From: a virus
Length of the DNA: 64,000 nt
Strand: one strand, 5' to 3'
IMG/VR virus record: IMGVR_UViG_3300040856_003829
Location: 32,161 to 96,160 of that record
The notes under the pieces were generated by a model. It did no database searches. It saw only the letters and a program-made list of their open reading frames with translations, and had not been told where the DNA came from. Both the position numbers and the translations under genes were made by a program. Shown here in pieces: positions 1 through 64,000 of the stretch; the stretch's first letter is position 1; each line of letters starts with the position of its first letter.

Positions 1-1072
1 AGGTGTGATTACGTTCTTTGATAGGAGTTGGTACAATAGAGGTATTGTTGAACCAGTCATGGGATATTCTTCAGAGGAAGAATACGAAAAATTTATGAAT
101 GAAGTTGTACCATTCGAAAAAGATTTAATTTCAAAGGGTGTAATATTATTAAAATTCTGGTTATCGATAACTCAAGATAGACAGGAAAAAAGGTTTACCC
201 TTAGACAACAGTCACCTTTGAAATATTGGAAATATTCTCCTAATGACGAAGCATCCAAAGATAAGTGGGATGAATATACAAAGTATAAAGAAAGAGTATT
301 CAAAGACACATCTCATGATGAATCACCATGGATTGTGTTGGACTCAAATGATAAAAGAGTTTCAGGTCTAAATGCGATGAGAAAGTTATTACAAAAAATA
401 AGTTACGATGATAAAAATAATGAAATCGTTGATCTGAATTATCCTGAAGTTGTAAGTACAATAAAAGAATCGTTGATTATTGAGAGAAGTTTTACAGATC
501 AATACGTTAGAGATATTGTAAAGTCATTGACTGAAATTGTGAAAACTAGAATTGAAAAAACATATTACTTACCAGAAGACATAACTAATGGTGAAAAGTT
601 CGAATATGAAATCGATGGTATACCTCCATTTAGTATAGAATTCGTGTATAATTTAGATGAATATTTAGATGGTGAATATCGTCTTGATGGTGATTATGAT
701 AAAGATGATGATGTTATCGAAATAAGATTAACTGCTAATCCTAATTTTCTTCCTAAACTACTTTATGATTTAATCGGTGACTTGAATGATATTGTTAGGC
801 ATGAAATGGAGCATTTATTTCAAAATGAAAGAGGGGAATTAGATGATGACGGTGATGTACCAAAAGATAAAAGTTATTACTTACAACCTAAAGAATTACC
901 CGCACAGATACAAGGATTAAGAAGAATTGCAAGACTAAGAAAACAACCTATAGACTTCGTAATTAGATCATGGTTTCAAAGAAATAAACCGATCCATGGA
1001 TTAAATGATGAAGATATCGAAGAATTAACCTTGTATTTATCATCGTTATATGATGATAAATTTAAACAATAA
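1..1072 (+). CDS. ppk2: Polyphosphate kinase 2 (PPK2), 5'-truncated by the window, fused to a C-terminal HExxH domain
   Basis: FDRSWYNRGIVEPVMG, LLKFWLSI, SPLKYWKYSPND and SPWIVLDSNDKR are PPK2 motifs; the C-terminal ~200 aa contain RHEMEH and YYLQPKELPAQIQG. Confidence 0.85.
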   Translation, partial: GVITFFDRSWYNRGIVEPVMGYSSEEEYEKFMNEVVPFEKDLISKGVILLKFWLSITQDRQEKRFTLRQQSPLKYWKYSPNDEASKDKWDEYTKYKERVFKDTSHDESPWIVLDSNDKRVSGLNAMRKLLQKISYDDKNNEIVDLNYPEVVSTIKESLIIERSFTDQYVRDIVKSLTEIVKTRIEKTYYLPEDITNGEKFEYEIDGIPPFSIEFVYNLDEYLDGEYRLDGDYDKDDDVIEIRLTANPNFLPKLLYDLIGDLNDIVRHEMEHLFQNERGELDDDGDVPKDKSYYLQPKELPAQIQGLRRIARLRKQPIDFVIRSWFQRNKPIHGLNDEDIEELTLYLSSLYDDKFKQ

Positions 1073-1087
1073 TATATATTTATTATT

Positions 1088-2230
1088 ATGGAGAAGAAAT
1101 TATTGAATGAGATAAGTCGTTATAGAGAGATTCTAGGTCTAGACTCTATTTTAGAACAAGAAAATAAAAGAGCTGAATTCAGATTCAAGCTCGGTGGAGA
1201 TCTGATTTTTAAAATTTCAGATAATGGTAATGGTAATTCTCTAGAAGTTGCAAATGATACTTCAGGACCTAAGAAGTATACTGATATTGGAAATGCTAGA
1301 AGTGTAGTTTATGATATCACCACTGGAACTGCCGTTGGAGAAGGGACACCAGGTTTCAAAAATTATCAGATTGCGAATGAAATTCAATTTGATAGAGATA
1401 AATATCCAGATCAGAAACCTTGTAAAAGAGGTAGTCAAGGACAGTCAGCATTGGCCGGTGGAGTATCACTTTATACAGGAAAAAGTTTTTATGTTTTAGA
1501 TATACCAAGAAATGTAAAAAATCCAAATATCAAATATCCTACAATAAGATTACTTTGTGTCAAAAAATCTTCAACAGAGATGGGTACTGGATTACCAAAA
1601 AACAGACGTGTAGATTCTCCTCAAATTAGATTTGGTCAATATTGGTGTGAAAAAGGAAAACCTGGAAAAGGAAAAGGTTGTTACTTTTTAGAACCAAATG
1701 GTATGGGTCCGAGAGCGGAGGAGTTTGGACCCGCAGAAAAACAAGTAAGAAGACCAATTGAAATACAATTTAGAATCGGAAACCCATTCGTGTTCAACTC
1801 AGTTGATTTCTTACCTCAAGGTCAATCAGAATTTGATAAGAAAATTCAAGAACTAAATGCAATATTCGAGGAACAACCAGATTACAAGGAGTTTTTGAAA
1901 CAAAATCCAATAAATATACTTGGTTTCTCATCCCGTGATGATGATCCAGAAGGTCCTAGACCAAGTCAGGGTTGGCCATTTAGTCCTTGTTCTAATAGAT
2001 CAAAAAGAAAAGACTACAACCTTTGTTTATCACAAAAAAGAGCTGAAAGAGTTGCTGAGTTGTTGAGTGCAAAATATCCAGATCTAAAATTCAATCCAAA
2101 AGGTATGGGTGAGAATTGTGATAGTGGAAATTGTTGGAAACCCGGTAAGAAGAATCATGACTCGAAGCAAACTGCAATGGACAGACGATTTGAAGTGAAA
2201 CTTCCCAAGTACACTAGTCAAATTAATTAA
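1088..2230 (+). CDS. OmpA-like (OmpA/MotB C-terminal peptidoglycan-binding) domain protein with an N-terminal head-protein-type leader
   Basis: FVFNSVDF...ILGFSSRD...YNLCLSQKRAERVAELL...KGMGE...DRRFEV matches OmpA_C; no signal peptide. Confidence 0.75.
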   Translation: MEKKLLNEISRYREILGLDSILEQENKRAEFRFKLGGDLIFKISDNGNGNSLEVANDTSGPKKYTDIGNARSVVYDITTGTAVGEGTPGFKNYQIANEIQFDRDKYPDQKPCKRGSQGQSALAGGVSLYTGKSFYVLDIPRNVKNPNIKYPTIRLLCVKKSSTEMGTGLPKNRRVDSPQIRFGQYWCEKGKPGKGKGCYFLEPNGMGPRAEEFGPAEKQVRRPIEIQFRIGNPFVFNSVDFLPQGQSEFDKKIQELNAIFEEQPDYKEFLKQNPINILGFSSRDDDPEGPRPSQGWPFSPCSNRSKRKDYNLCLSQKRAERVAELLSAKYPDLKFNPKGMGENCDSGNCWKPGKKNHDSKQTAMDRRFEVKLPKYTSQIN

Positions 2231-2609
2231 AGATATAGATGGTCGTTCTATTTCGACCATACTTTTCATCTGTATATTCTCTAGTCTCGATAAAAACATA
2301 CTTAGAATCCATCTTGTATTCTGGTGTACCGTATTCTTCTTTGACAAATGATGTTACATTGTCATTACCATATTTAAAACAGTGGTAACCTGTACAAAAA
2401 TAATCACCATGTGTCAACTCTTTGTAAAGTGAATCTTCATCATGAATAAACATCATATCAGAAATGTTAAGATCATAATGTTGAGTAAGACTATCAATAT
2501 AAACATCTTCCAGATCATTAATTGATACCCAACATGAAATAACAAAGTCATTCTGAGCAATTGACTGTAGAGAAATAAAAGAGAGTAAGAGGACTAATAC
2601 GTTTTTCAT
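2223..2609 (-). CDS. Secreted hypothetical protein
   Basis: ATG at 2609 gives MKNVLVLLLSFISLQSIA/Q, a signal peptide ending before Gln as is typical in Bacteroidota. Confidence 0.6.
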   Translation of the reverse strand: MKNVLVLLLSFISLQSIAQNDFVISCWVSINDLEDVYIDSLTQHYDLNISDMMFIHDEDSLYKELTHGDYFCTGYHCFKYGNDNVTSFVKEEYGTPEYKMDSKYVFIETREYTDEKYGRNRTTIYIFN

Positions 2610-2645
2610 ATTACTAATATACAAAAAACTGTTCAGAAAAAAAAA

Positions 2646-3263
2646 TTATTGTAACTTATTTACAAGTCTATCAATAAATTCTTTGATTGCGGCACCACTC
2701 AATGTAATTAGTCCAGAAGAGACTAATGGTTCTATAATATCATTTAAAGTATCACTGTTTACATTTTGGTCTGTTATTAAATTCAACAAAACTGAAAATA
2801 TTGGTAAGAGAAATGTGTAAGATAATATATCCATACTTCTATAAATCGAGGACCCAGTAATTTTAAGAATATTACTCACTTTAGCTTTCATTCTTTCTAG
2901 ATATTCAATTGCGGTTTCTAATTCATCCCCCAAAGTTCTTGTTTCAAACCATTCTTTATTAACCTTTAGATTCTGTTTTTCAAAAAATACTATAGAAACT
3001 GCCATGATAAATAAAGATGCTATTTGTTCTCTATTTAAAGTAGGAAATTCACCTTGTAAATATTGCGTTACAGGACCTACTAATGCACCAATACCTGCTC
3101 CGTAAGTTATTAGGAATCTAAACGAATCTTTCAATTGTTCTTGTGCTGTCTTTAGTATAGATAAAAAAGACTGAAAGTTTTCTTGAGTTGTTGATATAAT
3201 CTTTTCTTTTGATGATTCAACAATTAAAGTTCTGTACTGAGTTTCTGATATTAATATTTTCAT
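2646..3263 (-). CDS. Hypothetical membrane-associated protein with MKILISETQY leader
   Basis: 205 aa ORF with several hydrophobic segments; TATTTAT motif upstream. Confidence 0.65.
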   Translation of the reverse strand: MKILISETQYRTLIVESSKEKIISTTQENFQSFLSILKTAQEQLKDSFRFLITYGAGIGALVGPVTQYLQGEFPTLNREQIASLFIMAVSIVFFEKQNLKVNKEWFETRTLGDELETAIEYLERMKAKVSNILKITGSSIYRSMDILSYTFLLPIFSVLLNLITDQNVNSDTLNDIIEPLVSSGLITLSGAAIKEFIDRLVNKLQ

Positions 3264-3273
3264 GATCTATTAA

Positions 3274-3293
3274 TATAAATATACATATTTATA
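3274..3293. promoter_or_regulatory. Back-to-back divergent late-promoter motifs (TATAAATAT-AC-ATATTTATA)
   Basis: Perfect inverted repeat that places ATATTTATA in sense orientation for both flanking genes (ATG 3263 minus, ATG 3299 plus). Confidence 0.65.
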
Positions 3294-3298
3294 AACAT

Positions 3299-3946
3299 AT
3301 GAAGCAAGAGTCAAAATTAAATCCAGAATTAAAAGTAGGTGACACTATAAGATTGATCCATATGGACGATCCATTCTCACCTATCACTGTTGGTACGACT
3401 GGAAAAGTAACGAGAAAAAACAAAGATCCATTTTCTAAAGAAGGAGAATTTATGTATGGGGTTGATTGGGAAAATGGTAGAAGTCTGAATCTTATGCCAG
3501 AGGATAGTTGGATGATTGTTGACCAATTATTGGAACAAGTCGGAGGAAATCCTGACAGATATAAAGATATTGTAAATCTCCTAAAGAAATTAAGTGGATC
3601 AGACTTAAGAAAATTAAATCAATTTTTATTAGATCTTAGAGACAGCGGAATAACTAACATGTGGGGTGCAGCTCCTTTTATTTATTCTGGAAGAGATTGG
3701 ATAGAAAACTGGGTCAAAGCTGAAAACTTCAAGAACACAAATCGACTAGAATTACCTGAAGATAATGAAAATTTAGACGAAGTTTTAGATAAGGCCGATG
3801 AAATGAGAAACATTATGGCAAGAGGTGCAATGAACGCAGTAAGAAACAGTGAAGATGATTTGAACTTGAATCAGATAAATGACGAACTATTTAAACTAGC
3901 CAAAGAAGTTCATACATTCTATATGGAATTTGGAACTTTATTATAA
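3299..3946 (+). CDS. DUF4314-like plus DUF5049-like two-domain protein
   Basis: KVGDTIRLIHMDDP...GTTGKV...VDWENGRSLNL (DUF4314-like); LRDSGITNMWGA (DUF5049-like). Confidence 0.6.
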   Translation: MKQESKLNPELKVGDTIRLIHMDDPFSPITVGTTGKVTRKNKDPFSKEGEFMYGVDWENGRSLNLMPEDSWMIVDQLLEQVGGNPDRYKDIVNLLKKLSGSDLRKLNQFLLDLRDSGITNMWGAAPFIYSGRDWIENWVKAENFKNTNRLELPEDNENLDEVLDKADEMRNIMARGAMNAVRNSEDDLNLNQINDELFKLAKEVHTFYMEFGTLL

Positions 3947-3965
3947 AAAATAAAAAATTATTACA

Positions 3966-4316
3966 ATGATTAGAATAACTGAAGAAGAAAGAAAAATTAT
4001 TTTGGAAAGTCACAGAGTTGCTTTCGAAAAACAAGTAATGTTACAAAAAACTGATAACTTGACTCCTTTAGAAGAAGAAGATTTAGCCACAGACAAAAAA
4101 GGAATTACTGTCGATGGTAAAGGTGATGTAAAGGAGTACACCAATATTGTTAATGAACAAGACGGTAAAGGTTGTGCTGACACCGAAGCTGGATGTATCA
4201 GAAAGAAAGATGGTGGTTGGGTTGTAATGAATAATAAGAAAGGAGGTGTTTGGAGAAAATGTGATTCTAAGAAACACTGTGAAGAAATTCTCGACGCTTA
4301 TCATTCGAATCAATAA
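3966..4316 (+). CDS. Hypothetical protein, probable internal head protein
   Basis: MIRITEEERKIILESH leader and a small Cys-containing C-terminal domain. Confidence 0.65.
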   Translation: MIRITEEERKIILESHRVAFEKQVMLQKTDNLTPLEEEDLATDKKGITVDGKGDVKEYTNIVNEQDGKGCADTEAGCIRKKDGGWVVMNNKKGGVWRKCDSKKHCEEILDAYHSNQ

Positions 4317-4376
4317 TTTTTTAAGAAAACTTGATTTTTGAAACTTTTATAGATATTTGTATAAAAAATAAATGTT

Positions 4377-4655
4377 ATGAAAGTTCTCGAAGTAATATAT
4401 CAGAATTTCGATTCATTTGAAAATTCTATCGAAGTTGAATTTTTGGATGAGGATGAAAATGTATTTTCAGACAAAATCGAATATAATCATTTGATTGATT
4501 TTGGTTATGTCGAAGAAGAATTAGAGGTTTTTGATTTCAATGATGATACCGATTGGGAAGAATTCATTGATCAAAACGAAATTGATGTTGAAAATCTCGT
4601 TTCATTTTTAAATGAGTATTATACAACTTTTCCCGATAGAATTCCTATCGATTAA
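4377..4655 (+). CDS. Highly acidic hypothetical protein
   Basis: 92 aa D/E-rich ORF. Confidence 0.6.
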   Translation: MKVLEVIYQNFDSFENSIEVEFLDEDENVFSDKIEYNHLIDFGYVEEELEVFDFNDDTDWEEFIDQNEIDVENLVSFLNEYYTTFPDRIPID

Positions 4656-4666
4656 AAATAAAAAAT

Positions 4667-5143
4667 ATGAGTGGAGTAATAAACATACCAGATAGTAATC
4701 AAAAGAGGATCTCAGATATAAAGGGGATGGTGTACTCTCTGCTCGGAAAAGTGTATTTAACAAAACCTACTTTTTTTGGTTTAGATAGTAAGCAAATAAT
4801 AATTATCGTGAGTCCTACACTCAAAGTCTTACATGTCGGTGCAACTCAAAACAAACTATTGAGTAATTTTCCTCAAAAAGTAGACACTAAATTGGATGCT
4901 GAACCAATTATGGATTGGGCTAATGATAATGATTTTGTAATCACATTTGAGGCACCGACTCCAAAACTTAATAGGATATTATATTATAAATTTTCTAGGG
5001 TCCTTAACGATTCTTTGAATGAAAAGACTTTTGATGATTATATTGTAGAGTCGAGATTACCTGATAACATAAAAAACAAAGCCTTAGATAATCAGGAATG
5101 GTTCAAAACTAATATTATTGAAATATTTAAAAAAATAAAATGA
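4667..5143 (+). CDS. Hypothetical protein
   Basis: 158 aa ORF ending at a hairpin terminator. Confidence 0.65.
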   Translation: MSGVINIPDSNQKRISDIKGMVYSLLGKVYLTKPTFFGLDSKQIIIIVSPTLKVLHVGATQNKLLSNFPQKVDTKLDAEPIMDWANDNDFVITFEAPTPKLNRILYYKFSRVLNDSLNEKTFDDYIVESRLPDNIKNKALDNQEWFKTNIIEIFKKIK

Positions 5144-5165
5144 GGGGAAGTCCCCTCATTTTATT
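5134..5165. terminator. Bidirectional rho-independent terminator
   Basis: AATAAAATGAGGGGA-AG-TCCCCTCATTTTATT hairpin between convergent genes. Confidence 0.8.
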
Positions 5166-5688
5166 ATGCACCTACTCTAATAAATTCTAGTTGATAATTA
5201 CACTTAAAACCAGTGATGGGATCTTCATATTCAGTTGGACCCTCCAGCATCAAATATTCCATACCATCTTCAATGATCATATAACGACGGAGACTGTTAA
5301 GAATAGGTGTTACGTATTCGACATTGATTGCAACCCAACGATTAGTGATAAAATCTTGTTGAAGAGTGAAATCATAATCATAGTGCCAATGATCACCTCC
5401 ATTCTGAAGATAATAACCTGTGTACAATTTATTCCCACTAAAGTGAATACGTGTTTTACCTACTTTCATTGAATCTAGTGGACCTGCTGGGTTGAGATAT
5501 GAGAAGTCACCGTGGTAGATTGTCGTATCACCAATCTCACTAGTATATACGTTACTACGATTGATGGTGACAGACCGAAGAATATACGTACCATCCAAGG
5601 TAGGAAAGGTAGGTTCTGAATATTGGTAACAACCAGTACAAATTGTTGCGACAATGAAAAAAAGAGGTACAATTACTTTGTTAAACAT
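5164..5688 (-). CDS. Lipoprotein, possibly lipocalin-like
   Basis: MFNKVIVPLFFIVATICTG/C lipobox followed by LDGTYILRSV. Confidence 0.65.
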   Translation of the reverse strand: MFNKVIVPLFFIVATICTGCYQYSEPTFPTLDGTYILRSVTINRSNVYTSEIGDTTIYHGDFSYLNPAGPLDSMKVGKTRIHFSGNKLYTGYYLQNGGDHWHYDYDFTLQQDFITNRWVAINVEYVTPILNSLRRYMIIEDGMEYLMLEGPTEYEDPITGFKCNYQLEFIRVGA

Positions 5689-5703
5689 GATATATTTATA
5701 GAT

Positions 5704-6159
5704 ATGAATTTAAAAACCGAAATTTCCCGTATTAAGGGATTAATGACTGAGGGTGAAAATCAACTTTATAAAGATAAGGAATCAAAGTCTAAAAACAAAA
5801 TAAAAGAAGAAGAAACTGATGATATGGATGTATCAGATGTGGAATCTGGTTATAACTTCGATTCTGGTGGTCCAGAACAATTCGAAGAACCAGTAGATTT
5901 TAGTTTAGATTCACTATTGGGAATAAAACCAGCATATAATTTCGATTCGGATGGTGGTGACGTTGATGTGTATGGTGAAGAAATGGCAGAACAAGAAGAT
6001 GGTGGAGGAGATACAACAGGTGATTCAGATGCAACTAATGCTGGGATTTCAACTTGGGACAGTGGAGTTTCTAGAGGACCCGCAAATCCTATTGATCAAA
6101 ATTCTAAATGGCAAGATTCTTATGGTATCACCAGGGGTAAAGGAAATCCTCTTTGGTAA
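5704..6159 (+). CDS. Acidic hypothetical protein, probable head-internal
   Basis: Start moved to ATG 5704, 4 nt after ATATTTAT; MNLKTEISRIKGLM leader; internal repeats YNFDS x2 and W..G.SRG.ANP / W...ITRG.GNP. Confidence 0.7.
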   Translation: MNLKTEISRIKGLMTEGENQLYKDKESKSKNKIKEEETDDMDVSDVESGYNFDSGGPEQFEEPVDFSLDSLLGIKPAYNFDSDGGDVDVYGEEMAEQEDGGGDTTGDSDATNAGISTWDSGVSRGPANPIDQNSKWQDSYGITRGKGNPLW

Positions 6160-6177
6160 GATATTTATATAAAATAT

Positions 6178-7524
6178 ATGACCTACGACCAAAAAATATC
6201 AACACAAGTCAGTGAGATGAATAGACTTATCAATTATGATAGGTCTAAAACTCTATTAGAACAAAAACCTGACTCTGTTTCGGACAGAAACCTAGGGATA
6301 TCAAGGAGAAATGCACGTGCACTTAATATGACTGATAAGGAATATGAAGATAAAATGTACGGTAAGGATTCCTTAGATAATATTAAATGGAATCATGATT
6401 TGGCAGGTTACTTAGAAATAGGACTTACAATTGGTGGTATATTAGCTGTTGCTACAGGTGTTGGAGCACCAATAGGGGCTGCTATGTTAGCTGCAGGTAC
6501 TACTATTGGTGTTGCTGATGCCGCTGCGTATTTCGTTCAGGAAAAAGATCCTTATATGGGTAGTATGATGTTAGCACTCTCATTGATACCAGGTGGTGAG
6601 TTAGTGAGTGCACTTGGTAAGAAAGCCGGTAAAGAAATTACTGAACAGGAATTAAAAAAGTTACCAGCGTTATTACAAAAAATTTCCAATAATAAAGTCT
6701 TAACTGATTTAGAAGGTGAATTATGGCAAAGATTTTCAAAATCATTCGTAGAAAATGCACCTGAAATATTAAAGACTAGTGCTAGAAACTCATTGAAATT
6801 TCTAAATAAACATATGGTCAGTAAAGGATTATTGTGGACTCTAGGAACTTTAGCAAAAGTTAGTGGTAAGGGTCTTCAATTAGTTGTTAAAATAGGTCGT
6901 ATAGCCGTCAGTGTAGATTTATTATGGACACTTTTAGCAGCTCCAGAAGGATACCGAAAAAGAATGAGAGATAAGTCAGAATTCTCGAAGATTATGGACA
7001 TGTTATATGATGGTACTTTAGGACCAACTATAATCGATGGACTTTATGATCTATGGTTAAGTTTGACTGATTCTGATGGTAATATAGATAAAAGTAAGGA
7101 ACAAGAATTGATCATAGAAATTATCGAAAATAGTGACATAGATTTTACAGATAGTGATATCGCAGATCAAATTCAAGATAGTTTCAATGATACATACGAT
7201 AACATTACGTTCGATTTGATTGACAATAGATGGTCTAACTTAGAACAAGGTACAAAACAACAGACAACCTTTAATGATTTATTATCGGGAGATAAAATAG
7301 CCAAATTAGGATCAAAGGGTAAATTTGTTAGAGACATTCAAATAATGTTAAATACACTAGGTTATGATCTAGGTGAATCAGGCATAGATAGTGATTTTGG
7401 AAAAGTTACACAAGACGCTGTAATTGATTTTCAAATTGATTATGATTTAGATGGGTTAGATGGTATTGTTGGAAAAGAGACATCAACTAAATTAAAAAGT
7501 TTATATGATGAAAGAAAAGGATAA
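6178..7524 (+). CDS. Protein with a hydrophobic helical hairpin and a C-terminal peptidoglycan-binding (PG_binding_1) domain
   Basis: IGLTIGGILAVATGVGAPIGAAMLAAG; KLGSKGKFVRDIQIML..LGY...DSDFGKVTQDAVIDFQ...DGIVGKET. Confidence 0.8.
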   Translation: MTYDQKISTQVSEMNRLINYDRSKTLLEQKPDSVSDRNLGISRRNARALNMTDKEYEDKMYGKDSLDNIKWNHDLAGYLEIGLTIGGILAVATGVGAPIGAAMLAAGTTIGVADAAAYFVQEKDPYMGSMMLALSLIPGGELVSALGKKAGKEITEQELKKLPALLQKISNNKVLTDLEGELWQRFSKSFVENAPEILKTSARNSLKFLNKHMVSKGLLWTLGTLAKVSGKGLQLVVKIGRIAVSVDLLWTLLAAPEGYRKRMRDKSEFSKIMDMLYDGTLGPTIIDGLYDLWLSLTDSDGNIDKSKEQELIIEIIENSDIDFTDSDIADQIQDSFNDTYDNITFDLIDNRWSNLEQGTKQQTTFNDLLSGDKIAKLGSKGKFVRDIQIMLNTLGYDLGESGIDSDFGKVTQDAVIDFQIDYDLDGLDGIVGKETSTKLKSLYDERKG

Positions 7525-10279
7525 TATAAAAAGAATACATGAAATAATGGGTGTTAATAAAAAAGTCATCGTTGAACAAGCATATATTGATGACTTATTA
7601 CAATTTCTTATTTCCAGAGGTGCTAGAAGTATTGATGAACTTGCACCTTTAATTACAAAGTTAGAAAATCAAGTTGCCGATGCGTCAACTTCAACCGCAG
7701 CAAAAAGAAAAACTTTAAATGATATTGTCACAACAGCTAAAAAGTTAAATAATACAGAACTGGTTGATGTGATAACAGCGCAAATATTGAAAGATCCTGG
7801 ATTTGTTTCGAAACTAGTCAACGATTTTTTCAGAAATGCAGAAGTGAAAAAATTCTTAGATGAAATGATAGGATCTGGATTTACTCCCGAAAGTGCTGCC
7901 GCTAGAATGGTAAATGAATTTGGAAATAAAGTATTAAGAACCCAATCTAAAGGTGAGGTACTTGACAATCAGATCTTAAGGGAAGTCAATAAACAAACTA
8001 GAGAAAGATTTGAAAAAAGAACCTCCGAACTAGCTAAAGCAACTGACGATACAACAACTCCAAAAGCTGACGAACCTGAAACTCCTTCACCTGAACCAAA
8101 TGTGTCTGAAAAAGATATCGCAGATATGGAGGATTTTACTGAAGAATCTTCGTGGGTTAATGTTCCATCTTATTCGGATGAAGAGATTGACCAATTATTA
8201 AAACAAGAGGGAGGTATCGGAGCAAGACTAAGGAACGTTTTTAAGGTACCATCAACTAAAGTTAAAGAAAGGGCGGAAAGATTATTACGTAATTCAAGAA
8301 AATTCGCTGAGACAAAAGATCCAACAATTAAAGCTAGACTCAGAAAAAAAATTAACGAGGATATTCTAAAATTAGCAGACGACCAGTCGTCTGCTTTGGA
8401 TGGTGTTAGAGAACAACTAGAACTTGTTATTGATCAAGCTCCAAGAGGAAGAGGAGGAACTATAGAAGATCCGGGAATTAGGTCTTTGGAAAAGTTATAT
8501 AACGACCTGAAAGGGGGTACAAACAATTTCAGAGATTTTTTAGGAATATCAAAATTACTTTATGGTGATAGATTTCCTACAACTTTAGTTTTGAAAGAAG
8601 CTTTCATGTCGAATACCTTTAGACCATTTCTCAAACAATTAAGATCTAGTTTAAAAGGCGTAAGTTTAGGTAGATCTAAAATTCTAGATACTACCATAAC
8701 AGGTTTTAAAGAATCTTTCCCTAGTGAAGCATGGTGGAAAAGAGCGGTGTATGGAGATTATAGAGGTGTACCAACACAAGATAATCCCGCATATGCTGAA
8801 CTTGTAAGGGCTGGTGGTAAAAAAGCTGCGAGAGCATCATTTTTGATTGCACTTTTAGGTAGACTAATCAAAATTAGAATTTTATATGCCTTTGCTGAGA
8901 CAATGAGAAATTCATTTGCTTTTTATGTTTCAGGTAAAGAAGGTAGGGACATTATAAATTCTTGTTTATCTTCCGGTAGAAATCCGGAAAATGAAGCTTG
9001 TAAAAAAATAGCAAATGATAAATCATTTTTACCTTGGTTAGCTTGGGCTATGGACATCATGGAAGAAGGTGAGTCTTCACCTTTTTTAAAAGAAATGTTA
9101 GAAGATTTTTTAGGGCAAAGTACTGATGATTTTAGTGGTGATTTAACGAGAGAAGTTATGAAAGGATCACCGACATTAATTGACGATTTGATTTATTATC
9201 TAAATGAAGTTAGGAAAGGGTTTCTAAATCAAGAAACTGCGGACAATATGGAAGACCGTTGGAATCAAACGGAAGAAGAATTAGAAGACGATTTAAGACA
9301 GGCTGAAAGAGAAATAGATCAAGAGATAGATAATGACACTCCTAGATCTTCTTCAGGATCATTTAATACAATCAGAACAAGCCCTGAACTACGTGGAATA
9401 ATTGGCGATATCGCGTCTGATCTAAGAATATCTGAAACTAGTAGTGAATTAAAAAATCTAGTGAATCAATATCTAAAAGTTGAAAACGGGAAAGTATACT
9501 TCAAATGTGGTGACTATAAAGGTGTATTGAGGCCTAGTGGTGGAAGATGGTATATGGACTTTGGAAGTGGAGGTAATTATAAATTTGGAGAAGGAGGAGA
9601 AAATAATTTAGCAACGGATTATTGTAGTCCTGTAAGTAGTTGGTCAGTAAATGAATCAAATGAAGGTTTAATTAATGTATTATTAGAACAAAGAACCGCA
9701 CCAGTACCAGGTACAGATGATTCTGAAAGTGCAACTGGAGATGGATCATCTGCAGAACCAACTCAACCTGATGATCCAACTCCACCAACACCAAGTAACC
9801 CAGATACTCCAGATACTGAAAGCAGTCGTTGTGTTGAAACGTTATCAGAAAGTTTTTTCTGTAAAAGATGTGAAAATGGAAACTCGATAAGTGAATGTGA
9901 TCAACTATGGGGTAATGATTTATATACTGGAAAATGTTTCGACTTTGATAAAAAGAAAATCTCAAATGAATTATCGAACAAAATGGCATGTAGGTTTGGT
10001 GATGACCCAAAATTCTCGGTAGGAAAATCACAACTACAAGAAGAAAATAATTTATTATACGTTTTAGGTGAGAAAAAAGACCAAGAAACAAAGGATGATT
10101 TACAACTTAAAAAAGTAGTAAATGGTGGAAATAGAGATTGGGTTTTTATGGAAAATGGACAGTGGTTAGATTTCTTCAACAAGTACCATGGTAATGTTTC
10201 TGAGTCTACCGATACTGTAAACAAAACTTTTTCAGGATTAGAAAATATTTTAGAAATTTACAGGAAAAACATAAACTAA
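7505..10279 (+). CDS. Large hypothetical protein, candidate internal/ejection protein
   Basis: 924 aa; KDNIKRIHEIMGV leader, helical body, Pro-rich linker, Cys-rich tail. Confidence 0.75.
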   Translation: MMKEKDNIKRIHEIMGVNKKVIVEQAYIDDLLQFLISRGARSIDELAPLITKLENQVADASTSTAAKRKTLNDIVTTAKKLNNTELVDVITAQILKDPGFVSKLVNDFFRNAEVKKFLDEMIGSGFTPESAAARMVNEFGNKVLRTQSKGEVLDNQILREVNKQTRERFEKRTSELAKATDDTTTPKADEPETPSPEPNVSEKDIADMEDFTEESSWVNVPSYSDEEIDQLLKQEGGIGARLRNVFKVPSTKVKERAERLLRNSRKFAETKDPTIKARLRKKINEDILKLADDQSSALDGVREQLELVIDQAPRGRGGTIEDPGIRSLEKLYNDLKGGTNNFRDFLGISKLLYGDRFPTTLVLKEAFMSNTFRPFLKQLRSSLKGVSLGRSKILDTTITGFKESFPSEAWWKRAVYGDYRGVPTQDNPAYAELVRAGGKKAARASFLIALLGRLIKIRILYAFAETMRNSFAFYVSGKEGRDIINSCLSSGRNPENEACKKIANDKSFLPWLAWAMDIMEEGESSPFLKEMLEDFLGQSTDDFSGDLTREVMKGSPTLIDDLIYYLNEVRKGFLNQETADNMEDRWNQTEEELEDDLRQAEREIDQEIDNDTPRSSSGSFNTIRTSPELRGIIGDIASDLRISETSSELKNLVNQYLKVENGKVYFKCGDYKGVLRPSGGRWYMDFGSGGNYKFGEGGENNLATDYCSPVSSWSVNESNEGLINVLLEQRTAPVPGTDDSESATGDGSSAEPTQPDDPTPPTPSNPDTPDTESSRCVETLSESFFCKRCENGNSISECDQLWGNDLYTGKCFDFDKKKISNELSNKMACRFGDDPKFSVGKSQLQEENNLLYVLGEKKDQETKDDLQLKKVVNGGNRDWVFMENGQWLDFFNKYHGNVSESTDTVNKTFSGLENILEIYRKNIN

Positions 10280-10315
10280 TTGATATTTATCAATAGTAAC
10301 AATCAAGTTATAGTT

Positions 10316-10942
10316 ATGGATTTAAAAAAGAAATTAAAGAAAAATCTATATCTTCTGAAGGAAGGAAAAGAGAGGTTCCTTATAGAAGAAAAAATTGTAA
10401 AATCACGATTAAACCTTTTACCTAAAAATGTCAACAAGAATTCAAAAATTCAAGTGACAGATGCATTCAATAAATTATTTGAAGAAATAAAATTCTACAA
10501 TTCAAATGATATAGGAATTCCATTTTTAAATGAAAATTTAGTTGATGTTTTAGGACAAATGTTCAATGAGGATAGTGATAAATTTTTGGATACAATAAAA
10601 GATAAACTTACCGACTTTTTAGTCTCGAAATTACAAGGGACCGATTTTGATCGGGAAGCTATCGAAATGGCAATAGGTGATACTGAATTGGATGATATAT
10701 CCAAGTTATTTACCGATACCAGATTCCTAGCCAAAAAATTAGCAGAAATCTACTCTACAAAATATAACGAAATGTCACTTGATCTTTCTAGTCTTTCAGG
10801 GCCGACAGTATCTAGTCAGATTTCAAGTGGGCAATCGGAACTCGAAGATAAAATTGTAGATCAACTTCGTCCAATCATGGGTGATATAAATTCCAAAATG
10901 GAATTGAAACTGAGCGATATCAGAGATGGTATCATATCATAA
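10316..10942 (+). CDS. Hypothetical protein
   Basis: Start moved to ATG 10316, downstream of ATATTTAT at 10283. Confidence 0.7.
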   Translation: MDLKKKLKKNLYLLKEGKERFLIEEKIVKSRLNLLPKNVNKNSKIQVTDAFNKLFEEIKFYNSNDIGIPFLNENLVDVLGQMFNEDSDKFLDTIKDKLTDFLVSKLQGTDFDREAIEMAIGDTELDDISKLFTDTRFLAKKLAEIYSTKYNEMSLDLSSLSGPTVSSQISSGQSELEDKIVDQLRPIMGDINSKMELKLSDIRDGIIS

Positions 10943-10977
10943 ACTTGAAAAATAAAAGGGGATAATCAAGTCTATTA

Positions 10978-11006
10978 AAGAAGGTGTCGAAAGACACCTT
11001 TTTTTT
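10978..11006. terminator. Bidirectional terminator
   Basis: AAGGTGTC-GAAA-GACACCTT followed by a T-tract, between convergent genes. Confidence 0.8.
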
Positions 11007-11508
11007 ATATACTATTGAAAGACTTTGTATAATTATTCCAAATAGACTCTACCTCATCATAAATTATATTCGAGAATATTGTGGGTTCTTTAGGTTTGTT
11101 AAGTAACTTCAAACCTGCTTCTTTGAGTGTCTTATTTCCTTTATATGTGTTACATCTGGAACAACACGTCACCATATTAACCCAGGTATTTTCACCCCCC
11201 TTAGATCTAGGAATTACATGGTCTATTGTTAGATTCTTCTTAGTTCCACAATATTGACATGTATTTTTATCTCTCTTGAATATTCTTCTACGATTCACCC
11301 TTAGACCTTCTCTTCTGAATCTTATATAGTTTAGTAACCTTATAATCACTGGTCTCACAAAATTACCCACTGATGTTACTATATCATTTTCCCCTTTTTT
11401 TACTACCTCAGCTTTACCTTTATCTACAAGTACAAAACCTCTGTGTAATGACGTAATGTTTAATGGTGAAAAATCTGCATTTAATACTAATACTAAATTA
11501 TTTCTCAT
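11005..11508 (-). CDS. HNH endonuclease (McrA-like)
   Basis: VLVLNADFSP...IFKRDKNTCQYCG...TIDHVIPRSKGGENTWVNMVTCCSRCNTYKGN. Confidence 0.9.
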   Translation of the reverse strand: MRNNLVLVLNADFSPLNITSLHRGFVLVDKGKAEVVKKGENDIVTSVGNFVRPVIIRLLNYIRFRREGLRVNRRRIFKRDKNTCQYCGTKKNLTIDHVIPRSKGGENTWVNMVTCCSRCNTYKGNKTLKEAGLKLLNKPKEPTIFSNIIYDEVESIWNNYTKSFNSI

Positions 11509-11549
11509 AATCCCCTTTTTTAAATAAATATTTTTTTAAACTATAAAAA

Positions 11550-11579
11550 AAAAGATCGACTTTTTCAAGTCGATCTTTT
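11550..11579 (-). terminator. Terminator downstream of the tmRNA
   Basis: AAAAGATCGACTT-TTTC-AAGTCGATCTTTT hairpin with a long T-tract on the minus strand. Confidence 0.75.
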
Positions 11580-11580
11580 G

Positions 11581-11966
11581 TGGAGATGCTGGGCCTCGAA
11601 CCCAGGTCCTGATTGTCCCAAACAGAAAGGACTACACGTTTAGGTCATTATTGATTCTCAACAATCCGAAATAGGTGATTGAATTTTTACATCCTCCGTC
11701 ACCAATAGATGTATGACTCAATTTAGGGTTTAGTCATTTCTCCACCACAACAACGGACTTCTGTTCATAGGTACATGTCCTGACCGACCCGCTGGATACG
11801 TCGCCTTAGGCTGCGTATACCTCTTCAGTACGGATCAAACCGAGAGTCTGAAGTTTTGCGAAAGTTTCGCCATTTGTGTTTTGAAACCGTGGATTAAAGT
11901 GATAGGTAACCTCTCACTACGTGCCCTTTGTGACTGATGACACCAGTCAAATCCATAATCATCCCC
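11581..11966 (-). ncRNA. ssrA: tmRNA (transfer-messenger RNA), 386 nt
   Basis: 5' GGGGATGATTATGGATTTGAC; 3' CTGGGTTCGAGGCCCAGCATCTCCA with T-arm; acceptor stem GGGGATG/CATCTCC has the G3-U alanine wobble; internal tag frame ends in GCA GCC TAA. Confidence 0.93.
11806..11871 (-). other. tmRNA tag reading frame (A)GETFAKLQTLGLIRTEEVYAA*
   Basis: AAAT-GGC GAA resume context as in Bacteroidota tags (GENNYALAA type); ends YAA-stop. Confidence 0.8.
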
Positions 11967-11998
11967 ATATGTAAAGAACTTATTGATAAGTATCTTTC

Positions 11999-13042
11999 TT
12001 ATTCTTCATAATCAACAAACCGTTCCTCGATCAAATCCAAAAGTCGATCGATATCATTCGGTGACAGAGTTACTCCATCACCAGTAAGTTCATTTTCGAT
12101 CACCAGATTGTTACCCATATAATACATGTCCACCTCATATTCGTCAAGTTCATCATCAGAATTGTCTTCTTCATTGTTCTGGAACAAATCGAAGAAAGAG
12201 CTAGACATTGGGTTACGATACTCAAAATCATATTTCACATATCCCAATCGGTTAACAATCTCTTTTGCCATATAAAATGCATTCTCTACGTCTTCCAATA
12301 CAACAAACTCTTGGACAGAATGCATATTATAGTAACCACATGAGAGGTTGATGCAAGAAAAGTCTCCTTTTCTTTTGATTTGTGACACATCCGTGTAAGG
12401 ATGGGACTGAAGCATGGGATCAGTTTTCATGTACTTTGTAAAAACTGGGATAATTTTATTAATAAATTCACCATCCCGATCAAACAATCTAACACCTGAA
12501 CAAACTTCCGTAATAAGGTGATTTCCGGGAGCATCAAACTGAATCGCATATCCTACATCTTTGAGAAACTCTTCATCACATTGCTGAGAACCGTGACAAC
12601 CAGTTTCCTCTGATACGAATAAACCGATCTTTACTTTCGGAAGTTCCATCAGGAGTTCGAGACACAAAAAGATCCCACACTTGTCATCTCCACCAATACC
12701 TGTTGGAAGTCCGCCCGTAGTGTATGCCTTATATGACGCATACGTCTGATTACCAAATGACTTACCAAAGGTAGTTGGTTTCGAAAGAAATTCATCTTTG
12801 ACAACGATTTCTTTCTGAATATCGTGAACTGTATCTGTATGTGCGATGAACATTGGGTAGTATTCACCTTGATCCAGAACACCTTTCGTGACATAGATAT
12901 TTCCCATATGATCAGTTTCAAAATTGACATTTGGGATCTTAGTCAAAAAGTTAACAACATAATCGATCATCATTTCCTCCCTATAAGTTTTGGTTGGGAC
13001 ACTCAAGAGGTTTTTAAAACGATTTGCCTTTTCGATATTCAT
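11999..13042 (-). CDS. M20/M28/M42-clan zinc peptidase
   Basis: AHTDTVH, GGDDKCG, SEETGCHGS, QFD and YYNMH metal-binding motifs. Confidence 0.88.
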   Translation of the reverse strand: MNIEKANRFKNLLSVPTKTYREEMMIDYVVNFLTKIPNVNFETDHMGNIYVTKGVLDQGEYYPMFIAHTDTVHDIQKEIVVKDEFLSKPTTFGKSFGNQTYASYKAYTTGGLPTGIGGDDKCGIFLCLELLMELPKVKIGLFVSEETGCHGSQQCDEEFLKDVGYAIQFDAPGNHLITEVCSGVRLFDRDGEFINKIIPVFTKYMKTDPMLQSHPYTDVSQIKRKGDFSCINLSCGYYNMHSVQEFVVLEDVENAFYMAKEIVNRLGYVKYDFEYRNPMSSSFFDLFQNNEEDNSDDELDEYEVDMYYMGNNLVIENELTGDGVTLSPNDIDRLLDLIEERFVDYEE

Positions 13043-13057
13043 AGTTAATTATTTCTA

Positions 13058-13089
13058 CAAATATAGAACAAAAAGTCCAAGTAAACAAA
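13058..13089 (-). promoter_or_regulatory. Bacteroidota housekeeping-sigma promoter (-33 TTTG, 20 nt, -7 TATATTTG) for the peptidase
   Basis: Exact match to TTTG-N19-21-TAnnTTTG, 15 nt upstream of the ATG. Confidence 0.7.
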
Positions 13090-13090
13090 C

Positions 13091-15106
13091 TTACTTGGAC
13101 TTTTTTATAAATAACTTTTCTTCTTTGTCTATATCAAGTAGATATTTTAAATTCTCTTTGATATTACCTCTAAGGACTTCTTCAGATATTAAATCTTCAA
13201 TCTTTTCTTGAATTGCTCTTTTAATAGGTCTAGCCCCGAACTTCTCATCAAAACCTATTTTTTGTATGTATGATTTAACTTCATCTGAGACCTCAACGTT
13301 GTAGTTCAAAGAATCCAATCTTTCATTCAACTTATATAATTCAATAGATACAATCCTATTAACTTCATTTTCTTTCAGTTGGTTAAATATAATAATTTCA
13401 TCTACCCTATTCAAAAACTCAGGTGTAAAGTAATTTTTAAGTTCTTTTCTTAACAAAGATTTCTTAATTTCTTCGTTATTACTCATTCTGTTTTTTGTAT
13501 CAAAACCAACACCTACTCCAAAATCTTGTAATTTCTTCACACCTAAATTAGAAGTCATAATAATCAAACAATTCTTGAAATTAATCTTACGACCAAAACT
13601 ATCAGTCAAATGACCATCATCAAGTAATTGTAATAGTAGTGAAAAGATGTCCTTATTTGCTTTTTCAATCTCGTCAAATAATACAACAGAATATGGTTTA
13701 TTCTTTACCGCCTCAGTTAACTGACCTCCATCATTGTGACCAACATATCCTGGAGGAGATCCGATCAATCTACTCATTGAGTGTTTTTCTTGATATTCAG
13801 ACATATCAACTCTTATAAGACAATCTTCAGATCCAAAAATCTCTTTAGCCAATTGTTTCGCCAAATAAGTTTTACCAATACCAGTAGAACCTAAGAATAT
13901 AAATGAACCTATTGGTCTATTAGGGTCTTTGATACCAATTCTATTTCTCCTAATCGCCTTAGAAATCTTTTCAACAGCCTGTTCTTGACCAATAACCTTA
14001 TTATTAAGATTTTCTTCCAAATTCAACAAACCTTTTTTGTCATCAGCGGTAAGTTTCGAAATTGGTATTTTAGTCATGTTAGATACAACATCATAAACCA
14101 TCTCTTCAGTAATTGGTTTTCTAGTTGTATTTTTTTCCTCTTCGAATTCTTTCTTTTCTTGTTCGAGTTTACGTAATATTTTACGTTCTTTATCTCTTAA
14201 TTCAGCAGCTTCTTCATACTTCTGACTTTTGACAACTTCAATTTTTTGTTTTTTAATCTCTTTGGAATCGAGTTTAAGTTTCTCTATACTTTCAGGATAT
14301 TTGACATTTATCTGTGCTCTTGCACCGACTTCATCTAATATATCAATAGCCTTATCTGGAAATTCTCTATCAGTTATGTATCTGTCCGCCAAAGAAACAC
14401 AAGCTTGAATAGACTCATCAGTATAAATAACTTTGTGGTGGTACTCATATTTGTCCTTCAAATTATTCAAAATCTCTAAAGTTTCTTCAGGAGTTGATCC
14501 ATCAACCATAATCTTTTGAAATCTTCTTTCTAATGCACCATCCTTTTCGATATTTTCACGATACTCATCCAAAGTTGTCGCACCGATACACTGCAATTCA
14601 CCTCTAGCTAATGCAGGTTTGAATATATTTGATGCATCCAAAGAACCAGAAGTATTACCAGCACCTATGATGGTGTGAATCTCATCAATAAAAATTATAA
14701 TATCATCAGCATTTTGTAATTCTTCTAAAATTACTTTTAATCTTTCCTCAAATTGACCCCTGTATTTTGTACCAGCAACAATAGAAGTCATATCAAGAGA
14801 TAATATTCTTTTTTCTGTTAGACTCTGAGGACACTCACCATTAAGTATTTTCATCGCTAAACCTTCAACAATCGCAGTCTTACCGCATCCTGGTTCACCA
14901 ATTATAATTGGATTATTCTTTTTACGTCTCGAGAGTACTTGAGCAATTCTTGTAATTTCTCTATCTCTACCAATTACGGGATCTAATTTTCCTTCTTCAG
15001 CTAACTTAATTAAGTCCCGTGAAAAGTTATCTAAAACTGGTGTATTCGAATTAGTATTACTACTTTCTTTTTCACTTTTTTCATTTGGGTCAATCGACTC
15101 TATCAT
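13091..15106 (-). CDS. clpC: ClpC-like AAA+ unfoldase lacking the N-terminal Clp-repeat domain
   Basis: Two AAA modules ([13 protein letters not shown]; [15 protein letters not shown]), GTKYRG and GYVG pore loops, UVR-type short middle coiled coil ([11 protein letters not shown]), GVGF ClpP-docking loop. Confidence 0.9.
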
Positions 15107-15189
15107 ATCCTTGGTTTTTAGTTAAAGATAAATGAATTTGGTATATAATCAATTTAATTCTCAATTTGTCAGGGTATTTTATTTGCGCA

Positions 15190-15202
15190 TGACAAAATGT
15201 CA
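15190..15202. promoter_or_regulatory. Palindromic operator candidate TGACA-AAA-TGTCA between the divergent clpC and hsp20 genes
   Basis: Perfect inverted repeat, with an extra TGTCA half-site at 15167-15171. Confidence 0.45.
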
Positions 15203-15268
15203 GTAAATTATCAAAAGGTACAATTTTTACTATATCAGAGGTAAATAAAAAATAAATTTAATAAAATT

Positions 15269-15646
15269 ATGAAAAGTTTAATTTTAAATTCTAAAACTCT
15301 ATTCGATTCGATCTTTGATGATCCTTACTTCTTTAATGAAGATAAACAAAATACCGATTATATTGTAAAAAATGAAGAGGGTTATTTTTTTGAGTCATTC
15401 CTTCCCGGGATGAATAAAAAAAATCTTACCATTGAAATTGATGATGATATAGTGTCGATCATAGGTGATTATAATAGTAAAAATGAAATAACCTCAGATA
15501 TGTCCTATTCATATACAAAAAAATATAAAGTTCCCATAGATGTGGACCAATCACAAATAAGTGCTAACATAAAAGATGGAATACTTAGAATTAAGTTTCC
15601 GTATTCAGAAATAAAAAAGAAAAAGAAACGTGTGGTCACACTCTAA
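15269..15646 (+). CDS. Small heat shock protein (Hsp20/alpha-crystallin)
   Basis: LPGMNKKNLTIEI...VDQSQISANIKDGILRIKFP. Confidence 0.88.
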   Translation: MKSLILNSKTLFDSIFDDPYFFNEDKQNTDYIVKNEEGYFFESFLPGMNKKNLTIEIDDDIVSIIGDYNSKNEITSDMSYSYTKKYKVPIDVDQSQISANIKDGILRIKFPYSEIKKKKKRVVTL

Positions 15647-15649
15647 ATT

Positions 15650-15675
15650 AAACACCCTTCGGGGTGTTTTTTTTT
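15650..15675 (+). terminator. Rho-independent terminator
   Basis: AAACACCC-TTCG-GGGTGTTT followed by a T-tract. Confidence 0.85.
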
Positions 15676-15707
15676 CTCATGATATTTATAACAAAACATC
15701 AGTAATT

Positions 15708-16190
15708 ATGTACAACAAAATTTTAAATGAAATCAAGGAAATTAAGCATATGATGGGTCTGACAGAATCCGAAGTCGATGAACAAGTTTTTCAGACAGCA
15801 ATGTCAGCAATAAAAAAAGGTTCAGATAAGGCTAAAGAAACTTTAAAAAAAGGATCGAATAAAATCAAAGACTTGATCAATAAATCTGACGAAGATACTG
15901 GAGTAGATGATTTAGGTGACTACAATGGAAAACCTATATCAGAAATTTTGGAAGAGATAAAAGAAAAGATAAAAGAAGAGAATGAAGATTTCGGTACAAT
16001 TGATGTAAATGGAGAAACACTTCAATTTGGTGTTGGTGAGAGTATGAGTCAAGCTACTTCATCAAAAATAGCTAATGATAATGCTGACAAATCATTTGGA
16101 AGAAAAGGGAATTACGCAACAGAAATTAAAAAAGTATTTTTAGTAGGAAACAACTATATAACATATATTTTAAAGAAAAAACTTTCATAA
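15708..16190 (+). CDS. Hypothetical protein, probable head-internal
   Basis: Start moved to ATG 15708; MYNKILNEIKEIKHMMGL leader; ATATTTAT at 15682. Confidence 0.7.
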   Translation: MYNKILNEIKEIKHMMGLTESEVDEQVFQTAMSAIKKGSDKAKETLKKGSNKIKDLINKSDEDTGVDDLGDYNGKPISEILEEIKEKIKEENEDFGTIDVNGETLQFGVGESMSQATSSKIANDNADKSFGRKGNYATEIKKVFLVGNNYITYILKKKLS

Positions 16191-16441
16191 TGTCGATAAA
16201 ATCAGAAAAAATTGAAGGAAAGAAAATTATATGTGAAATAGATTCATCCAACTTGATGAAAGCAATCTATGATACATTATCTAAAACACTCACCGTCACT
16301 TTCAAAAATGGAAATGAATATGAGTATTATAAAGTACCTCACCAAGTATTTACTAAATTGAGAATGGCAGAATCACAGGGAAGATTCTTTAACTATGAAA
16401 TATCGAAAGAATATAAATACAAAAAGATTTCTATGAATTGA
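16190..16441 (+). CDS. KTSC domain protein
   Basis: DSSNL...YD.....LTVTFKNG..YEY..VP......L..AESQGRFFN..I. Confidence 0.88.
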   Translation: MSIKSEKIEGKKIICEIDSSNLMKAIYDTLSKTLTVTFKNGNEYEYYKVPHQVFTKLRMAESQGRFFNYEISKEYKYKKISMN

Positions 16442-17169
16442 TGGAGACTAATACAAAAATATTAAGTTCATTCAAAGTTAAAGACAAAATGAATGATGAA
16501 ATCTGGGATCTAAGTAAGAAAACCCCAACGATGCATTCTGATGTAAGAAATTCTTTATTAGATATTGCTGAAAATTTCATTTCATTCTTAGGGTTTGATA
16601 TTTTTGTTCAAGACATTACAATGACAGGGTCTTTAGCAAACTATAACTGGTCATCATTTTCAGATATTGATTTACATATAATATTCAATTACAAAGATGC
16701 TGGAGAACAGGAAGAAATATTCAAGGATCTTTTTAAGTTGAAAAAGACTGTATATAATTCAACTCATGATATAACAGTTAAAGGATATGAAGTTGAATTA
16801 TATGTTCAGGATTCAAACGAACCACATTTTTCTACTGGTGTATATTCTGTACTGTATAATAGTTGGATCGAGAAACCTGAAAGAGAATCAGTAAAAATTC
16901 AATATGAAAAAATCTTAGAAAAATCACAATTGTGGATGGATAAAATTGACAACTTAATTGAAAATTATGAAGATAATGATTTAGATCAAGTTTTGAAATC
17001 AATTGATAATCTAAAAACAAAATTAAAAGATTTTAGAGGTTCTGGTTTAGAGGATGGTGGTGAATATTCTTATGAAAATCTCACGTTTAAGTTTTTAAGA
17101 AGAAATGGATATATTGATAAATTATTCGATTTTAGTAATCAAATAACCGATAAATCACTTTCTTTGTGA
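16441..17169 (+). CDS. Pol-beta-superfamily nucleotidyltransferase
   Basis: TGSLANYNWSSFSDIDLHII (GS...DxD) with a third carboxylate in EVELYVQ. Confidence 0.8.
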   Translation: METNTKILSSFKVKDKMNDEIWDLSKKTPTMHSDVRNSLLDIAENFISFLGFDIFVQDITMTGSLANYNWSSFSDIDLHIIFNYKDAGEQEEIFKDLFKLKKTVYNSTHDITVKGYEVELYVQDSNEPHFSTGVYSVLYNSWIEKPERESVKIQYEKILEKSQLWMDKIDNLIENYEDNDLDQVLKSIDNLKTKLKDFRGSGLEDGGEYSYENLTFKFLRRNGYIDKLFDFSNQITDKSLSL

Positions 17170-17210
17170 TAATTACATAAAAACTACATATTTATTAATA
17201 AAATAATATA

Positions 17211-17393
17211 ATGACCGCTTATACCGCATGTACAGTTGTTAACGAAGCAAAAGTTCCTCCAATTACTGGTGGGACACGTCAGGATGTTGAACATGCTATT
17301 TTTAGAACCTGGGTCTATGACAATGACTCATCGGGCGATACAAGATCACAATGTGCAACAGTTCGACTAGGACCAGACGGATTACAAAATTAA
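17211..17393 (+). CDS. Small hypothetical protein, possibly virion
   Basis: 60 aa ORF after ATATTTAT at 17188. Confidence 0.55.
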   Translation: MTAYTACTVVNEAKVPPITGGTRQDVEHAIFRTWVYDNDSSGDTRSQCATVRLGPDGLQN

Positions 17394-17411
17394 AATAAAA
17401 AAATTTAGAAA

Positions 17412-18587
17412 ATGTCAGATTTAAGACCTTTAGGAAGTGAAAAATTAACTGGTGATGATAAGATTCAAAGAATCCTAGAAATTGCTAATTTCAAAAAAAA
17501 CGATGTAAAAAATAAAAATATAACTGAATCTGTAGTTACTCTAGCCGATGGTAAAACTTACGGTATCGAAAAAGAAAAGGGAGGTTATATTGTAAAGGTA
17601 CAGATAGATGAATCTAGTGATTTTGAATATCGTACTAATATAAAAAATAGAAGATACCATAAATCATTTTCTCAGGCTCTGAAAGAAATGAATTTGTTAG
17701 CAAAAGAGTTGAACAGACTAAACGAGAACAGTGAAAATATTGACTTATTTGTTGAACAGAAGAAATTTGTTCTCAAAACTCCAAAACCAGAAGTAAGTGA
17801 TGAACCAGCAATGGATGAACCAATGGACGATGGTGGTGATGATCTAAGTCTAGATTTAGATATGACATCTGATGAAGGTGACACAGAATTAGATATGGAC
17901 TTAGATGATGAAGATACTATGGGTGATTTAGATTTGGATTTAGATACTGAAACAACTCCAGCTGGTGAAGAAGGTGATGAGGAAGCGAGTTTTAAATCAG
18001 TACAAAAATTAGTCGGTAAATTAGGACAAAAGGTTAGATCATTAGAAAGTCAACAAGGTCTAACTTCAGAGGAAATTAAATACGTTTTAAATTCAGTTAT
18101 TTCAGCGGTTAATTTAGAGACTCTAACTGAGGAAGATAAAGATGACATTTTGGAAAACTTCGAAGAGGAAGTTGAATATGATGATTTAGAAGGTGATATT
18201 GATATCGATTCTACTGGTGATGAATTAGATCTTGATTTGGATCTTGACGCAGGTGGTGACGAAGGTGAAATGGGAGAACCATTAGAAATGGTCATGGATG
18301 AAATTTTTTCAGAATCAAAGGCTGAAGAAGTAATATCTAAGTATTACGACAAAGAAGTTGACGAAGAAATCAAAAATAAATCTTACTTGAAGGAGACAAT
18401 CGAAAAAGTAAAATTGAAAAAAGAAATCAATAGACTTTCTACCTCTGTAGAACAACAGGTAGTTTCGGAGTCAATTGTAAATGAAAACAAGAATATTAAA
18501 TTAGTTGGAAGAACAAATTTAAAAAATTTAGTTTTCGAAACAGAGGATAAAAAGTTTAAAATAAGTCCATCGGGTGAATTATTATGA
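17412..18587 (+). CDS. Acidic hypothetical head-associated protein
   Basis: 391 aa with DLDLD low-complexity tracts and a KIQRILEIA leader. Confidence 0.75.
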   Translation: MSDLRPLGSEKLTGDDKIQRILEIANFKKNDVKNKNITESVVTLADGKTYGIEKEKGGYIVKVQIDESSDFEYRTNIKNRRYHKSFSQALKEMNLLAKELNRLNENSENIDLFVEQKKFVLKTPKPEVSDEPAMDEPMDDGGDDLSLDLDMTSDEGDTELDMDLDDEDTMGDLDLDLDTETTPAGEEGDEEASFKSVQKLVGKLGQKVRSLESQQGLTSEEIKYVLNSVISAVNLETLTEEDKDDILENFEEEVEYDDLEGDIDIDSTGDELDLDLDLDAGGDEGEMGEPLEMVMDEIFSESKAEEVISKYYDKEVDEEIKNKSYLKETIEKVKLKKEINRLSTSVEQQVVSESIVNENKNIKLVGRTNLKNLVFETEDKKFKISPSGELL

Positions 18588-18991
18588 AACTTGTATATGT
18601 AAATGAATTAGGACCTAACTATAGGGGTGATAATGTTTATGAATTTATCTTTTCTGATAAAGAAAACGTTTGGGGAGAAGGATGGGATGAAAGTCCCGCA
18701 ATGTCAAAACCAGAACCACCTAATTTAGAATTTATATCACTTGTTAAAATTTTGAAAAATTCAGGTCTTGAACTAAATCTAATTCAAGACTCTGATTTTT
18801 TCTCTTTTTATGACTCAATTGATGGAGTCATTGCACTTGCTTGGGAAAACGAGGATTCTCATTATGTAGTTAATAAAAAATTTGATAGATTAGTATTTTC
18901 TTATGGTGAAACAGTACAAAGTATTGAAGATAAGATTTATGAAAGAGATCTAATCTTGATGGATGATAAAATTTTGATTGGAAATGAATAA
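18584..18991 (+). CDS. Conserved-looking hypothetical protein
   Basis: 135 aa, overlaps both neighbours. Confidence 0.7.
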   Translation: MKLVYVNELGPNYRGDNVYEFIFSDKENVWGEGWDESPAMSKPEPPNLEFISLVKILKNSGLELNLIQDSDFFSFYDSIDGVIALAWENEDSHYVVNKKFDRLVFSYGETVQSIEDKIYERDLILMDDKILIGNE

Positions 18992-19841
18992 AAATAGAAA
19001 AATATTGAAATTGGTAAGTGAGGGATTTAAGTATAACACACTTAAAGAAATGACTAATAGTGACATTCATCAATTATATAATAAAATTATCGGTGAATCC
19101 ACAACCACTACAGTTCAAAAGACCACGTATTCAAAACAAGACGTACAGTCAATGAAAAATAAAAATGCCGGTATAAAAGTTGATGATGGTACTGTAGTTC
19201 CAAATGACGATGGTTCAGTGACAGTGACCACACAAGAAGGTGAAATGGGAGAATCAGATATCAACACAATTAACCCGTATGACGGTCAACAAACTCAGGA
19301 CCCTAAACAAGTAGGTCCAAGTACGGATGACGGTATGGATAATTATCAAGATGGGATGATTGATGAGGAAGAAGATAATCCATATGCTATCTGCACATCT
19401 TCTTTAGGGTTAGTTGGTAGAAAAAGAGATTCCTATTCTAAAGAAGAATCTAAGAAGTTTGAAAGATGTGTTTTAGATGTTAAAAAAGAAAGTATTAGGA
19501 AATTAGAAGAATCTTTAGTATCTTTAATTTTAGAAACTGAAGGTATGATTACAAAAAAAGATTTGATCGAACAAGAAGTTGCACCTACAAGGGTTAAGCC
19601 TGGTACAAAAGAAAAACCCAAAAGAGGTACACCTTATAAACCAAAACATTCACCCAAACCAAAAGCGGGAAACACTGAGACTGCACCTACAAGAGTAAAA
19701 CCAGGAACAAAAGAAAAACCAAAAAGAGGTACTCCTTACAAACCAAAACATTCACCGAAGCCTAAGGCCGAGGATCAATCAATTCCAGATTTTTTCAAAT
19801 TCGATAATATCAATATTACATTTAAAGATGAGCAAGATTAA
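18984..19841 (+). CDS. Hypothetical protein with a duplicated basic Pro/Lys repeat
   Basis: NPYAICTSSLG motif; 29-aa repeat present twice. Confidence 0.7.
   Translation: MNKNRKILKLVSEGFKYNTLKEMTNSDIHQLYNKIIGESTTTTVQKTTYSKQDVQSMKNKNAGIKVDDGTVVPNDDGSVTVTTQEGEMGESDINTINPYDGQQTQDPKQVGPSTDDGMDNYQDGMIDEEEDNPYAICTSSLGLVGRKRDSYSKEESKKFERCVLDVKKESIRKLEESLVSLILETEGMITKKDLIEQEVAPTRVKPGTKEKPKRGTPYKPKHSPKPKAGNTETAPTRVKPGTKEKPKRGTPYKPKHSPKPKAEDQSIPDFFKFDNINITFKDEQD
19581..19769 (+). repeat. Two copies of an 87-nt unit encoding identical APTRVKPGTKEKPKRGTPYKPKHSPKPKA
   Basis: Copies at 19581-19667 and 19683-19769 differ only at synonymous sites. Confidence 0.85.
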
Positions 19842-21099
19842 AGAACAAATACAATATGACGGTCCAGAAAGAATGGATCAAGATATCGAAAGAAAGATTT
19901 CAAGTGGTGATACACCTCTGTCAGACAATCCAGCTTTTCCAGGAAAAGAAGAGGATGAGTTTGATAATAGTTTTGCGGAACTTGTAGCTTCTAAGAGATT
20001 TAAAGATGTTGTTGAAAAGGTTAAACAATATACTGGAATGCAAGAAGTTGCGGGTCAAAATGCTTTCATGCAATTACAGATGATGTTGATGAATGCCGTA
20101 AGACGTGTAAAGGAATTAGAATCAAATAATGAGGGTTTTTTAGAACAATTAGCTGTCGATCTCGTAAAAAAAGAAATGTCTTTACCGGACGATGCTTTTC
20201 AATATGACGTAGAATTAATGTCGATGCCAGGCGGTATTGACACTTCAAAAATGCAAGGACAACCTGAAGAATTTGAAGATGAGGAAATTCAGGATGTATT
20301 CGGTATTGAAAGTAATGAAGCCGAAGATGACCTTGAAAACTTTATGGCAGCATTTGAGAAATTTGATCTTGAGAAGGCTAAAAGGAGATTCATAAACTCA
20401 TTGATTCAAGGAGCATCAAAAAAGGGTCACTATATGTTCAATCTCGTTAGTGAAGAAATAAATAATATCAATCCAGAACTTCTAAATCTATATGGTGTAC
20501 TAATGTCTATTAATGATCTTCTATATTGGATTATGCCAGACCAAATGACTATGTCAGCCGCTGAGGGTGGTGAAGGAGTACAGGGTTCCGAAGAAATTGA
20601 TGAAACTACTGATCCACCTACGATCAGAGCTAAAGGTCTCTTTTTTCCAGTCCTTATTCATGAATTGATTAAAGGAGTTTACGAAGTTTTAGGAACTCAA
20701 GGTTTACCTGATGATCCTAGAGCTGCGGAAATGGTTATGGGTGCTGAAGATACATTACCATATGAAGTTTGGGATTTAAGACTTGGACCAGTCATTTGGG
20801 AAAAGTTCACTGAGTCCTATCCAGATAAACTTTTCGAAGATGATATGAGAGAAATTCAAAACTATCTATTCTCAAGATTTTCATCTTTGACTACCGATGA
20901 ATTCTTCGAGGTTGCTAGAATGATACTTTCAGGATCTGAAGAGGGTAAGAAAATTGTATCTAACATGGTTGATGAAATCATAGACGAATTAAAAGGATAT
21001 GATTATGAGGATGCAATGAGTCAATACTCAGATGATGACGACGATGATGAAGGAGGATTAGAAGATTTCTTAGGTGATTTAGGAATCTCTCTTACATAA
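19828..21099 (+). CDS. Hypothetical acidic protein immediately upstream of terminase
   Basis: 423 aa; KRRFINSLIQGA, HELIKG, EVWDLRLGP; stop overlaps the terL start. Confidence 0.8.
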   Translation: MSKIKEQIQYDGPERMDQDIERKISSGDTPLSDNPAFPGKEEDEFDNSFAELVASKRFKDVVEKVKQYTGMQEVAGQNAFMQLQMMLMNAVRRVKELESNNEGFLEQLAVDLVKKEMSLPDDAFQYDVELMSMPGGIDTSKMQGQPEEFEDEEIQDVFGIESNEAEDDLENFMAAFEKFDLEKAKRRFINSLIQGASKKGHYMFNLVSEEINNINPELLNLYGVLMSINDLLYWIMPDQMTMSAAEGGEGVQGSEEIDETTDPPTIRAKGLFFPVLIHELIKGVYEVLGTQGLPDDPRAAEMVMGAEDTLPYEVWDLRLGPVIWEKFTESYPDKLFEDDMREIQNYLFSRFSSLTTDEFFEVARMILSGSEEGKKIVSNMVDEIIDELKGYDYEDAMSQYSDDDDDDEGGLEDFLGDLGISLT

Positions 21100-22868
21100 T
21101 GGGTCTGACAAAGGAAAAAGTTTTACTAGAATACGCTAAGTGTGTCAGAGATACTGACTATGCTATGAGTACTTATCTACAAACATATGATAATACTCAA
21201 AAGGGATACGTACCTTTAAAATTATTTCCTGATCAAAAAAAATTGATAGAAGATTTTGAAAAACATGAAGAAAATATTGCTCTGAAATATAGACAAGCAG
21301 GTGTATCCACAGTCACATCGGCTTGGGTATCCAAGAAAATTGTATTTGCTTCCAAAAGTAGACCAGAAAAAATTCTGATAATCGCAAATAAATTAGATAC
21401 TGCGGTTGAGATGGCCAATAAAATCAGAGGGTTTGTTGATCAATGGCCAGATTGGTTAGGTATTAATTTCTCTAACGAAAAAAATTCACAGAGACATTTT
21501 AAACTAAGTAACGGTTGTGAAGTTAAGGCGGTTGCAACATCAAAGGACGCACTTAGGGGATATACACCTACCACACTAATTTTTGATGAGGCGGCTTATA
21601 TTGAAGCTGATGATGATTTTTGGGCAGCTTGTATGGCTTCCCTCTCAACAGGGGGTAAAGTGATTGTAATTTCAACACCTAATGGGTTTGACCCCATATA
21701 TTATCAGATATATGATCAGTCATTGAAGGGTATGAATGATTTCCAAGTCACCGAAATGTTTTGGTATCGGGATCCAAGATACACTTCTGACTTAAAGTTG
21801 GTTCAAACTAAAGATATAGTTCATTATTTGTTGAATAGAGAAGACTATAATGACAGTGAAATAACAATAGATTATTCACACATAAATCCCAGAGAAAGAG
21901 ACTTTGATGAGATCAAATCACATTTTGAAAAAGGATATAAACCATTGTCCTCTTGGTTCGAAGCTATGGCTAAAAAACTCAAGTTTGACAGACGAAAAAT
22001 TTCTCAAGAACTTGAATGTAATTTTCTTGGATCTGGTGATAATGTTATTCCCTCTGAAACTGTTGAATATCTAAAAGACAATTGTATAAGGGAACCTGAA
22101 AATAAATTTATGGGTGGTGCTCTTTGGCAATGGAAAGAACCGGTCATAGGTCACAAATACATTATGGGTATAGATGTTTCTCGAGGTGATAGTGAAGATT
22201 TTACGACATTTTGTATCATAGATTTCGATGAAAGGGAACAAGTTTTAGAATACTTAGGTAAGATACCACCAGATGTCGCAGCTGAAGTCGCTTACAAATG
22301 GGCAACAATGTATTCCGCATTTGTTGTTATCGATATTACTGGAGGTATGGGAGTTTCTACTTCACGTAAATTACAAGAACTAGGTTACAAAGACTTATAC
22401 GTAGAGGGAAAAGATGTATTCAACAAATGGAAATATGATCCGAAAGTTAACGAAAAAATACCAGGTCTAAATTTCAACTCAAAAAGAGTACAAATAATTT
22501 CGTCATTTGAGGAGTGTTTGAGACATAAGTTTACTGTAAGATCAATCAGACTTTTGAATGAACTTAACACTTTTGTATATATAAATGGTAGACCAGACCA
22601 TATGAAGGGACAACATGATGATTTGATAATGGCTATGGCAATGGCAATTTACGTCGGTGAAAATTCATTTACACAACTTAATAAATTGACCGAACAAACT
22701 AAAGCAATGGTTGACAGTTGGTCGTTACAAGAAAGTGACCAAAGTCAAAAAGTTGCAGATTTTAATCCATCAATACCAAACTACTATAGAAGTGAGGGTC
22801 ACCAAAGAGATGCTTTGAAGAAAGATTATAGAGAATATTCTTGGCTTTTTGGTAGAGGTTCTATTTAA
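21099..22868 (+). CDS. terL: Terminase large subunit (T4 gp17-like)
   Basis: KYRQAGVST (Walker A region), IFDEAA (Walker B), ISTPNG, QELECNFLGS, nuclease GIDVSRG and HDDLIMA. Confidence 0.95.
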   Translation: MGLTKEKVLLEYAKCVRDTDYAMSTYLQTYDNTQKGYVPLKLFPDQKKLIEDFEKHEENIALKYRQAGVSTVTSAWVSKKIVFASKSRPEKILIIANKLDTAVEMANKIRGFVDQWPDWLGINFSNEKNSQRHFKLSNGCEVKAVATSKDALRGYTPTTLIFDEAAYIEADDDFWAACMASLSTGGKVIVISTPNGFDPIYYQIYDQSLKGMNDFQVTEMFWYRDPRYTSDLKLVQTKDIVHYLLNREDYNDSEITIDYSHINPRERDFDEIKSHFEKGYKPLSSWFEAMAKKLKFDRRKISQELECNFLGSGDNVIPSETVEYLKDNCIREPENKFMGGALWQWKEPVIGHKYIMGIDVSRGDSEDFTTFCIIDFDEREQVLEYLGKIPPDVAAEVAYKWATMYSAFVVIDITGGMGVSTSRKLQELGYKDLYVEGKDVFNKWKYDPKVNEKIPGLNFNSKRVQIISSFEECLRHKFTVRSIRLLNELNTFVYINGRPDHMKGQHDDLIMAMAMAIYVGENSFTQLNKLTEQTKAMVDSWSLQESDQSQKVADFNPSIPNYYRSEGHQRDALKKDYREYSWLFGRGSI

Positions 22869-22898
22869 GTAATAGTATATTTCTTTATATTTATCAGT

Positions 22899-24749
22899 AT
22901 GGCAGATAACAATTATACAATTTGGCAAAGACTAACAAAGGTTTTTGGACCTGATTCAACCTTGGATCAGCAACCACCAGTTTTCAAATTTGATAAACAA
23001 GAATTATTAAAGACGACTAACAAGAGTGAGTATGAGAAGGAAAAACTACAAGCACAACAAACTTACTATTTAGGTCAACAGTGGCAAAAAATTGAAAATA
23101 ATTTATACACACAAGCCGTCTATTATGAACCTACTAGGTTAGCATCTTTTTATGATTATGAATCTATGGAGTATACTCCTGAAATATCTGCCGCATTAGA
23201 CATATACGCCGAAGAATCTACAACACCTAATGAAGATGGATTTATTTTACAGATATATTCTGAAAGTAAAAGAATAAAGTCTATACTCGCTGATTTGTTC
23301 AATAACAAATTGGATATTAATACGAATCTTCAAATGTGGACTAGAAACACATGTAAGTATGGAGATAACTTTGTATTTTTAAAACTTGACCCAGAAAAAG
23401 GTGTAATGGGAGGACAACAATTACCTAACATTGAAATACAAAGATTAGAGAGAGGTATGAAACTACGTCCTGAAAGAAACACTACCGATACTGAAAATGA
23501 TTCGTTAAAGTTTCTTTGGCAAGTTAAGGACATGAGTTTTAACACATGGGAAATTGCTCACTTCAGATTATTAGGTGACGATAGAAAGTTACCCTATGGT
23601 ACTTCCATGTTAGAAAAAGCTAGAAGGATTTGGAAACAATTAATCTTGTCTGAAGATGCGATGTTAATTTACAGAACATCTAGGGCACCAGAAAGAAGAG
23701 TCTTTAAAGTTTTCGTGGGAAATATGGACGATAAGGATGTTGAACCATATATCCAAAGAGTTGCGAATAAATTCAAGAGAGATCAAGTTGCAGATCCTCA
23801 AAATGGTAATGTTGATTTGAGATACAATCAGATGGCTGTCGATCAAGATTATTTCATACCTGTCAGGGACCCTAACGCACCTAATCCAATCGATACTTTA
23901 CCAGGAGCACAAAACTTATCTGAAATAGCGGATATTGAGTACATCCAAAAAAAGTTATTGACAGCACTAAGGGTTCCTAAAGCATTCCTAGGTTTTGAAG
24001 AAGTGGTGGGTGACGGTAAAACTTTAGCTTTACAAGATATCAGGTTTGCAAGAACAATTAATAAAATACAAAAGTCTATGATAGCAGAATTGAATAAAAT
24101 TGCTATTATTCACCTTTACATATTAGGATTTGAAGATGAACTAACAAACTTTACTCTTTCACTGACTAACCCATCAACTCAAGCAGACCTACTCAAAGTA
24201 GAAAATTGGCAATCTAAAATTCAACTATATAGAGATGCGGTCTCTGATCCTGGTAATGGAATCCAAGCAGTATCCAGCTCATGGGCTAAGAAACATATTC
24301 TTGGTCTTTCAGATGACGAAATTAAGTTGGATATACAACAACAAAGAATTGAAAAAGCCGTAGCTGCTGAATTAGAAAAAACACCTGAAGTTATTTCTAA
24401 GACTGGATTGTTCGCCAACATTGACAAACTTTACGGTAATAAGGTTGATCAAGATACGGGTGAACAAGAAGGTGAGGTTTCAGAACCATCTGATTCTGGA
24501 TTTGGAGATTTGGGTGGAGGACCTCCTCCTGATTTAGGTGGAGATTTAGGTGGAGACTTAGGTGGTGATTTAGGAGGTGATGAAGGTGGTGGTACTGAAG
24601 AAACACCCATAGAATCATTTGTAAAAAATAAGGATCTTGATTTAATTTTAGAGGATTCATTACTAAATGGTAAAGATTCTATTGATCTATCTAAAGGTCG
24701 TGAAGACTTGAAAGAAATCGAAGAAAAACTCAATAAACTTTTATTGTAA
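22899..24749 (+). CDS. Portal protein (T4 gp20-like)
   Basis: EDAMLIYRTSRAPERRVF, IDTLPGAQNL, DIEYIQKKL..ALRVP. Confidence 0.95.
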   Translation: MADNNYTIWQRLTKVFGPDSTLDQQPPVFKFDKQELLKTTNKSEYEKEKLQAQQTYYLGQQWQKIENNLYTQAVYYEPTRLASFYDYESMEYTPEISAALDIYAEESTTPNEDGFILQIYSESKRIKSILADLFNNKLDINTNLQMWTRNTCKYGDNFVFLKLDPEKGVMGGQQLPNIEIQRLERGMKLRPERNTTDTENDSLKFLWQVKDMSFNTWEIAHFRLLGDDRKLPYGTSMLEKARRIWKQLILSEDAMLIYRTSRAPERRVFKVFVGNMDDKDVEPYIQRVANKFKRDQVADPQNGNVDLRYNQMAVDQDYFIPVRDPNAPNPIDTLPGAQNLSEIADIEYIQKKLLTALRVPKAFLGFEEVVGDGKTLALQDIRFARTINKIQKSMIAELNKIAIIHLYILGFEDELTNFTLSLTNPSTQADLLKVENWQSKIQLYRDAVSDPGNGIQAVSSSWAKKHILGLSDDEIKLDIQQQRIEKAVAAELEKTPEVISKTGLFANIDKLYGNKVDQDTGEQEGEVSEPSDSGFGDLGGGPPPDLGGDLGGDLGGDLGGDEGGGTEETPIESFVKNKDLDLILEDSLLNGKDSIDLSKGREDLKEIEEKLNKLLL

Positions 24750-24763
24750 TATTTATAAATAAA

Positions 24764-25489
24764 ATGGCTATGAAAACTTTTGGACAACTCAAGACATATA
24801 TCGAAAATTCATTGACGGAATCATATGGTACTAATGAATTTAAAACAAACATGAAATTTTTCAAAGATAACGTATTATCTGACAAACAAATTTGTGAAGC
24901 TTACAGTATTTACGATAACCTAAGTGAATCACAAGAATTAGATCAAACAGTATCAGGAGAATATTTGGAAGAAAGTTTAACCATTTTAGAGAATATTCTG
25001 ATAAGTAACAAAGATAAGATCGGTAAACTCTCTGAAGGTTTGAAATTGGATGTTAATAATTATATTGATATTGATAATCTAGTTTACCATAAAACATCCG
25101 ATAAAATTCTAGAAAGAATTGAATCAAAAAATAAGATTAAATCTTTATTACAAGAAAGTAAGGTCGACATACCAACTTCTAAAATAGATTTACCTCTTTC
25201 TTCAATGAAAGTCATTGCCGCAAAAACATTCGATAGAAATTTTTCGAACTTGAGTGAGTCAGATCTAAATCAGGTAAAAAAATATTTATCGATGAGTAAT
25301 GATGAATTAAAGGTAGAGTATGAAAATGAAAAGACTAAAATTTTCGAAAGTCTTAATTTACAACTAAATGAATCATCTAGTGACCAAGAATTGAAAACAA
25401 AAGTTGATAAGACAATCGAGAAAATTAATTCTAATGAAGTAAACTTATTTTCTTTATTTCAATTGAAACAGTTATCAGAAAATCTGTGA
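24764..25489 (+). CDS. Hypothetical head-module protein
   Basis: 241 aa ORF between the portal and bS21 genes. Confidence 0.75.
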   Translation: MAMKTFGQLKTYIENSLTESYGTNEFKTNMKFFKDNVLSDKQICEAYSIYDNLSESQELDQTVSGEYLEESLTILENILISNKDKIGKLSEGLKLDVNNYIDIDNLVYHKTSDKILERIESKNKIKSLLQESKVDIPTSKIDLPLSSMKVIAAKTFDRNFSNLSESDLNQVKKYLSMSNDELKVEYENEKTKIFESLNLQLNESSSDQELKTKVDKTIEKINSNEVNLFSLFQLKQLSENL

Positions 25490-25663
25490 TTTTTTGTGTA
25501 AGTAAATCGCCTTCTTTTTAGATTTTCTTTTTTTAACACTTTTTTTCTCAAAAAACATATTAGAACGAATCTTTTCATTCTGTTTAACTTTTTGAACTTT
25601 GTTCTTGTAAATTTTCAGAGCCCTCTCTATCCCATCTTTTTTATTTACTTTGACTATTAGCAT
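25475..25663 (-). CDS. rpsU: Ribosomal protein bS21 (S21)
   Basis: MLIVKV...IERALKIYKNKV...FEKKSVKKR....KAIY aligns with Bacteroidota bS21; Tyr at position 54. Confidence 0.9.
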   Translation of the reverse strand: MLIVKVNKKDGIERALKIYKNKVQKVKQNEKIRSNMFFEKKSVKKRKSKKKAIYLHKKSQIF

Positions 25664-25681
25664 GTTATATAAATAGTTTCT

Positions 25682-25713
25682 TTTGACAAATGTACAAATA
25701 TAACTTATATTTT
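25682..25713 (+). promoter_or_regulatory. Bacteroidota-type promoter (TTTG-N20-TATATTTT)
   Basis: One mismatch to TTTG-N19-21-TAnnTTTG, upstream of the ORF at 25749. Confidence 0.5.
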
Positions 25714-25748
25714 TAATTATAAAAATAAACTATTATTATGTTTAAAAT

Positions 25749-26195
25749 ATGAAAAAAGGAAAAACCAGTCGGTTGAATTTTTTACAAAATGCGACATGTT
25801 TTTTTGGTACAGTTGACGCTAAAAAATTAAAATCATTATATATCGTTTTACAATGCTGGATCGAACCAACAGATCATTACGAGAATTGGGAAAGAATCGT
25901 AGGTAATTTGGAGAGAAAAATAAAACATACAGTCTTGGAGTCTATGGATTTAATAACATTCAAAAAATATAATATCATAGATCTAGACATCAGAAGTAGT
26001 GGTATAAAAGAAGGTAAGAGAAGTTTTGCGAATCTTGAAATTACACTATTTCTAAATGAAGAAAACGAAAATTTCAAATCCTTAATATTAAGAAATAAAA
26101 TAAAAAATATTATAGGTCAGATTTATAAAGAAGATCTTATGAAATCAAAATATTTCAAAATACATAAGTCTAAATCAATCAAAGTTTCATCTTAA
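25749..26195 (+). CDS. Hypothetical protein
   Basis: 148 aa ORF; DLDIRSSGIKEGKRSF. Confidence 0.75.
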   Translation: MKKGKTSRLNFLQNATCFFGTVDAKKLKSLYIVLQCWIEPTDHYENWERIVGNLERKIKHTVLESMDLITFKKYNIIDLDIRSSGIKEGKRSFANLEITLFLNEENENFKSLILRNKIKNIIGQIYKEDLMKSKYFKIHKSKSIKVSS

Positions 26196-26228
26196 ATCAA
26201 ATTCAAACTATTTATAAATAAATTTGAT

Positions 26229-26945
26229 ATGAAAGTTTTAGGACCCTCAGATATAGGAAAAGGTATATTAATTGAGTATGATGCCGGATCGATCTCACCA
26301 GGAGATTCAAGAAATGCCCAAGTTATCAAAGAATCTTATGGTGACTTAGATCACTCCAAGCCGTTTGTTTTTTACGCGACTTTACAAAAGTATGATATAC
26401 CAAATAGAAACGGTAGAACTTATCCAGAAAAAATATTGAGAAGAGAAGTTGAAAAGTATAAAAATAACATTCAAAAAGGTTTGGCAATTTCTGAGTTAAA
26501 CCACCCAGAATCTTCATTAATTGACTTAGATAGAGTTTCTCATTTAATAACTGACGTTTGGTGGGAAGGAAACACATTGATGGGTAAGATAAAGTTATTA
26601 ACCTCACCTGGTTTCCATGAAAGAGGTGTTGTTTCAACACCAGGTGATCAAGCGGCAAATTTAATGAGACAAGGTGTTACGATGGGTGTGTCATCAAGAG
26701 GTGTTGGATCACTTGTAAATAAAGGAGAAAAAAATGAAGTTCAAGATGATTTCGAATTAATATGTTTTGATTTGGTTTCGGCACCTTCAACTCCAGGAGC
26801 TTACTTATACTTAAATCCTGATGATAGAGGTAAGTATGATGAAAAACTAGATGAAGAAAAAAATCAAGAAAAAGAGGTAAATACAGATAAATTTACACGT
26901 TCACTTGATTTGATGACAAAGTTATCCGATTATTTAGATAAATAA
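26229..26945 (+). CDS. Prohead core protease (T4 gp21-like)
   Basis: NRNGRTYP, ELNHPE, VSHLIT, GVSSRGVGS, FDLVSAPSTPGA. Confidence 0.95.
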   Translation: MKVLGPSDIGKGILIEYDAGSISPGDSRNAQVIKESYGDLDHSKPFVFYATLQKYDIPNRNGRTYPEKILRREVEKYKNNIQKGLAISELNHPESSLIDLDRVSHLITDVWWEGNTLMGKIKLLTSPGFHERGVVSTPGDQAANLMRQGVTMGVSSRGVGSLVNKGEKNEVQDDFELICFDLVSAPSTPGAYLYLNPDDRGKYDEKLDEEKNQEKEVNTDKFTRSLDLMTKLSDYLDK

Positions 26946-26952
26946 TATTATT

Positions 26953-27168
26953 ATGGTTACAGCTGAAAAATACTTTGTGGTCAAAATACAGATTGATGAC
27001 GTAGATCCACAAACAGGAAGAATTAAAAAACTACGTGAAGAAAAGTTAGTCAATGCTATTAGTGTCACTGATTGTGAAGCTAAAGTTATGGAAAGAATGG
27101 GTAATATTTCATTGGATTGGAGAATTACTTCAGTCAGTGAAAGTAAGATTGACGAAGTTTTCGAATAA
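26953..27168 (+). CDS. DUF4494-like protein
   Basis: KYFVVKI...GRIKKLREEKLVNAISVTDCEAKV...ITSVSESKIDEV. Confidence 0.65.
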   Translation: MVTAEKYFVVKIQIDDVDPQTGRIKKLREEKLVNAISVTDCEAKVMERMGNISLDWRITSVSESKIDEVFE

Positions 27169-27191
27169 ACTTTCTACAACTAACAAATTAC

Positions 27192-27220
27192 AAGTCGAGG
27201 TAAAACTCGACTTTTTTGTT
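27192..27220 (+). terminator. Rho-independent terminator
   Basis: AAGTCGAG-GTAAAA-CTCGACTT followed by a T-tract. Confidence 0.8.
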
Positions 27221-27294
27221 TTCTAGAAATAGATGGCCAGATTTTTTTTAGTTTTTCACATATTTATTTAGAAATAAACCTTATTAATAAAAAA

Positions 27295-28746
27295 ATGGCA
27301 GATAAAAAACAATCTTTGGTTGAAGAGGCACTTTTACAAATGGAGAATTTGAAAGAAGCCGTAACTGAAAACGCAAAAGGAATACTTGCTTCAACAATGA
27401 AGGAAGAAATCAGTCAATTAGTAAAAGAATCTCTAAAAGAAGAAGAGGTTGAAATCGAAGAATCTGAAAAGGACGAGACAGAAGAAGCAGTTCATAAAGA
27501 AATTGATGAACAAGAAGAAGTCGGTGATGACACCGAAGATCTCGAAATTGATGTAGATTTGGATAACTTAGATTTAGATGATGATTCTGATGATGAAGAA
27601 GTTGAATTAGATCTTGATGATATGGGTATGGACACTGATGTGGAAGACGACGTTGAAATCGATGATCTGATGTTGACTGACTTACCTGGTGACGACTTGG
27701 AAGTCGATTCTGAAGAAGAAATTTTAGCACCTTTAGATCTCACAATGGCAACTGATGATGAAATTATTCAGGTGTTCAAAAAAATGGGTGAAGAAGATGG
27801 TATCATTGTTCAACAAACAGATTCTGGTGTTAACATTAAAGATGACACTGAAGATGTTGAATATGAAATCAAAATGGAATCAACTGAATCTGATGAATCA
27901 GATGAAATTCTTTATGAAATTGAATTTACTGAAGAAGAAACCGAAGAAGGTTACAATGAAGTAGAAGAAGGTTACAACGAAGAAATGGATGAAGCTAGTT
28001 GTGGAACTCATGAAGGTGAAGAGCACGAAGGTGAAACACATGAAATGAGAGAGATAATGGACAAAATGAAAGAAATGATGGAAAGAGAAGATTTAGATGA
28101 TGACATGAAAGAGATGATGAAAAAAGTCACTGAAATGATGTCTACTGAAGAAGAAACTGTAGAAGTTGAAGAAGGATATGAAAAGACGGAAATGGATGAA
28201 GTAGAAGAAATCGAGGAAACTGAAGAAGTTGACGAAGGTGAGGTTGAAGAAAGATCTTTAGCACAAGGACAAAGAAAAGGTGTAAATCCTGACGGTAGTC
28301 CTAAAGGTGGTTCTAAACCAGGTACTGGTCCAGTTCCAAATAAATTATTGTATAGAAAACTTCAAAATGAAGTGAAACAACTTAGAGAAAAGAATCAAGA
28401 GTACAAACAAGCTCTAGGTGTTTTCCAAGAGAAGTTAACTGAAGTTGCAGTTTTTAATTCAAACTTAGCTTACGCTACTAGATTGTTCACTGAACACACT
28501 ACAACTAAGCAAGAGAAAATAAATATATTAAGACGTTTCGATGGTGTCGATACGTTAAAAGAATCAAAATCATTATATAAGAGTGTCAAAAAATCTTTAA
28601 GTGATGATTCAACCCTCGTTAAGGAAACAATTGAAAACAAAGTTGAAAAAACTCCAACTACGGGTTCAGCTACAAACCTTATCGAAAATAAAACTTATGA
28701 GAACCCTCAATTTATGAGAATGAGGGACCTCATGAAAAAACTATAA
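27295..28746 (+). CDS. Prohead scaffolding/core protein (T4 gp22-like)
   Basis: Very acidic with a C-terminal coiled coil; lies between the protease and MCP genes. Confidence 0.8.
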   Translation: MADKKQSLVEEALLQMENLKEAVTENAKGILASTMKEEISQLVKESLKEEEVEIEESEKDETEEAVHKEIDEQEEVGDDTEDLEIDVDLDNLDLDDDSDDEEVELDLDDMGMDTDVEDDVEIDDLMLTDLPGDDLEVDSEEEILAPLDLTMATDDEIIQVFKKMGEEDGIIVQQTDSGVNIKDDTEDVEYEIKMESTESDESDEILYEIEFTEEETEEGYNEVEEGYNEEMDEASCGTHEGEEHEGETHEMREIMDKMKEMMEREDLDDDMKEMMKKVTEMMSTEEETVEVEEGYEKTEMDEVEEIEETEEVDEGEVEERSLAQGQRKGVNPDGSPKGGSKPGTGPVPNKLLYRKLQNEVKQLREKNQEYKQALGVFQEKLTEVAVFNSNLAYATRLFTEHTTTKQEKINILRRFDGVDTLKESKSLYKSVKKSLSDDSTLVKETIENKVEKTPTTGSATNLIENKTYENPQFMRMRDLMKKL

Positions 28747-28772
28747 TAAAAATAACTTAAAAAATTATAAAA

Positions 28773-30524
28773 ATGGGAGCATTATTAGAATCAGGTCTCG
28801 TTGGTAACATTGGTCTTAAGCACCTCAAAGTTATCAAGGAAGACACAGTAAACAAATGGGACAAGTTAGGGTTCCTAGATGGCCTCAATGGTCAATTAAA
28901 AGAGAACATGGCTCAGTTATATGAGAACCAAGCATCTCACCTAATCAACGAAGCTGCGACATCTGACGCTGGCGGATCATTTGAAACAGTCGTTTTCCCA
29001 ATCATCAGAAGAGTATTCTCTAAGTTGTTGGCTAACGATATCGTTTCTGTACAGGCTATGAACCTACCAATCGGTAAGTTGTTCTACTTTGTACCTAAAA
29101 TTCAGGCTAGAGGTGCTGCTAACGAGCACGTTCCTCCATTCGGAGCACCTAATGGTCCTACTACTCCATATTCTGGATACTCTGAAAGTTCGGTTAACCT
29201 ATACGATAGATTCTACGAAGGATCTGTTCCAGGTACTGCTGGATCAGGTGTTGATCCTGAAGGATTGTTTGACTACTCTAAGGGTAGATTCAGTGCACAC
29301 ACCATCCAAGGTACTATCGTTTCTGGTAGTAGCTATGGTACTGTAGTGACTGATGCGGCATTTACTGGTGGAACATCATTCCCTAAGTCTGTTGTTGTTG
29401 CATTCTCTGGATTTAGTAATGTTGCTGCTGGTAGAATGATTGGTCCAAGCGGTAACGAAATGGATACTGAAGAATTCCTATCTTACTTAAATGTTCAAGG
29501 TGAGGGTTCTGCATTCCCAGTAAACGTTCTTACTCAGAAGTATGGTAAGGGTATTGTTGAATATGGTGATACTCAGACATCTACATTCTCTGACGGTAAC
29601 GGAGGTAGATATCAAGATCTATGTGACGCTAATGGTATTTTACGTGTCGTTGTTGACTTGAAGACACCAACAGACGATAGTAGTTCACTTGATGGTTACA
29701 CAGGTACATCATTCACAGCGGCTTTCGCTGGATTCCAGGCAACATACAGAGTATATGAAGAACTCGAATTCGAAGACAAGATCGGTGAAGTATCGTTCGA
29801 TCTTGAAGCGGTTACTGTAACAGCAATCGAAAGAAAACTAAGAGCACAATGGTCTCCAGAACTCGCACAAGACGTTTCTGCATTCCACAACATTGACGCT
29901 GAAGCTGAATTGACAGCTTTATTGTCAGAGCAAGTGGCAGCAGAAATTGATCGTGAGATCTTAAGAGACTTGAGAAAAGGTGCGGCTTGGAAACTAAGAT
30001 GGGACTATGACGGATGGAGAAGATTATCAACAACTTCTACAGCATACAACCAGAAGGACTGGAACCAGACATTGATCACTGCGATCAACCAGATTTCAGC
30101 TCAAATCCACAAATCAACATTGAGAGGTGGTGCTAACTGGGTAGTTTGCTCTTCAGAGGTTTCAGCAATCTTTGACGATCTAGAGTACTTCCACGTTTCA
30201 AACGCGGCTCCTGATCAGGATAACTACAACATGGGTATTGAAAGAGTTGGTACTCTTTCTGGAAGATACCAAGTGTACCGTGACCCATACTTCCCACCAA
30301 ACATGGTATTGTTAGGTCACAAGGGTAATTCAATGTTGGATACTGGATATGTATACGCACCGTATGTACCACTCCAGTTAACACCAACTATGTACAACCC
30401 ATTCAACTTCACACCAATTAAGGGTATCATGACAAGATACGCTAAGAAGATGGTTAACAACAGATTCTATGGTGTGATTCAGGTTGATGGTGTTAGAACA
30501 TTCGACCTCAACTCTTTAAGATAA
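28773..30524 (+). CDS. Major capsid protein (T4 gp23-like)
   Basis: VSVQAMNLPIG, RKLRAQWSPELAQDV.AFH.IDAEAELT..LSE...AEIDREI, YAPYVPL, FTPIKGIMTRYA. Confidence 0.97.
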   Translation: MGALLESGLVGNIGLKHLKVIKEDTVNKWDKLGFLDGLNGQLKENMAQLYENQASHLINEAATSDAGGSFETVVFPIIRRVFSKLLANDIVSVQAMNLPIGKLFYFVPKIQARGAANEHVPPFGAPNGPTTPYSGYSESSVNLYDRFYEGSVPGTAGSGVDPEGLFDYSKGRFSAHTIQGTIVSGSSYGTVVTDAAFTGGTSFPKSVVVAFSGFSNVAAGRMIGPSGNEMDTEEFLSYLNVQGEGSAFPVNVLTQKYGKGIVEYGDTQTSTFSDGNGGRYQDLCDANGILRVVVDLKTPTDDSSSLDGYTGTSFTAAFAGFQATYRVYEELEFEDKIGEVSFDLEAVTVTAIERKLRAQWSPELAQDVSAFHNIDAEAELTALLSEQVAAEIDREILRDLRKGAAWKLRWDYDGWRRLSTTSTAYNQKDWNQTLITAINQISAQIHKSTLRGGANWVVCSSEVSAIFDDLEYFHVSNAAPDQDNYNMGIERVGTLSGRYQVYRDPYFPPNMVLLGHKGNSMLDTGYVYAPYVPLQLTPTMYNPFNFTPIKGIMTRYAKKMVNNRFYGVIQVDGVRTFDLNSLR

Positions 30525-30547
30525 TAATTAAAGTTTTGAAAAAATTA

Positions 30548-30573
30548 AAGGGGGACATTAGTCCCCCTTTTTT
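30548..30573. terminator. Terminator after the major capsid gene
   Basis: AAGGGGGAC-ATTA-GTCCCCCTT followed by a T-tract. Confidence 0.85.
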
Positions 30574-30746
30574 ATTTCACAATATTTGGAATCTGGTCCA
30601 AAATATAAACATCTGTATAATTTTAGTTTTTCTCTATGAGATTTAAAATGATCATCAACTGATGACTTATCATAACCTAAAATTACTTCAGATGTAATTT
30701 CACTCTGCAATTTCACGATTTCACTTAGTAGTTCGTCTTTTGTCAT
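30558..30746 (-). CDS. Small hypothetical protein
   Basis: 62 aa ORF. Confidence 0.5.
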   Translation of the reverse strand: MTKDELLSEIVKLQSEITSEVILGYDKSSVDDHFKSHREKLKLYRCLYFGPDSKYCEIKKGD

Positions 30747-30783
30747 ATCAAAAAAAAAAGGAAGATAAACTTCCTTTATTAAT

Positions 30784-31113
30784 TTAATTTATATTAAGAT
30801 CTTCATTATGTTTTTTCAACATCCTAATTGATTTGGATAATAATTCGGATTCTTCAATTGTAAATATATTTCTATTGTGAGCCATTTTGGATGCTTCAAT
30901 CAAACAAAATAGTGCTTGATTGACACTTAAATTATTTATGAAACGATCTAGATCATCAGTACTAGTATAGTTTATAGAATTATATAATGTACCCATTGGG
31001 TTTGTCTGGACATTATTTTTTAGGGACTCGTAAATTTCATTATATTTTTTTTCAATCTCAGAAACATTCTTAGATCTCCTTTTTCTTGTTTTTGTATTTT
31101 CTAATTCACTCAT
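30784..31113 (-). CDS. Hypothetical protein
   Basis: 109 aa ORF followed by the hairpin AAAGGAAG-ATAAA-CTTCCTTT. Confidence 0.65.
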   Translation of the reverse strand: MSELENTKTRKRRSKNVSEIEKKYNEIYESLKNNVQTNPMGTLYNSINYTSTDDLDRFINNLSVNQALFCLIEASKMAHNRNIFTIEESELLSKSIRMLKKHNEDLNIN

Positions 31114-31184
31114 TTTAATCTATATTTAATGATATTTATTTGTATACAATCATAATATAGTATAAATCCTCAAAGAAAGAAGAC

Positions 31185-31742
31185 ATGAACCTAAAAAAAA
31201 CTATAAGAGAATCTTTACTTAAAAAAGTAATGTCAGAAGAATTAAAATATCACGTAGATAATAATATTTCGTTGACTGAAAATGTTTTTAGATATGGTAG
31301 TGATAAATATTTTGAAGTTATTAATGAAGCAAGAAAACTTTATAAGTTAGGATATAATTTCGATGAGTTTGATCGTGAAATACTAGAATCAGATTTAGGT
31401 ACAATAGTCAAAACAAAATCAGGAAAAAAGATTCCTTTAGATATGCCATTTGAATATGGATCTGTCAATGAGGCTGAATATCAAGGAAAAAAAGTTAATT
31501 TAAATGATCCAAAAACTGGAGGATCAAAAAAATGGTACGTTTATGTAAAGGATGGTGATAAAGTAAAAAAAGTTAGTTATGGTTCTCCTGTTATGACTGC
31601 GAAATGGAATGACCCTCAAGCTAGAAAGTCATTTGCCGCTAGACATCAGTGTGCAAAGAAAAAAGACAAAACTAAAGCAGGTTATTGGGCTTGTAGGGCA
31701 CATAAAGATTTCGGTAAAAATGTATCTGGTAGATTTTGGTAA
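31185..31742 (+). CDS. Conserved phage protein with a basic C-terminal domain (RKSFAARHQC...AGYWAC)
   Basis: EAEYQGKKV..N.P...KK.YVYVK...V.YG...RKSFAARH.C...GYWAC resembles a family common in marine T4-like phages. Confidence 0.7.
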   Translation: MNLKKTIRESLLKKVMSEELKYHVDNNISLTENVFRYGSDKYFEVINEARKLYKLGYNFDEFDREILESDLGTIVKTKSGKKIPLDMPFEYGSVNEAEYQGKKVNLNDPKTGGSKKWYVYVKDGDKVKKVSYGSPVMTAKWNDPQARKSFAARHQCAKKKDKTKAGYWACRAHKDFGKNVSGRFW

Positions 31743-32005
31743 TGATTTATATTCAAAACGATATTTCAGATAATAAATTTACTAGAACTTTTTCATCAGA
31801 TATAGACAGTTCAGAGTTAGTCTGGCATATGGATGCTGAAAATAGGTTGGTTGAAGTTCTAGAGGATAGTGATTGGAAGTTCCAAATGGATAATGAACTA
31901 CCTAGGACCCTCGTAAAAGGACTTAAATTTGAAATACCTAAAGAGACCTTTCATAGAGTAATTAAGGGTACAGGATCTCTTAAAATCCTTATTGAGGAAT
32001 ATTAA
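31742..32005 (+). CDS. Small cupin-like protein
   Basis: ELVWHMD.E.R.VEV...WKFQMDNELP...IPK.TFHRVIKG. Confidence 0.65.
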   Translation: MIYIQNDISDNKFTRTFSSDIDSSELVWHMDAENRLVEVLEDSDWKFQMDNELPRTLVKGLKFEIPKETFHRVIKGTGSLKILIEEY

Positions 32006-32172
32006 CGTTCGTGGGGTAACTTAACCGTTTTGAATGTGTAATTCGAATCGACGTAAGCGTCTGGATAAAATTCAAAAAAGTAATCAAGTGCACTATCGAA
32101 ACTCGCAGATTGAGTTTCCATAATAATTTTACCTTCTTTGATTAATTGATATGTGCGTTGAGTGTGTTCCAT
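32002..32172 (-). CDS. Small hypothetical protein (56 aa), not in the ORF track
   Basis: MEHTQRTYQLIKEGKIIMETQSASFDSALDYFFEFYPDAYVDSNYTFKTVKLPHER*; fills the intergenic gap; TTTG-N19-TACATTTA upstream. Confidence 0.55.
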   Translation of the reverse strand: MEHTQRTYQLIKEGKIIMETQSASFDSALDYFFEFYPDAYVDSNYTFKTVKLPHER

Positions 32173-32217
32173 TTACAAGTGTAAATGTAAAAAAACTAAT
32201 TCAAAAATCAAAATATT

Positions 32218-32529
32218 TTATTTCTTTTTTCCCCATTTTTTACCTTTACCTTTTGTTGAACATGCTGAGGGTGTCGGTCTACATGATGGATACTTTGCTC
32301 TTTTTTCTCCTTTTTCTCTACCACAAGGCTTACACTTTTTTCGACCCGTTTTAGAATCTTTACGACAAGTATTACAATCTACCCATCCACTACTTTTCCC
32401 TTTACCTCCTTGTCTACTAAACCATCCATGTAGTCCACTTTTTTTTTCCTTAGAGTAATCGGTTTTTTCGTCAATAATTTGTTTGATCAACTCTACAAGT
32501 TGCGATTCTGTCATACGAAATTTTTTCAT
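32218..32529 (-). CDS. Small basic Cys-rich protein
   Basis: Start moved to ATG 32529 (MKKFRMTESQLVELIKQIIDE); GLHGWF...WVDC...CKPCGR...YPSCRP. Confidence 0.7.
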   Translation of the reverse strand: MKKFRMTESQLVELIKQIIDEKTDYSKEKKSGLHGWFSRQGGKGKSSGWVDCNTCRKDSKTGRKKCKPCGREKGEKRAKYPSCRPTPSACSTKGKGKKWGKKK

Positions 32530-32533
32530 GATT

Positions 32534-32728
32534 TTAACATTTTTTTCCTTTCCAGATTTCACCTTTTCTACATTGGACCATTGCACCACTTTTATATGCC
32601 GAAGTTTCTGGTCCGTATGATTGATCAGCACATCTGTGACATCTATCCTTTTTTTTCTTTTTCTTTTCTGAAATGACTTTCTCTATCAATTCAATCAATT
32701 CAGTTTCGGTAATTCTTATCTTTTTCAT
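32534..32728 (-). CDS. Small basic Cys-containing protein
   Basis: MKKIRITETELIELIEKVISE leader; DRCHRCA...SAYKSGAMVQCRK. Confidence 0.7.
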   Translation of the reverse strand: MKKIRITETELIELIEKVISEKKKKKKDRCHRCADQSYGPETSAYKSGAMVQCRKGEIWKGKKC

Positions 32729-34239
32729 TTTCTGTTAACGATTTGAAATTTGAGTTCTCTTTTATAAGTATTAGTCTCACCATCGGTTTCAACTTTGATG
32801 TCTAAAAAGTATTCGTTTGGTATTTTATCATTCATATCCAAATAAAAGTGATTACCATCATTTGTGCGATTTATCCTTGTCCAGTCCTGAACCATAACTT
32901 CAGTAGTACCCTCTTTGACATACAACCTATAATGTCCTAGAAAATCAACTAATTGTTTATTAGTTGAATAAGCTTCTTTGACATCGACCTCAATTTTTCT
33001 TATATCCGATGTCAATATCTTTTCATCTTGCTTTATACCTGTAAAATTAAATGAATATCTTTTTGGATTGTAAGTTGAAATTCCAATATTATACTTTTCT
33101 GATTCTTCTTTAATTATAAAAGAATTTTCAACATCTCTAAGTGGTTTTTGATCGATTTCAATTCCATTCCAATTGTCATAATACATACATGGTATTGTTT
33201 CACCAGTTAGACCATCGATTTCACAAACATAAACACCCTTTGTCACTCTACAAGTACTTAAACCAGTGAAACCTTGAATAGGTTCATAGTTTAAATCTAA
33301 GATATCCACAAAAGGATTTCTATCTAAATTTTTTGGAACTCCGTTTTCGTAGGAATATAAATATAACTTATTTTTGTGACCATTGATAAATAAATTTCTA
33401 TCATCTTCTATTAAGTCATCATAAGTCGTTTCTAGATATGGTTCATAGAATGTTTGAGTGTGTCTTGTAAAAAACCCTACAGAATGAGATTCAGTCATTC
33501 CGGAAATATTTTCTATTTGTCCAGGGAATGCGATTATATATCCCGTTGTAACAAGCCGTCCTCTTAGAATCTCGGTTATCTCTTTAGACATATCAAAACT
33601 AATATCTTCATTACCAAATTCAAAAGACTGAGAATCAACCAATACTAGATCATTTTCCGTTACTGTCGCAAAATCTCCAAGTACATTAGAATATATCCCG
33701 GGAGTACTCCAACTAGTTGTAGTTGTACTGTTAAAATAATTAGATGGTCTATCAGAATAAGTTTTGTCAGTTGCTAATTCCTGAGTATAATATTGTGTAC
33801 TACCATTATCATTATTTGTATTAGAATAATAATCAAAACCAACACCTTCGTCCCAATATTGGGGTTCACCCCTGGTCCCAGAAGTATAAGGAATACGATA
33901 TAAATTTAAAGTAAAAGAACTTGCCCTTCTTTTTCCATTCGACCACTTATCATTTAATAACTCTTTGTCAAAGGCAGATGTATTTGTCATCCTTAATATG
34001 TGAGAAGTTTCTCCAGAACATGGTTGACTTGCTATGGGTAACCGAATAGTACCATCAGCGACTTTCGATCTTAAATCTTTTAGATCTAAATCAAATATAA
34101 ATCTAGAAAATCCTACAGGTGAGATAACATTATCTACAGATCCGAAAAAAAGTTCAGTAAAAGGACTTTGACCTGTGTTGGTCGTAGATCCATAAATGAT
34201 GGTATTATTTCTCGAGAAGTAAGACTTGTGAACTGACAT
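32725..34239 (-). CDS. Probable virion structural protein (beta-rich)
   Basis: 504 aa; SRFIFDLD...WDEGVGFDY...FFTRHTQTFYEPYLE; late motif upstream. Confidence 0.65.
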   Translation of the reverse strand: MSVHKSYFSRNNTIIYGSTTNTGQSPFTELFFGSVDNVISPVGFSRFIFDLDLKDLRSKVADGTIRLPIASQPCSGETSHILRMTNTSAFDKELLNDKWSNGKRRASSFTLNLYRIPYTSGTRGEPQYWDEGVGFDYYSNTNNDNGSTQYYTQELATDKTYSDRPSNYFNSTTTTSWSTPGIYSNVLGDFATVTENDLVLVDSQSFEFGNEDISFDMSKEITEILRGRLVTTGYIIAFPGQIENISGMTESHSVGFFTRHTQTFYEPYLETTYDDLIEDDRNLFINGHKNKLYLYSYENGVPKNLDRNPFVDILDLNYEPIQGFTGLSTCRVTKGVYVCEIDGLTGETIPCMYYDNWNGIEIDQKPLRDVENSFIIKEESEKYNIGISTYNPKRYSFNFTGIKQDEKILTSDIRKIEVDVKEAYSTNKQLVDFLGHYRLYVKEGTTEVMVQDWTRINRTNDGNHFYLDMNDKIPNEYFLDIKVETDGETNTYKRELKFQIVNRK

Positions 34240-34261
34240 TTAAGACTTTTATAATAAATAT

Positions 34262-35824
34262 TCAATTTATACGAATATTCTTATTCAAGACTTTTTGATT
34301 TGCATTGAGTAGTTCTCTTTGGATTTGATCCATAGTAATTGTACTGTTATATCCCACAGGTATAGGGGGTAAACCTGGATATGGGTGAACATGTTTAAAT
34401 AAAAATTCTACAATCATTTCTAATAACTCTAACATTTCTTCACCCCTCACCATACTAGATGTCTTAGGTTCAATCTCATTAGCAATTCTATCTCTATCTA
34501 TACCATATAAAGTACCATCTAAATCAATTTTTTGTCCATTGTTAGACTTGTTAGATTTATGTGAAAGTAAGTAAATGGTATCCGCACCCATTAACGCAGA
34601 AGTATTAACTTCTGTTGATGTATTTTGGGGTACAATTGTAATTTCTTGAGTCTCAGTCGGGGCTTTACAAGAATACTTTTTATCAAAAACTAAATTATAT
34701 CCCTTTTTACTACAACCTGAATTAACATTTATTTTATTGAAAATCGAGTTCAAATTTTGTTTTTCAACAGGATTGAAACTTTGAGTAGATTTTTTATACT
34801 GTTCTGGATTAGGTCTAAAATAAAGAGGTATATTATCAACTCTATAAATTTTTTGACCTGAAATCGAAAGTGTATTATATTTGTCATTAAGTGATTTTAT
34901 TTCATTAAAGTCCTTTTCGTCAACAATCGATTTTATAATTTTATTAACTAATTCAGAATACTCTTCGTGGTTAAGAGGAGTATTTATTTGTATACTAGAA
35001 CCTAAACCTAGGTCTTCACCTACATTTAAATCAACTTTCGTACCGCTAATTCTGAAATTTTTAGTGGATGTTCTTGGTCCGGGTTTTACTTTATATATTG
35101 AAATATTACCTGTAAATTGACCCTGAGTACTAGATGAATTTTCAACATAGTATTCGACTAAAATTTTTAGATCATCGTAGACAGTTTTCAATTTTTTCTT
35201 TTTTGAAGGTAACCCAAAAGAGATGTTTTTTTCAAATTTTGATATTTGTAAAAATCCCCTTCCTATATAAGAATTAGGCGGTACTTTTTTATTAGGATTT
35301 TCTACATATTTTCCAGATCTCAGTAAAATATGGTTTTTTTTCACTACAATATCAGATCCACCTCTCCCTTGAACTCCAACATCTTCAGGTTTAATAAAAA
35401 CCCCTTCACTTAATTCATTAGTTAGACCTCCAGAAGATTTGAATATATCTGGTGGTGGTAAATTTCTTGAACCTATTTCTAAATTAGTCACTGCACTATT
35501 GTAAGGTTCATTTTCGACTAAAAGAGCGGAAGAATAAATAGGACCAATGTAATAACGATCTAAATTTTCAGTTTTATCAGGATTAGCATAAATTAGGTTA
35601 ACATATTCCCCTACTTTCGGTACAAGGTTTGTAAAAAAGGGATTTAGTGGATGAAAGACGAACGGATCTTTTTTGTCCCAAAAATCCCATAACTGTTCAC
35701 CGTAAGTCAAACTAGCATTTTTCTTTTGGGCTGTGTTTTCGATTATTGGTTCCACTCTGATTCTACCTAAATTTTTAGGATCATCAACATCAGTAACCAC
35801 ACCTCTAAAAATAATCTGACTCAT
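34262..35824 (-). CDS. Baseplate hub/spike protein (gp5/VgrG OB-fold-like)
   Basis: GVVTDVDDPKNLGRIRV, PKVGEYV, C-terminal HVHPYPG. Confidence 0.7.
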   Translation of the reverse strand: MSQIIFRGVVTDVDDPKNLGRIRVEPIIENTAQKKNASLTYGEQLWDFWDKKDPFVFHPLNPFFTNLVPKVGEYVNLIYANPDKTENLDRYYIGPIYSSALLVENEPYNSAVTNLEIGSRNLPPPDIFKSSGGLTNELSEGVFIKPEDVGVQGRGGSDIVVKKNHILLRSGKYVENPNKKVPPNSYIGRGFLQISKFEKNISFGLPSKKKKLKTVYDDLKILVEYYVENSSSTQGQFTGNISIYKVKPGPRTSTKNFRISGTKVDLNVGEDLGLGSSIQINTPLNHEEYSELVNKIIKSIVDEKDFNEIKSLNDKYNTLSISGQKIYRVDNIPLYFRPNPEQYKKSTQSFNPVEKQNLNSIFNKINVNSGCSKKGYNLVFDKKYSCKAPTETQEITIVPQNTSTEVNTSALMGADTIYLLSHKSNKSNNGQKIDLDGTLYGIDRDRIANEIEPKTSSMVRGEEMLELLEMIVEFLFKHVHPYPGLPPIPVGYNSTITMDQIQRELLNANQKVLNKNIRIN

Positions 35825-36015
35825 CTTCTTTTGTTATATTCTTTTAAAATTTTATTGTATGAATTTTCAGTAAAATCCAAAATTTGTGTTAGATTTAGAA
35901 TCTCGACTTTTGTTTTTTCGAAATTATCCGACAAATAACTTAAAGAATTTTCTAAATCTTTATTAGAAAATTCTGATGGTTTTTTAATTATATCTTTCAA
36001 ATTATCCATACTCAT
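35821..36015 (-). CDS. Small hypothetical protein
   Basis: 64 aa helical ORF coupled to both neighbours. Confidence 0.65.
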   Translation of the reverse strand: MSMDNLKDIIKKPSEFSNKDLENSLSYLSDNFEKTKVEILNLTQILDFTENSYNKILKEYNKRR

Positions 36016-37932
36016 TCACATTTTTTTTCCAATACCTCTACCTGGTAAAGTTGTTCCCCCACCCAAAGCTGCAACTGCCAATGGAGGTATAAAAACTTCA
36101 ACTTTACTATTTGCCAATTCCTCGTCATTCACACCTTTAATCATTTGTTGCATAGCATTCAAAGCGACATTTGGGGATCCATCAGGTAATGCACCAGTTG
36201 GGATTCCTTGTGATTCAAGGTTACCCACAACATTAGATAATGCTCTGGTTGGTGAAAATCCTCCTAAAATTCCTGCATTAGCTAAGGCAAAGCTTGGTAA
36301 ACTAACACCAATCGATGATCTGGCTAAGTTTAAAAGATTCTGAATTTCATCGACTAAAGATTTACATTGTCTAAAATCAATTATCGCTGAAACTACTTGT
36401 AATAAAATAAACAAAATTGATGCGATCATTTTGATTCTAGCATCTTTTGCTTCAGTAGCAATCTCCTTTAATAGAGTTTCTACTAATCGACGAATATTTC
36501 TTTTCAATATTTTTACCAGTTCTTCTATGAAAATCGCACCTATTTTACTACACAGTTCAATGAAAAAACTTTTGAAGTCTTTCATAAAATCTTCTATGTC
36601 TTCAACATTATCGGCTAATTCATTTTTGAGTGATTTCAAACCAATCATTAATCCTAAAACTGATTTCGGAGATAATACTGCAAAACTTACTGACTGTATT
36701 ATTTGATTTAGAATATCGGTTTTAATTTTAACATTTAAGTCCAAATTAAGACCTAATTTTTTCCATTCTTCATCATTAATCATTTTATCTAGTTCCCCCA
36801 TAAAAACCTCTGTTTTACGATTATCTGGAACTTCACGAATCACATCAATTGAATCCAATATCGAATCAACATTTACTGGAAATTTAATATTTTCACAGTC
36901 AGTAAATTCGGTTACACCTTGTTTTATATTTTCTATTTTACTATCAATATCATTTAAATCAGATGATGTGAAGTCAAAAAATGATTCATCAATTTGATCT
37001 AATACCGATTGTTTTGCATTTCCACTAACGTCAATTTCAGTATTGGAATCGAAACAAAGTCCAAGAATTCTTTGAATCATCTTGTCAAATTTTGTTTGTT
37101 TCTCGACTTGATCGATAGAGACACCACCTTTAATACTCACAATATTTTGTAATGAATCAAAAATTCTGGCAAGAACTACATCAAAATTTACAATATCTAT
37201 TGTTTTGTAGTATTCGACCAAAAAATCTGAAATATTATTTCCGTTAACTCTTTGCTTTAAATCTATTTTGTAGAAATCACCAAAATAAGGGATACCATTT
37301 TCTGTATATTCTGTAACATATTGAATATCAAATAAAGGATTTTGTGATACTCCTAATATTGTATTTACACCACCATTTTGAGTAAGATCATATAATTTTT
37401 TATCCATAGAAAATGGAATTTGACCACTTACAGGATCATTTTTCTCATAAAAAATATCAAATGGTTTCAATTCATATGAATTGGGTAGTAATCTAAATAA
37501 GTCTATACTCCTAATATCGATATATATAGAATTTTCCACTTCGAAGGTTTGTTCCTGAGAACAACCTATTGTGGAAATTGTTTCAGATAAAAATACTTCA
37601 GAAATTCTATGTTTTGTATTTTTGGCGGAATTCAATAATAGTTCTATTAAGAAACTTACAGTATCGGATCCGGATGTAGGGTCATTAGGCATGGTAGACT
37701 TTATCATACCAACAATTTGATCAAATTGACTTTTGATTTGATTTTGTAATCTTTGTGACGTATCACCTAAATTATTTAGTTGTTTTAGTGCGTCACTTTT
37801 ACTTTGTTCAAAAGTATTTCCTGCAGAGTTTAGTTTAGATTTAGCCTCATCCTTTTTTAAATTGACCGTAGATTTGAAGGATGAAATCTTCGAATTTATG
37901 TCATTATAACTTTGATTAAGATCTAAAGCCAT
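36016..37932 (-). CDS. Large hypothetical protein, possibly virion
   Basis: 638 aa; GIPTGALPDGSPN near the C-terminus. Confidence 0.75.
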   Translation of the reverse strand: MALDLNQSYNDINSKISSFKSTVNLKKDEAKSKLNSAGNTFEQSKSDALKQLNNLGDTSQRLQNQIKSQFDQIVGMIKSTMPNDPTSGSDTVSFLIELLLNSAKNTKHRISEVFLSETISTIGCSQEQTFEVENSIYIDIRSIDLFRLLPNSYELKPFDIFYEKNDPVSGQIPFSMDKKLYDLTQNGGVNTILGVSQNPLFDIQYVTEYTENGIPYFGDFYKIDLKQRVNGNNISDFLVEYYKTIDIVNFDVVLARIFDSLQNIVSIKGGVSIDQVEKQTKFDKMIQRILGLCFDSNTEIDVSGNAKQSVLDQIDESFFDFTSSDLNDIDSKIENIKQGVTEFTDCENIKFPVNVDSILDSIDVIREVPDNRKTEVFMGELDKMINDEEWKKLGLNLDLNVKIKTDILNQIIQSVSFAVLSPKSVLGLMIGLKSLKNELADNVEDIEDFMKDFKSFFIELCSKIGAIFIEELVKILKRNIRRLVETLLKEIATEAKDARIKMIASILFILLQVVSAIIDFRQCKSLVDEIQNLLNLARSSIGVSLPSFALANAGILGGFSPTRALSNVVGNLESQGIPTGALPDGSPNVALNAMQQMIKGVNDEELANSKVEVFIPPLAVAALGGGTTLPGRGIGKKM

Positions 37933-38294
37933 TATAGTTTGTATTCAGAAGAATTATCAACATCTTTACTTATCAAAGCTTGAAGTACATCTTCATCCAT
38001 CTCTGATAAATCAAATGATTCTTCGGAATTACTGGAACTTTTTTCCCAGATTGAGGATTGTAACTTTGAAAGAGTTAGTTTCTTTTCAATCGTATCGTTA
38101 ATTATTTTTTGTTGTTCCTTTAGTACTGGACCTATCAATGTCATATCTTCCGGTCCTTTTAATAGATTCAACATCTTATTCTGAACTCTGATTGCGGTAG
38201 ATCTTTGTTCAACTAATTCATTATAAATTTCCTGCATTAAAGATAAAACAGAATTTTTGTTTAATGATATTTCTTTCTTTTTAGGTCTTGGCAT
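37932..38294 (-). CDS. Hypothetical coiled-coil protein
   Basis: 120 aa; ATATTTAT 4 nt upstream. Confidence 0.7.
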   Translation of the reverse strand: MPRPKKKEISLNKNSVLSLMQEIYNELVEQRSTAIRVQNKMLNLLKGPEDMTLIGPVLKEQQKIINDTIEKKLTLSKLQSSIWEKSSSNSEESFDLSEMDEDVLQALISKDVDNSSEYKL

Positions 38295-38305
38295 ACCTAT
38301 AAATA

Positions 38306-39034
38306 TTAAAGTTCGTTTAATTTTGCATTTATCTCATAATACAAATCCTTGAATTTTACCATAGAAGATCTTATCTCTTTGGTATTCATATTAGTCATCT
38401 CACGTAAAGATAGTAGAATTACGTTCTTATTAAATTTATTATTATCAGTACCTAAAAATATTATTTCATAATTTTCAAACAGTTCGACAAGTGCGTAACC
38501 CAACTTAGTTTCGTTTTCATTTAGATCTTGTTCTTCAATATACTCTTCTAATTCTTTAACAAATTTTTTTATTAATTGAGTGGTTTCTACTTTTTCATTT
38601 TCTAAATAATATATCATGTCTGGACGATTTTCGATCTTTGTTGAAATGTCCTCGTAAGATATTTTTCTATTTTGCTCTTTTTGATCTTTTATTATTTGAC
38701 CCATCAAATAATTTTTGCAAATAGTACCAAAGTATGAATAAGCTTTTTTGTTTTTATCTGGTTTAAATTTCTCAATCTTAGTCATTAAAAAAGAGTGAGT
38801 ATCATTATGAATTTCTCTGAAATCCATACCTTTGCGATACAATTTATATCTTCTTATAATACTGTCAATCATTTTATCAACTGGTGCCCTCAAGTAGGTA
38901 GCGTAAATTACATTACGCTCCTCTTGAGTTGTTGCACTAATAAAAAGTCTTACAGCATTTTCTTCTCTTACATCGAAATAGTTACTTGTAGATTTTTTTT
39001 TAGTCTTAGTATTTCCACTTGTTTCTCCAGACAA
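38306..39034 (-). CDS. Late-transcription sigma factor (T4 gp55-like, sigma region 2)
   Basis: KIEKFKPDKNKKAYSYFGTICKNYL resembles the gp55 F.P.K...FAYFT.I..N segment. Confidence 0.7.
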   Translation of the reverse strand: MSGETSGNTKTKKKSTSNYFDVREENAVRLFISATTQEERNVIYATYLRAPVDKMIDSIIRRYKLYRKGMDFREIHNDTHSFLMTKIEKFKPDKNKKAYSYFGTICKNYLMGQIIKDQKEQNRKISYEDISTKIENRPDMIYYLENEKVETTQLIKKFVKELEEYIEEQDLNENETKLGYALVELFENYEIIFLGTDNNKFNKNVILLSLREMTNMNTKEIRSSMVKFKDLYYEINAKLNEL

Positions 39035-39037
39035 AAT

Positions 39038-39850
39038 TTAAGTGTTTTCAGGTTCATATGTAATTTTATTATCTTCCTTAAAAAATTGTTGTTTTTTAGC
39101 GGTATCAATCCAAAAACTAGCTTCATCCGATGTGATTACATTCTCACCAAACTTGTAATTCCAAAAAATAGACCCTTCTCTCATATTCACATGTTTGTAA
39201 CCTATTCTAGGAATAGTCATAAATTTTACAGAATTATATGTCATTCTTAGTAAGAATTCATAAACAAATGAAAGTTTTAAACTTTGTTTGAATCCACCAA
39301 AAGAATCTATTATTTTTTTCTTAAATACTAATCCACTAGATTGGAAATTTTGGTAGTTTAATAAGACTTCATTAGTCAATATACCTATTTCAGTGTTCAT
39401 ATTAGCTGCGAAAGTTGCTTCATTCGTAAATCCTGCGAACGATTGTTTTTCATCTACATCAACAACTAATGGTAAAAACCCATCAAAATCAGGGTATGAC
39501 TCGAAATATCTTTTTACACTTTTAAACCATATTTTGGAGTATTCATCATCAAACTCTAAAATTGATACAAGATCATTTTTGGTTGATTTGATACCTAAGT
39601 TGACTTGAGATTGAAAGTCCGAATCTCCTTCATTCAAAACTCTATTTACTGTCAATCCACTAAAATCAAAGTCATCTAAATAATTGATTAAACTTTCTTC
39701 ATCAGTGTGAACAATAATCAATTCATCTACTGGTTCTTCCTGATGTAAAACAGATTGTACTGACTTACTAAAAAATGTTTCAAAATCTTTATGTTTTGTT
39801 GATTCGATGGGTAAAACCACAGAAATCAAAAAATTATCTTCTTTTTTCAT
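39038..39850 (-). CDS. Glycosyltransferase family 2-like (GT-A)
   Basis: ISVVLPI...SVLHQ...NLGI......VSILEFDD. Confidence 0.8.
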   Translation of the reverse strand: MKKEDNFLISVVLPIESTKHKDFETFFSKSVQSVLHQEEPVDELIIVHTDEESLINYLDDFDFSGLTVNRVLNEGDSDFQSQVNLGIKSTKNDLVSILEFDDEYSKIWFKSVKRYFESYPDFDGFLPLVVDVDEKQSFAGFTNEATFAANMNTEIGILTNEVLLNYQNFQSSGLVFKKKIIDSFGGFKQSLKLSFVYEFLLRMTYNSVKFMTIPRIGYKHVNMREGSIFWNYKFGENVITSDEASFWIDTAKKQQFFKEDNKITYEPENT

Positions 39851-39851
39851 A

Positions 39852-40916
39852 TTATTCTACTTCTTCTAATTCGTTTATATTTATTTGATTCTCAAATGAT
39901 TTTAAACGGGAATCACAATAGGAACTAATTAACTGGACAACATTATAATCAAATGAATTTTTATCTGAATATTTTTCCGAGGTTTCTTTCCCTGCATTAT
40001 AAAGATCTTCAGATATATTATCTTCTAACCAGTTTTGAATAAAGTCTGCTATTATGTCTACAGTTTGTAATTTATCAAAATACCAAATTCCATTATTATC
40101 GTTCATCCAGTCTGGTTTCATATTTGGCACTTTACCAATAACAGGTGTACCACATTTCATAGACTCTAGTGGGAAGGTTCCAAATGATGATGAATCATCG
40201 ATCCATACAGATACAAAAGAATCTTGTAAGTATTCAGAAAATTTTTCCATAGAAATTCCACGCATATCTCTAAAAGTGACCCAACGATACTGCGGATACC
40301 TTATGTAAAAAGTTTTGATTATAATCATAGTATCCCTTTGGTCTCTAGTGTGTATAGAAATGATCGGTTTACAAGGGAATTTTTTTTCAGTGAATACTTC
40401 TGAAATTGTTGGTTCTAAAACGTCAACACTAACATTTCTCATCAAATCCTTAACAAATTCTTTTTGTTTTTCTGTCGTAGTTAAACACTTGTAAAAACCA
40501 TAGTCAGTCCATTCAGTTCCTGGTTTGAGGGTTTCAAGAATTGCATCATAAGATTGTGAAAGTACGATTTTACCACAAGGTAATTTTGACACTTGTTCGA
40601 TAACATGACCGAAAACCTCTGGGATAAAAATAAAATCCTCCGGACTTACCTCTAACTTTTGTGATTCTAAACTCAAATGTTCTAATTCAGTATAATCGGT
40701 CCCTAACCAATCACCAACACCTTTATAGTCATCTTTTTCGTGTAAAATAACCGGTTGATAACCCGAATTATTCAAAGACATTGCAAATTCATAAATGTAT
40801 CTGACAGATCCTTTAGCATATCCTTTACTGTCTAACACAAAGAAGTAAAATTTATTTTTTTTATCTCTTAAATTAGAAATACTTTTTTTTATTTTTTCTA
40901 ACTTTATATCTTCCAT
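39852..40916 (-). CDS. Glycosyltransferase (GT-B, GT4-like)
   Basis: SSFGTFPLESMKCGTPVIG. Confidence 0.8.
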   Translation of the reverse strand: MEDIKLEKIKKSISNLRDKKNKFYFFVLDSKGYAKGSVRYIYEFAMSLNNSGYQPVILHEKDDYKGVGDWLGTDYTELEHLSLESQKLEVSPEDFIFIPEVFGHVIEQVSKLPCGKIVLSQSYDAILETLKPGTEWTDYGFYKCLTTTEKQKEFVKDLMRNVSVDVLEPTISEVFTEKKFPCKPIISIHTRDQRDTMIIIKTFYIRYPQYRWVTFRDMRGISMEKFSEYLQDSFVSVWIDDSSSFGTFPLESMKCGTPVIGKVPNMKPDWMNDNNGIWYFDKLQTVDIIADFIQNWLEDNISEDLYNAGKETSEKYSDKNSFDYNVVQLISSYCDSRLKSFENQININELEEVE

Positions 40917-40922
40917 TTCAGT

Positions 40923-41903
40923 TTATTTTTTTAATTTATTCCTCCAATAATCTAAAAGATCATTCATTGTTTGTTTCAATTCAATCTTAGGTTCCCATCC
41001 AGTCATTTCAACTAATTCTTTCGAATCACCAATTTGTACTTGGATATCGATTGGTCTATAGTAAGGTTCGTAAATTTTCTGTTCAACCTCATCATAGTCG
41101 AATTTGGAACATTCGATAAGTAAATCTGTATAGTGTTGCATTTTATTTACTTCACTACCACATACGTTGAAAACTTTTCCTTTAGTTTCTGGATTTATCA
41201 TTAACAAATAATATGCGTTTACACAATCTCTTACATCTATTACAACTCTTTCTGTCTCGAGATTACCAATTTTCAAAACTTTTTCTTGTAACCCAAGTTC
41301 CATTGCCGCAATTTGATATGCATCGGAACTTATGCTGAAAATTTTACCCCTTCTTGGACCTGTATGACTAAAAGCTCTTGTTACAAAACCATCTAAGAAA
41401 CCATTACTAGCTCTCTCTTGAACATATAAATCCATAGCAGCCTTCGATGAACCATAAGGATTACTAGGTTTCAAAGGTGTGTCAATCGACAAAGTCCCAA
41501 CATCTTTACATTCGTCACCATACACTTCACTGGTAGAACAGAACATGAATCTAGTTTTACTATTTTCCAAAGAAGTTATTAAGTTCATAGTTGCAGATAC
41601 ATTTTCTTCCCATGTTAAAATTGGATCTTTGAAGCTTGTTGGTGGATGAGATTGTGCGGCTAGATGAAACACTCCATCAAACTCTTCTCGATCAATCAAT
41701 TTTTTTACACCGTAAAAATGTTTCAAATCTAGATAATGAAAAGTTATTTTATCCAATTCTTCTGGAGTAAGAATATCCAACAAATCTGTTTCTCGACCAT
41801 TAGCAGTTCTTACTACTCCATGAACTTCATGTCCTTTTTCTAACAATAGTTTCGCAAGATTTGGACCAGCAAATCCTGTTATTCCAGTAACTAAGTATTT
41901 CAT
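40923..41903 (-). CDS. GDP-sugar SDR, Rmd-like (GDP-4-keto-6-deoxymannose reductase) or a second Gmd
   Basis: TGITGFAG, HLAAQS, STSEVYG, YGSSK, RAFSHTGPR. Confidence 0.75.
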   Translation of the reverse strand: MKYLVTGITGFAGPNLAKLLLEKGHEVHGVVRTANGRETDLLDILTPEELDKITFHYLDLKHFYGVKKLIDREEFDGVFHLAAQSHPPTSFKDPILTWEENVSATMNLITSLENSKTRFMFCSTSEVYGDECKDVGTLSIDTPLKPSNPYGSSKAAMDLYVQERASNGFLDGFVTRAFSHTGPRRGKIFSISSDAYQIAAMELGLQEKVLKIGNLETERVVIDVRDCVNAYYLLMINPETKGKVFNVCGSEVNKMQHYTDLLIECSKFDYDEVEQKIYEPYYRPIDIQVQIGDSKELVEMTGWEPKIELKQTMNDLLDYWRNKLKK

Positions 41904-42169
41904 ATTTTTTTCAAAATTTTATTTAATAATAATGTATTGAAGGCGAATTTAAAGGGAAGACTTAAATTTTTACTAGAGTGAATTCCTAAGTTTTCATCTA
42001 TTTCCTCTCTTTCCGTCAATAAGACTTCGATCATTAATTTTACGAAGTCATACTTAACAACATCTGTCTGTTTTTCTACATGACCCTCTTCATTACTTGT
42101 TGCAATACCAACAAGAGAATCGATTTCTTTTAAATCGATATAATAATTTTCACCTAAAATCGAAATCAT
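41900..42169 (-). CDS. Hypothetical protein
   Basis: 89 aa; FKFAFNTLL. Confidence 0.65.
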   Translation of the reverse strand: MISILGENYYIDLKEIDSLVGIATSNEEGHVEKQTDVVKYDFVKLMIEVLLTEREEIDENLGIHSSKNLSLPFKFAFNTLLLNKILKKI

Positions 42170-42767
42170 TTTCTTTAAGTTTTAATTGTTTATATAGTTT
42201 TTCAAATTCTTCAAGAGAATTTATTGAAATATCTGTTTCAATACTTTTATTATATGTTGATTCGAATTTTACCAACTGAATATTTTCAGGTGAATTAATT
42301 AATAATTCCGGATTTGCGGTGACGATAATATCACACTCATCCCAGAGACTATCGATGGTGATTTTTGAGAAAAATTTAATTTTCTCAACTAGACAACCAT
42401 ATTTTGATAAGAAAAATAGAGATGCTGGCTTAGATTTTCCGATCTCATCTGATATAATTAATATTTCATTTTCATCACGTAGATCTTCATAAATTTTATT
42501 CAATTGATTGAAAGTTGTCATTTCAGAACTAGGTGAATTACCAAAAATTTGCATAGTGAAATCTTCATAAAAAAAAGAAAATAGTTCTTGATCGTCTTTG
42601 AATTTGAAGTGTGACTTTAAATCATTGAGATTAGTGACAGGAAGATTTAATCCATATTCGAATTCATCACCTTCATACTCATCAATGTAAAATTTTTGAT
42701 AAATCTGTTCTGCCTTCGCGAATGTATCTCTTAAGACATGATTTATATCGAAAGCTAACTTTTTCAT
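42150..42767 (-). CDS. HAD-fold / 5'-nucleotidase-like protein, degenerate
   Basis: AFDINHVLRD (DxN in place of DxD), C-terminal ...YNK. Confidence 0.55.
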   Translation of the reverse strand: MKKLAFDINHVLRDTFAKAEQIYQKFYIDEYEGDEFEYGLNLPVTNLNDLKSHFKFKDDQELFSFFYEDFTMQIFGNSPSSEMTTFNQLNKIYEDLRDENEILIISDEIGKSKPASLFFLSKYGCLVEKIKFFSKITIDSLWDECDIIVTANPELLINSPENIQLVKFESTYNKSIETDISINSLEEFEKLYKQLKLKENDFDFR

Positions 42768-43447
42768 TCGTATTTATCTAAAATTTGTGTGATCAAAGGA
42801 TTTCTAATGATATTACTTTTATCAAATTTGTAAATCCCTATATTTTCTATGTTATCGAACCTGTTTATGGCATCATAAAGACCTGATTGTGTTTTATCTC
42901 TAAATCTATCTGTTTGTTCAATATCACCAGATATGAAAAATTTTGAATTAAATCCAATTCTAGTCAGTAATAATTTCATTTGACTTTTTGTTGTGTTTTG
43001 TGCTTCTTCAAAAACTAGTATGGCATTATCTATATTCATACCTCTCATATATGCCAATGCAAAGACTTCGATAAATTCGAATTCCTTAAGTTTTTCCCTC
43101 TTTTCTTTTCCAATTATTTTATTTAGTAAGTAATATGAAGGAAATATATATGGATCTAATTTTTCTTCCAAATTTCCAGGTAATGACCCTAATTTTTCTT
43201 CAGCTTCAACTGCAGGTCTTACGATTATAATTTTTTCATAATCATTTTCTGGATCTAATAATAAATCGACTGCGGCTTTCATTGAAATGTAGGATTTACC
43301 TACTCCCGCGGGTCCTGAACATATTACAATTTCTTTTTCTTTGAGGATATCGTAATATTCTTTTTGTGATTTACTTAAAAATTTTTGTTTCGGTTGACGT
43401 CCGACAATTGATTTTATTTCTTGTTTTTTTTTACTTATATTCGTCAT
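42764..43447 (-). CDS. phoH: PhoH-like ATPase
   Basis: GPAGVGKS, RPAVEAEEKLGSLPG, LAYMRG, EEAQN, LTRIG, GDIEQTD. Confidence 0.95.
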   Translation of the reverse strand: MTNISKKKQEIKSIVGRQPKQKFLSKSQKEYYDILKEKEIVICSGPAGVGKSYISMKAAVDLLLDPENDYEKIIIVRPAVEAEEKLGSLPGNLEEKLDPYIFPSYYLLNKIIGKEKREKLKEFEFIEVFALAYMRGMNIDNAILVFEEAQNTTKSQMKLLLTRIGFNSKFFISGDIEQTDRFRDKTQSGLYDAINRFDNIENIGIYKFDKSNIIRNPLITQILDKYE

Positions 43448-43448
43448 A

Positions 43449-44435
43449 TTATAATTTTTCTTGCCAGTAATCTATCATTTCATCTAACATAGATTCAAAT
43501 GTATATTTAGGTTCCCAACCTGTTTTTTGTTTGAGTTTAGAACAATCACCTTTCAAATCTTCTAACTCTTCAGGTCTGAAATATTTCTCATCAATAATTA
43601 AATGTTTGTCAATATCCAAATCTAGTTTTTTGAAAACATATTCCACTAAATCTCTAACAGAATGAGAAATTCCAGTTGAACAAACAAAATCATCTGGGTT
43701 GTTTTGTTGTAGTATTAACCACATGGCTTCCACATAATCTTTAGCGTGTCCCCAATCTCTTGTGGCTTCCATATTACCTAAAGACAATGTTTTGGATAAT
43801 CCTTTTTTTATTTTGACCGCAGCTTTTACCACTTTATTAGTTACAAAATTAGTCCCTCGTCTAGGTGACTCGTGATTAAATAATATACCATTAGAAACAA
43901 ACATCTGATAAGAATTCCTATAATTTCTACTTATGTTATATGCAAAAACTTTAGAACAACCATAAGGAGAAACTGGATTCATTGGTGTTGTCTCACGTTG
44001 ATATCCATCATCATCAATGTTATTTCCAAACATTTCTGAAGATGACGCTTGATATACCTTAATATTAGGATTTACTAATTTTACAGCTTCTAATAGGTTC
44101 AGAGCACCTAAACCTGTTACATTTGCAGTGTAAATTGGTTGATCGAAGGAAATTCGAACGTGTGATTGTGCCGCCAAATTATAAATCTCATCTGGATTAC
44201 ATTTTTGTATGATCCTTATTAATGATGATAAGTCTGTCATGTCAACATATTCTAAATTAGAACTAATTGCATGATATACATTATCCAGTCGATTAGTTTG
44301 GTTTTCCGCCACTGAGTTTCTTTTCACAGTACCCCATACTTCATATCCTTTTTCTATCAAAAATTCTGCAAGATATGAACCATCTTGGCCATTAATACCT
44401 GTAATTAATGCGACTTTATTTTCTTGATTTTTCAT
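43449..44435 (-). CDS. gmd: GDP-mannose 4,6-dehydratase
   Basis: ITGINGQDGSYLAE, LAAQSHV, SSSEMFG, SPYGCSK, NHESPRRG, RDWGHA. Confidence 0.95.
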   Translation of the reverse strand: MKNQENKVALITGINGQDGSYLAEFLIEKGYEVWGTVKRNSVAENQTNRLDNVYHAISSNLEYVDMTDLSSLIRIIQKCNPDEIYNLAAQSHVRISFDQPIYTANVTGLGALNLLEAVKLVNPNIKVYQASSSEMFGNNIDDDGYQRETTPMNPVSPYGCSKVFAYNISRNYRNSYQMFVSNGILFNHESPRRGTNFVTNKVVKAAVKIKKGLSKTLSLGNMEATRDWGHAKDYVEAMWLILQQNNPDDFVCSTGISHSVRDLVEYVFKKLDLDIDKHLIIDEKYFRPEELEDLKGDCSKLKQKTGWEPKYTFESMLDEMIDYWQEKL

Positions 44436-45312
44436 AATTTTCTAAAAACCATTTTATTGTTTTTTTTATTCCAACTTCAATTGGTGTAAATTCAAATTCA
44501 GGTAAATATTCTTTAATCTTTGAATTGTCTGATGGTTTTCTAAACTGACCATCAGGTTTTGACTTGTCGAATAATACTTCCCCTTTAAAATTAAACTCTT
44601 GTACTAATAAATCAACTAAATCTCTAATTGAAATTTCTTGTGAAGTCGATAAAATAATTGGTTCGGGATCATTGTAATTTTTTAAAACCCATTCAGTCAA
44701 ATGACTAACATCTTCAGAATAAATAAATTCTCTTAAAGGTTTACCTGATCCCCATACCTCAAATGGTCTATTATCAATTTGTGAAATATACATTTTATGT
44801 ATCAGCATCGGAACTACATGACCGTGAGTTAAAGAAAAATTGTCATTTGGTCCATAAATATTTGTTGGAACAACTGATTTATAATTTAATCCATACTGTT
44901 CTTTATAAGATCTAATCTGTATATCCGCCATCCTTTTAGCATATGCGTAAGCATCATTCGAAAAATGAGGAGGACCCAAATGAATGTATTCTTCCTTAAG
45001 TGGATATTTGGTGTTATCAGGAAAAATACAGGTGGATAAAAAAGTAACTAGATTTTTAACACCATGATTTCTTGCTTGTTCAATCACATTAGTGTTTATC
45101 ATGATATTATCATAAAAATATTCACCTTTGAAATTCATATTAGATCCTAATCCACCAACTTTTGCGGCCGTATGTATGACTTCAGTAGGTTTATATTTTT
45201 TATACATTTTAATCACCTCATTGGTTTTAGTTAAATTATAATCCTTAGATGATATTTTTACGTCTCCATCAAGACATGAACCTACTAAACCATTTCCTGT
45301 TATTAACCTCAT
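44416..45312 (-). CDS. fcl: GDP-L-fucose synthase
   Basis: GLVGS, AAKVGGL, STCIFP, YAYAK, PTNIYGPNDNF, WGSGKPLREF, KPDG. Confidence 0.93.
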   Translation of the reverse strand: MRLITGNGLVGSCLDGDVKISSKDYNLTKTNEVIKMYKKYKPTEVIHTAAKVGGLGSNMNFKGEYFYDNIMINTNVIEQARNHGVKNLVTFLSTCIFPDNTKYPLKEEYIHLGPPHFSNDAYAYAKRMADIQIRSYKEQYGLNYKSVVPTNIYGPNDNFSLTHGHVVPMLIHKMYISQIDNRPFEVWGSGKPLREFIYSEDVSHLTEWVLKNYNDPEPIILSTSQEISIRDLVDLLVQEFNFKGEVLFDKSKPDGQFRKPSDNSKIKEYLPEFEFTPIEVGIKKTIKWFLENYEKSRK

Positions 45313-45315
45313 ACT

Positions 45316-46002
45316 TTAAATTACTTTCCATTTATCAGAAACACATACTCCCCAATCATCATCTCTACTTTTGTAATTTTTATGAAAAACTAAATTCTGA
45401 TTTGGAGTGGTTGTGTGTAAGTCTACTAAATGAAAGAATGATGAGTTAACACAATGAACTTCTTCTGCGTTATCTATTAGTTTGAGATAATCAAATATTG
45501 TATCGGCTTGTTCTACAAATATCCTTTTCAAATTATTACCAATTAAGTCATAATTTATTCCATCTAATCCCCCACTATGTTTATTATGTATTAATGCATA
45601 TTTTTCATCATTAGGATTTAATTTTTCATACTGATTATTCTCCTTTATAAAGTCTCTTTCAACATAAAAATCAGTCCACCTTTTTTGATGGTCAACATTC
45701 ATACTTTTATAAAAATTTTCATCCCACATTGGTCCACAACAAAAAGTATTATGGTGACCTATTATGGTTAATTTTTGACTTAAATTATTTTTGGAAATGT
45801 AGTCGTTAACCCCGAAATCATCATTTACCGCAATCAATTCTAAATTAGAAAGATCTCTGAACATAAACTGGACACTAGGTAAATTATGATGTTTAACAAA
45901 CAAATATGTTTTATCGTAATCTCTAATTAAATTCCTTATTAAACCATTACAAATTAAATGATCCCCTAATCCTAAATGTTGGTGTATGTAGTTTATATTC
46001 AT
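45316..46002 (-). CDS. Putative glycosyltransferase (GT-B; fucosyl- or heptosyltransferase-like)
   Basis: HLGLGDHLIC at the N-terminus and EVHCVNSSFFHL; directly upstream of fcl and gmd. Confidence 0.5.
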   Translation of the reverse strand: MNINYIHQHLGLGDHLICNGLIRNLIRDYDKTYLFVKHHNLPSVQFMFRDLSNLELIAVNDDFGVNDYISKNNLSQKLTIIGHHNTFCCGPMWDENFYKSMNVDHQKRWTDFYVERDFIKENNQYEKLNPNDEKYALIHNKHSGGLDGINYDLIGNNLKRIFVEQADTIFDYLKLIDNAEEVHCVNSSFFHLVDLHTTTPNQNLVFHKNYKSRDDDWGVCVSDKWKVI

Positions 46003-46742
46003 TTTTTTACTGTTGCAACTCCTTTTATCTGAACAACTTCTCTAGCTTTTTTATTTGCAAAAATAATTGAATTTGGAATATCTTTAGTATTTAAATAAAA
46101 ATAAATAAATGAACTTAGAAATGTATCACCAGCACCACTTACATCAAAAGTATTAATAGGTTCTGTTTCATAAATTACATTATCGTATTGACATCCTTTA
46201 CCTCCTAAAGTGACAATCATTTTTTTATCTAAAAATTCTAAGTTTCCATGTAACTCTAAATTTTTGTTATATTCAGTTTCGTTGATCTTGATAAAATCAA
46301 TATTTTCACAATACTTACCTAATAATTTTTTTGTGTCTAAAAATACTGGGCACTTCACATTTTCACTTATGTATTGTATATCCTTTTCATTTAAAAAACC
46401 TTTATTGTAATCAGAAATGACAACCGCATCCCACTGAAGATTTAATTTTTCATATAGAATTGATCTATCTATCCGATCACATTTATCGTTTTCATCTACT
46501 CTTATTATCAGTTGATTACTTGACTTATCAACATATCTAATTTTGTGTATTGTACTCTGATTTGTTACCAGATCGACTTCAAGACCGAAAGAACTCAAAT
46601 TCTCTTTTACATTTGCAGCCATACCTGGATTTGTTGTATAATCTGAAGGTAAGAAAACTGGTACAGGCGCTTCAGGACATAACCGGTTACATTTCCCATA
46701 AACAAATTTATCGATACATGAGTCTCCAATAACTAAAATCAT
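45999..46742 (-). CDS. PfkB-family heptose-7-phosphate kinase (HldA / RfaE domain I-like)
   Basis: RLCPEAPVPV, GMAANV, ISDYNKG, DVSGAGDTF. Confidence 0.85.
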   Translation of the reverse strand: MILVIGDSCIDKFVYGKCNRLCPEAPVPVFLPSDYTTNPGMAANVKENLSSFGLEVDLVTNQSTIHKIRYVDKSSNQLIIRVDENDKCDRIDRSILYEKLNLQWDAVVISDYNKGFLNEKDIQYISENVKCPVFLDTKKLLGKYCENIDFIKINETEYNKNLELHGNLEFLDKKMIVTLGGKGCQYDNVIYETEPINTFDVSGAGDTFLSSFIYFYLNTKDIPNSIIFANKKAREVVQIKGVATVKK

Positions 46743-47404
46743 TTTTTCAATATCATGTGATCATTGGTTAATGGTAAATCATTTTCATCAATTCTTTCAC
46801 CTATAAAACGACCTTCAGGATCCCTTTCGATTGGGAAGGGTCTTCCATTACCAAACTCATCATGAATTACCATATCATTTGTGTAACTTTCATAAACGGA
46901 TTTCAAAAACATTTGATCTGCTCCGTAACCTATTGGTTTTGACTCGTGCCATTTCGAAACCATATCGGTGAGAGGTAAAATTTTAGATTTTATTCCCCAC
47001 ATTCCACCTAAAATTCCAGGACGGTCGTTTCCATATGGAATCGCATGTGCAGGATGATCTCTCATTACATGGATTGATTTTCCACTGTCTATCCATTCGT
47101 CTACTGCCATTTTTTCCCTTATAGAAACTCTAGAATCACAATCCCTAAAGACAACATATTCACAGTCATCAATATCTGATGCTAAAAATCTCCAGAACAT
47201 ACCGTATAGATTTTTATCAGTAATGTCGATGGTCAATACATCTAGTTCATTTAATTTATCAATTGTTTCAGTTGGTACAGTATTATCATAATAAACTACC
47301 ATTTTCCACCCAGGATAAATATCCTGAATAATTTCAGCGTTTCTGATTGCCCCTTCATTATAAATTGTTTGTTTAGACCACAAACTAAAACTTACGTAAT
47401 TCAT
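46739..47404 (-). CDS. Putative GT-A glycosyltransferase-like protein
   Basis: SFSLW, YPGW, MFWRFL, FRDCDSR (DxD), MRDHP.H, GGMWG, DQ.FL. Confidence 0.55.
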   Translation of the reverse strand: MNYVSFSLWSKQTIYNEGAIRNAEIIQDIYPGWKMVVYYDNTVPTETIDKLNELDVLTIDITDKNLYGMFWRFLASDIDDCEYVVFRDCDSRVSIREKMAVDEWIDSGKSIHVMRDHPAHAIPYGNDRPGILGGMWGIKSKILPLTDMVSKWHESKPIGYGADQMFLKSVYESYTNDMVIHDEFGNGRPFPIERDPEGRFIGERIDENDLPLTNDHMILKK

Positions 47405-47409
47405 ATATA

Positions 47410-48084
47410 TTAATTTATAATATTCATTAATTTATATAAGTCATTCATTTGATTAAAATTCTTTACATAATGATGGGTAAAGAATTCAATAGGATTTATT
47501 ATATTGTTATATCTATCATCTAGAGTTTCAACCCCGATTCGGTCTTTTCCTTTTTCATCATGAGGATTGAATCTATCGTCATTGACAAATTTTATTTTAT
47601 TTTCTCTACAAAACATCCCTAAAGTCACGTCTGAATAACCAGTATCCAAAAACTTAATACCTTTTGATATATATTCAACCCTTTTTTTGTTGATTAAGTA
47701 ACCTGCACCACCAGAACAGTAATTTAAGAATGGGTCCTGGGAGTAATTTTGCATCACATGACCATGTATTTTGTTTTTATCAAAATTGTTCAAATTTGAT
47801 TCTAAAAGTTTTGTATTTACGAAAGTATCGTCATCACAGAAAAAAAACCACTCATATATTTGATAGAGTTTATGGGTATCAATTAACTTCCATACATTGA
47901 CATGTTTGTCTTCGTTAGATAAATAATCAGTTCTATTGGATACTTTAAATATTCTATTTTCAGGATCATGATGATCTGAGTAAAATAGATAGTTTTTACC
48001 TTGACCCCATGTATTAACTACGTTTTCCCATCTTTCAGGATTCATAGATCCATGTAAAATTACATAAAGTATATTATTGTTCAT
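47410..48084 (-). CDS. GT31 (Fringe / core-1 beta-1,3-galactosyltransferase-like) glycosyltransferase
   Basis: TWG, WFFFCDDDTFVN, YCSGGAGYLIN, DVTLGMF, THHYV. Confidence 0.8.
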   Translation of the reverse strand: MNNNILYVILHGSMNPERWENVVNTWGQGKNYLFYSDHHDPENRIFKVSNRTDYLSNEDKHVNVWKLIDTHKLYQIYEWFFFCDDDTFVNTKLLESNLNNFDKNKIHGHVMQNYSQDPFLNYCSGGAGYLINKKRVEYISKGIKFLDTGYSDVTLGMFCRENKIKFVNDDRFNPHDEKGKDRIGVETLDDRYNNIINPIEFFTHHYVKNFNQMNDLYKLMNIIN

Positions 48085-49498
48085 TATGTATCAGTTTTTC
48101 TATCATAATTTTTTTATCAACAACATGATCTTGCGTTCCGTGAGAGTCCATTTGGAAGTGGTGTATCATATCAGGTAAAACAAGTAATTTTTTATTTTTC
48201 ATATATGTAAAAAATGTAAGTGATCTTTCGTGTTGATGACCAGCAGTATTAGACTTTAAAATATCTGGCAATAATGGTAGGAACCAATTCATATACTGAT
48301 CAAAACATGATTTTTTAAAAATACTATTAGATGTTGAAGTCCAAGACATATTTGGATTGTCCTGTAAAGACCTACGTATTTCATCCTCCATATTTCTTTT
48401 GTAGACTTTACTAATGGATAAGAATAATTCACTTACCCACCTTGGATCATTTATGAAATGATGTTCATTACAAGGTCTGGGTAGAAATCTTATCATATCC
48501 ACACCATTTTCCATATGTTTTGGTAATTTTTGAAATGATTGATTATTGATAATTGTATCGTACTCCAAAAGACTTATATATTTTTTATTTGAAAGATTAT
48601 TCTTCCAAATAGCATACCAAGCGGTGAAAGAATTTATATTAGGATATTGTTCAATATTATGTTCTAAATTTCTACAAATAATAACATTTTCGTAAGATGA
48701 TATTTTTTCTATTGGACCTTTACCAACAAAAAGGTATTTTAAATTAGGTATACCATAATACTTTTCGTGTCTTTCATATTCAACTATTATATTTTCATCA
48801 TGTACGATAATAAATGTATCAAGATCATCAAAAGAATTTAAGTTCAAAGGTAATACATCAGAATATTTTTCACTAAAATCCAACCTTTTTTTATCCCACG
48901 ATTCATTAGTCTGTCCGACTGATAAATGGGTTACTCTAACCGCAGTTGTTATTCCTATATTCACCCCTTTTAAAAAATTCGGTACACAAAAATTCATATC
49001 GTAAAAGTGGAACCCATCAACACTCTCATCAAAATTTTCTTCAATTTTTGATTTTCTGACTACCATAAATAAACCATCAATCATGACAGTAGACTCTATT
49101 CTATTTTTTATTTCTCTAGAATACCTACTTTCCCACTTATTATTCTCGTTTTGATGATTTACAATACCATACATAGTTTCAGGTACTTCCCACCACATAC
49201 CACTTTCTGGTACATATTTTGAACCGGCTAATCCAATAATTCCATACTCTTCATTTTTTTTAATGACATTATTTAATTTGAAACCCCAATTTTTAGTTTC
49301 AAAGATTAAATCATCATGGATAAGTATAACCGTATCGAAACTAGCTTTTTCTAGAATGATATTATAAACTTCTGACAAAGAATGAGTCCCTTTGTTTTCA
49401 AAAGGTATAATCTCAACATTCTTAGGTCCTACCGTTTTTTTTATGTGTTGAATATACCCTTCATCAATTGATCGAGTAGAAAATCCTATTGTATACAT
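48074..49498 (-). CDS. Two-domain GT-A glycosyltransferase
   Basis: YNIIL...LIHDDL...GIIGLAG...IDGLF...FHFYD; second domain with LLEYD and HQHER. Confidence 0.7.
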   Translation of the reverse strand: MYTIGFSTRSIDEGYIQHIKKTVGPKNVEIIPFENKGTHSLSEVYNIILEKASFDTVILIHDDLIFETKNWGFKLNNVIKKNEEYGIIGLAGSKYVPESGMWWEVPETMYGIVNHQNENNKWESRYSREIKNRIESTVMIDGLFMVVRKSKIEENFDESVDGFHFYDMNFCVPNFLKGVNIGITTAVRVTHLSVGQTNESWDKKRLDFSEKYSDVLPLNLNSFDDLDTFIIVHDENIIVEYERHEKYYGIPNLKYLFVGKGPIEKISSYENVIICRNLEHNIEQYPNINSFTAWYAIWKNNLSNKKYISLLEYDTIINNQSFQKLPKHMENGVDMIRFLPRPCNEHHFINDPRWVSELFLSISKVYKRNMEDEIRRSLQDNPNMSWTSTSNSIFKKSCFDQYMNWFLPLLPDILKSNTAGHQHERSLTFFTYMKNKKLLVLPDMIHHFQMDSHGTQDHVVDKKIMIEKLIHNEQ

Positions 49499-49500
49499 TT

Positions 49501-50088
49501 TTAGTTACCTGTTGACCCGAAACCATTAGAGTTTCTATCTTTATCTTCTATCTTGTTCACTTTGACTAACTCTATTTCACCTCCTTGAATAACAGGACAA
49601 AGTACCGCTTGTGCGATTTTATCTCCGACACTCACTTGTTGAGTCTCGTTACTTAAATTTATAAGGATAACTTTGATCTCACCCGTATATCCTTGGTCTA
49701 CCGTACCCGGAGTATTTAAGACGGTCAATCCTTTTTTGTATGCCAAACCACTTTTAGGTCTTACTTGAATTTCATATCTATTAGGGATATCAATTCTTAA
49801 ACCTGTTGGTATTAATTTTCTTTCTCCAGGTAGAAGGGAGTGGTTTTCATTTGATCTTAAATCAAATCCTGAATCTGTATTGTAATGGTACATCGGTTCT
49901 GAATTATCAGAATCGAAACTATATTGTACTTCTAATTTTCTTTTGAATTCTTGATTAAACGTATTCTCTATTTCTTCCATGTCTAATCCTAACGAGTTAA
50001 TTAATTGTGTAGGATCAAACTCAAAATCTTCATTGGAAGAACTTAATGAATCCATAACTCGTTTTAATTCTTTAATCTTTTCAATCAT
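49501..50088 (-). CDS. dut: dUTPase with an N-terminal extension
   Basis: SGFDL, RPKSGLA, GTVDQGYTGEI, IAQAV, RNSNGFGSTG. Confidence 0.93.
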   Translation of the reverse strand: MIEKIKELKRVMDSLSSSNEDFEFDPTQLINSLGLDMEEIENTFNQEFKRKLEVQYSFDSDNSEPMYHYNTDSGFDLRSNENHSLLPGERKLIPTGLRIDIPNRYEIQVRPKSGLAYKKGLTVLNTPGTVDQGYTGEIKVILINLSNETQQVSVGDKIAQAVLCPVIQGGEIELVKVNKIEDKDRNSNGFGSTGN

Positions 50089-50786
50089 TTTAACTTATAA
50101 ATTTTTGTAATTATTTCTAATAAACTTTTAACATCTTCTTCACAGTATTTAGATATTTCATCTAACTTTCCATCATACCAATAATTTGAATGTACACTTT
50201 TACCTGTAACACTTCCCGTTTTGGGACTATCGAGTCCCATAGAAACACTCATTAGATCCAATGATGAAAGTCCATAGTTTGAATTAAATCCCCATAATTC
50301 TTTAGTGTCAATAGCTTTCATTTCCCACGGTTTTGTGGAATATGAAGGTAAGATTTTTGGAGGTTTTATAGAATTACTTAAAAACTTTTTTCCCAAATAT
50401 GGTATGTCAAAACTTTTTATATTATGACCACACAAATGAAATCCCAAATCAAAAACTTTATCTAAAAGATCTTTTATCTGCATAAGTAAATCTTTTTCAT
50501 TGTCATTTTTAAAAGTTTGGGTGTGTGTTTCCCCTTTAGGGGTTACAAATGAAAAACTTGCACAAACAATTTTTCCGAACTCAGGAACTAAAGCAGATTT
50601 GGATTCATAAACTTCATCACTGGTCATTCCATCAGTATCTGAATATTTTCTTTTGAACCAATCCATATAATTCATAAAAAGTCTATGATGTTCAGGATAG
50701 TTCTCTTCTAAACTATTCAAATCTGGTGTCATACCGACAGTTTCGATATCAAAGAATAAAATTTTATTTAAAGAGTGGTCTATCAT
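50085..50786 (-). CDS. PolB-type 3'-5' exonuclease (DEDDy)
   Basis: FFDIET, GHNIKSFDIP, YCEEDV. Confidence 0.88.
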   Translation of the reverse strand: MIDHSLNKILFFDIETVGMTPDLNSLEENYPEHHRLFMNYMDWFKRKYSDTDGMTSDEVYESKSALVPEFGKIVCASFSFVTPKGETHTQTFKNDNEKDLLMQIKDLLDKVFDLGFHLCGHNIKSFDIPYLGKKFLSNSIKPPKILPSYSTKPWEMKAIDTKELWGFNSNYGLSSLDLMSVSMGLDSPKTGSVTGKSVHSNYWYDGKLDEISKYCEEDVKSLLEIITKIYKLK

Positions 50787-51985
50787 TTTACTAAACTTTT
50801 ATATATTTCAGCCCTAACTTTAGTCATGTTATTTAGATCATATTTGTCTTTGACTGTTTCATATAGTCTTTCACCCAAATCTTCAACCCAAGAAGGATTA
50901 TCGATTAGTTTTTTCATAAATTTAGCCCAATCTCTAGGTCTTTTAGGATCAACAAGTAATGCATTACCATCAACAAAATTACCCTTATCTAAACTGTGTT
51001 TCAAATCTATAGTATACGGTCCATAATTTGATGCAATAATCGGTTTTTTGTAAAATCCTGCTTCGATGACTTTTAATTGAGACTTCATCTTATTAAAGAT
51101 GTGATCTTTGATAGGTGCGAGTGATACATCGAATTTAGAATAATTTTTTGCATAACTTGTCACAGGTAATGTCCAGACTCTTTTATATGATTGGTCATCA
51201 CCAGAATATTCTTCATTTACAAATTTGTGAAGGAATTCTTTATGATCTTCTTTTACGTGTTTAAAGTTGTTTGTTACAATTTTTTCATAGTCATACCAGA
51301 CAGTCTCTAATGGTTTAATGTCTCTAACCTTTTCTGTACCATCTGGACCTATTTCAGTTACTGAACCTCTAGTGTCAAATCCACATAGAACAAATCCAAA
51401 CTTGTCTTTTACACTATCTAACGTTGATATACCTGAAAGAAGTTGTATATCATGTAAGTGTGATGACCCACCTAACCATCCAAATCTTAAAACATCACTT
51501 TCTGTTGTTTTCTCATTAAATTGATCTTCATTTGGATCAATACAGTTTGGTAGTACGAAAACATTCTTATTAAATTTTTCTATTTCTTTTCTAAAAATAT
51601 CCGTTGTGGTCGTCACAAATTGCGCTAATTTTAAACTTTCCTGAATTCCTTTGTGAATTCCGTTTTTCATAACAATTGCGTGTGCTGGGTGTTCTTTTGT
51701 TGGTAACCAATAATCATCTAGATCACAAATAGTAATAATCCCTAATTGATTTAGTGTTTTAATAACACGCGCACTTTGATCCGGATTTCTAGTAATCGAT
51801 CGGTGGAAGTGAACTATTTGATATTTTTTCCAATAGTCGGGGTCATTAACTTGAGGATTGTAATCTATATCAACATTAAAATCATCACCATAAAGTTCTT
51901 GTAGTTTTGTATGTGGATCAACTGACCTAAATTTTCCGACTCCAGTAGTGTCAGAAGGCAGCACCAAAATATTAATCTTACTCAT
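50783..51985 (-). CDS. Glycosyltransferase (GT-B, GT4-like)
   Basis: DLDDYW, GWLGGSSH, DVSLAPI...FNKMKSQLKVIEAG...PIIASN..PY. Confidence 0.85.
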   Translation of the reverse strand: MSKINILVLPSDTTGVGKFRSVDPHTKLQELYGDDFNVDIDYNPQVNDPDYWKKYQIVHFHRSITRNPDQSARVIKTLNQLGIITICDLDDYWLPTKEHPAHAIVMKNGIHKGIQESLKLAQFVTTTTDIFRKEIEKFNKNVFVLPNCIDPNEDQFNEKTTESDVLRFGWLGGSSHLHDIQLLSGISTLDSVKDKFGFVLCGFDTRGSVTEIGPDGTEKVRDIKPLETVWYDYEKIVTNNFKHVKEDHKEFLHKFVNEEYSGDDQSYKRVWTLPVTSYAKNYSKFDVSLAPIKDHIFNKMKSQLKVIEAGFYKKPIIASNYGPYTIDLKHSLDKGNFVDGNALLVDPKRPRDWAKFMKKLIDNPSWVEDLGERLYETVKDKYDLNNMTKVRAEIYKSLVK

Positions 51986-52035
51986 TCATATACTTTTTTA
52001 AAGTATAGTAAAAAAAAAGTGTTAAGTAAAAAGTC

Positions 52036-52578
52036 TTATTTAATTTTTTTGATTTTTGTTACGACACCCTCGAATAAATGATTCCCTACTTTGAATACTA
52101 ACTTTTCTTTTGTGTCTTTACCCGATTCACTTAAAATTATCTTGTCAGACAATTCTTCTTTGATAACATCTTTTACAGTATCTCTGACTATATCTCGAAT
52201 CATATTTCTTAAATCGACGTCATTTTCTTTAATTTTTGATATTTGAGCTTGAGGTGACTTTTTATTTTGATTAATTAGTTTAGCAGCACCTTCAATTATA
52301 TCGTTACTAAGTGTGACACCACCTTGGTCTGGTTTTTGAATCGGATTATCAATCATAAGTTTTTTTATCTCATCAGGTAGGTTCGAACCCATAATTGAAC
52401 TTTCATTTAAGCTTTTACTCATCGGATCAACAGGAACATTTTTAGGTGCTTGATTTTCGTTAACAATATTTTGAGGTATATTATAGTTAGGTAAACCTTT
52501 TCCTGAGTTTGGAATACCTTCTTGAGCATCCATTATTTGTTTAGATATTGCTAATTTTTGCATTAATGATTGATCCAT
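52036..52578 (-). CDS. Hypothetical protein
   Basis: 180 aa; SNLPDEIKKLMIDNPI. Confidence 0.7.
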   Translation of the reverse strand: MDQSLMQKLAISKQIMDAQEGIPNSGKGLPNYNIPQNIVNENQAPKNVPVDPMSKSLNESSIMGSNLPDEIKKLMIDNPIQKPDQGGVTLSNDIIEGAAKLINQNKKSPQAQISKIKENDVDLRNMIRDIVRDTVKDVIKEELSDKIILSESGKDTKEKLVFKVGNHLFEGVVTKIKKIK

Positions 52579-52582
52579 GATT

Positions 52583-52963
52583 TTAGAATTTTGAGTTTAC
52601 AATGACACTATTCATACTGTTATCACCATTTGGGTTATAACCAGGTCTCATTTCTGAAAAGTTATCAAGAGTTGGTTTATATGTAAATATTTTATCTACT
52701 CTAAATAATCTCCATCCCGGTAAAGGTTGTTCACCAGTAGCGGCAGTGTGAGATGAACCCTCATAGTCCCATGCTCGCAAGACTAAATTATTTTTCTTAC
52801 TCCTACCTAGACAGACAGGTTCAATAGTTCTTAAACCCTTACCTCCCGGTTCATCCCCATCATACTGTATTTGTGTAATTATTTTATCTTTAATTGAGCG
52901 CTCAATATCAGAAACATTAGCAGCTTCTGTAATTAATAATTTTATAGTTTCAATTAACTTCAT
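52583..52963 (-). CDS. Stand-alone WYL domain protein
   Basis: IQY.......RTIEPVCLG......LRAW...GWRLFRVDKI. Confidence 0.75.
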   Translation of the reverse strand: MKLIETIKLLITEAANVSDIERSIKDKIITQIQYDGDEPGGKGLRTIEPVCLGRSKKNNLVLRAWDYEGSSHTAATGEQPLPGWRLFRVDKIFTYKPTLDNFSEMRPGYNPNGDNSMNSVIVNSKF

Positions 52964-53292
52964 ACGTTAGCCAAAGGTCTTGCATTACCACCACGTTCAC
53001 TAGTTACATAATAAGGATTACCAGAAGAATATCTGTTAACTTTTATTTCACTATTTCTTTCATTAATATCAGTCTTAGTACCACCTTTTTGATTGTATAT
53101 ATCTAAAAATTTGGAAGTACCTCTTCCAAGATCGTCTCCATCTGCAACCGCATCTGGATGTTGTGCAGAATATGATTCAGTTTCCGGAGAAAAGTCATTT
53201 CTAGGAAATAATTTACCACGTTCACCAGTGGCAATTCTAGTCAACTCATTATCTGGTTGTTCGAAATTCAATTTATCGTTTTGTTGTGCCAT
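52960..53292 (-). CDS. Hypothetical protein
   Basis: 110 aa; HPDAVADGDDLGRGT. Confidence 0.7.
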   Translation of the reverse strand: MAQQNDKLNFEQPDNELTRIATGERGKLFPRNDFSPETESYSAQHPDAVADGDDLGRGTSKFLDIYNQKGGTKTDINERNSEIKVNRYSSGNPYYVTSERGGNARPLANV

Positions 53293-53293
53293 T

Positions 53294-53674
53294 TTACAAA
53301 TTAATTAATTTATTTATTCTGTCTATTTGTTCAACTACTTGAACATTAACATCTAAGTTTCCTTCACCGTATTTTTTATTTTTTTTGGATTGATTCACGT
53401 CTTGTCTCAAAGAGTTAAGTGTGTTATCTACCCAGTTCTTACTTACTTCTCCTCCATTGAGAAGAAATGAATTATTATCTTCAGTATTTGAATCAAACCA
53501 GTTTTTCCATCTTTTCAAAGTTTGATAAGTTACAAAACCTTTTTCTCTGATTTCAATATTTCTATTGTGACCCTCTAGATTCGCATCGGACTTAATACTA
53601 TCAAAATTTGTCTTTAGTTGTGATAGAATTTTTTCTGGTACCCTAATTTTTCTATTGTAAAGTTCTTTATTCAT
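53294..53674 (-). CDS. Hypothetical protein
   Basis: 126 aa; TYQTLKRWKNWFD...LNGG....WV. Confidence 0.7.
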   Translation of the reverse strand: MNKELYNRKIRVPEKILSQLKTNFDSIKSDANLEGHNRNIEIREKGFVTYQTLKRWKNWFDSNTEDNNSFLLNGGEVSKNWVDNTLNSLRQDVNQSKKNKKYGEGNLDVNVQVVEQIDRINKLINL

Positions 53675-54353
53675 CTTTAATCATATTGATTAATTCATCC
53701 TGAGATAATCCTTCTGATTGTGCTAAGTTTTTCAAAGACCTTATATTTCTCTTTATTATGGATTCAATACCATCAGACATTTCAGAATCATCGTCTTCAG
53801 ATTTTTTAATAATCAAATCTTCAACCATCTTATTAATTTCTTCCATAGAGAACTTTTTCTCTTTTAATATCAATTCTTCTTTATCGTCTTGAAGTCCAAA
53901 TTCCTCTGCCCTATCTTCAGCATCATTTTTATCAAGACCTAATTTTTTATATAAAGTTTCAACAGTGTCATCGAAATCTAATTTTTTCCACGTCTCATCC
54001 CAACCAAAAGCTTTTGACATATCAATTTCTTTTGTTGTTTCTTCACCAACATAAGTCCTATATCCTCTAGTAAGGGGGTCTTGAGTTTGTCGAGTCGCAG
54101 CAACCGTTTGGTCCATAGTCTTACTAGGTGAGACTTGTGGGTCTAAAATTGGTATTGCCGAAGAAACCATTGTACCATCATAATCAATCAATTCATCAAT
54201 CTCTCCTTGAGGTTTATTTATAACTTTTTCAAGATCTGATTTATTGCCGCATGGTTTCCAAGCATTTTTTCTAACTCTATGTGATCCTTCACATCCTAGT
54301 TTTTTTGACTGTTTTTCAGCTAGATCCTTGCTTCTATATAAATGTGATTTCAT
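53667..54353 (-). CDS. Hypothetical protein
   Basis: 228 aa; LGCEGSH...WKPC at the N-terminus. Confidence 0.7.
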   Translation of the reverse strand: MKSHLYRSKDLAEKQSKKLGCEGSHRVRKNAWKPCGNKSDLEKVINKPQGEIDELIDYDGTMVSSAIPILDPQVSPSKTMDQTVAATRQTQDPLTRGYRTYVGEETTKEIDMSKAFGWDETWKKLDFDDTVETLYKKLGLDKNDAEDRAEEFGLQDDKEELILKEKKFSMEEINKMVEDLIIKKSEDDDSEMSDGIESIIKRNIRSLKNLAQSEGLSQDELINMIKDE

Positions 54354-54368
54354 TTAGATACTTTCTTA

Positions 54369-54394
54369 ATAAATACTTCTTTTAAACTATTTAT
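54369..54394. promoter_or_regulatory. Divergent pair of TATTTAT late-promoter motifs
   Basis: GTATTTAT (minus, 54369-54376) and CTATTTAT (plus, 54387-54394) at the strand-switch point. Confidence 0.6.
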
Positions 54395-54406
54395 CAAAAA
54401 AAAGAG

Positions 54407-56398
54407 ATGCCTAGTCAAAATATTAATAATTATGGTGCAAATAAATTTGATTTGCGTATTGATTACAGTAATTATTATGACATTACAATCGGTAATGATG
54501 AAAATGATTTTGATCAAGAAGTAGTTTTCGGAGGTAACATAATAGGATATGATGACGGTGATAGATTACCAATTAATATTGACTTAAATTCTTTTGCATG
54601 TTCTAATAAATCAGATATCCTTTGGAATGATAATCAATTGATACCTTACATATCTAGAAGTTATTTGAAAAAAGATAAGTCTGATGATTGTTATTCTGCT
54701 CAGACACTTTGTGATTTAGGTTTAACAGCCACAGATAATGGATTAGTAAATAAAGTTACTGGTGAAACTTTAACTTTCACTATGGGTGTTGATGAATCAA
54801 TTGAGATCTCACCTCTTCATTACACTAGAAAGTTTAAAATGAATAATGTTAGATCATTTGCAAACTACCCAAACTCTAGATTTAGTGGAAATACTAATAC
54901 TATCTATAATTTAGTGTCAAAAAACGCAGATAAAATCGGCTATTATAATGAATTATACGGAGGATTTTTCCAGGGATTTTATAAATTGTTCGGATATGAT
55001 TATGAAGTATTTCCTGAAAGGGTAAAAAAGGGTTGGACAATGGAGACCGTTTTGAAACCTAGACAAAGGCAAGAGTTCGATCTTCAAAAGGACGAATATT
55101 ATTTGAATGATCTTTATACCGAAAATTCTGGTACCTTTTTCTATATGGGGACTAGAAGTGAAAATAAATTCTATCATACATCTAGTGGTATGACAACATC
55201 CGGATCAACTTTTGATTGTGATAGAAACGAAATAATTTTTAGTGACGGGTTAACAGGTTTTTCGAAAGATACTAGATTCTTGAATGATGATTATGTGACT
55301 TGTGCCTGTTCAGACACAGGAGTAACTAATAGTGAATGTATTAGAATTTACCCGAATTCGGGTGACTCTAAAACTTTATCAAACACATATGATCCGGGTA
55401 TGGATGTTTATTCAAATGGATTATCAGTAAGATTCGAGGGTGACCCAATAAACCCTAAAGTATGTGTGAAATACTTAACAATCACAGGATCATGTGTTAA
55501 TGATGGGAATTGTGAAGATGATATAAACTATAGTTCAGGTTATTGTATTAATGAAATTTGTTCAGTTTCAGGAATATATGATAATTGTAATCTTATAAAG
55601 AATGAATGTAATCAGGCCAATACTGAAGAAAAATGGGTTATGATGAGTATCGTTTTTGAAAGAAAGGATTATATTGAAAATTGTGATCTATTAAATTTTG
55701 GCGGTCTAGGTAGTATTCGAAGACGTCTATATCAATCTGAAATTGAGGATAAGTACACAAACTTGATAAAACCCCCTCATACTGGTACTGGGGATACTGA
55801 GGAACATTCCAGAATAGTGACTTCAATGAATACTAAATGGTTGAGAGAAAAAGAAGAGAGAATAGGAAGTCTCAAGGTTTACGTTAATGGATATCATTTA
55901 ATGACCATTGAAGATTTCGAAGAGATTATACCAAGAGAATTAAAAACAGAAAAAGAAAAACAAATTGGGGTACCGTTTAACATATCATGGGGTGGTGGAA
56001 CACAAGGACTAAGAGAAAATATAATTCCGTTTAACACTGAGACGGTGAACGGTCCTTACATCCAAGATAAATTGTGTATGACAAATAACACACTTTCAGG
56101 AACTTCATACTCTTCAGTGACTACAAATATTTTAGCTGAGTCAACTTTTGGAGGATCATTCATGGGTGCCATATCTCAATTCAGAATGTATACTGAACCT
56201 CTGACCGCACCACAAATTCAACATAATTTTAGAGTTTTAAAAGATCGTTATGATTTATATGATTTCTGGTGTCTAGAATGTTTAGAATGTTTGACTGATT
56301 GTTTCTTCGATTATGAAACTTCCCAAGATATTTATGATTTCGATTTTGTAATAAACAAAGCATCATGTGTATTTGATGTTGAAATATATAATTTATAA
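54407..56398 (+). CDS. Virion protein with a LamG/concanavalin-like fold and Cys-rich insertions
   Basis: WTME, LKVYVNG, FMGAISQFRMY..PL...QI.HNF are LamG_3-type motifs. Confidence 0.65.
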   Translation: MPSQNINNYGANKFDLRIDYSNYYDITIGNDENDFDQEVVFGGNIIGYDDGDRLPINIDLNSFACSNKSDILWNDNQLIPYISRSYLKKDKSDDCYSAQTLCDLGLTATDNGLVNKVTGETLTFTMGVDESIEISPLHYTRKFKMNNVRSFANYPNSRFSGNTNTIYNLVSKNADKIGYYNELYGGFFQGFYKLFGYDYEVFPERVKKGWTMETVLKPRQRQEFDLQKDEYYLNDLYTENSGTFFYMGTRSENKFYHTSSGMTTSGSTFDCDRNEIIFSDGLTGFSKDTRFLNDDYVTCACSDTGVTNSECIRIYPNSGDSKTLSNTYDPGMDVYSNGLSVRFEGDPINPKVCVKYLTITGSCVNDGNCEDDINYSSGYCINEICSVSGIYDNCNLIKNECNQANTEEKWVMMSIVFERKDYIENCDLLNFGGLGSIRRRLYQSEIEDKYTNLIKPPHTGTGDTEEHSRIVTSMNTKWLREKEERIGSLKVYVNGYHLMTIEDFEEIIPRELKTEKEKQIGVPFNISWGGGTQGLRENIIPFNTETVNGPYIQDKLCMTNNTLSGTSYSSVTTNILAESTFGGSFMGAISQFRMYTEPLTAPQIQHNFRVLKDRYDLYDFWCLECLECLTDCFFDYETSQDIYDFDFVINKASCVFDVEIYNL

Positions 56399-56401
56399 AA
56401 A

Positions 56402-56890
56402 ATGGCAAATTTAAAAATTTCTGAATTACCTGAAACACTTTCTGCGGATACGACAGATGTATTTGCAATAGTAAATAATAGTCAAACTAAAAAAATAACA
56501 TTCGAAAACTTATATGAAGATATTCCAACATTAAATTCTGAAAGACAATCTAATACTTTTTTAGTACCTACTGTTGTAACTGGTAGTTCAGGTAGTAACC
56601 ATTATATAAGTGGAATGAGTGAAACCGCACTTATACGTTTAGCATTTACTGGCGGTAATGGTACTGCAAATTTATTTTTACCAGACGCAACAACTAACAC
56701 AAATAGATGTATTAGAATTATTGGTGATGGCACTATAGATAATCAACATACTTTCGATGTTACACCTTCATTTGGTCAGAATTTAGATGGTTCTACAGGT
56801 TCATACAATATAGGCACAAATAAATCTTACGATGGTGTTATGGTTTGGACTGACGGTATTGAATGGTTCAGAATACAAAGTAAAGGATAA
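56402..56890 (+). CDS. Tail fibre/appendage-type virion protein
   Basis: MANLKISELP...FAIV....TKKITF.NL N-terminal module typical of phage fibre proteins. Confidence 0.6.
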   Translation: MANLKISELPETLSADTTDVFAIVNNSQTKKITFENLYEDIPTLNSERQSNTFLVPTVVTGSSGSNHYISGMSETALIRLAFTGGNGTANLFLPDATTNTNRCIRIIGDGTIDNQHTFDVTPSFGQNLDGSTGSYNIGTNKSYDGVMVWTDGIEWFRIQSKG

Positions 56891-56910
56891 AAATATAGAT
56901 ACATTTCAAA

Positions 56911-59900
56911 GTGGAATTTTACATAAAAAAAGGAAGTACATTACCAATTCTAAGTTATGAAGTTACCGAAGACGGCATCAATAATTTAGATGCATTATTA
57001 AATGAACAAAATTATGTATGTAAATTTTCTCTTTTAAAAAAAGATGGTACTTTCGTAATTTTTCAAAAGCCAGCCCAGGTTGAGATGAGAAAAGACGGAA
57101 TTAAGGACGGTCTTTTTTTAACTTATAAGTTTAATAAAAAAGAAACTTCAGTTAGTGGTGATTATTATGGACAATTTCATTTGTATAGTATCGATGGTGA
57201 AAGGTTTTTCAAAAGAGAGGGTAAAATACCTATATTTATTTTAGACTCAATCTCTGATAATGATTTATGTTGTAAAGGAGATAAAACTAATTACGACACT
57301 ATTATAGTCTCAGAAACACCAAGAAGAACTCCAACAGGTACACCTTCAATAACATCAACACCAGCACAAACAGTAACACCTTCAGTCACTAACACACCAA
57401 ATATGACTTATTCATTTGGTGTTATTACTAGAGTTTGTGATGATGTAAGTTTTAATGTTATAGCACCTCAACTATATTTAATTAACGGTAATTATATGTC
57501 ATTTTATGGTGACTGTTATTTAATCTCAGATGTAGGTGTAATTGCAACCTATGATTTTATTATTACAGCATCAGAAATAGATCTTTATGATGAAGAATCA
57601 AACTGTACATCATTATATCCGTGTATTACACCCACACCATCACCAACAAATACTCAAACACCTTCAATAACTGCTTCAAATACACCAACACCTTCAATAA
57701 CTGCAACTCATACTCTAACACCTTCAATAACTGCAACTAATACTCAAACACCGACCAACACCACCACCACAACTTTAACCGCAACACAAACATCGACACC
57801 ATCTACTACCACAACTTTAACTGCAACACAAACACAAACGATTACGCAAACACCAACAAATACTCAAACACCTACATTTACTTTAACTCATTCACAGACC
57901 GCAACAAATACACCAACAAATACTCAAACGCCTTCAATAACCGCAACAAATACACCAACACCAACTCCATCATATACTGTAGGGGGAACCCCACTTCCAA
58001 CACCTACATTAACTTTAACCAATACGGAAACTCCAACATTTACACCTACTAATTCTGAAACTCCGACCCATACACCAACAAACACACTAACACACACACC
58101 AACATATACCCCTACAAATACAGTAACTAATTCTGAAACACCAACGTTTACACCAACTGGGACAATTAATGAAACCCCAACACTAACACCAACACAATCA
58201 GAAACACCGACAAATACTAGTACAAATACACCCACCAACACTCAAACTTCAACGTACACACCTAGCCCAACAATCACATCTACAGTAACACCAACACAAT
58301 CATCAACACCACCAGATACTGACTACGTATATGCATTCGTCTTAGCACATGATGATATTTTAGATGCTACTTTTAATGACAATAGTACTGAAAGACTTAA
58401 CGACAATACTGAAATCGATGTGTTTAGAATTTCTAGAGATTCTAGAACTTATATACCAACAAATGATTCAAAAAATTCTGCAGAAATAGATCTAGATTTA
58501 AGTAATTTTAATAGAATAAAAGATTCAAGTTTTAACCGTATAGTAATTGAATTACCAAAACTTGGTGATGAGTATGGCACATATCAAAAGGTATCTATTG
58601 AGCCCGTAGATATATTACCAGACAATATTCCATTTTCTATTGGTAATAACAACAGTATTATTAATAATTTCTACACCAAAAAGTATATACAATCTTATAA
58701 CATATATAACTCATCAAGTGAAAGACTAGGTATATTTGTCGCGTTCGGTGATAAACTTTTTGCCCAATATAGAGATGGTGATCAATCAATAGAGTTGATA
58801 AAAAGACCAGATATTAATTATGATGATAAATATATATTACAAAACACACTTGACTTAAAAAATCCTGGGGAGTTTACTTGCGGGGCACCGGAATCGACAG
58901 AAGAAAATATTGTAAATAGTATTCAAGAATCTGCAAGATCCTCAACACCAGAAAACGGATATTGTATAAGAACATGTATTGATGTTGATTACGCAACATA
59001 TAATTATTTTAATGGTAATGAAGAAGAAATTCTTATTTGGGTATCATCAATTTGTGTGGGTGCAATTTCAATATATCTAGACACATGGGATGGATTAGTA
59101 AACTGGCAGATTTCCTTAATTCACCTTTGGGATACGCAGGATCCTATCATGATAGAACCTGGACCTGTAGAAGGTAATACTTTCTTAAATAGAACCAGAA
59201 ATGCGTGGAATGATATCGATACATTATCTCAATTATATCTAGAATATGATTTACATATTGTTTATACCTTTACTATTTTAAGTCAAAATTTACAAGGACC
59301 ATTTGGACCTAACTCTTCAGGGTTACTAGGTTCTGCATATCCTGATATGGTTTGTAAAGATAATGTACCATTTATAACCGCAAATGTTGGTATATCATAC
59401 CAGTTATGGCCTGAGGGTGTAAGTGAACAAAACACTCTTACTTTAGCACATGAATGGGGACATTTAATCGGATTTAATCATACCCAGAGTTCTCAATTCG
59501 GTAGAGGATGGGTAGAGTTTAAAGATCTTACGGGTGCACCAGACCCAATAGAAAGTTCTAGTTACGGTTGTTACCCTCCAGGTACTTGTGATAGTACGTG
59601 TGGTGATATTATGAGTTACTGTTTTACTGGTAGGTTACTAGAATTCCACCCAGTCCTAGTTGAGTTTTTGCCGTTCCATATGGATTTTATAAATGCAAAG
59701 TGTTTATTGACCGACACTATTTGTACCGTACCACCCACAACTGAACAACTTAATTCACTGTCCTATTATATGGGTGACCTTCAATTTACCTTCCATATTA
59801 ACTATTACTCTACTAGCCTTAACAAATTAACCAAATACCTCGATTGGCCAGGGTTTTTATTAGGTACACAGAGAGGATCACAATTAATACAAATCCCAGT

Positions 59901-60603
59901 AAATGATGATGGTACGTTTGGTACTTTTAATATTCCAGGTTCAACATTAAGTTACGGTGAATTTACAGTTATTATAGTAACAAAATCCATGGGATATAAT
60001 GATTCAACTATTATGGGTAATATTGAAATAAATTATGACAATGGATCTACTTACTATTCATACGAAACTTTGGATGTATTTTACGGATATCATATAGATT
60101 ATAATGGATTTAGTATTGACAATACTAATAATTATAGGGTTCTTTTCTCCCCTTCTATGATTTTTAATAATAGTAATCCAACAATAACATATAAAATAAG
60201 GGGTGGTAATATGATTGAGTATGACCAATCAGTAGGATCGGATAATTCCCCCAACTATTTTGGTATATGTCTTTACAATGAAGAAAATGTTGTTGCAATT
60301 ACGGGATCAAATGTTGAAGATACCACCAGACCTAGTTTTAATCGTAGTCTTAATAAATCTTATATAATATATTTACCCGGAGATACTTATGTTGGTAATC
60401 TCTTTGACTATCCTGTTTTAGTTCCAGACGTACCCGAAAACTGGTTTTGTGTAAATTTGTGGGAAGGATCGATTTCCATCGAAACTTTAACCGTTTGGAA
60501 TAGTGACGTATTGTACACTTGGTACGCTGATAATTGTAATGATAGTTTATGTGGATTAGATCCTACAATAGGTTTACCTCCTTTAACACCGATAAACATT
60601 TAA
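56911..60603 (+). CDS. Mucin-like virion appendage protein with a metzincin (M12B/reprolysin-like) protease domain
   Basis: [11 protein letters not shown]-terminal (BppU-like) anchor, ~230 aa Thr/Pro tract, [19 protein letters not shown] Met-turn; GTG start. Confidence 0.8.
57625..58320 (+). repeat. Degenerate coding repeats encoding a Thr/Pro/Ser-rich linker
   Basis: Units such as TPSITA.NT and [10 protein letters not shown]. Confidence 0.8.
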
Positions 60604-60614
60604 AAAAACGATGT

Positions 60615-63600
60615 ATGGATTTTTATATTAGAAAAAATAGTACATTACCAGTTTTAAAGATGGAGATCCCTGATCTACCATCTTTTGATCTTAATAGTGC
60701 TTCTTCTTTTTTTAATCTAAAATTTAAATCCCAAGACAAATACAAAATATTTAATAAACCCGCAAATATTTTTTTTTCTGATGGATTGTATTATGTTGAA
60801 TTTAAATTCAATAAGAAGGAAACAAATTTTTCCGGGTCATTTGAAGGTGAATTTATTCTCAAACAAGGGGAAAACAAAATAAAAATTCCTACGGATGATG
60901 ACATCACTGTTGAGATCACAGATTCGTTTAGTAATGTGGATGCCTGTTGTAAACCACAAGAAGTTACGATAAGCGTAGTTCCAGGTATAACCCCTAAAAG
61001 AATAATTGTCACTGATACACCAAAAAGAACACCAACAAAAACTCCAAAAATAACTAATACACCAACAAATACAAAAACAAGTACAAATACACCAACATTC
61101 ACTCCAACTAATACCTTGACTCCAACTCATACTTCGACTAACACAAATACCCCAACAAATACCCCAACATTTAGACCTACTAAAACACCTACTAACACAA
61201 TAACTTCAAACGAAACCCCTACTTTAACTCCGACTAATACAAATACACCCACATTTACCCCAACTAACACTATTACCAAGACAGTGACAAATACAATAAC
61301 TAATACAATCACTAGTACTGAAACACCGACATTTACACCAACTAATACTACTACAAATACTGAAACACCCACATTTACACCAACTAATACTGTCACAAAT
61401 ACTGAGACTCCAACATTTACCCCAACTAATACTATTACAAATACCGTAACTAATACTGTTACGAGAACTGAAACACCAACATTTACACCAACTAATACAG
61501 TAACAAGTACAGAAACGCCAACATATACTCCAACTAATACGATCACAAATACAGTTACAAGAACTGAAACTCCAACATTTACTTCAACAAATACTTCTAC
61601 AAATACTGAAACTCCTACATTCACTCCAACTAATACTGCCACAAATACTGAAACCCCTACATTCACTCCAACTAATACAGTAACTAATACTGAAACACCA
61701 ACATTTACCCCAACTAATACGATCACAAATACTGTAACAAGTACTGAAACGCCAACATATACACCGACTAATACGATTACAAGTACAGAAACACCAACAT
61801 TCACTCCAACTAATACAATAACGAAAACTGAAACACCTACGTTTACTCCAACAAAGACTATCACACAGACCCCTGGTGGATCCCCAGCAGCCACTCCAAC
61901 ATTTACCCCAACTAATACTATTACAAGTACTGAGACTCCAACATTTACTCCGACTAATACAATTACAAGTACTGAGACTCCAACATTTACCCCAACTAAT
62001 ACTATTACCAATACTGTTACCAGTACAGAAACTCCAACATTTACTCCAACTAATACTATTACCAATACTGAAACACCAACATTTACTCCAACTAATACTC
62101 CAACTAATACTATTACAAATACTGAAACTCCAACATATACTCCGACTAATACGATTACAAGTACTGAGACACCTACATTTACACCAACAAATACTATTAC
62201 CAGTACCGAAACACCAACATTCACTCCAACTAATACTATTACGAGAACTGAAACTCCAACATTCACACCAACTAATACGATCACAAATAGTGTTACCAGT
62301 ACAGAAACACCAACATATACACCGACTAATACTATTACCAATACTGAAACACCAACATTTACCCCAACAAATACTGTCACCAGTACTGAAACACCAACAT
62401 TTACTCCAACTAATACTATTACACAAACACCTGGTGGATCCCCAGCCGTTACTCCAACATTTACTCCGACTAATACGATTACAAGTACTGAGACTCCAAC
62501 ATTTACTCCAACAAATACGATCACAAATACTGTTACTAGTACTGAAACACCTACATTTACCCCAACTAATACTATTACCAGTACAGAAACGCCAACATAT
62601 ACACCAACGTTTACTCCGACTAATACTGTTACCAATACTGTTACCAGCACTGAAACGCCAACATATACTCCAACAAATACCCCAACTAATACTATAACTA
62701 AAACAGTCACTAGTACTGAAACACCTACATTTACTCCAACTAACACCTTGACACCATCCCCCACAATGCCTGACGGAGACTTTATATTACAAGAAAATAG
62801 TTTTGCCATTTTACAAGAAGACAACGATTTATTAATTATCGATTATCCTCCTACCCCAACCCCAACCCCTACTTTGTCTGAAACCCCAACTTTAACTCCA
62901 ACAAATACTATAACGAAAACTGAAACACCTACGTTTACTCCAACTAATACAATTACTAATACTGTTACGAATACTGAAACTCCGACATTTACTCCGACTA
63001 ATACTATTACCAATACAATTACCAGTACGGAAACTCCAACATTTACCCCAACAAATACGGTTACTAGTTCTGAAACTCCAACATTTACGCCAACTAATAC
63101 GATCACAAATACTAAAACTCCTACATATACACCGACCAATACTGTAACCAGTACTGAAACTCCAACATTTACACCAACTAACACTGTCACAAACACTGAA
63201 ACACCCACATTTACACCAACTAATACAGTGACAAGTACTGAAACACCTACGTTTACTCCTACTAATACAATTACAAATACTATTACCAATACTGAAACAC
63301 CAACATTCACTCCAACTAATACTATTACCAATACTGTTACCAGCACTGAAACACCAACATTTACTCCAACTAACACAATAACTAATACTGAAACGCCTAC
63401 GTTTACTCCAACTAACACAATAACTAATACTGTTACCAATACTGAAACTCCAACATTTACACCAACTAATACTATTACCAGAACTGAGACACCTACGTTT
63501 ACACCAACTAACACAATAACTAACACAATAACTAATACAGAAACACCAACATTTACCCCAACTAATACAATAACGAATTCTGAAACGCCAACATTTACAC

Positions 63601-64000
63601 CAACAAATACGATCACAAACACTGTTACGAATACTGAAACTCCGACATTTACCCCAACTAATACTGTTACCAGTACAGAAACGCCAACATTCACTCCAAC
63701 TAATACAATAACGAATTCTGAAACGCCAACGTTTACTCCAACTAACACAATAACTAATACAGAAACACCAACATTCACTCCAACAAATACGATCACAAAT
63801 ACTGTTACCAGTACAGAAACTCCTACGTTTACTCCAACTAACACTGTTACGAGAACTGAAACACCAACATTCACTCCAACAAATACGATCACTAGTACTG
63901 TAACCAGTACAGAAACTCCTACGTTTACTCCAACTAATACTATTACCAGTACAGAAACGCCAACATATACACCAACGTTTACTCCGACTAATACTGTTAC
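60615..64000 (+). CDS. Giant mucin-like Thr/Pro repeat virion protein (>1128 aa, 3'-truncated by the window; missing from the ORF track)
   Basis: ATG 60615 [18 protein letters not shown]...CCK...[12 protein letters not shown], paralogous to the 56911 protein; same frame confirmed at 62766 and at the window end. Confidence 0.88.
61010..64000 (+). repeat. Tandem 42-nt / 54-nt coding repeats, ETPT(F/Y)TPTNT(I/V)T[NT(V/I)T](N/S/R/K)T
   Basis: Dozens of units varying mainly at third codon positions; interrupted by QTPGGSPA twice and by a DFILQE...ILQE block. Confidence 0.92.

What the first reader, a model, noticed from the sequence alone, without database searches (positions are those of the whole stretch)
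39038..64000. Candidate phage-encoded glycosylation system for mucin-like virion fibres
Seen in sequence: a ~13 kb cluster with about 7 glycosyltransferases (GT2-like, two GT4-like, GT31-like, two other GT-A, one GLGD-type GT-B), Gmd, Fcl, an Rmd-like enzyme and a heptose kinase. It lies next to two paralogous genes with long Thr/Pro tracts. Neither the transferases nor the Thr/Pro proteins have signal peptides or membrane anchors. Established: Thr/Pro tracts are classic O-glycan acceptors, chloroviruses and mimiviruses glycosylate their own virions, and the host Bacteroidota O-glycosylation pathway is periplasmic. Inference: the phage builds a cytoplasmic glycan coat on bottle-brush fibres, for adhesion, shielding or host-surface mimicry.
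Basis: partly seen in the sequence, partly recalled or inferred. Interest (0 to 1): 0.85.

Follow-up and report, generated by a model that had tools for sequence, protein, structure and literature searches.

The report
Phage sugar-enzyme cluster beside mucin-like fibres
A fragment of a roughly 300-kb uncultured phage of Bacteroidota encodes two fibre proteins with very long threonine/proline stalks next to soluble sugar-making and sugar-transferring enzymes, so the phage probably sugar-coats its own fibres, but no sugar has been measured and other targets are not excluded.

Summary
A 13-kb minus-strand array (39038-51985) encodes Gmd, an Fcl-like and an Rmd-like reductase, a PfkB kinase and six to seven glycosyltransferase candidates. 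Beside it lie two paralogous Thr/Pro proteins. None of these has a signal peptide or membrane segment.

New here:
- **Fibres:** both Thr/Pro proteins start with a 125-aa Ig-like domain whose best structural matches are phage baseplate proteins. Of 66 family representatives with a C-terminal extension, 50 carry a Thr/Pro tract. The genes sit in a hypervariable fibre slot.
- **Protease head:** Thr/Pro protein 1 ends in a metzincin-type zinc-protease domain.
- **Sister clade:** a GT60 gene, the family that starts mucin-type O-glycosylation in protists, follows the last Thr/Pro gene in 39 loci, with a hypervariable glycan-tailoring cassette behind it. Two window genes have homologues inside that cassette.
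- **Other targets:** the lineage encodes no lipid-carrier or flippase genes, and its thymidylate synthase is canonical.

Against: the window's own clade lacks GT60. The core transferases persist in relatives without Thr/Pro tracts. Several families are LPS-type, and the phage also encodes secreted T9SS cargo.

Verdict: fibre glycosylation is the best reading (about 0.45) and is unproven. The scan has reported similar GT60/Thr-Pro modules on other DNA.

The parts
39038..39850 (-). 270-aa GT2-family glycosyltransferase (GT-A). Core gene of the lineage, directly upstream of tail genes.
   Evidence: Pfam PF00535, 23.4 bits against cut-off 23.3. 76% identical in G001. 268-291-aa GT2 open frames recur 10-22 kb from the GT-B gene in all three clades; treating them as orthologues rests on size and position only.
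39852..40916 (-). 354-aa GT1/GT4-like glycosyltransferase (GT-B).
   Evidence: PF00534, 26.1 bits, just under cut-off 26.4. 78% identical in G001.
40923..41903 (-). Rmd-like short-chain dehydrogenase, a candidate GDP-4-keto-6-deoxymannose reductase giving GDP-6-deoxyhexose. Variable gene, with no orthologue in G001.
   Evidence: PF16363, 209 bits. TIGR01472, only 128 bits. No orthologue in G001.
41900..43447 (-). Non-sugar genes inside the array: 89-aa and 205-aa unknown proteins, and PhoH.
   Evidence: PhoH PF02562, 215 bits. No hits for the other two.
43449..44435 (-). Gmd, GDP-mannose 4,6-dehydratase.
   Evidence: PF16363, 407 bits. TIGR01472, 409 bits against cut-off 415. 76-77% identical in G001.
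44416..45312 (-). Fcl-like GDP-L-fucose synthase. Divergent, with a short N-terminus.
   Evidence: NF047922, 230 bits against cut-off 500. Epimerase, 147 bits.
45316..46002 (-). 228-aa 'GLGD' protein, unclassified. Variable cassette gene.
   Evidence: No Pfam or NCBIfam hit, even at E 5. Homologue (29% identity, E 6e-22) inside the cassette that follows the GT60 gene in L093.
45999..46742 (-). PfkB-family sugar kinase, closest to heptose-7-phosphate kinase (RfaE domain I).
   Evidence: PF00294, 56 bits. TIGR02198, 125 bits against cut-off 345.
46739..47404 (-). 221-aa member of a virus-only GT-A-like family.
   Evidence: The Atlas's nearest clusters are 97-100% viral (phages and giant viruses), with GT8/Nucleotid_trans neighbours. 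Homologue (34% identity, E 6e-39) inside the GT60-HtrL cassette of L086 and L065.
47410..48084 (-). 224-aa Fringe/GT31-like glycosyltransferase.
   Evidence: PF02434, 32.7 bits. PF01762, 23.5 bits.
48074..49498 (-). 474-aa Glyco_tranf_2_5 glycosyltransferase with a variable C-terminal half. Backbone gene of the window's clade.
   Evidence: PF13712, 96.5 bits. The N-terminal 220 aa are conserved in 17 loci at about 53% identity.
49501..50786 (-). dUTPase and PolB-type 3'-5' exonuclease (backbone genes, not sugar genes).
   Evidence: PF00692, 86 bits. PF10108, 37 bits.
50783..51985 (-). 400-aa GT-B glycosyltransferase. Core gene of the whole lineage.
   Evidence: PF13692, 23.6 bits, below cut-off. 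25-32% identical to glycosyltransferases of phi92-like and other large phages. Found in 21 of 23 related records, including those without Thr/Pro tracts.
54407..56398 (+). 663-aa conserved first gene of the fibre module. Possible LamG/ConA-like jellyroll.
   Evidence: Homologues in 38 loci. The Atlas feature and structure neighbours carry Laminin_G_3; this is only a lead, because the Atlas model has pLDDT 0.36. No Pfam or PHROG hit.
56402..56890 (+). 162-aa protein with a fibre-like N-terminal motif.
   Evidence: 96% identical in G001. Its N-terminus resembles, by eye, that of a 1000-aa fibre-slot protein in L052. No family hit.
56911..60603 (+). Thr/Pro protein 1, 1230 aa. Parts: Ig-like anchor (aa 1-125), short Thr/Pro linker, small domain, Thr/Pro stalk (about aa 240-520), metzincin-type zinc-peptidase domain ([11 protein letters not shown] at aa 847-857, then DIMSY), and a C-terminal domain of about 300 aa.
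   Evidence: Reprolysin_5, 27.1 bits against cut-off 27.0. Both motifs are invariant in four orthologues. PF13688 is precomputed on the orthologues. Anchor model has pLDDT 86.8.
60615..64000 (+). Thr/Pro protein 2. Same anchor, then at least 988 aa of 14- and 18-residue repeats (such as [10 protein letters not shown], 41 copies). Truncated by the contig end.
   Evidence: The window ends at the contig end.
32725..39034 (-). Context: five co-directional genes directly downstream of the sugar array, probably tail or baseplate genes. They include a 638-aa protein with a hydrophobic segment (tape-measure-like) and a 520-aa protein with a weak hub-domain hit.
   Evidence: Phage_base_V, 21.3 bits, below cut-off. 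Hydropathy 2.43 at aa 499 of the 638-aa protein. All five are conserved in G001.

Best explanation
The window is the right-hand 64 kb of a 96-kb fragment of a jumbo phage of about 300 kb that infects Bacteroidota. It resembles the recently described 'moraphages'.

**Fibre module (54407-64000).** The two paralogues attach to the virion, probably at the baseplate, through a 125-aa Ig-like N-terminal domain. Each projects a long, extended Thr/Pro stalk. One stalk carries a metzincin-type zinc-protease head.

**Sugar array (39038-51985).** Its soluble enzymes make GDP-L-fucose (Gmd plus Fcl), a second GDP-6-deoxyhexose (Rmd-like enzyme) and perhaps a phosphorylated heptose. Six or seven soluble glycosyltransferases then build oligosaccharides in the host cytoplasm.

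**Most likely acceptor.** The Thr residues of the stalks are modified before or during virion assembly, giving a stiff, protease-resistant 'bottle-brush'. Its glycan differs between close relatives.

**Shown:** gene content, the architecture of the fibre proteins, synteny, and the GT60 cassette in the sister clade.

**Inferred:** that the proteins are in the virion, that the stalks are the acceptor, every sugar identity beyond the GDP-mannose branch, and the biological role.
For: 1. Enzyme identities. None has a membrane segment or signal peptide.
2. The anchor domain is always N-terminal in 115 cluster representatives. Of 66 with a C-terminal extension of at least 40 aa, 50 have a 40-aa window with at least 50% Thr+Pro. 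At least 523 IMG/VR loci encode the domain.
3. The anchor model (pLDDT 86.8) best matches phage NF5 baseplate chains (Foldseek E 6e-5; Z 8.3 over 120 residues) and the phage 80alpha baseplate. It also matches many predicted 'BppU N-terminal domain' and tail proteins.
4. The same slot, between the 663-aa gene and the DNA polymerase gene, holds large non-Thr/Pro proteins of 560-1480 aa in a third clade; I read these as fibres by size and N-termini only. This marks it as a hypervariable fibre slot.
5. In the sister clade, a PF11397 (GT60) gene (E 1.6e-72) was found in 39 loci. It starts about 80 bp after the last Thr/Pro ORF in the six loci where I compared coordinates.
6. Behind GT60 comes a cassette with 50 protein clusters: FkbM methyltransferases, GT25, GT10, GT2, GT34, DegT and a sulfotransferase. 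It ends in an HtrL-like gene.
7. Of 51 loci with enough upstream sequence, 29 of the 30 that have the cassette also have Thr/Pro ORFs. None of the 13 loci with neither tracts nor cassette breaks the pattern.
8. GT60 enzymes start mucin-type O-glycosylation on Thr in protists (PMC8724618, PMC9472816).
9. The window's 221-aa and 228-aa proteins have homologues inside that cassette.
10. The nearest relative, G001 (75-85% identity), keeps both fibres and the backbone. It swaps the Fcl/GLGD/kinase/Rmd genes for a DegT-like aminotransferase, another SDR and a GT11 fucosyltransferase. That is the pattern expected of an exposed glycan under diversifying selection.
11. No WbaP-type or WecA-type initiating transferase and no Wzx flippase was found in this fragment or in two relatives rated 100% complete by CheckV.
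12. The lineage's thymidylate-synthase homologue keeps L143, D169 and N177, so it is a canonical ThyA. The criteria are from PMC13326640.
13. The array runs straight into probable tail genes.
Against: - No sugar has been measured on any protein.
- The window's clade lacks GT60, both in the held 96 kb and in five relatives up to 88% complete. A positive control for that search worked. No recognisable polypeptide-initiating transferase is therefore identified here.
- At least the 400-aa GT-B and the 270-aa GT2 persist in eight related records with no TPTxTPT tract. At least these core enzymes need another acceptor. Those records are only 18-48% complete, however.
- GT25, HtrL, the RfaE-like kinase and GT2 are families typical of LPS core and O-antigen synthesis.
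- The phage encodes T9SS cargo proteins and a second amino-sugar cluster. Host-envelope remodelling is therefore plausible.
- The anchor's structural match to baseplate proteins is tied with ordinary Ig V domains (Z 8.3 against 8.0), and it has no Pfam BppU_N hit.
- The fibre module lies among DNA-metabolism genes, not in the main structural block.
- Thr/Pro linkers can work without glycans.
Confidence: 0.45

Rival explanations
1. Host-surface remodelling. During infection the enzymes alter the host's LPS, capsule or T9SS-cargo anchor glycan, using the host's own lipid carrier, flippase and ligase. Possible purposes are blocking superinfection, stopping progeny from sticking to debris, or anchoring phage-encoded T9SS cargo. 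On this reading the Thr/Pro stalks are plain linkers.
For: - GT25, HtrL_YibB, an RfaE-like kinase, GT2 and the Gmd/Fcl/Rmd genes are typical O-antigen and LPS-core content.
- At least the 400-aa GT-B and the 270-aa GT2 occur in relatives without Thr/Pro tracts.
- Gene swapping between close relatives also fits serotype-like variation.
- The 'LPS gene' reading of cyanophage clusters is a precedent (recalled from memory).
Against: - No initiating phosphoglycosyl transferase, flippase or any membrane protein lies in the array or in complete relatives.
- The 221-aa transferase belongs to a family seen almost only in viruses.
- In the sister clade the glycan cassette is nested inside the Thr/Pro fibre module and is led by GT60, a family whose characterised members are polypeptide-modifying.
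- A large, presumably lytic phage has little time to rebuild a surface polymer (inference).
Confidence: 0.25
2. The phage glycosylates itself, but the acceptor is not the Thr/Pro stalk. The core transferases modify another conserved phage protein, such as the capsid, the tail, the 125-aa anchor protein or the 663-aa protein. This resembles mycobacteriophage capsid and tail-tube glycosylation. The Thr/Pro stalks would be unmodified or only incidentally modified.
For: - At least two core transferases (the 400-aa GT-B and the 270-aa GT2) are conserved across all three clades, including the one without Thr/Pro tracts.
- The moraphage paper reports four glycosyltransferase orthogroups among its core groups, without assigning a function (PMC12619734).
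- The GT2 and GT1 genes directly precede probable tail genes.
Against: - No other protein in the 96 kb has a Ser/Thr/Pro-rich tag like the mycobacteriophage acceptors.
- The variable part of the array shares genes with the cassette that sits beside the Thr/Pro genes.
- This reading does not explain why GT60 travels with Thr/Pro genes.
Confidence: 0.15
3. DNA hypermodification. The transferases glycosylate modified bases in phage DNA to evade restriction, as in T-even phages or phages with arabinosyl-5-hydroxycytosine.
For: - Two core transferases flank the dUTPase and exonuclease genes.
- Phages are known to put diverse glycans on DNA (bioRxiv 10.1101/2023.12.21.572611; PMC13326640).
- This fragment is only about 32% of the genome.
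Against: - The only thymidylate-synthase homologue in relatives 88-100% complete scores as a true ThyA. It keeps L143, D169 and N177, so it is not a 5hm- or 5ho-pyrimidine synthase.
- No Tet/JBP hit was found, although that search had no positive control.
- GDP-fucose and GDP-rhamnose pathways and seven different transferases are not what I recall of known DNA glycosylation systems (my own knowledge, not checked here).
Confidence: 0.05

Closest known systems
Mycobacteriophage virion glycosylation (Che8, Corndog, Myrna; Freeman et al. 2023, Cell Host Microbe). The paper is not held here; I cite it through PMC12619734.
   Same: Phage-encoded soluble glycosyltransferases would modify the phage's own structural proteins in the cytoplasm. 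The glycan genes vary between relatives.
   Different: - There the acceptors are short C-terminal extensions of the capsid and tail-tube subunits. Here they would be stalks of hundreds to about a thousand residues on baseplate-type fibres.
- The host here is Gram-negative Bacteroidota.
- This phage brings its own GDP-sugar pathway.
- Nothing has been measured here.
Protist mucin-type O-glycosylation started by GT60 polypeptide alpha-GlcNAc-transferases (T. cruzi TcOGNT, Dictyostelium; PMC8724618, PMC9472816).
   Same: Dense Thr/Pro acceptor tracts. In the sister clade of this phage lineage, a GT60-family gene sits directly after the Thr/Pro genes and is followed by elongating and tailoring enzymes.
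   Different: - The window's own clade has no GT60.
- The phage enzymes have no membrane anchor and would act in the bacterial cytoplasm, not the Golgi.
- No phage GT60 has been characterised biochemically.
Chlorovirus PBCV-1 and mimivirus self-glycosylation (recalled from memory).
   Same: The virus encodes its own Gmd and GDP-fucose/rhamnose enzymes plus cytoplasmic transferases. It glycosylates capsid or fibril proteins independently of host secretory pathways. The 221-aa transferase family is shared between phages and giant viruses.
   Different: Those are eukaryotic viruses with different acceptor proteins. PBCV-1 glycans are N-linked on Vp54, and mimivirus fibrils differ again. No evolutionary link is shown beyond one shared transferase family.
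Serine-rich-repeat adhesin glycosylation by GtfA/GtfB in Gram-positive bacteria (recalled from memory).
   Same: Cytoplasmic O-glycosylation of very long Ser/Thr repeat stalks that project a functional head domain. Several accessory transferases extend the glycan.
   Different: No GtfA/B (DUF1975) homologue and no accessory Sec system here. The repeats are Thr/Pro, not Ser-rich. The product would be assembled onto a virion rather than exported.
'LPS' gene clusters of marine cyanophages such as P-SSM2 (recalled from memory), and the four glycosyltransferase orthogroups among the moraphage core groups (PMC12619734).
   Same: Large aquatic phages carry many transferases and nucleotide-sugar genes of unassigned function. 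This phage matches the moraphage description: Bacteroidota host, about 300 kb, and DnaK. Hsp20 was only noted by the scan (e1-5999803).
   Different: Those reports do not link the transferases to Thr/Pro proteins. Here the link rests on synteny across many loci.

Membership tests
Phage virion glycosylation, mycobacteriophage type | Phage-encoded glycosyltransferases | tested here: met
   Six to seven candidates. The Fringe-like gene and GT2_5 are clearly above the Pfam cut-off, the 270-aa GT2 is at it, and two are just below.
Phage virion glycosylation, mycobacteriophage type | Glycans detected on virion proteins | not testable with these tools
   Needs mass spectrometry or lectin staining of particles. 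The phage is uncultured.
Phage virion glycosylation, mycobacteriophage type | Acceptor is a C-terminal extension of the capsid or tail-tube subunit | tested here: not met
   In the 96 kb, only the two fibre proteins have long Thr/Pro/Ser-rich tracts.
GT60-initiated mucin-type O-glycosylation | A GT60 (PF11397) polypeptide GlcNAc-transferase gene | tested here: not met
   Absent from the held 96 kb and from five records of the window's clade, up to 88% complete. Present in the sister clade, which served as the positive control. The window's genome is only about 32% complete.
GT60-initiated mucin-type O-glycosylation | Dense Thr/Pro acceptor tracts | tested here: met
   47% Thr and 14% Pro over at least 988 aa in protein 2. 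38% Thr and 13% Pro over 280 aa in protein 1.
Lipid-linked surface polysaccharide pathway (O-antigen or capsule) | Initiating phosphoglycosyl transferase (WbaP or WecA type) and Wzx-type flippase | tested here: not met
   PF02397, PF00953 and PF01943 were not found in this record or in two complete and two partial relatives. Controls were positive. The host could supply them.
Lipid-linked surface polysaccharide pathway (O-antigen or capsule) | Nucleotide-sugar synthesis genes clustered with several transferases | tested here: met
   Gmd, Fcl-like, Rmd-like, a kinase and six to seven transferases.
DNA base glycosylation (T-even type or 5-hydroxycytosine type) | Thymidylate-synthase homologue with altered specificity residues (N177D, D169N or L143 change) | tested here: not met
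   No TS gene in the held fragment. Relatives' homologues keep L143, D169 and N177 and pass the ThyA equivalog cut-off. Criteria are from PMC13326640.
BppU N-terminal (baseplate anchor) domain | Match to the Pfam BppU_N model | tested here: not met
   No Pfam hit for the N-terminal domain at E 0.01 or below.
BppU N-terminal (baseplate anchor) domain | Ig-like fold matching solved baseplate anchor domains | tested here: inconclusive
   Top matches are 9m8o_P (Z 8.3, 120 aligned residues) and 6v8i_AK (Z 8.3), but Ig V domains follow at Z 8.0. Foldseek gives E 6e-5. Many BppU_N-named predicted viral structures also match.
Metzincin zinc peptidase (M12B, reprolysin-like) | HExxHxxGxxH zinc site and a downstream Met-turn | tested here: met
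   [11 protein letters not shown] at aa 847-857, followed by DIMSY. Both are invariant in four orthologues.
Metzincin zinc peptidase (M12B, reprolysin-like) | Family profile match and catalytic-domain fold | tested here: inconclusive
   Reprolysin_5, 27.1 bits against cut-off 27.0. The MMP-9 alignment has E 0.65. The AlphaFold model failed, with pLDDT 26.9.
Moraphages (Bacteroidota jumbo phages, PMC12619734) | About 200-307 kb, Bacteroidota host, DnaK/DnaJ/Hsp20, core glycosyltransferase orthogroups | tested here: inconclusive
   CheckV completeness of 32% for 96 kb implies about 300 kb. A DnaK-like ORF was recognised by eye from its N-terminus, and T9SS domains are present. At least two core transferases are present in 19-21 of 23 related records. 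No marker-gene phylogeny against the published genomes was possible.

The most novel reading that the evidence does not exclude
The phage virion carries baseplate fibres that are true mucin-like glycoproteins. Stalks of hundreds to more than a thousand residues are densely O-glycosylated in the bacterial cytoplasm, by a virus-encoded pathway that includes fucose and 6-deoxyhexose. One stalk presents an active metzincin protease that cuts the host's proteinaceous surface coat, such as T9SS-anchored adhesins or an S-layer, during adsorption. The glycan protects the stalk from this protease. This would be a new kind of virion-borne depolymerase on a glycoprotein stalk, and the first mucin-type glycosylation system shown in a phage of Gram-negative bacteria.
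Probability: 0.2. Interest if true: 0.85.

Novelty: new variant of a known kind. Interest (0 to 1): 0.6.

Why it matters
Self-glycosylation of phage particles has been shown experimentally only in mycobacteriophages, as far as the held literature shows. The published description of this jumbo-phage lineage lists its core glycosyltransferases without a function.

If the Thr/Pro stalks are the acceptors, abundant aquatic phages of Bacteroidota build mucin-like glycoproteins in the bacterial cytoplasm. In one clade they would use a eukaryote-type GT60 initiator. In this clade they would use the phage's own GDP-fucose supply and an initiator still to be identified.

That would:
- give a testable explanation for many 'LPS-like' genes in marine and freshwater viromes;
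- affect how such phages stick to particles, mucus or hosts;
- provide soluble bacterial-cytoplasm enzymes for making O-glycoproteins.

The protease head on a fibre is a separate, testable idea about how phages breach protein-coated cell surfaces.

Tried and rejected
- **No near relative among deposited phages.** Megablast of the cluster and tblastn of the 663-aa protein and the anchor domain against deposited phages found nothing. TerL is under 30% identical to any isolate.
- **PHROGs.** No hits for the fibre-module proteins or the small ORFs.
- **Solved structures by sequence.** Nothing for the GT2_5, GT-B, 221-aa or GT60 proteins. The protease region gave only an E 0.65 alignment to MMP-9.
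- **Protease-domain model.** AlphaFold with five near-identical sequences failed (pLDDT 26.9), so no fold search was run on it. No more distant homologues of that region exist in the 5.8-billion-protein set.
- **The 'GLGD' protein.** It has no family hit, even at E 5, and is not related to the GT11 gene that occupies its place in G001. I did not accept it as a GT9 or GT-B enzyme.
- Neighbourhoods of the 115 anchor-domain representatives could not be read, so I used IMG/VR loci instead.
- **Promoters.** A TATTTAT-like motif lies upstream of many genes on both sides of the divergent junction and before structural genes. It does not separate early from late genes, so I dropped it.
- **Transferase counts.** GT2 counts per record show no clear difference between records with and without Thr/Pro tracts. 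The records differ in size and are related to each other, so no statistic is claimed.
- **Tet/JBP.** The search was negative but had no positive control.
- **Literature.** No paper was found on Thr/Pro phage fibres with transferases. Freeman 2023 is not held.

Full report
**What the DNA is**

The window is bases 32161-96160 of a single 96,160-bp IMG/VR virus record. CheckV rates the record 32% complete, which implies a genome of about 300 kb. The window encodes TerL, a portal protein and a major capsid protein.

The part of the record outside the window encodes a DnaK-like ORF (recognised by eye from its N-terminus). It also encodes two large secreted proteins with T9SS sorting domains (CHU_C and Por_Secre_tail) and a cluster with DegT, Gfo/Idh/MocA and formyltransferase genes.

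No deposited phage is close. Megablast and tblastn of several proteins find nothing, and TerL is under 30% identical to any isolate. Size, host phylum and chaperone genes fit the recently described 'moraphages', whose core orthogroups include four glycosyltransferase groups without an assigned function (PMC12619734). I could not test membership by phylogeny.

**Checking the observation**

The minus-strand array 39038-51985 contains these genes:
- Gmd (409 bits against an equivalog cut-off of 415);
- an Fcl-like enzyme (230 bits, cut-off 500);
- an Rmd-like SDR;
- a PfkB kinase, closest to the heptose-7-phosphate kinase domain (125 bits, cut-off 345);
- a GT2 (at cut-off);
- a GT1-type GT-B (just below cut-off);
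- a Fringe/GT31-like enzyme;
- a Glyco_tranf_2_5 enzyme (96.5 bits);
- a 400-aa GT-B with homologues annotated as glycosyltransferases in phi92-like phages;
- a 221-aa protein of a virus-only GT-A-like family.

The 228-aa 'GLGD' protein has no family hit at all. PhoH, dUTPase, an exonuclease and two small ORFs are interspersed.

The two Thr/Pro proteins are real paralogues. Protein 2 has at least 988 aa of 14- and 18-residue repeats with 47% Thr, and it runs off the contig end. The contig of the nearest relative also ends inside this gene, so the repeat breaks assemblies. None of these proteins has a signal peptide or membrane segment.

**What the Thr/Pro proteins are**

Both begin with a 125-aa domain. 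A full HMMER scan of 1.84 billion representatives found 115 proteins with this domain, always at the N-terminus, with lengths from about 100 to 1632 aa. Of the 66 with an extension of at least 40 aa, 50 have a 40-aa window of at least 50% Thr+Pro. At least 523 IMG/VR loci encode the domain.

An AlphaFold model of the domain (pLDDT 86.8) is an Ig-like sandwich. Its best matches are these:
- chains of the phage NF5 baseplate (Foldseek E 6e-5; Z 8.3 over 120 residues);
- the phage 80alpha baseplate (Z 8.3);
- many predicted viral proteins named BppU N-terminal domain or tail protein.

Ordinary Ig V domains score almost as well (Z 8.0), so this supports a virion anchor but does not prove it.

Across about 95 loci the genes occupy one slot: a conserved 663-aa protein, then variable large proteins, then an anchor-domain protein, then DNA polymerase. 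In a third clade the slot holds long proteins of 560-1480 aa without Thr/Pro tracts. I read these as fibres by size and N-termini only. I therefore read the slot as a hypervariable fibre module. The 663-aa protein may contain a LamG-like jellyroll, but that is only a lead.

Thr/Pro protein 1 ends in a domain with a complete metzincin signature, [11 protein letters not shown] followed by DIMSY. Both motifs are invariant in four orthologues. The Reprolysin_5 match sits at the cut-off. The structural model of this domain failed.

**Evidence linking sugars to the stalks**

The strongest evidence comes from relatives:
- In 39 loci of a sister clade there is a gene matching Pfam PF11397 (E 1.6e-72). 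It starts about 80 bp after the last Thr/Pro ORF in the six loci where I compared coordinates.
- PF11397 corresponds to CAZy GT60. Its characterised members are polypeptide alpha-GlcNAc-transferases that start mucin-type O-glycosylation on Thr (PMC8724618, PMC9472816).
- Behind GT60 lies a cassette ending in an HtrL-like gene. Over these loci it holds 50 different protein clusters: FkbM and other methyltransferases, GT25, GT10, GT2, GT34, DegT and a sulfotransferase.
- Among 51 loci with at least 6 kb upstream of the anchor gene, 29 have both Thr/Pro ORFs and the cassette, and 13 have neither. Eight have Thr/Pro ORFs without the cassette; these belong to the window's clade. One has the cassette without a Thr/Pro ORF, but its upstream part is not covered.

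These loci are related to each other, so the counts are not independent events.

Two window genes, the 221-aa and 228-aa proteins, have homologues inside that cassette (E 6e-39 and 6e-22). This ties the variable part of the window's array to the cassette beside the Thr/Pro genes.

The nearest relative, G001, shares the fibres and the backbone at 75-85% identity. It replaces the Fcl, GLGD, kinase and Rmd genes with a DegT-like aminotransferase, another SDR and a GT11 fucosyltransferase. The glycan therefore differs between close relatives while the stalks stay the same.

**Testing the rivals**

*Host-surface polysaccharide.* No WbaP-type or WecA-type initiating transferase and no Wzx flippase is found in this record, in two relatives rated 100% complete, or in two partial ones. 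Controls were positive. The host could supply these functions, and several families in the array are LPS-type. This rival stays at about 0.25.

*DNA glycosylation.* The held fragment has no thymidylate-synthase homologue. Relatives have one, and it passes the ThyA equivalog cut-off. It keeps L143, D169 and N177, the residues that change in 5hm- and 5ho-pyrimidine synthases (criteria from PMC13326640). This rival is at about 0.05.

*Another phage protein as acceptor.* The 400-aa GT-B (50% identical) and GT2 genes persist in records with no TPTxTPT tract. At least these core enzymes probably have another or an additional acceptor. Within the 96 kb, however, no other protein has a comparable tract.

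**What weakens the main reading for this window**

The window's clade has no GT60. It is absent from the held 96 kb and from five relatives up to 88% complete, and the search method was validated on three records that do have it. No initiating polypeptide transferase can be named here. Everything rests on gene content and synteny.

**Verdict**

The most likely mechanism is cytoplasmic O-glycosylation of the Thr/Pro stalks of baseplate-type fibres, using phage-made GDP-fucose and GDP-6-deoxyhexose (confidence about 0.45). One fibre carries a metzincin head.

It is a new variant of a known kind. The known kinds are phage virion glycosylation in mycobacteriophages, and self-glycosylation in chloroviruses and mimiviruses.

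Earlier reports of this scan describe GT60 beside Thr/Pro proteins in other uncultured phages. My sister-clade result agrees with them and was obtained independently from loci fetched here.

Noticed in passing
window 59449-59481 (aa 847-857 of the protein at 56911-60603): Thr/Pro protein 1 carries a complete metzincin zinc-peptidase signature, [11 protein letters not shown] followed by a DIMSY Met-turn. Both are invariant in four orthologues. A protease head on a phage fibre is unusual.
   Followed up: partly
window 64000 (contig end); G001 contig end (L012:16164-18783): This contig and that of the nearest relative both end inside the repeat of Thr/Pro protein 2. The repeat breaks short-read assemblies, and the C-terminal domain of protein 2 is unknown.
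   Followed up: partly
G012:C1:69405-72845 and G017:C1:2697-4997 (records behind L050 and L068); L043:1424-3676: In the clade without Thr/Pro tracts, the core 400-aa GT-B homologue lies in open frames of 750-1156 aa. Its matching pieces are separated by long insertions without stops, which may be inteins. The DNA polymerase genes there are also 300-650 aa longer.
   Followed up: no
window 56402-56890; L052:1221-4223: The N-terminus of the 162-aa protein (MANLKISELPE...TKKIT) resembles, by eye, the start of a 1000-aa fibre-slot protein of another clade (MANKKISAFNV...GETK). It may be a shared fibre-attachment motif.
   Followed up: no
L004:830-1699: A paralogue of the sister clade's second type of Thr/Pro protein has a weak papain-family (Peptidase_C1) match: E 0.002, 18.6 bits, below the cut-off. 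With the metzincin head, this hints that proteases on stalks may recur.
   Followed up: no
window 36016-37932: This 638-aa protein has a strongly hydrophobic segment (hydropathy 2.43 at aa 499). It lies between small tail-like genes and a protein with a weak baseplate-hub hit. It may be the tape-measure protein that the moraphage paper could not find.
   Followed up: no
genome 15362-19389 (L001), outside the window: A second sugar cluster holds DegT aminotransferase (243 bits), a Gfo/Idh/MocA oxidoreductase, a formyltransferase and two unassigned proteins. It lies next to a 1107-aa protein with a CHU_C T9SS sorting domain.
   Followed up: partly
window 54354-54406 and upstream of 2646, 3299, 11005, 22899, 26229, 27295, 31185: A TATTTAT-like motif lies 10-25 nt upstream of many start codons. 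It occurs on both sides of the 53-bp divergent junction between the sugar-array side and the fibre module. It may be a phage promoter element.
   Followed up: no
L098:917-1954 and L099:832-1926 (relatives G006 and G010): The lineage's thymidylate synthase is canonical at its specificity residues. It carries an insertion of roughly 35-55 residues between the PCH and QRSVD active-site motifs.
   Followed up: partly
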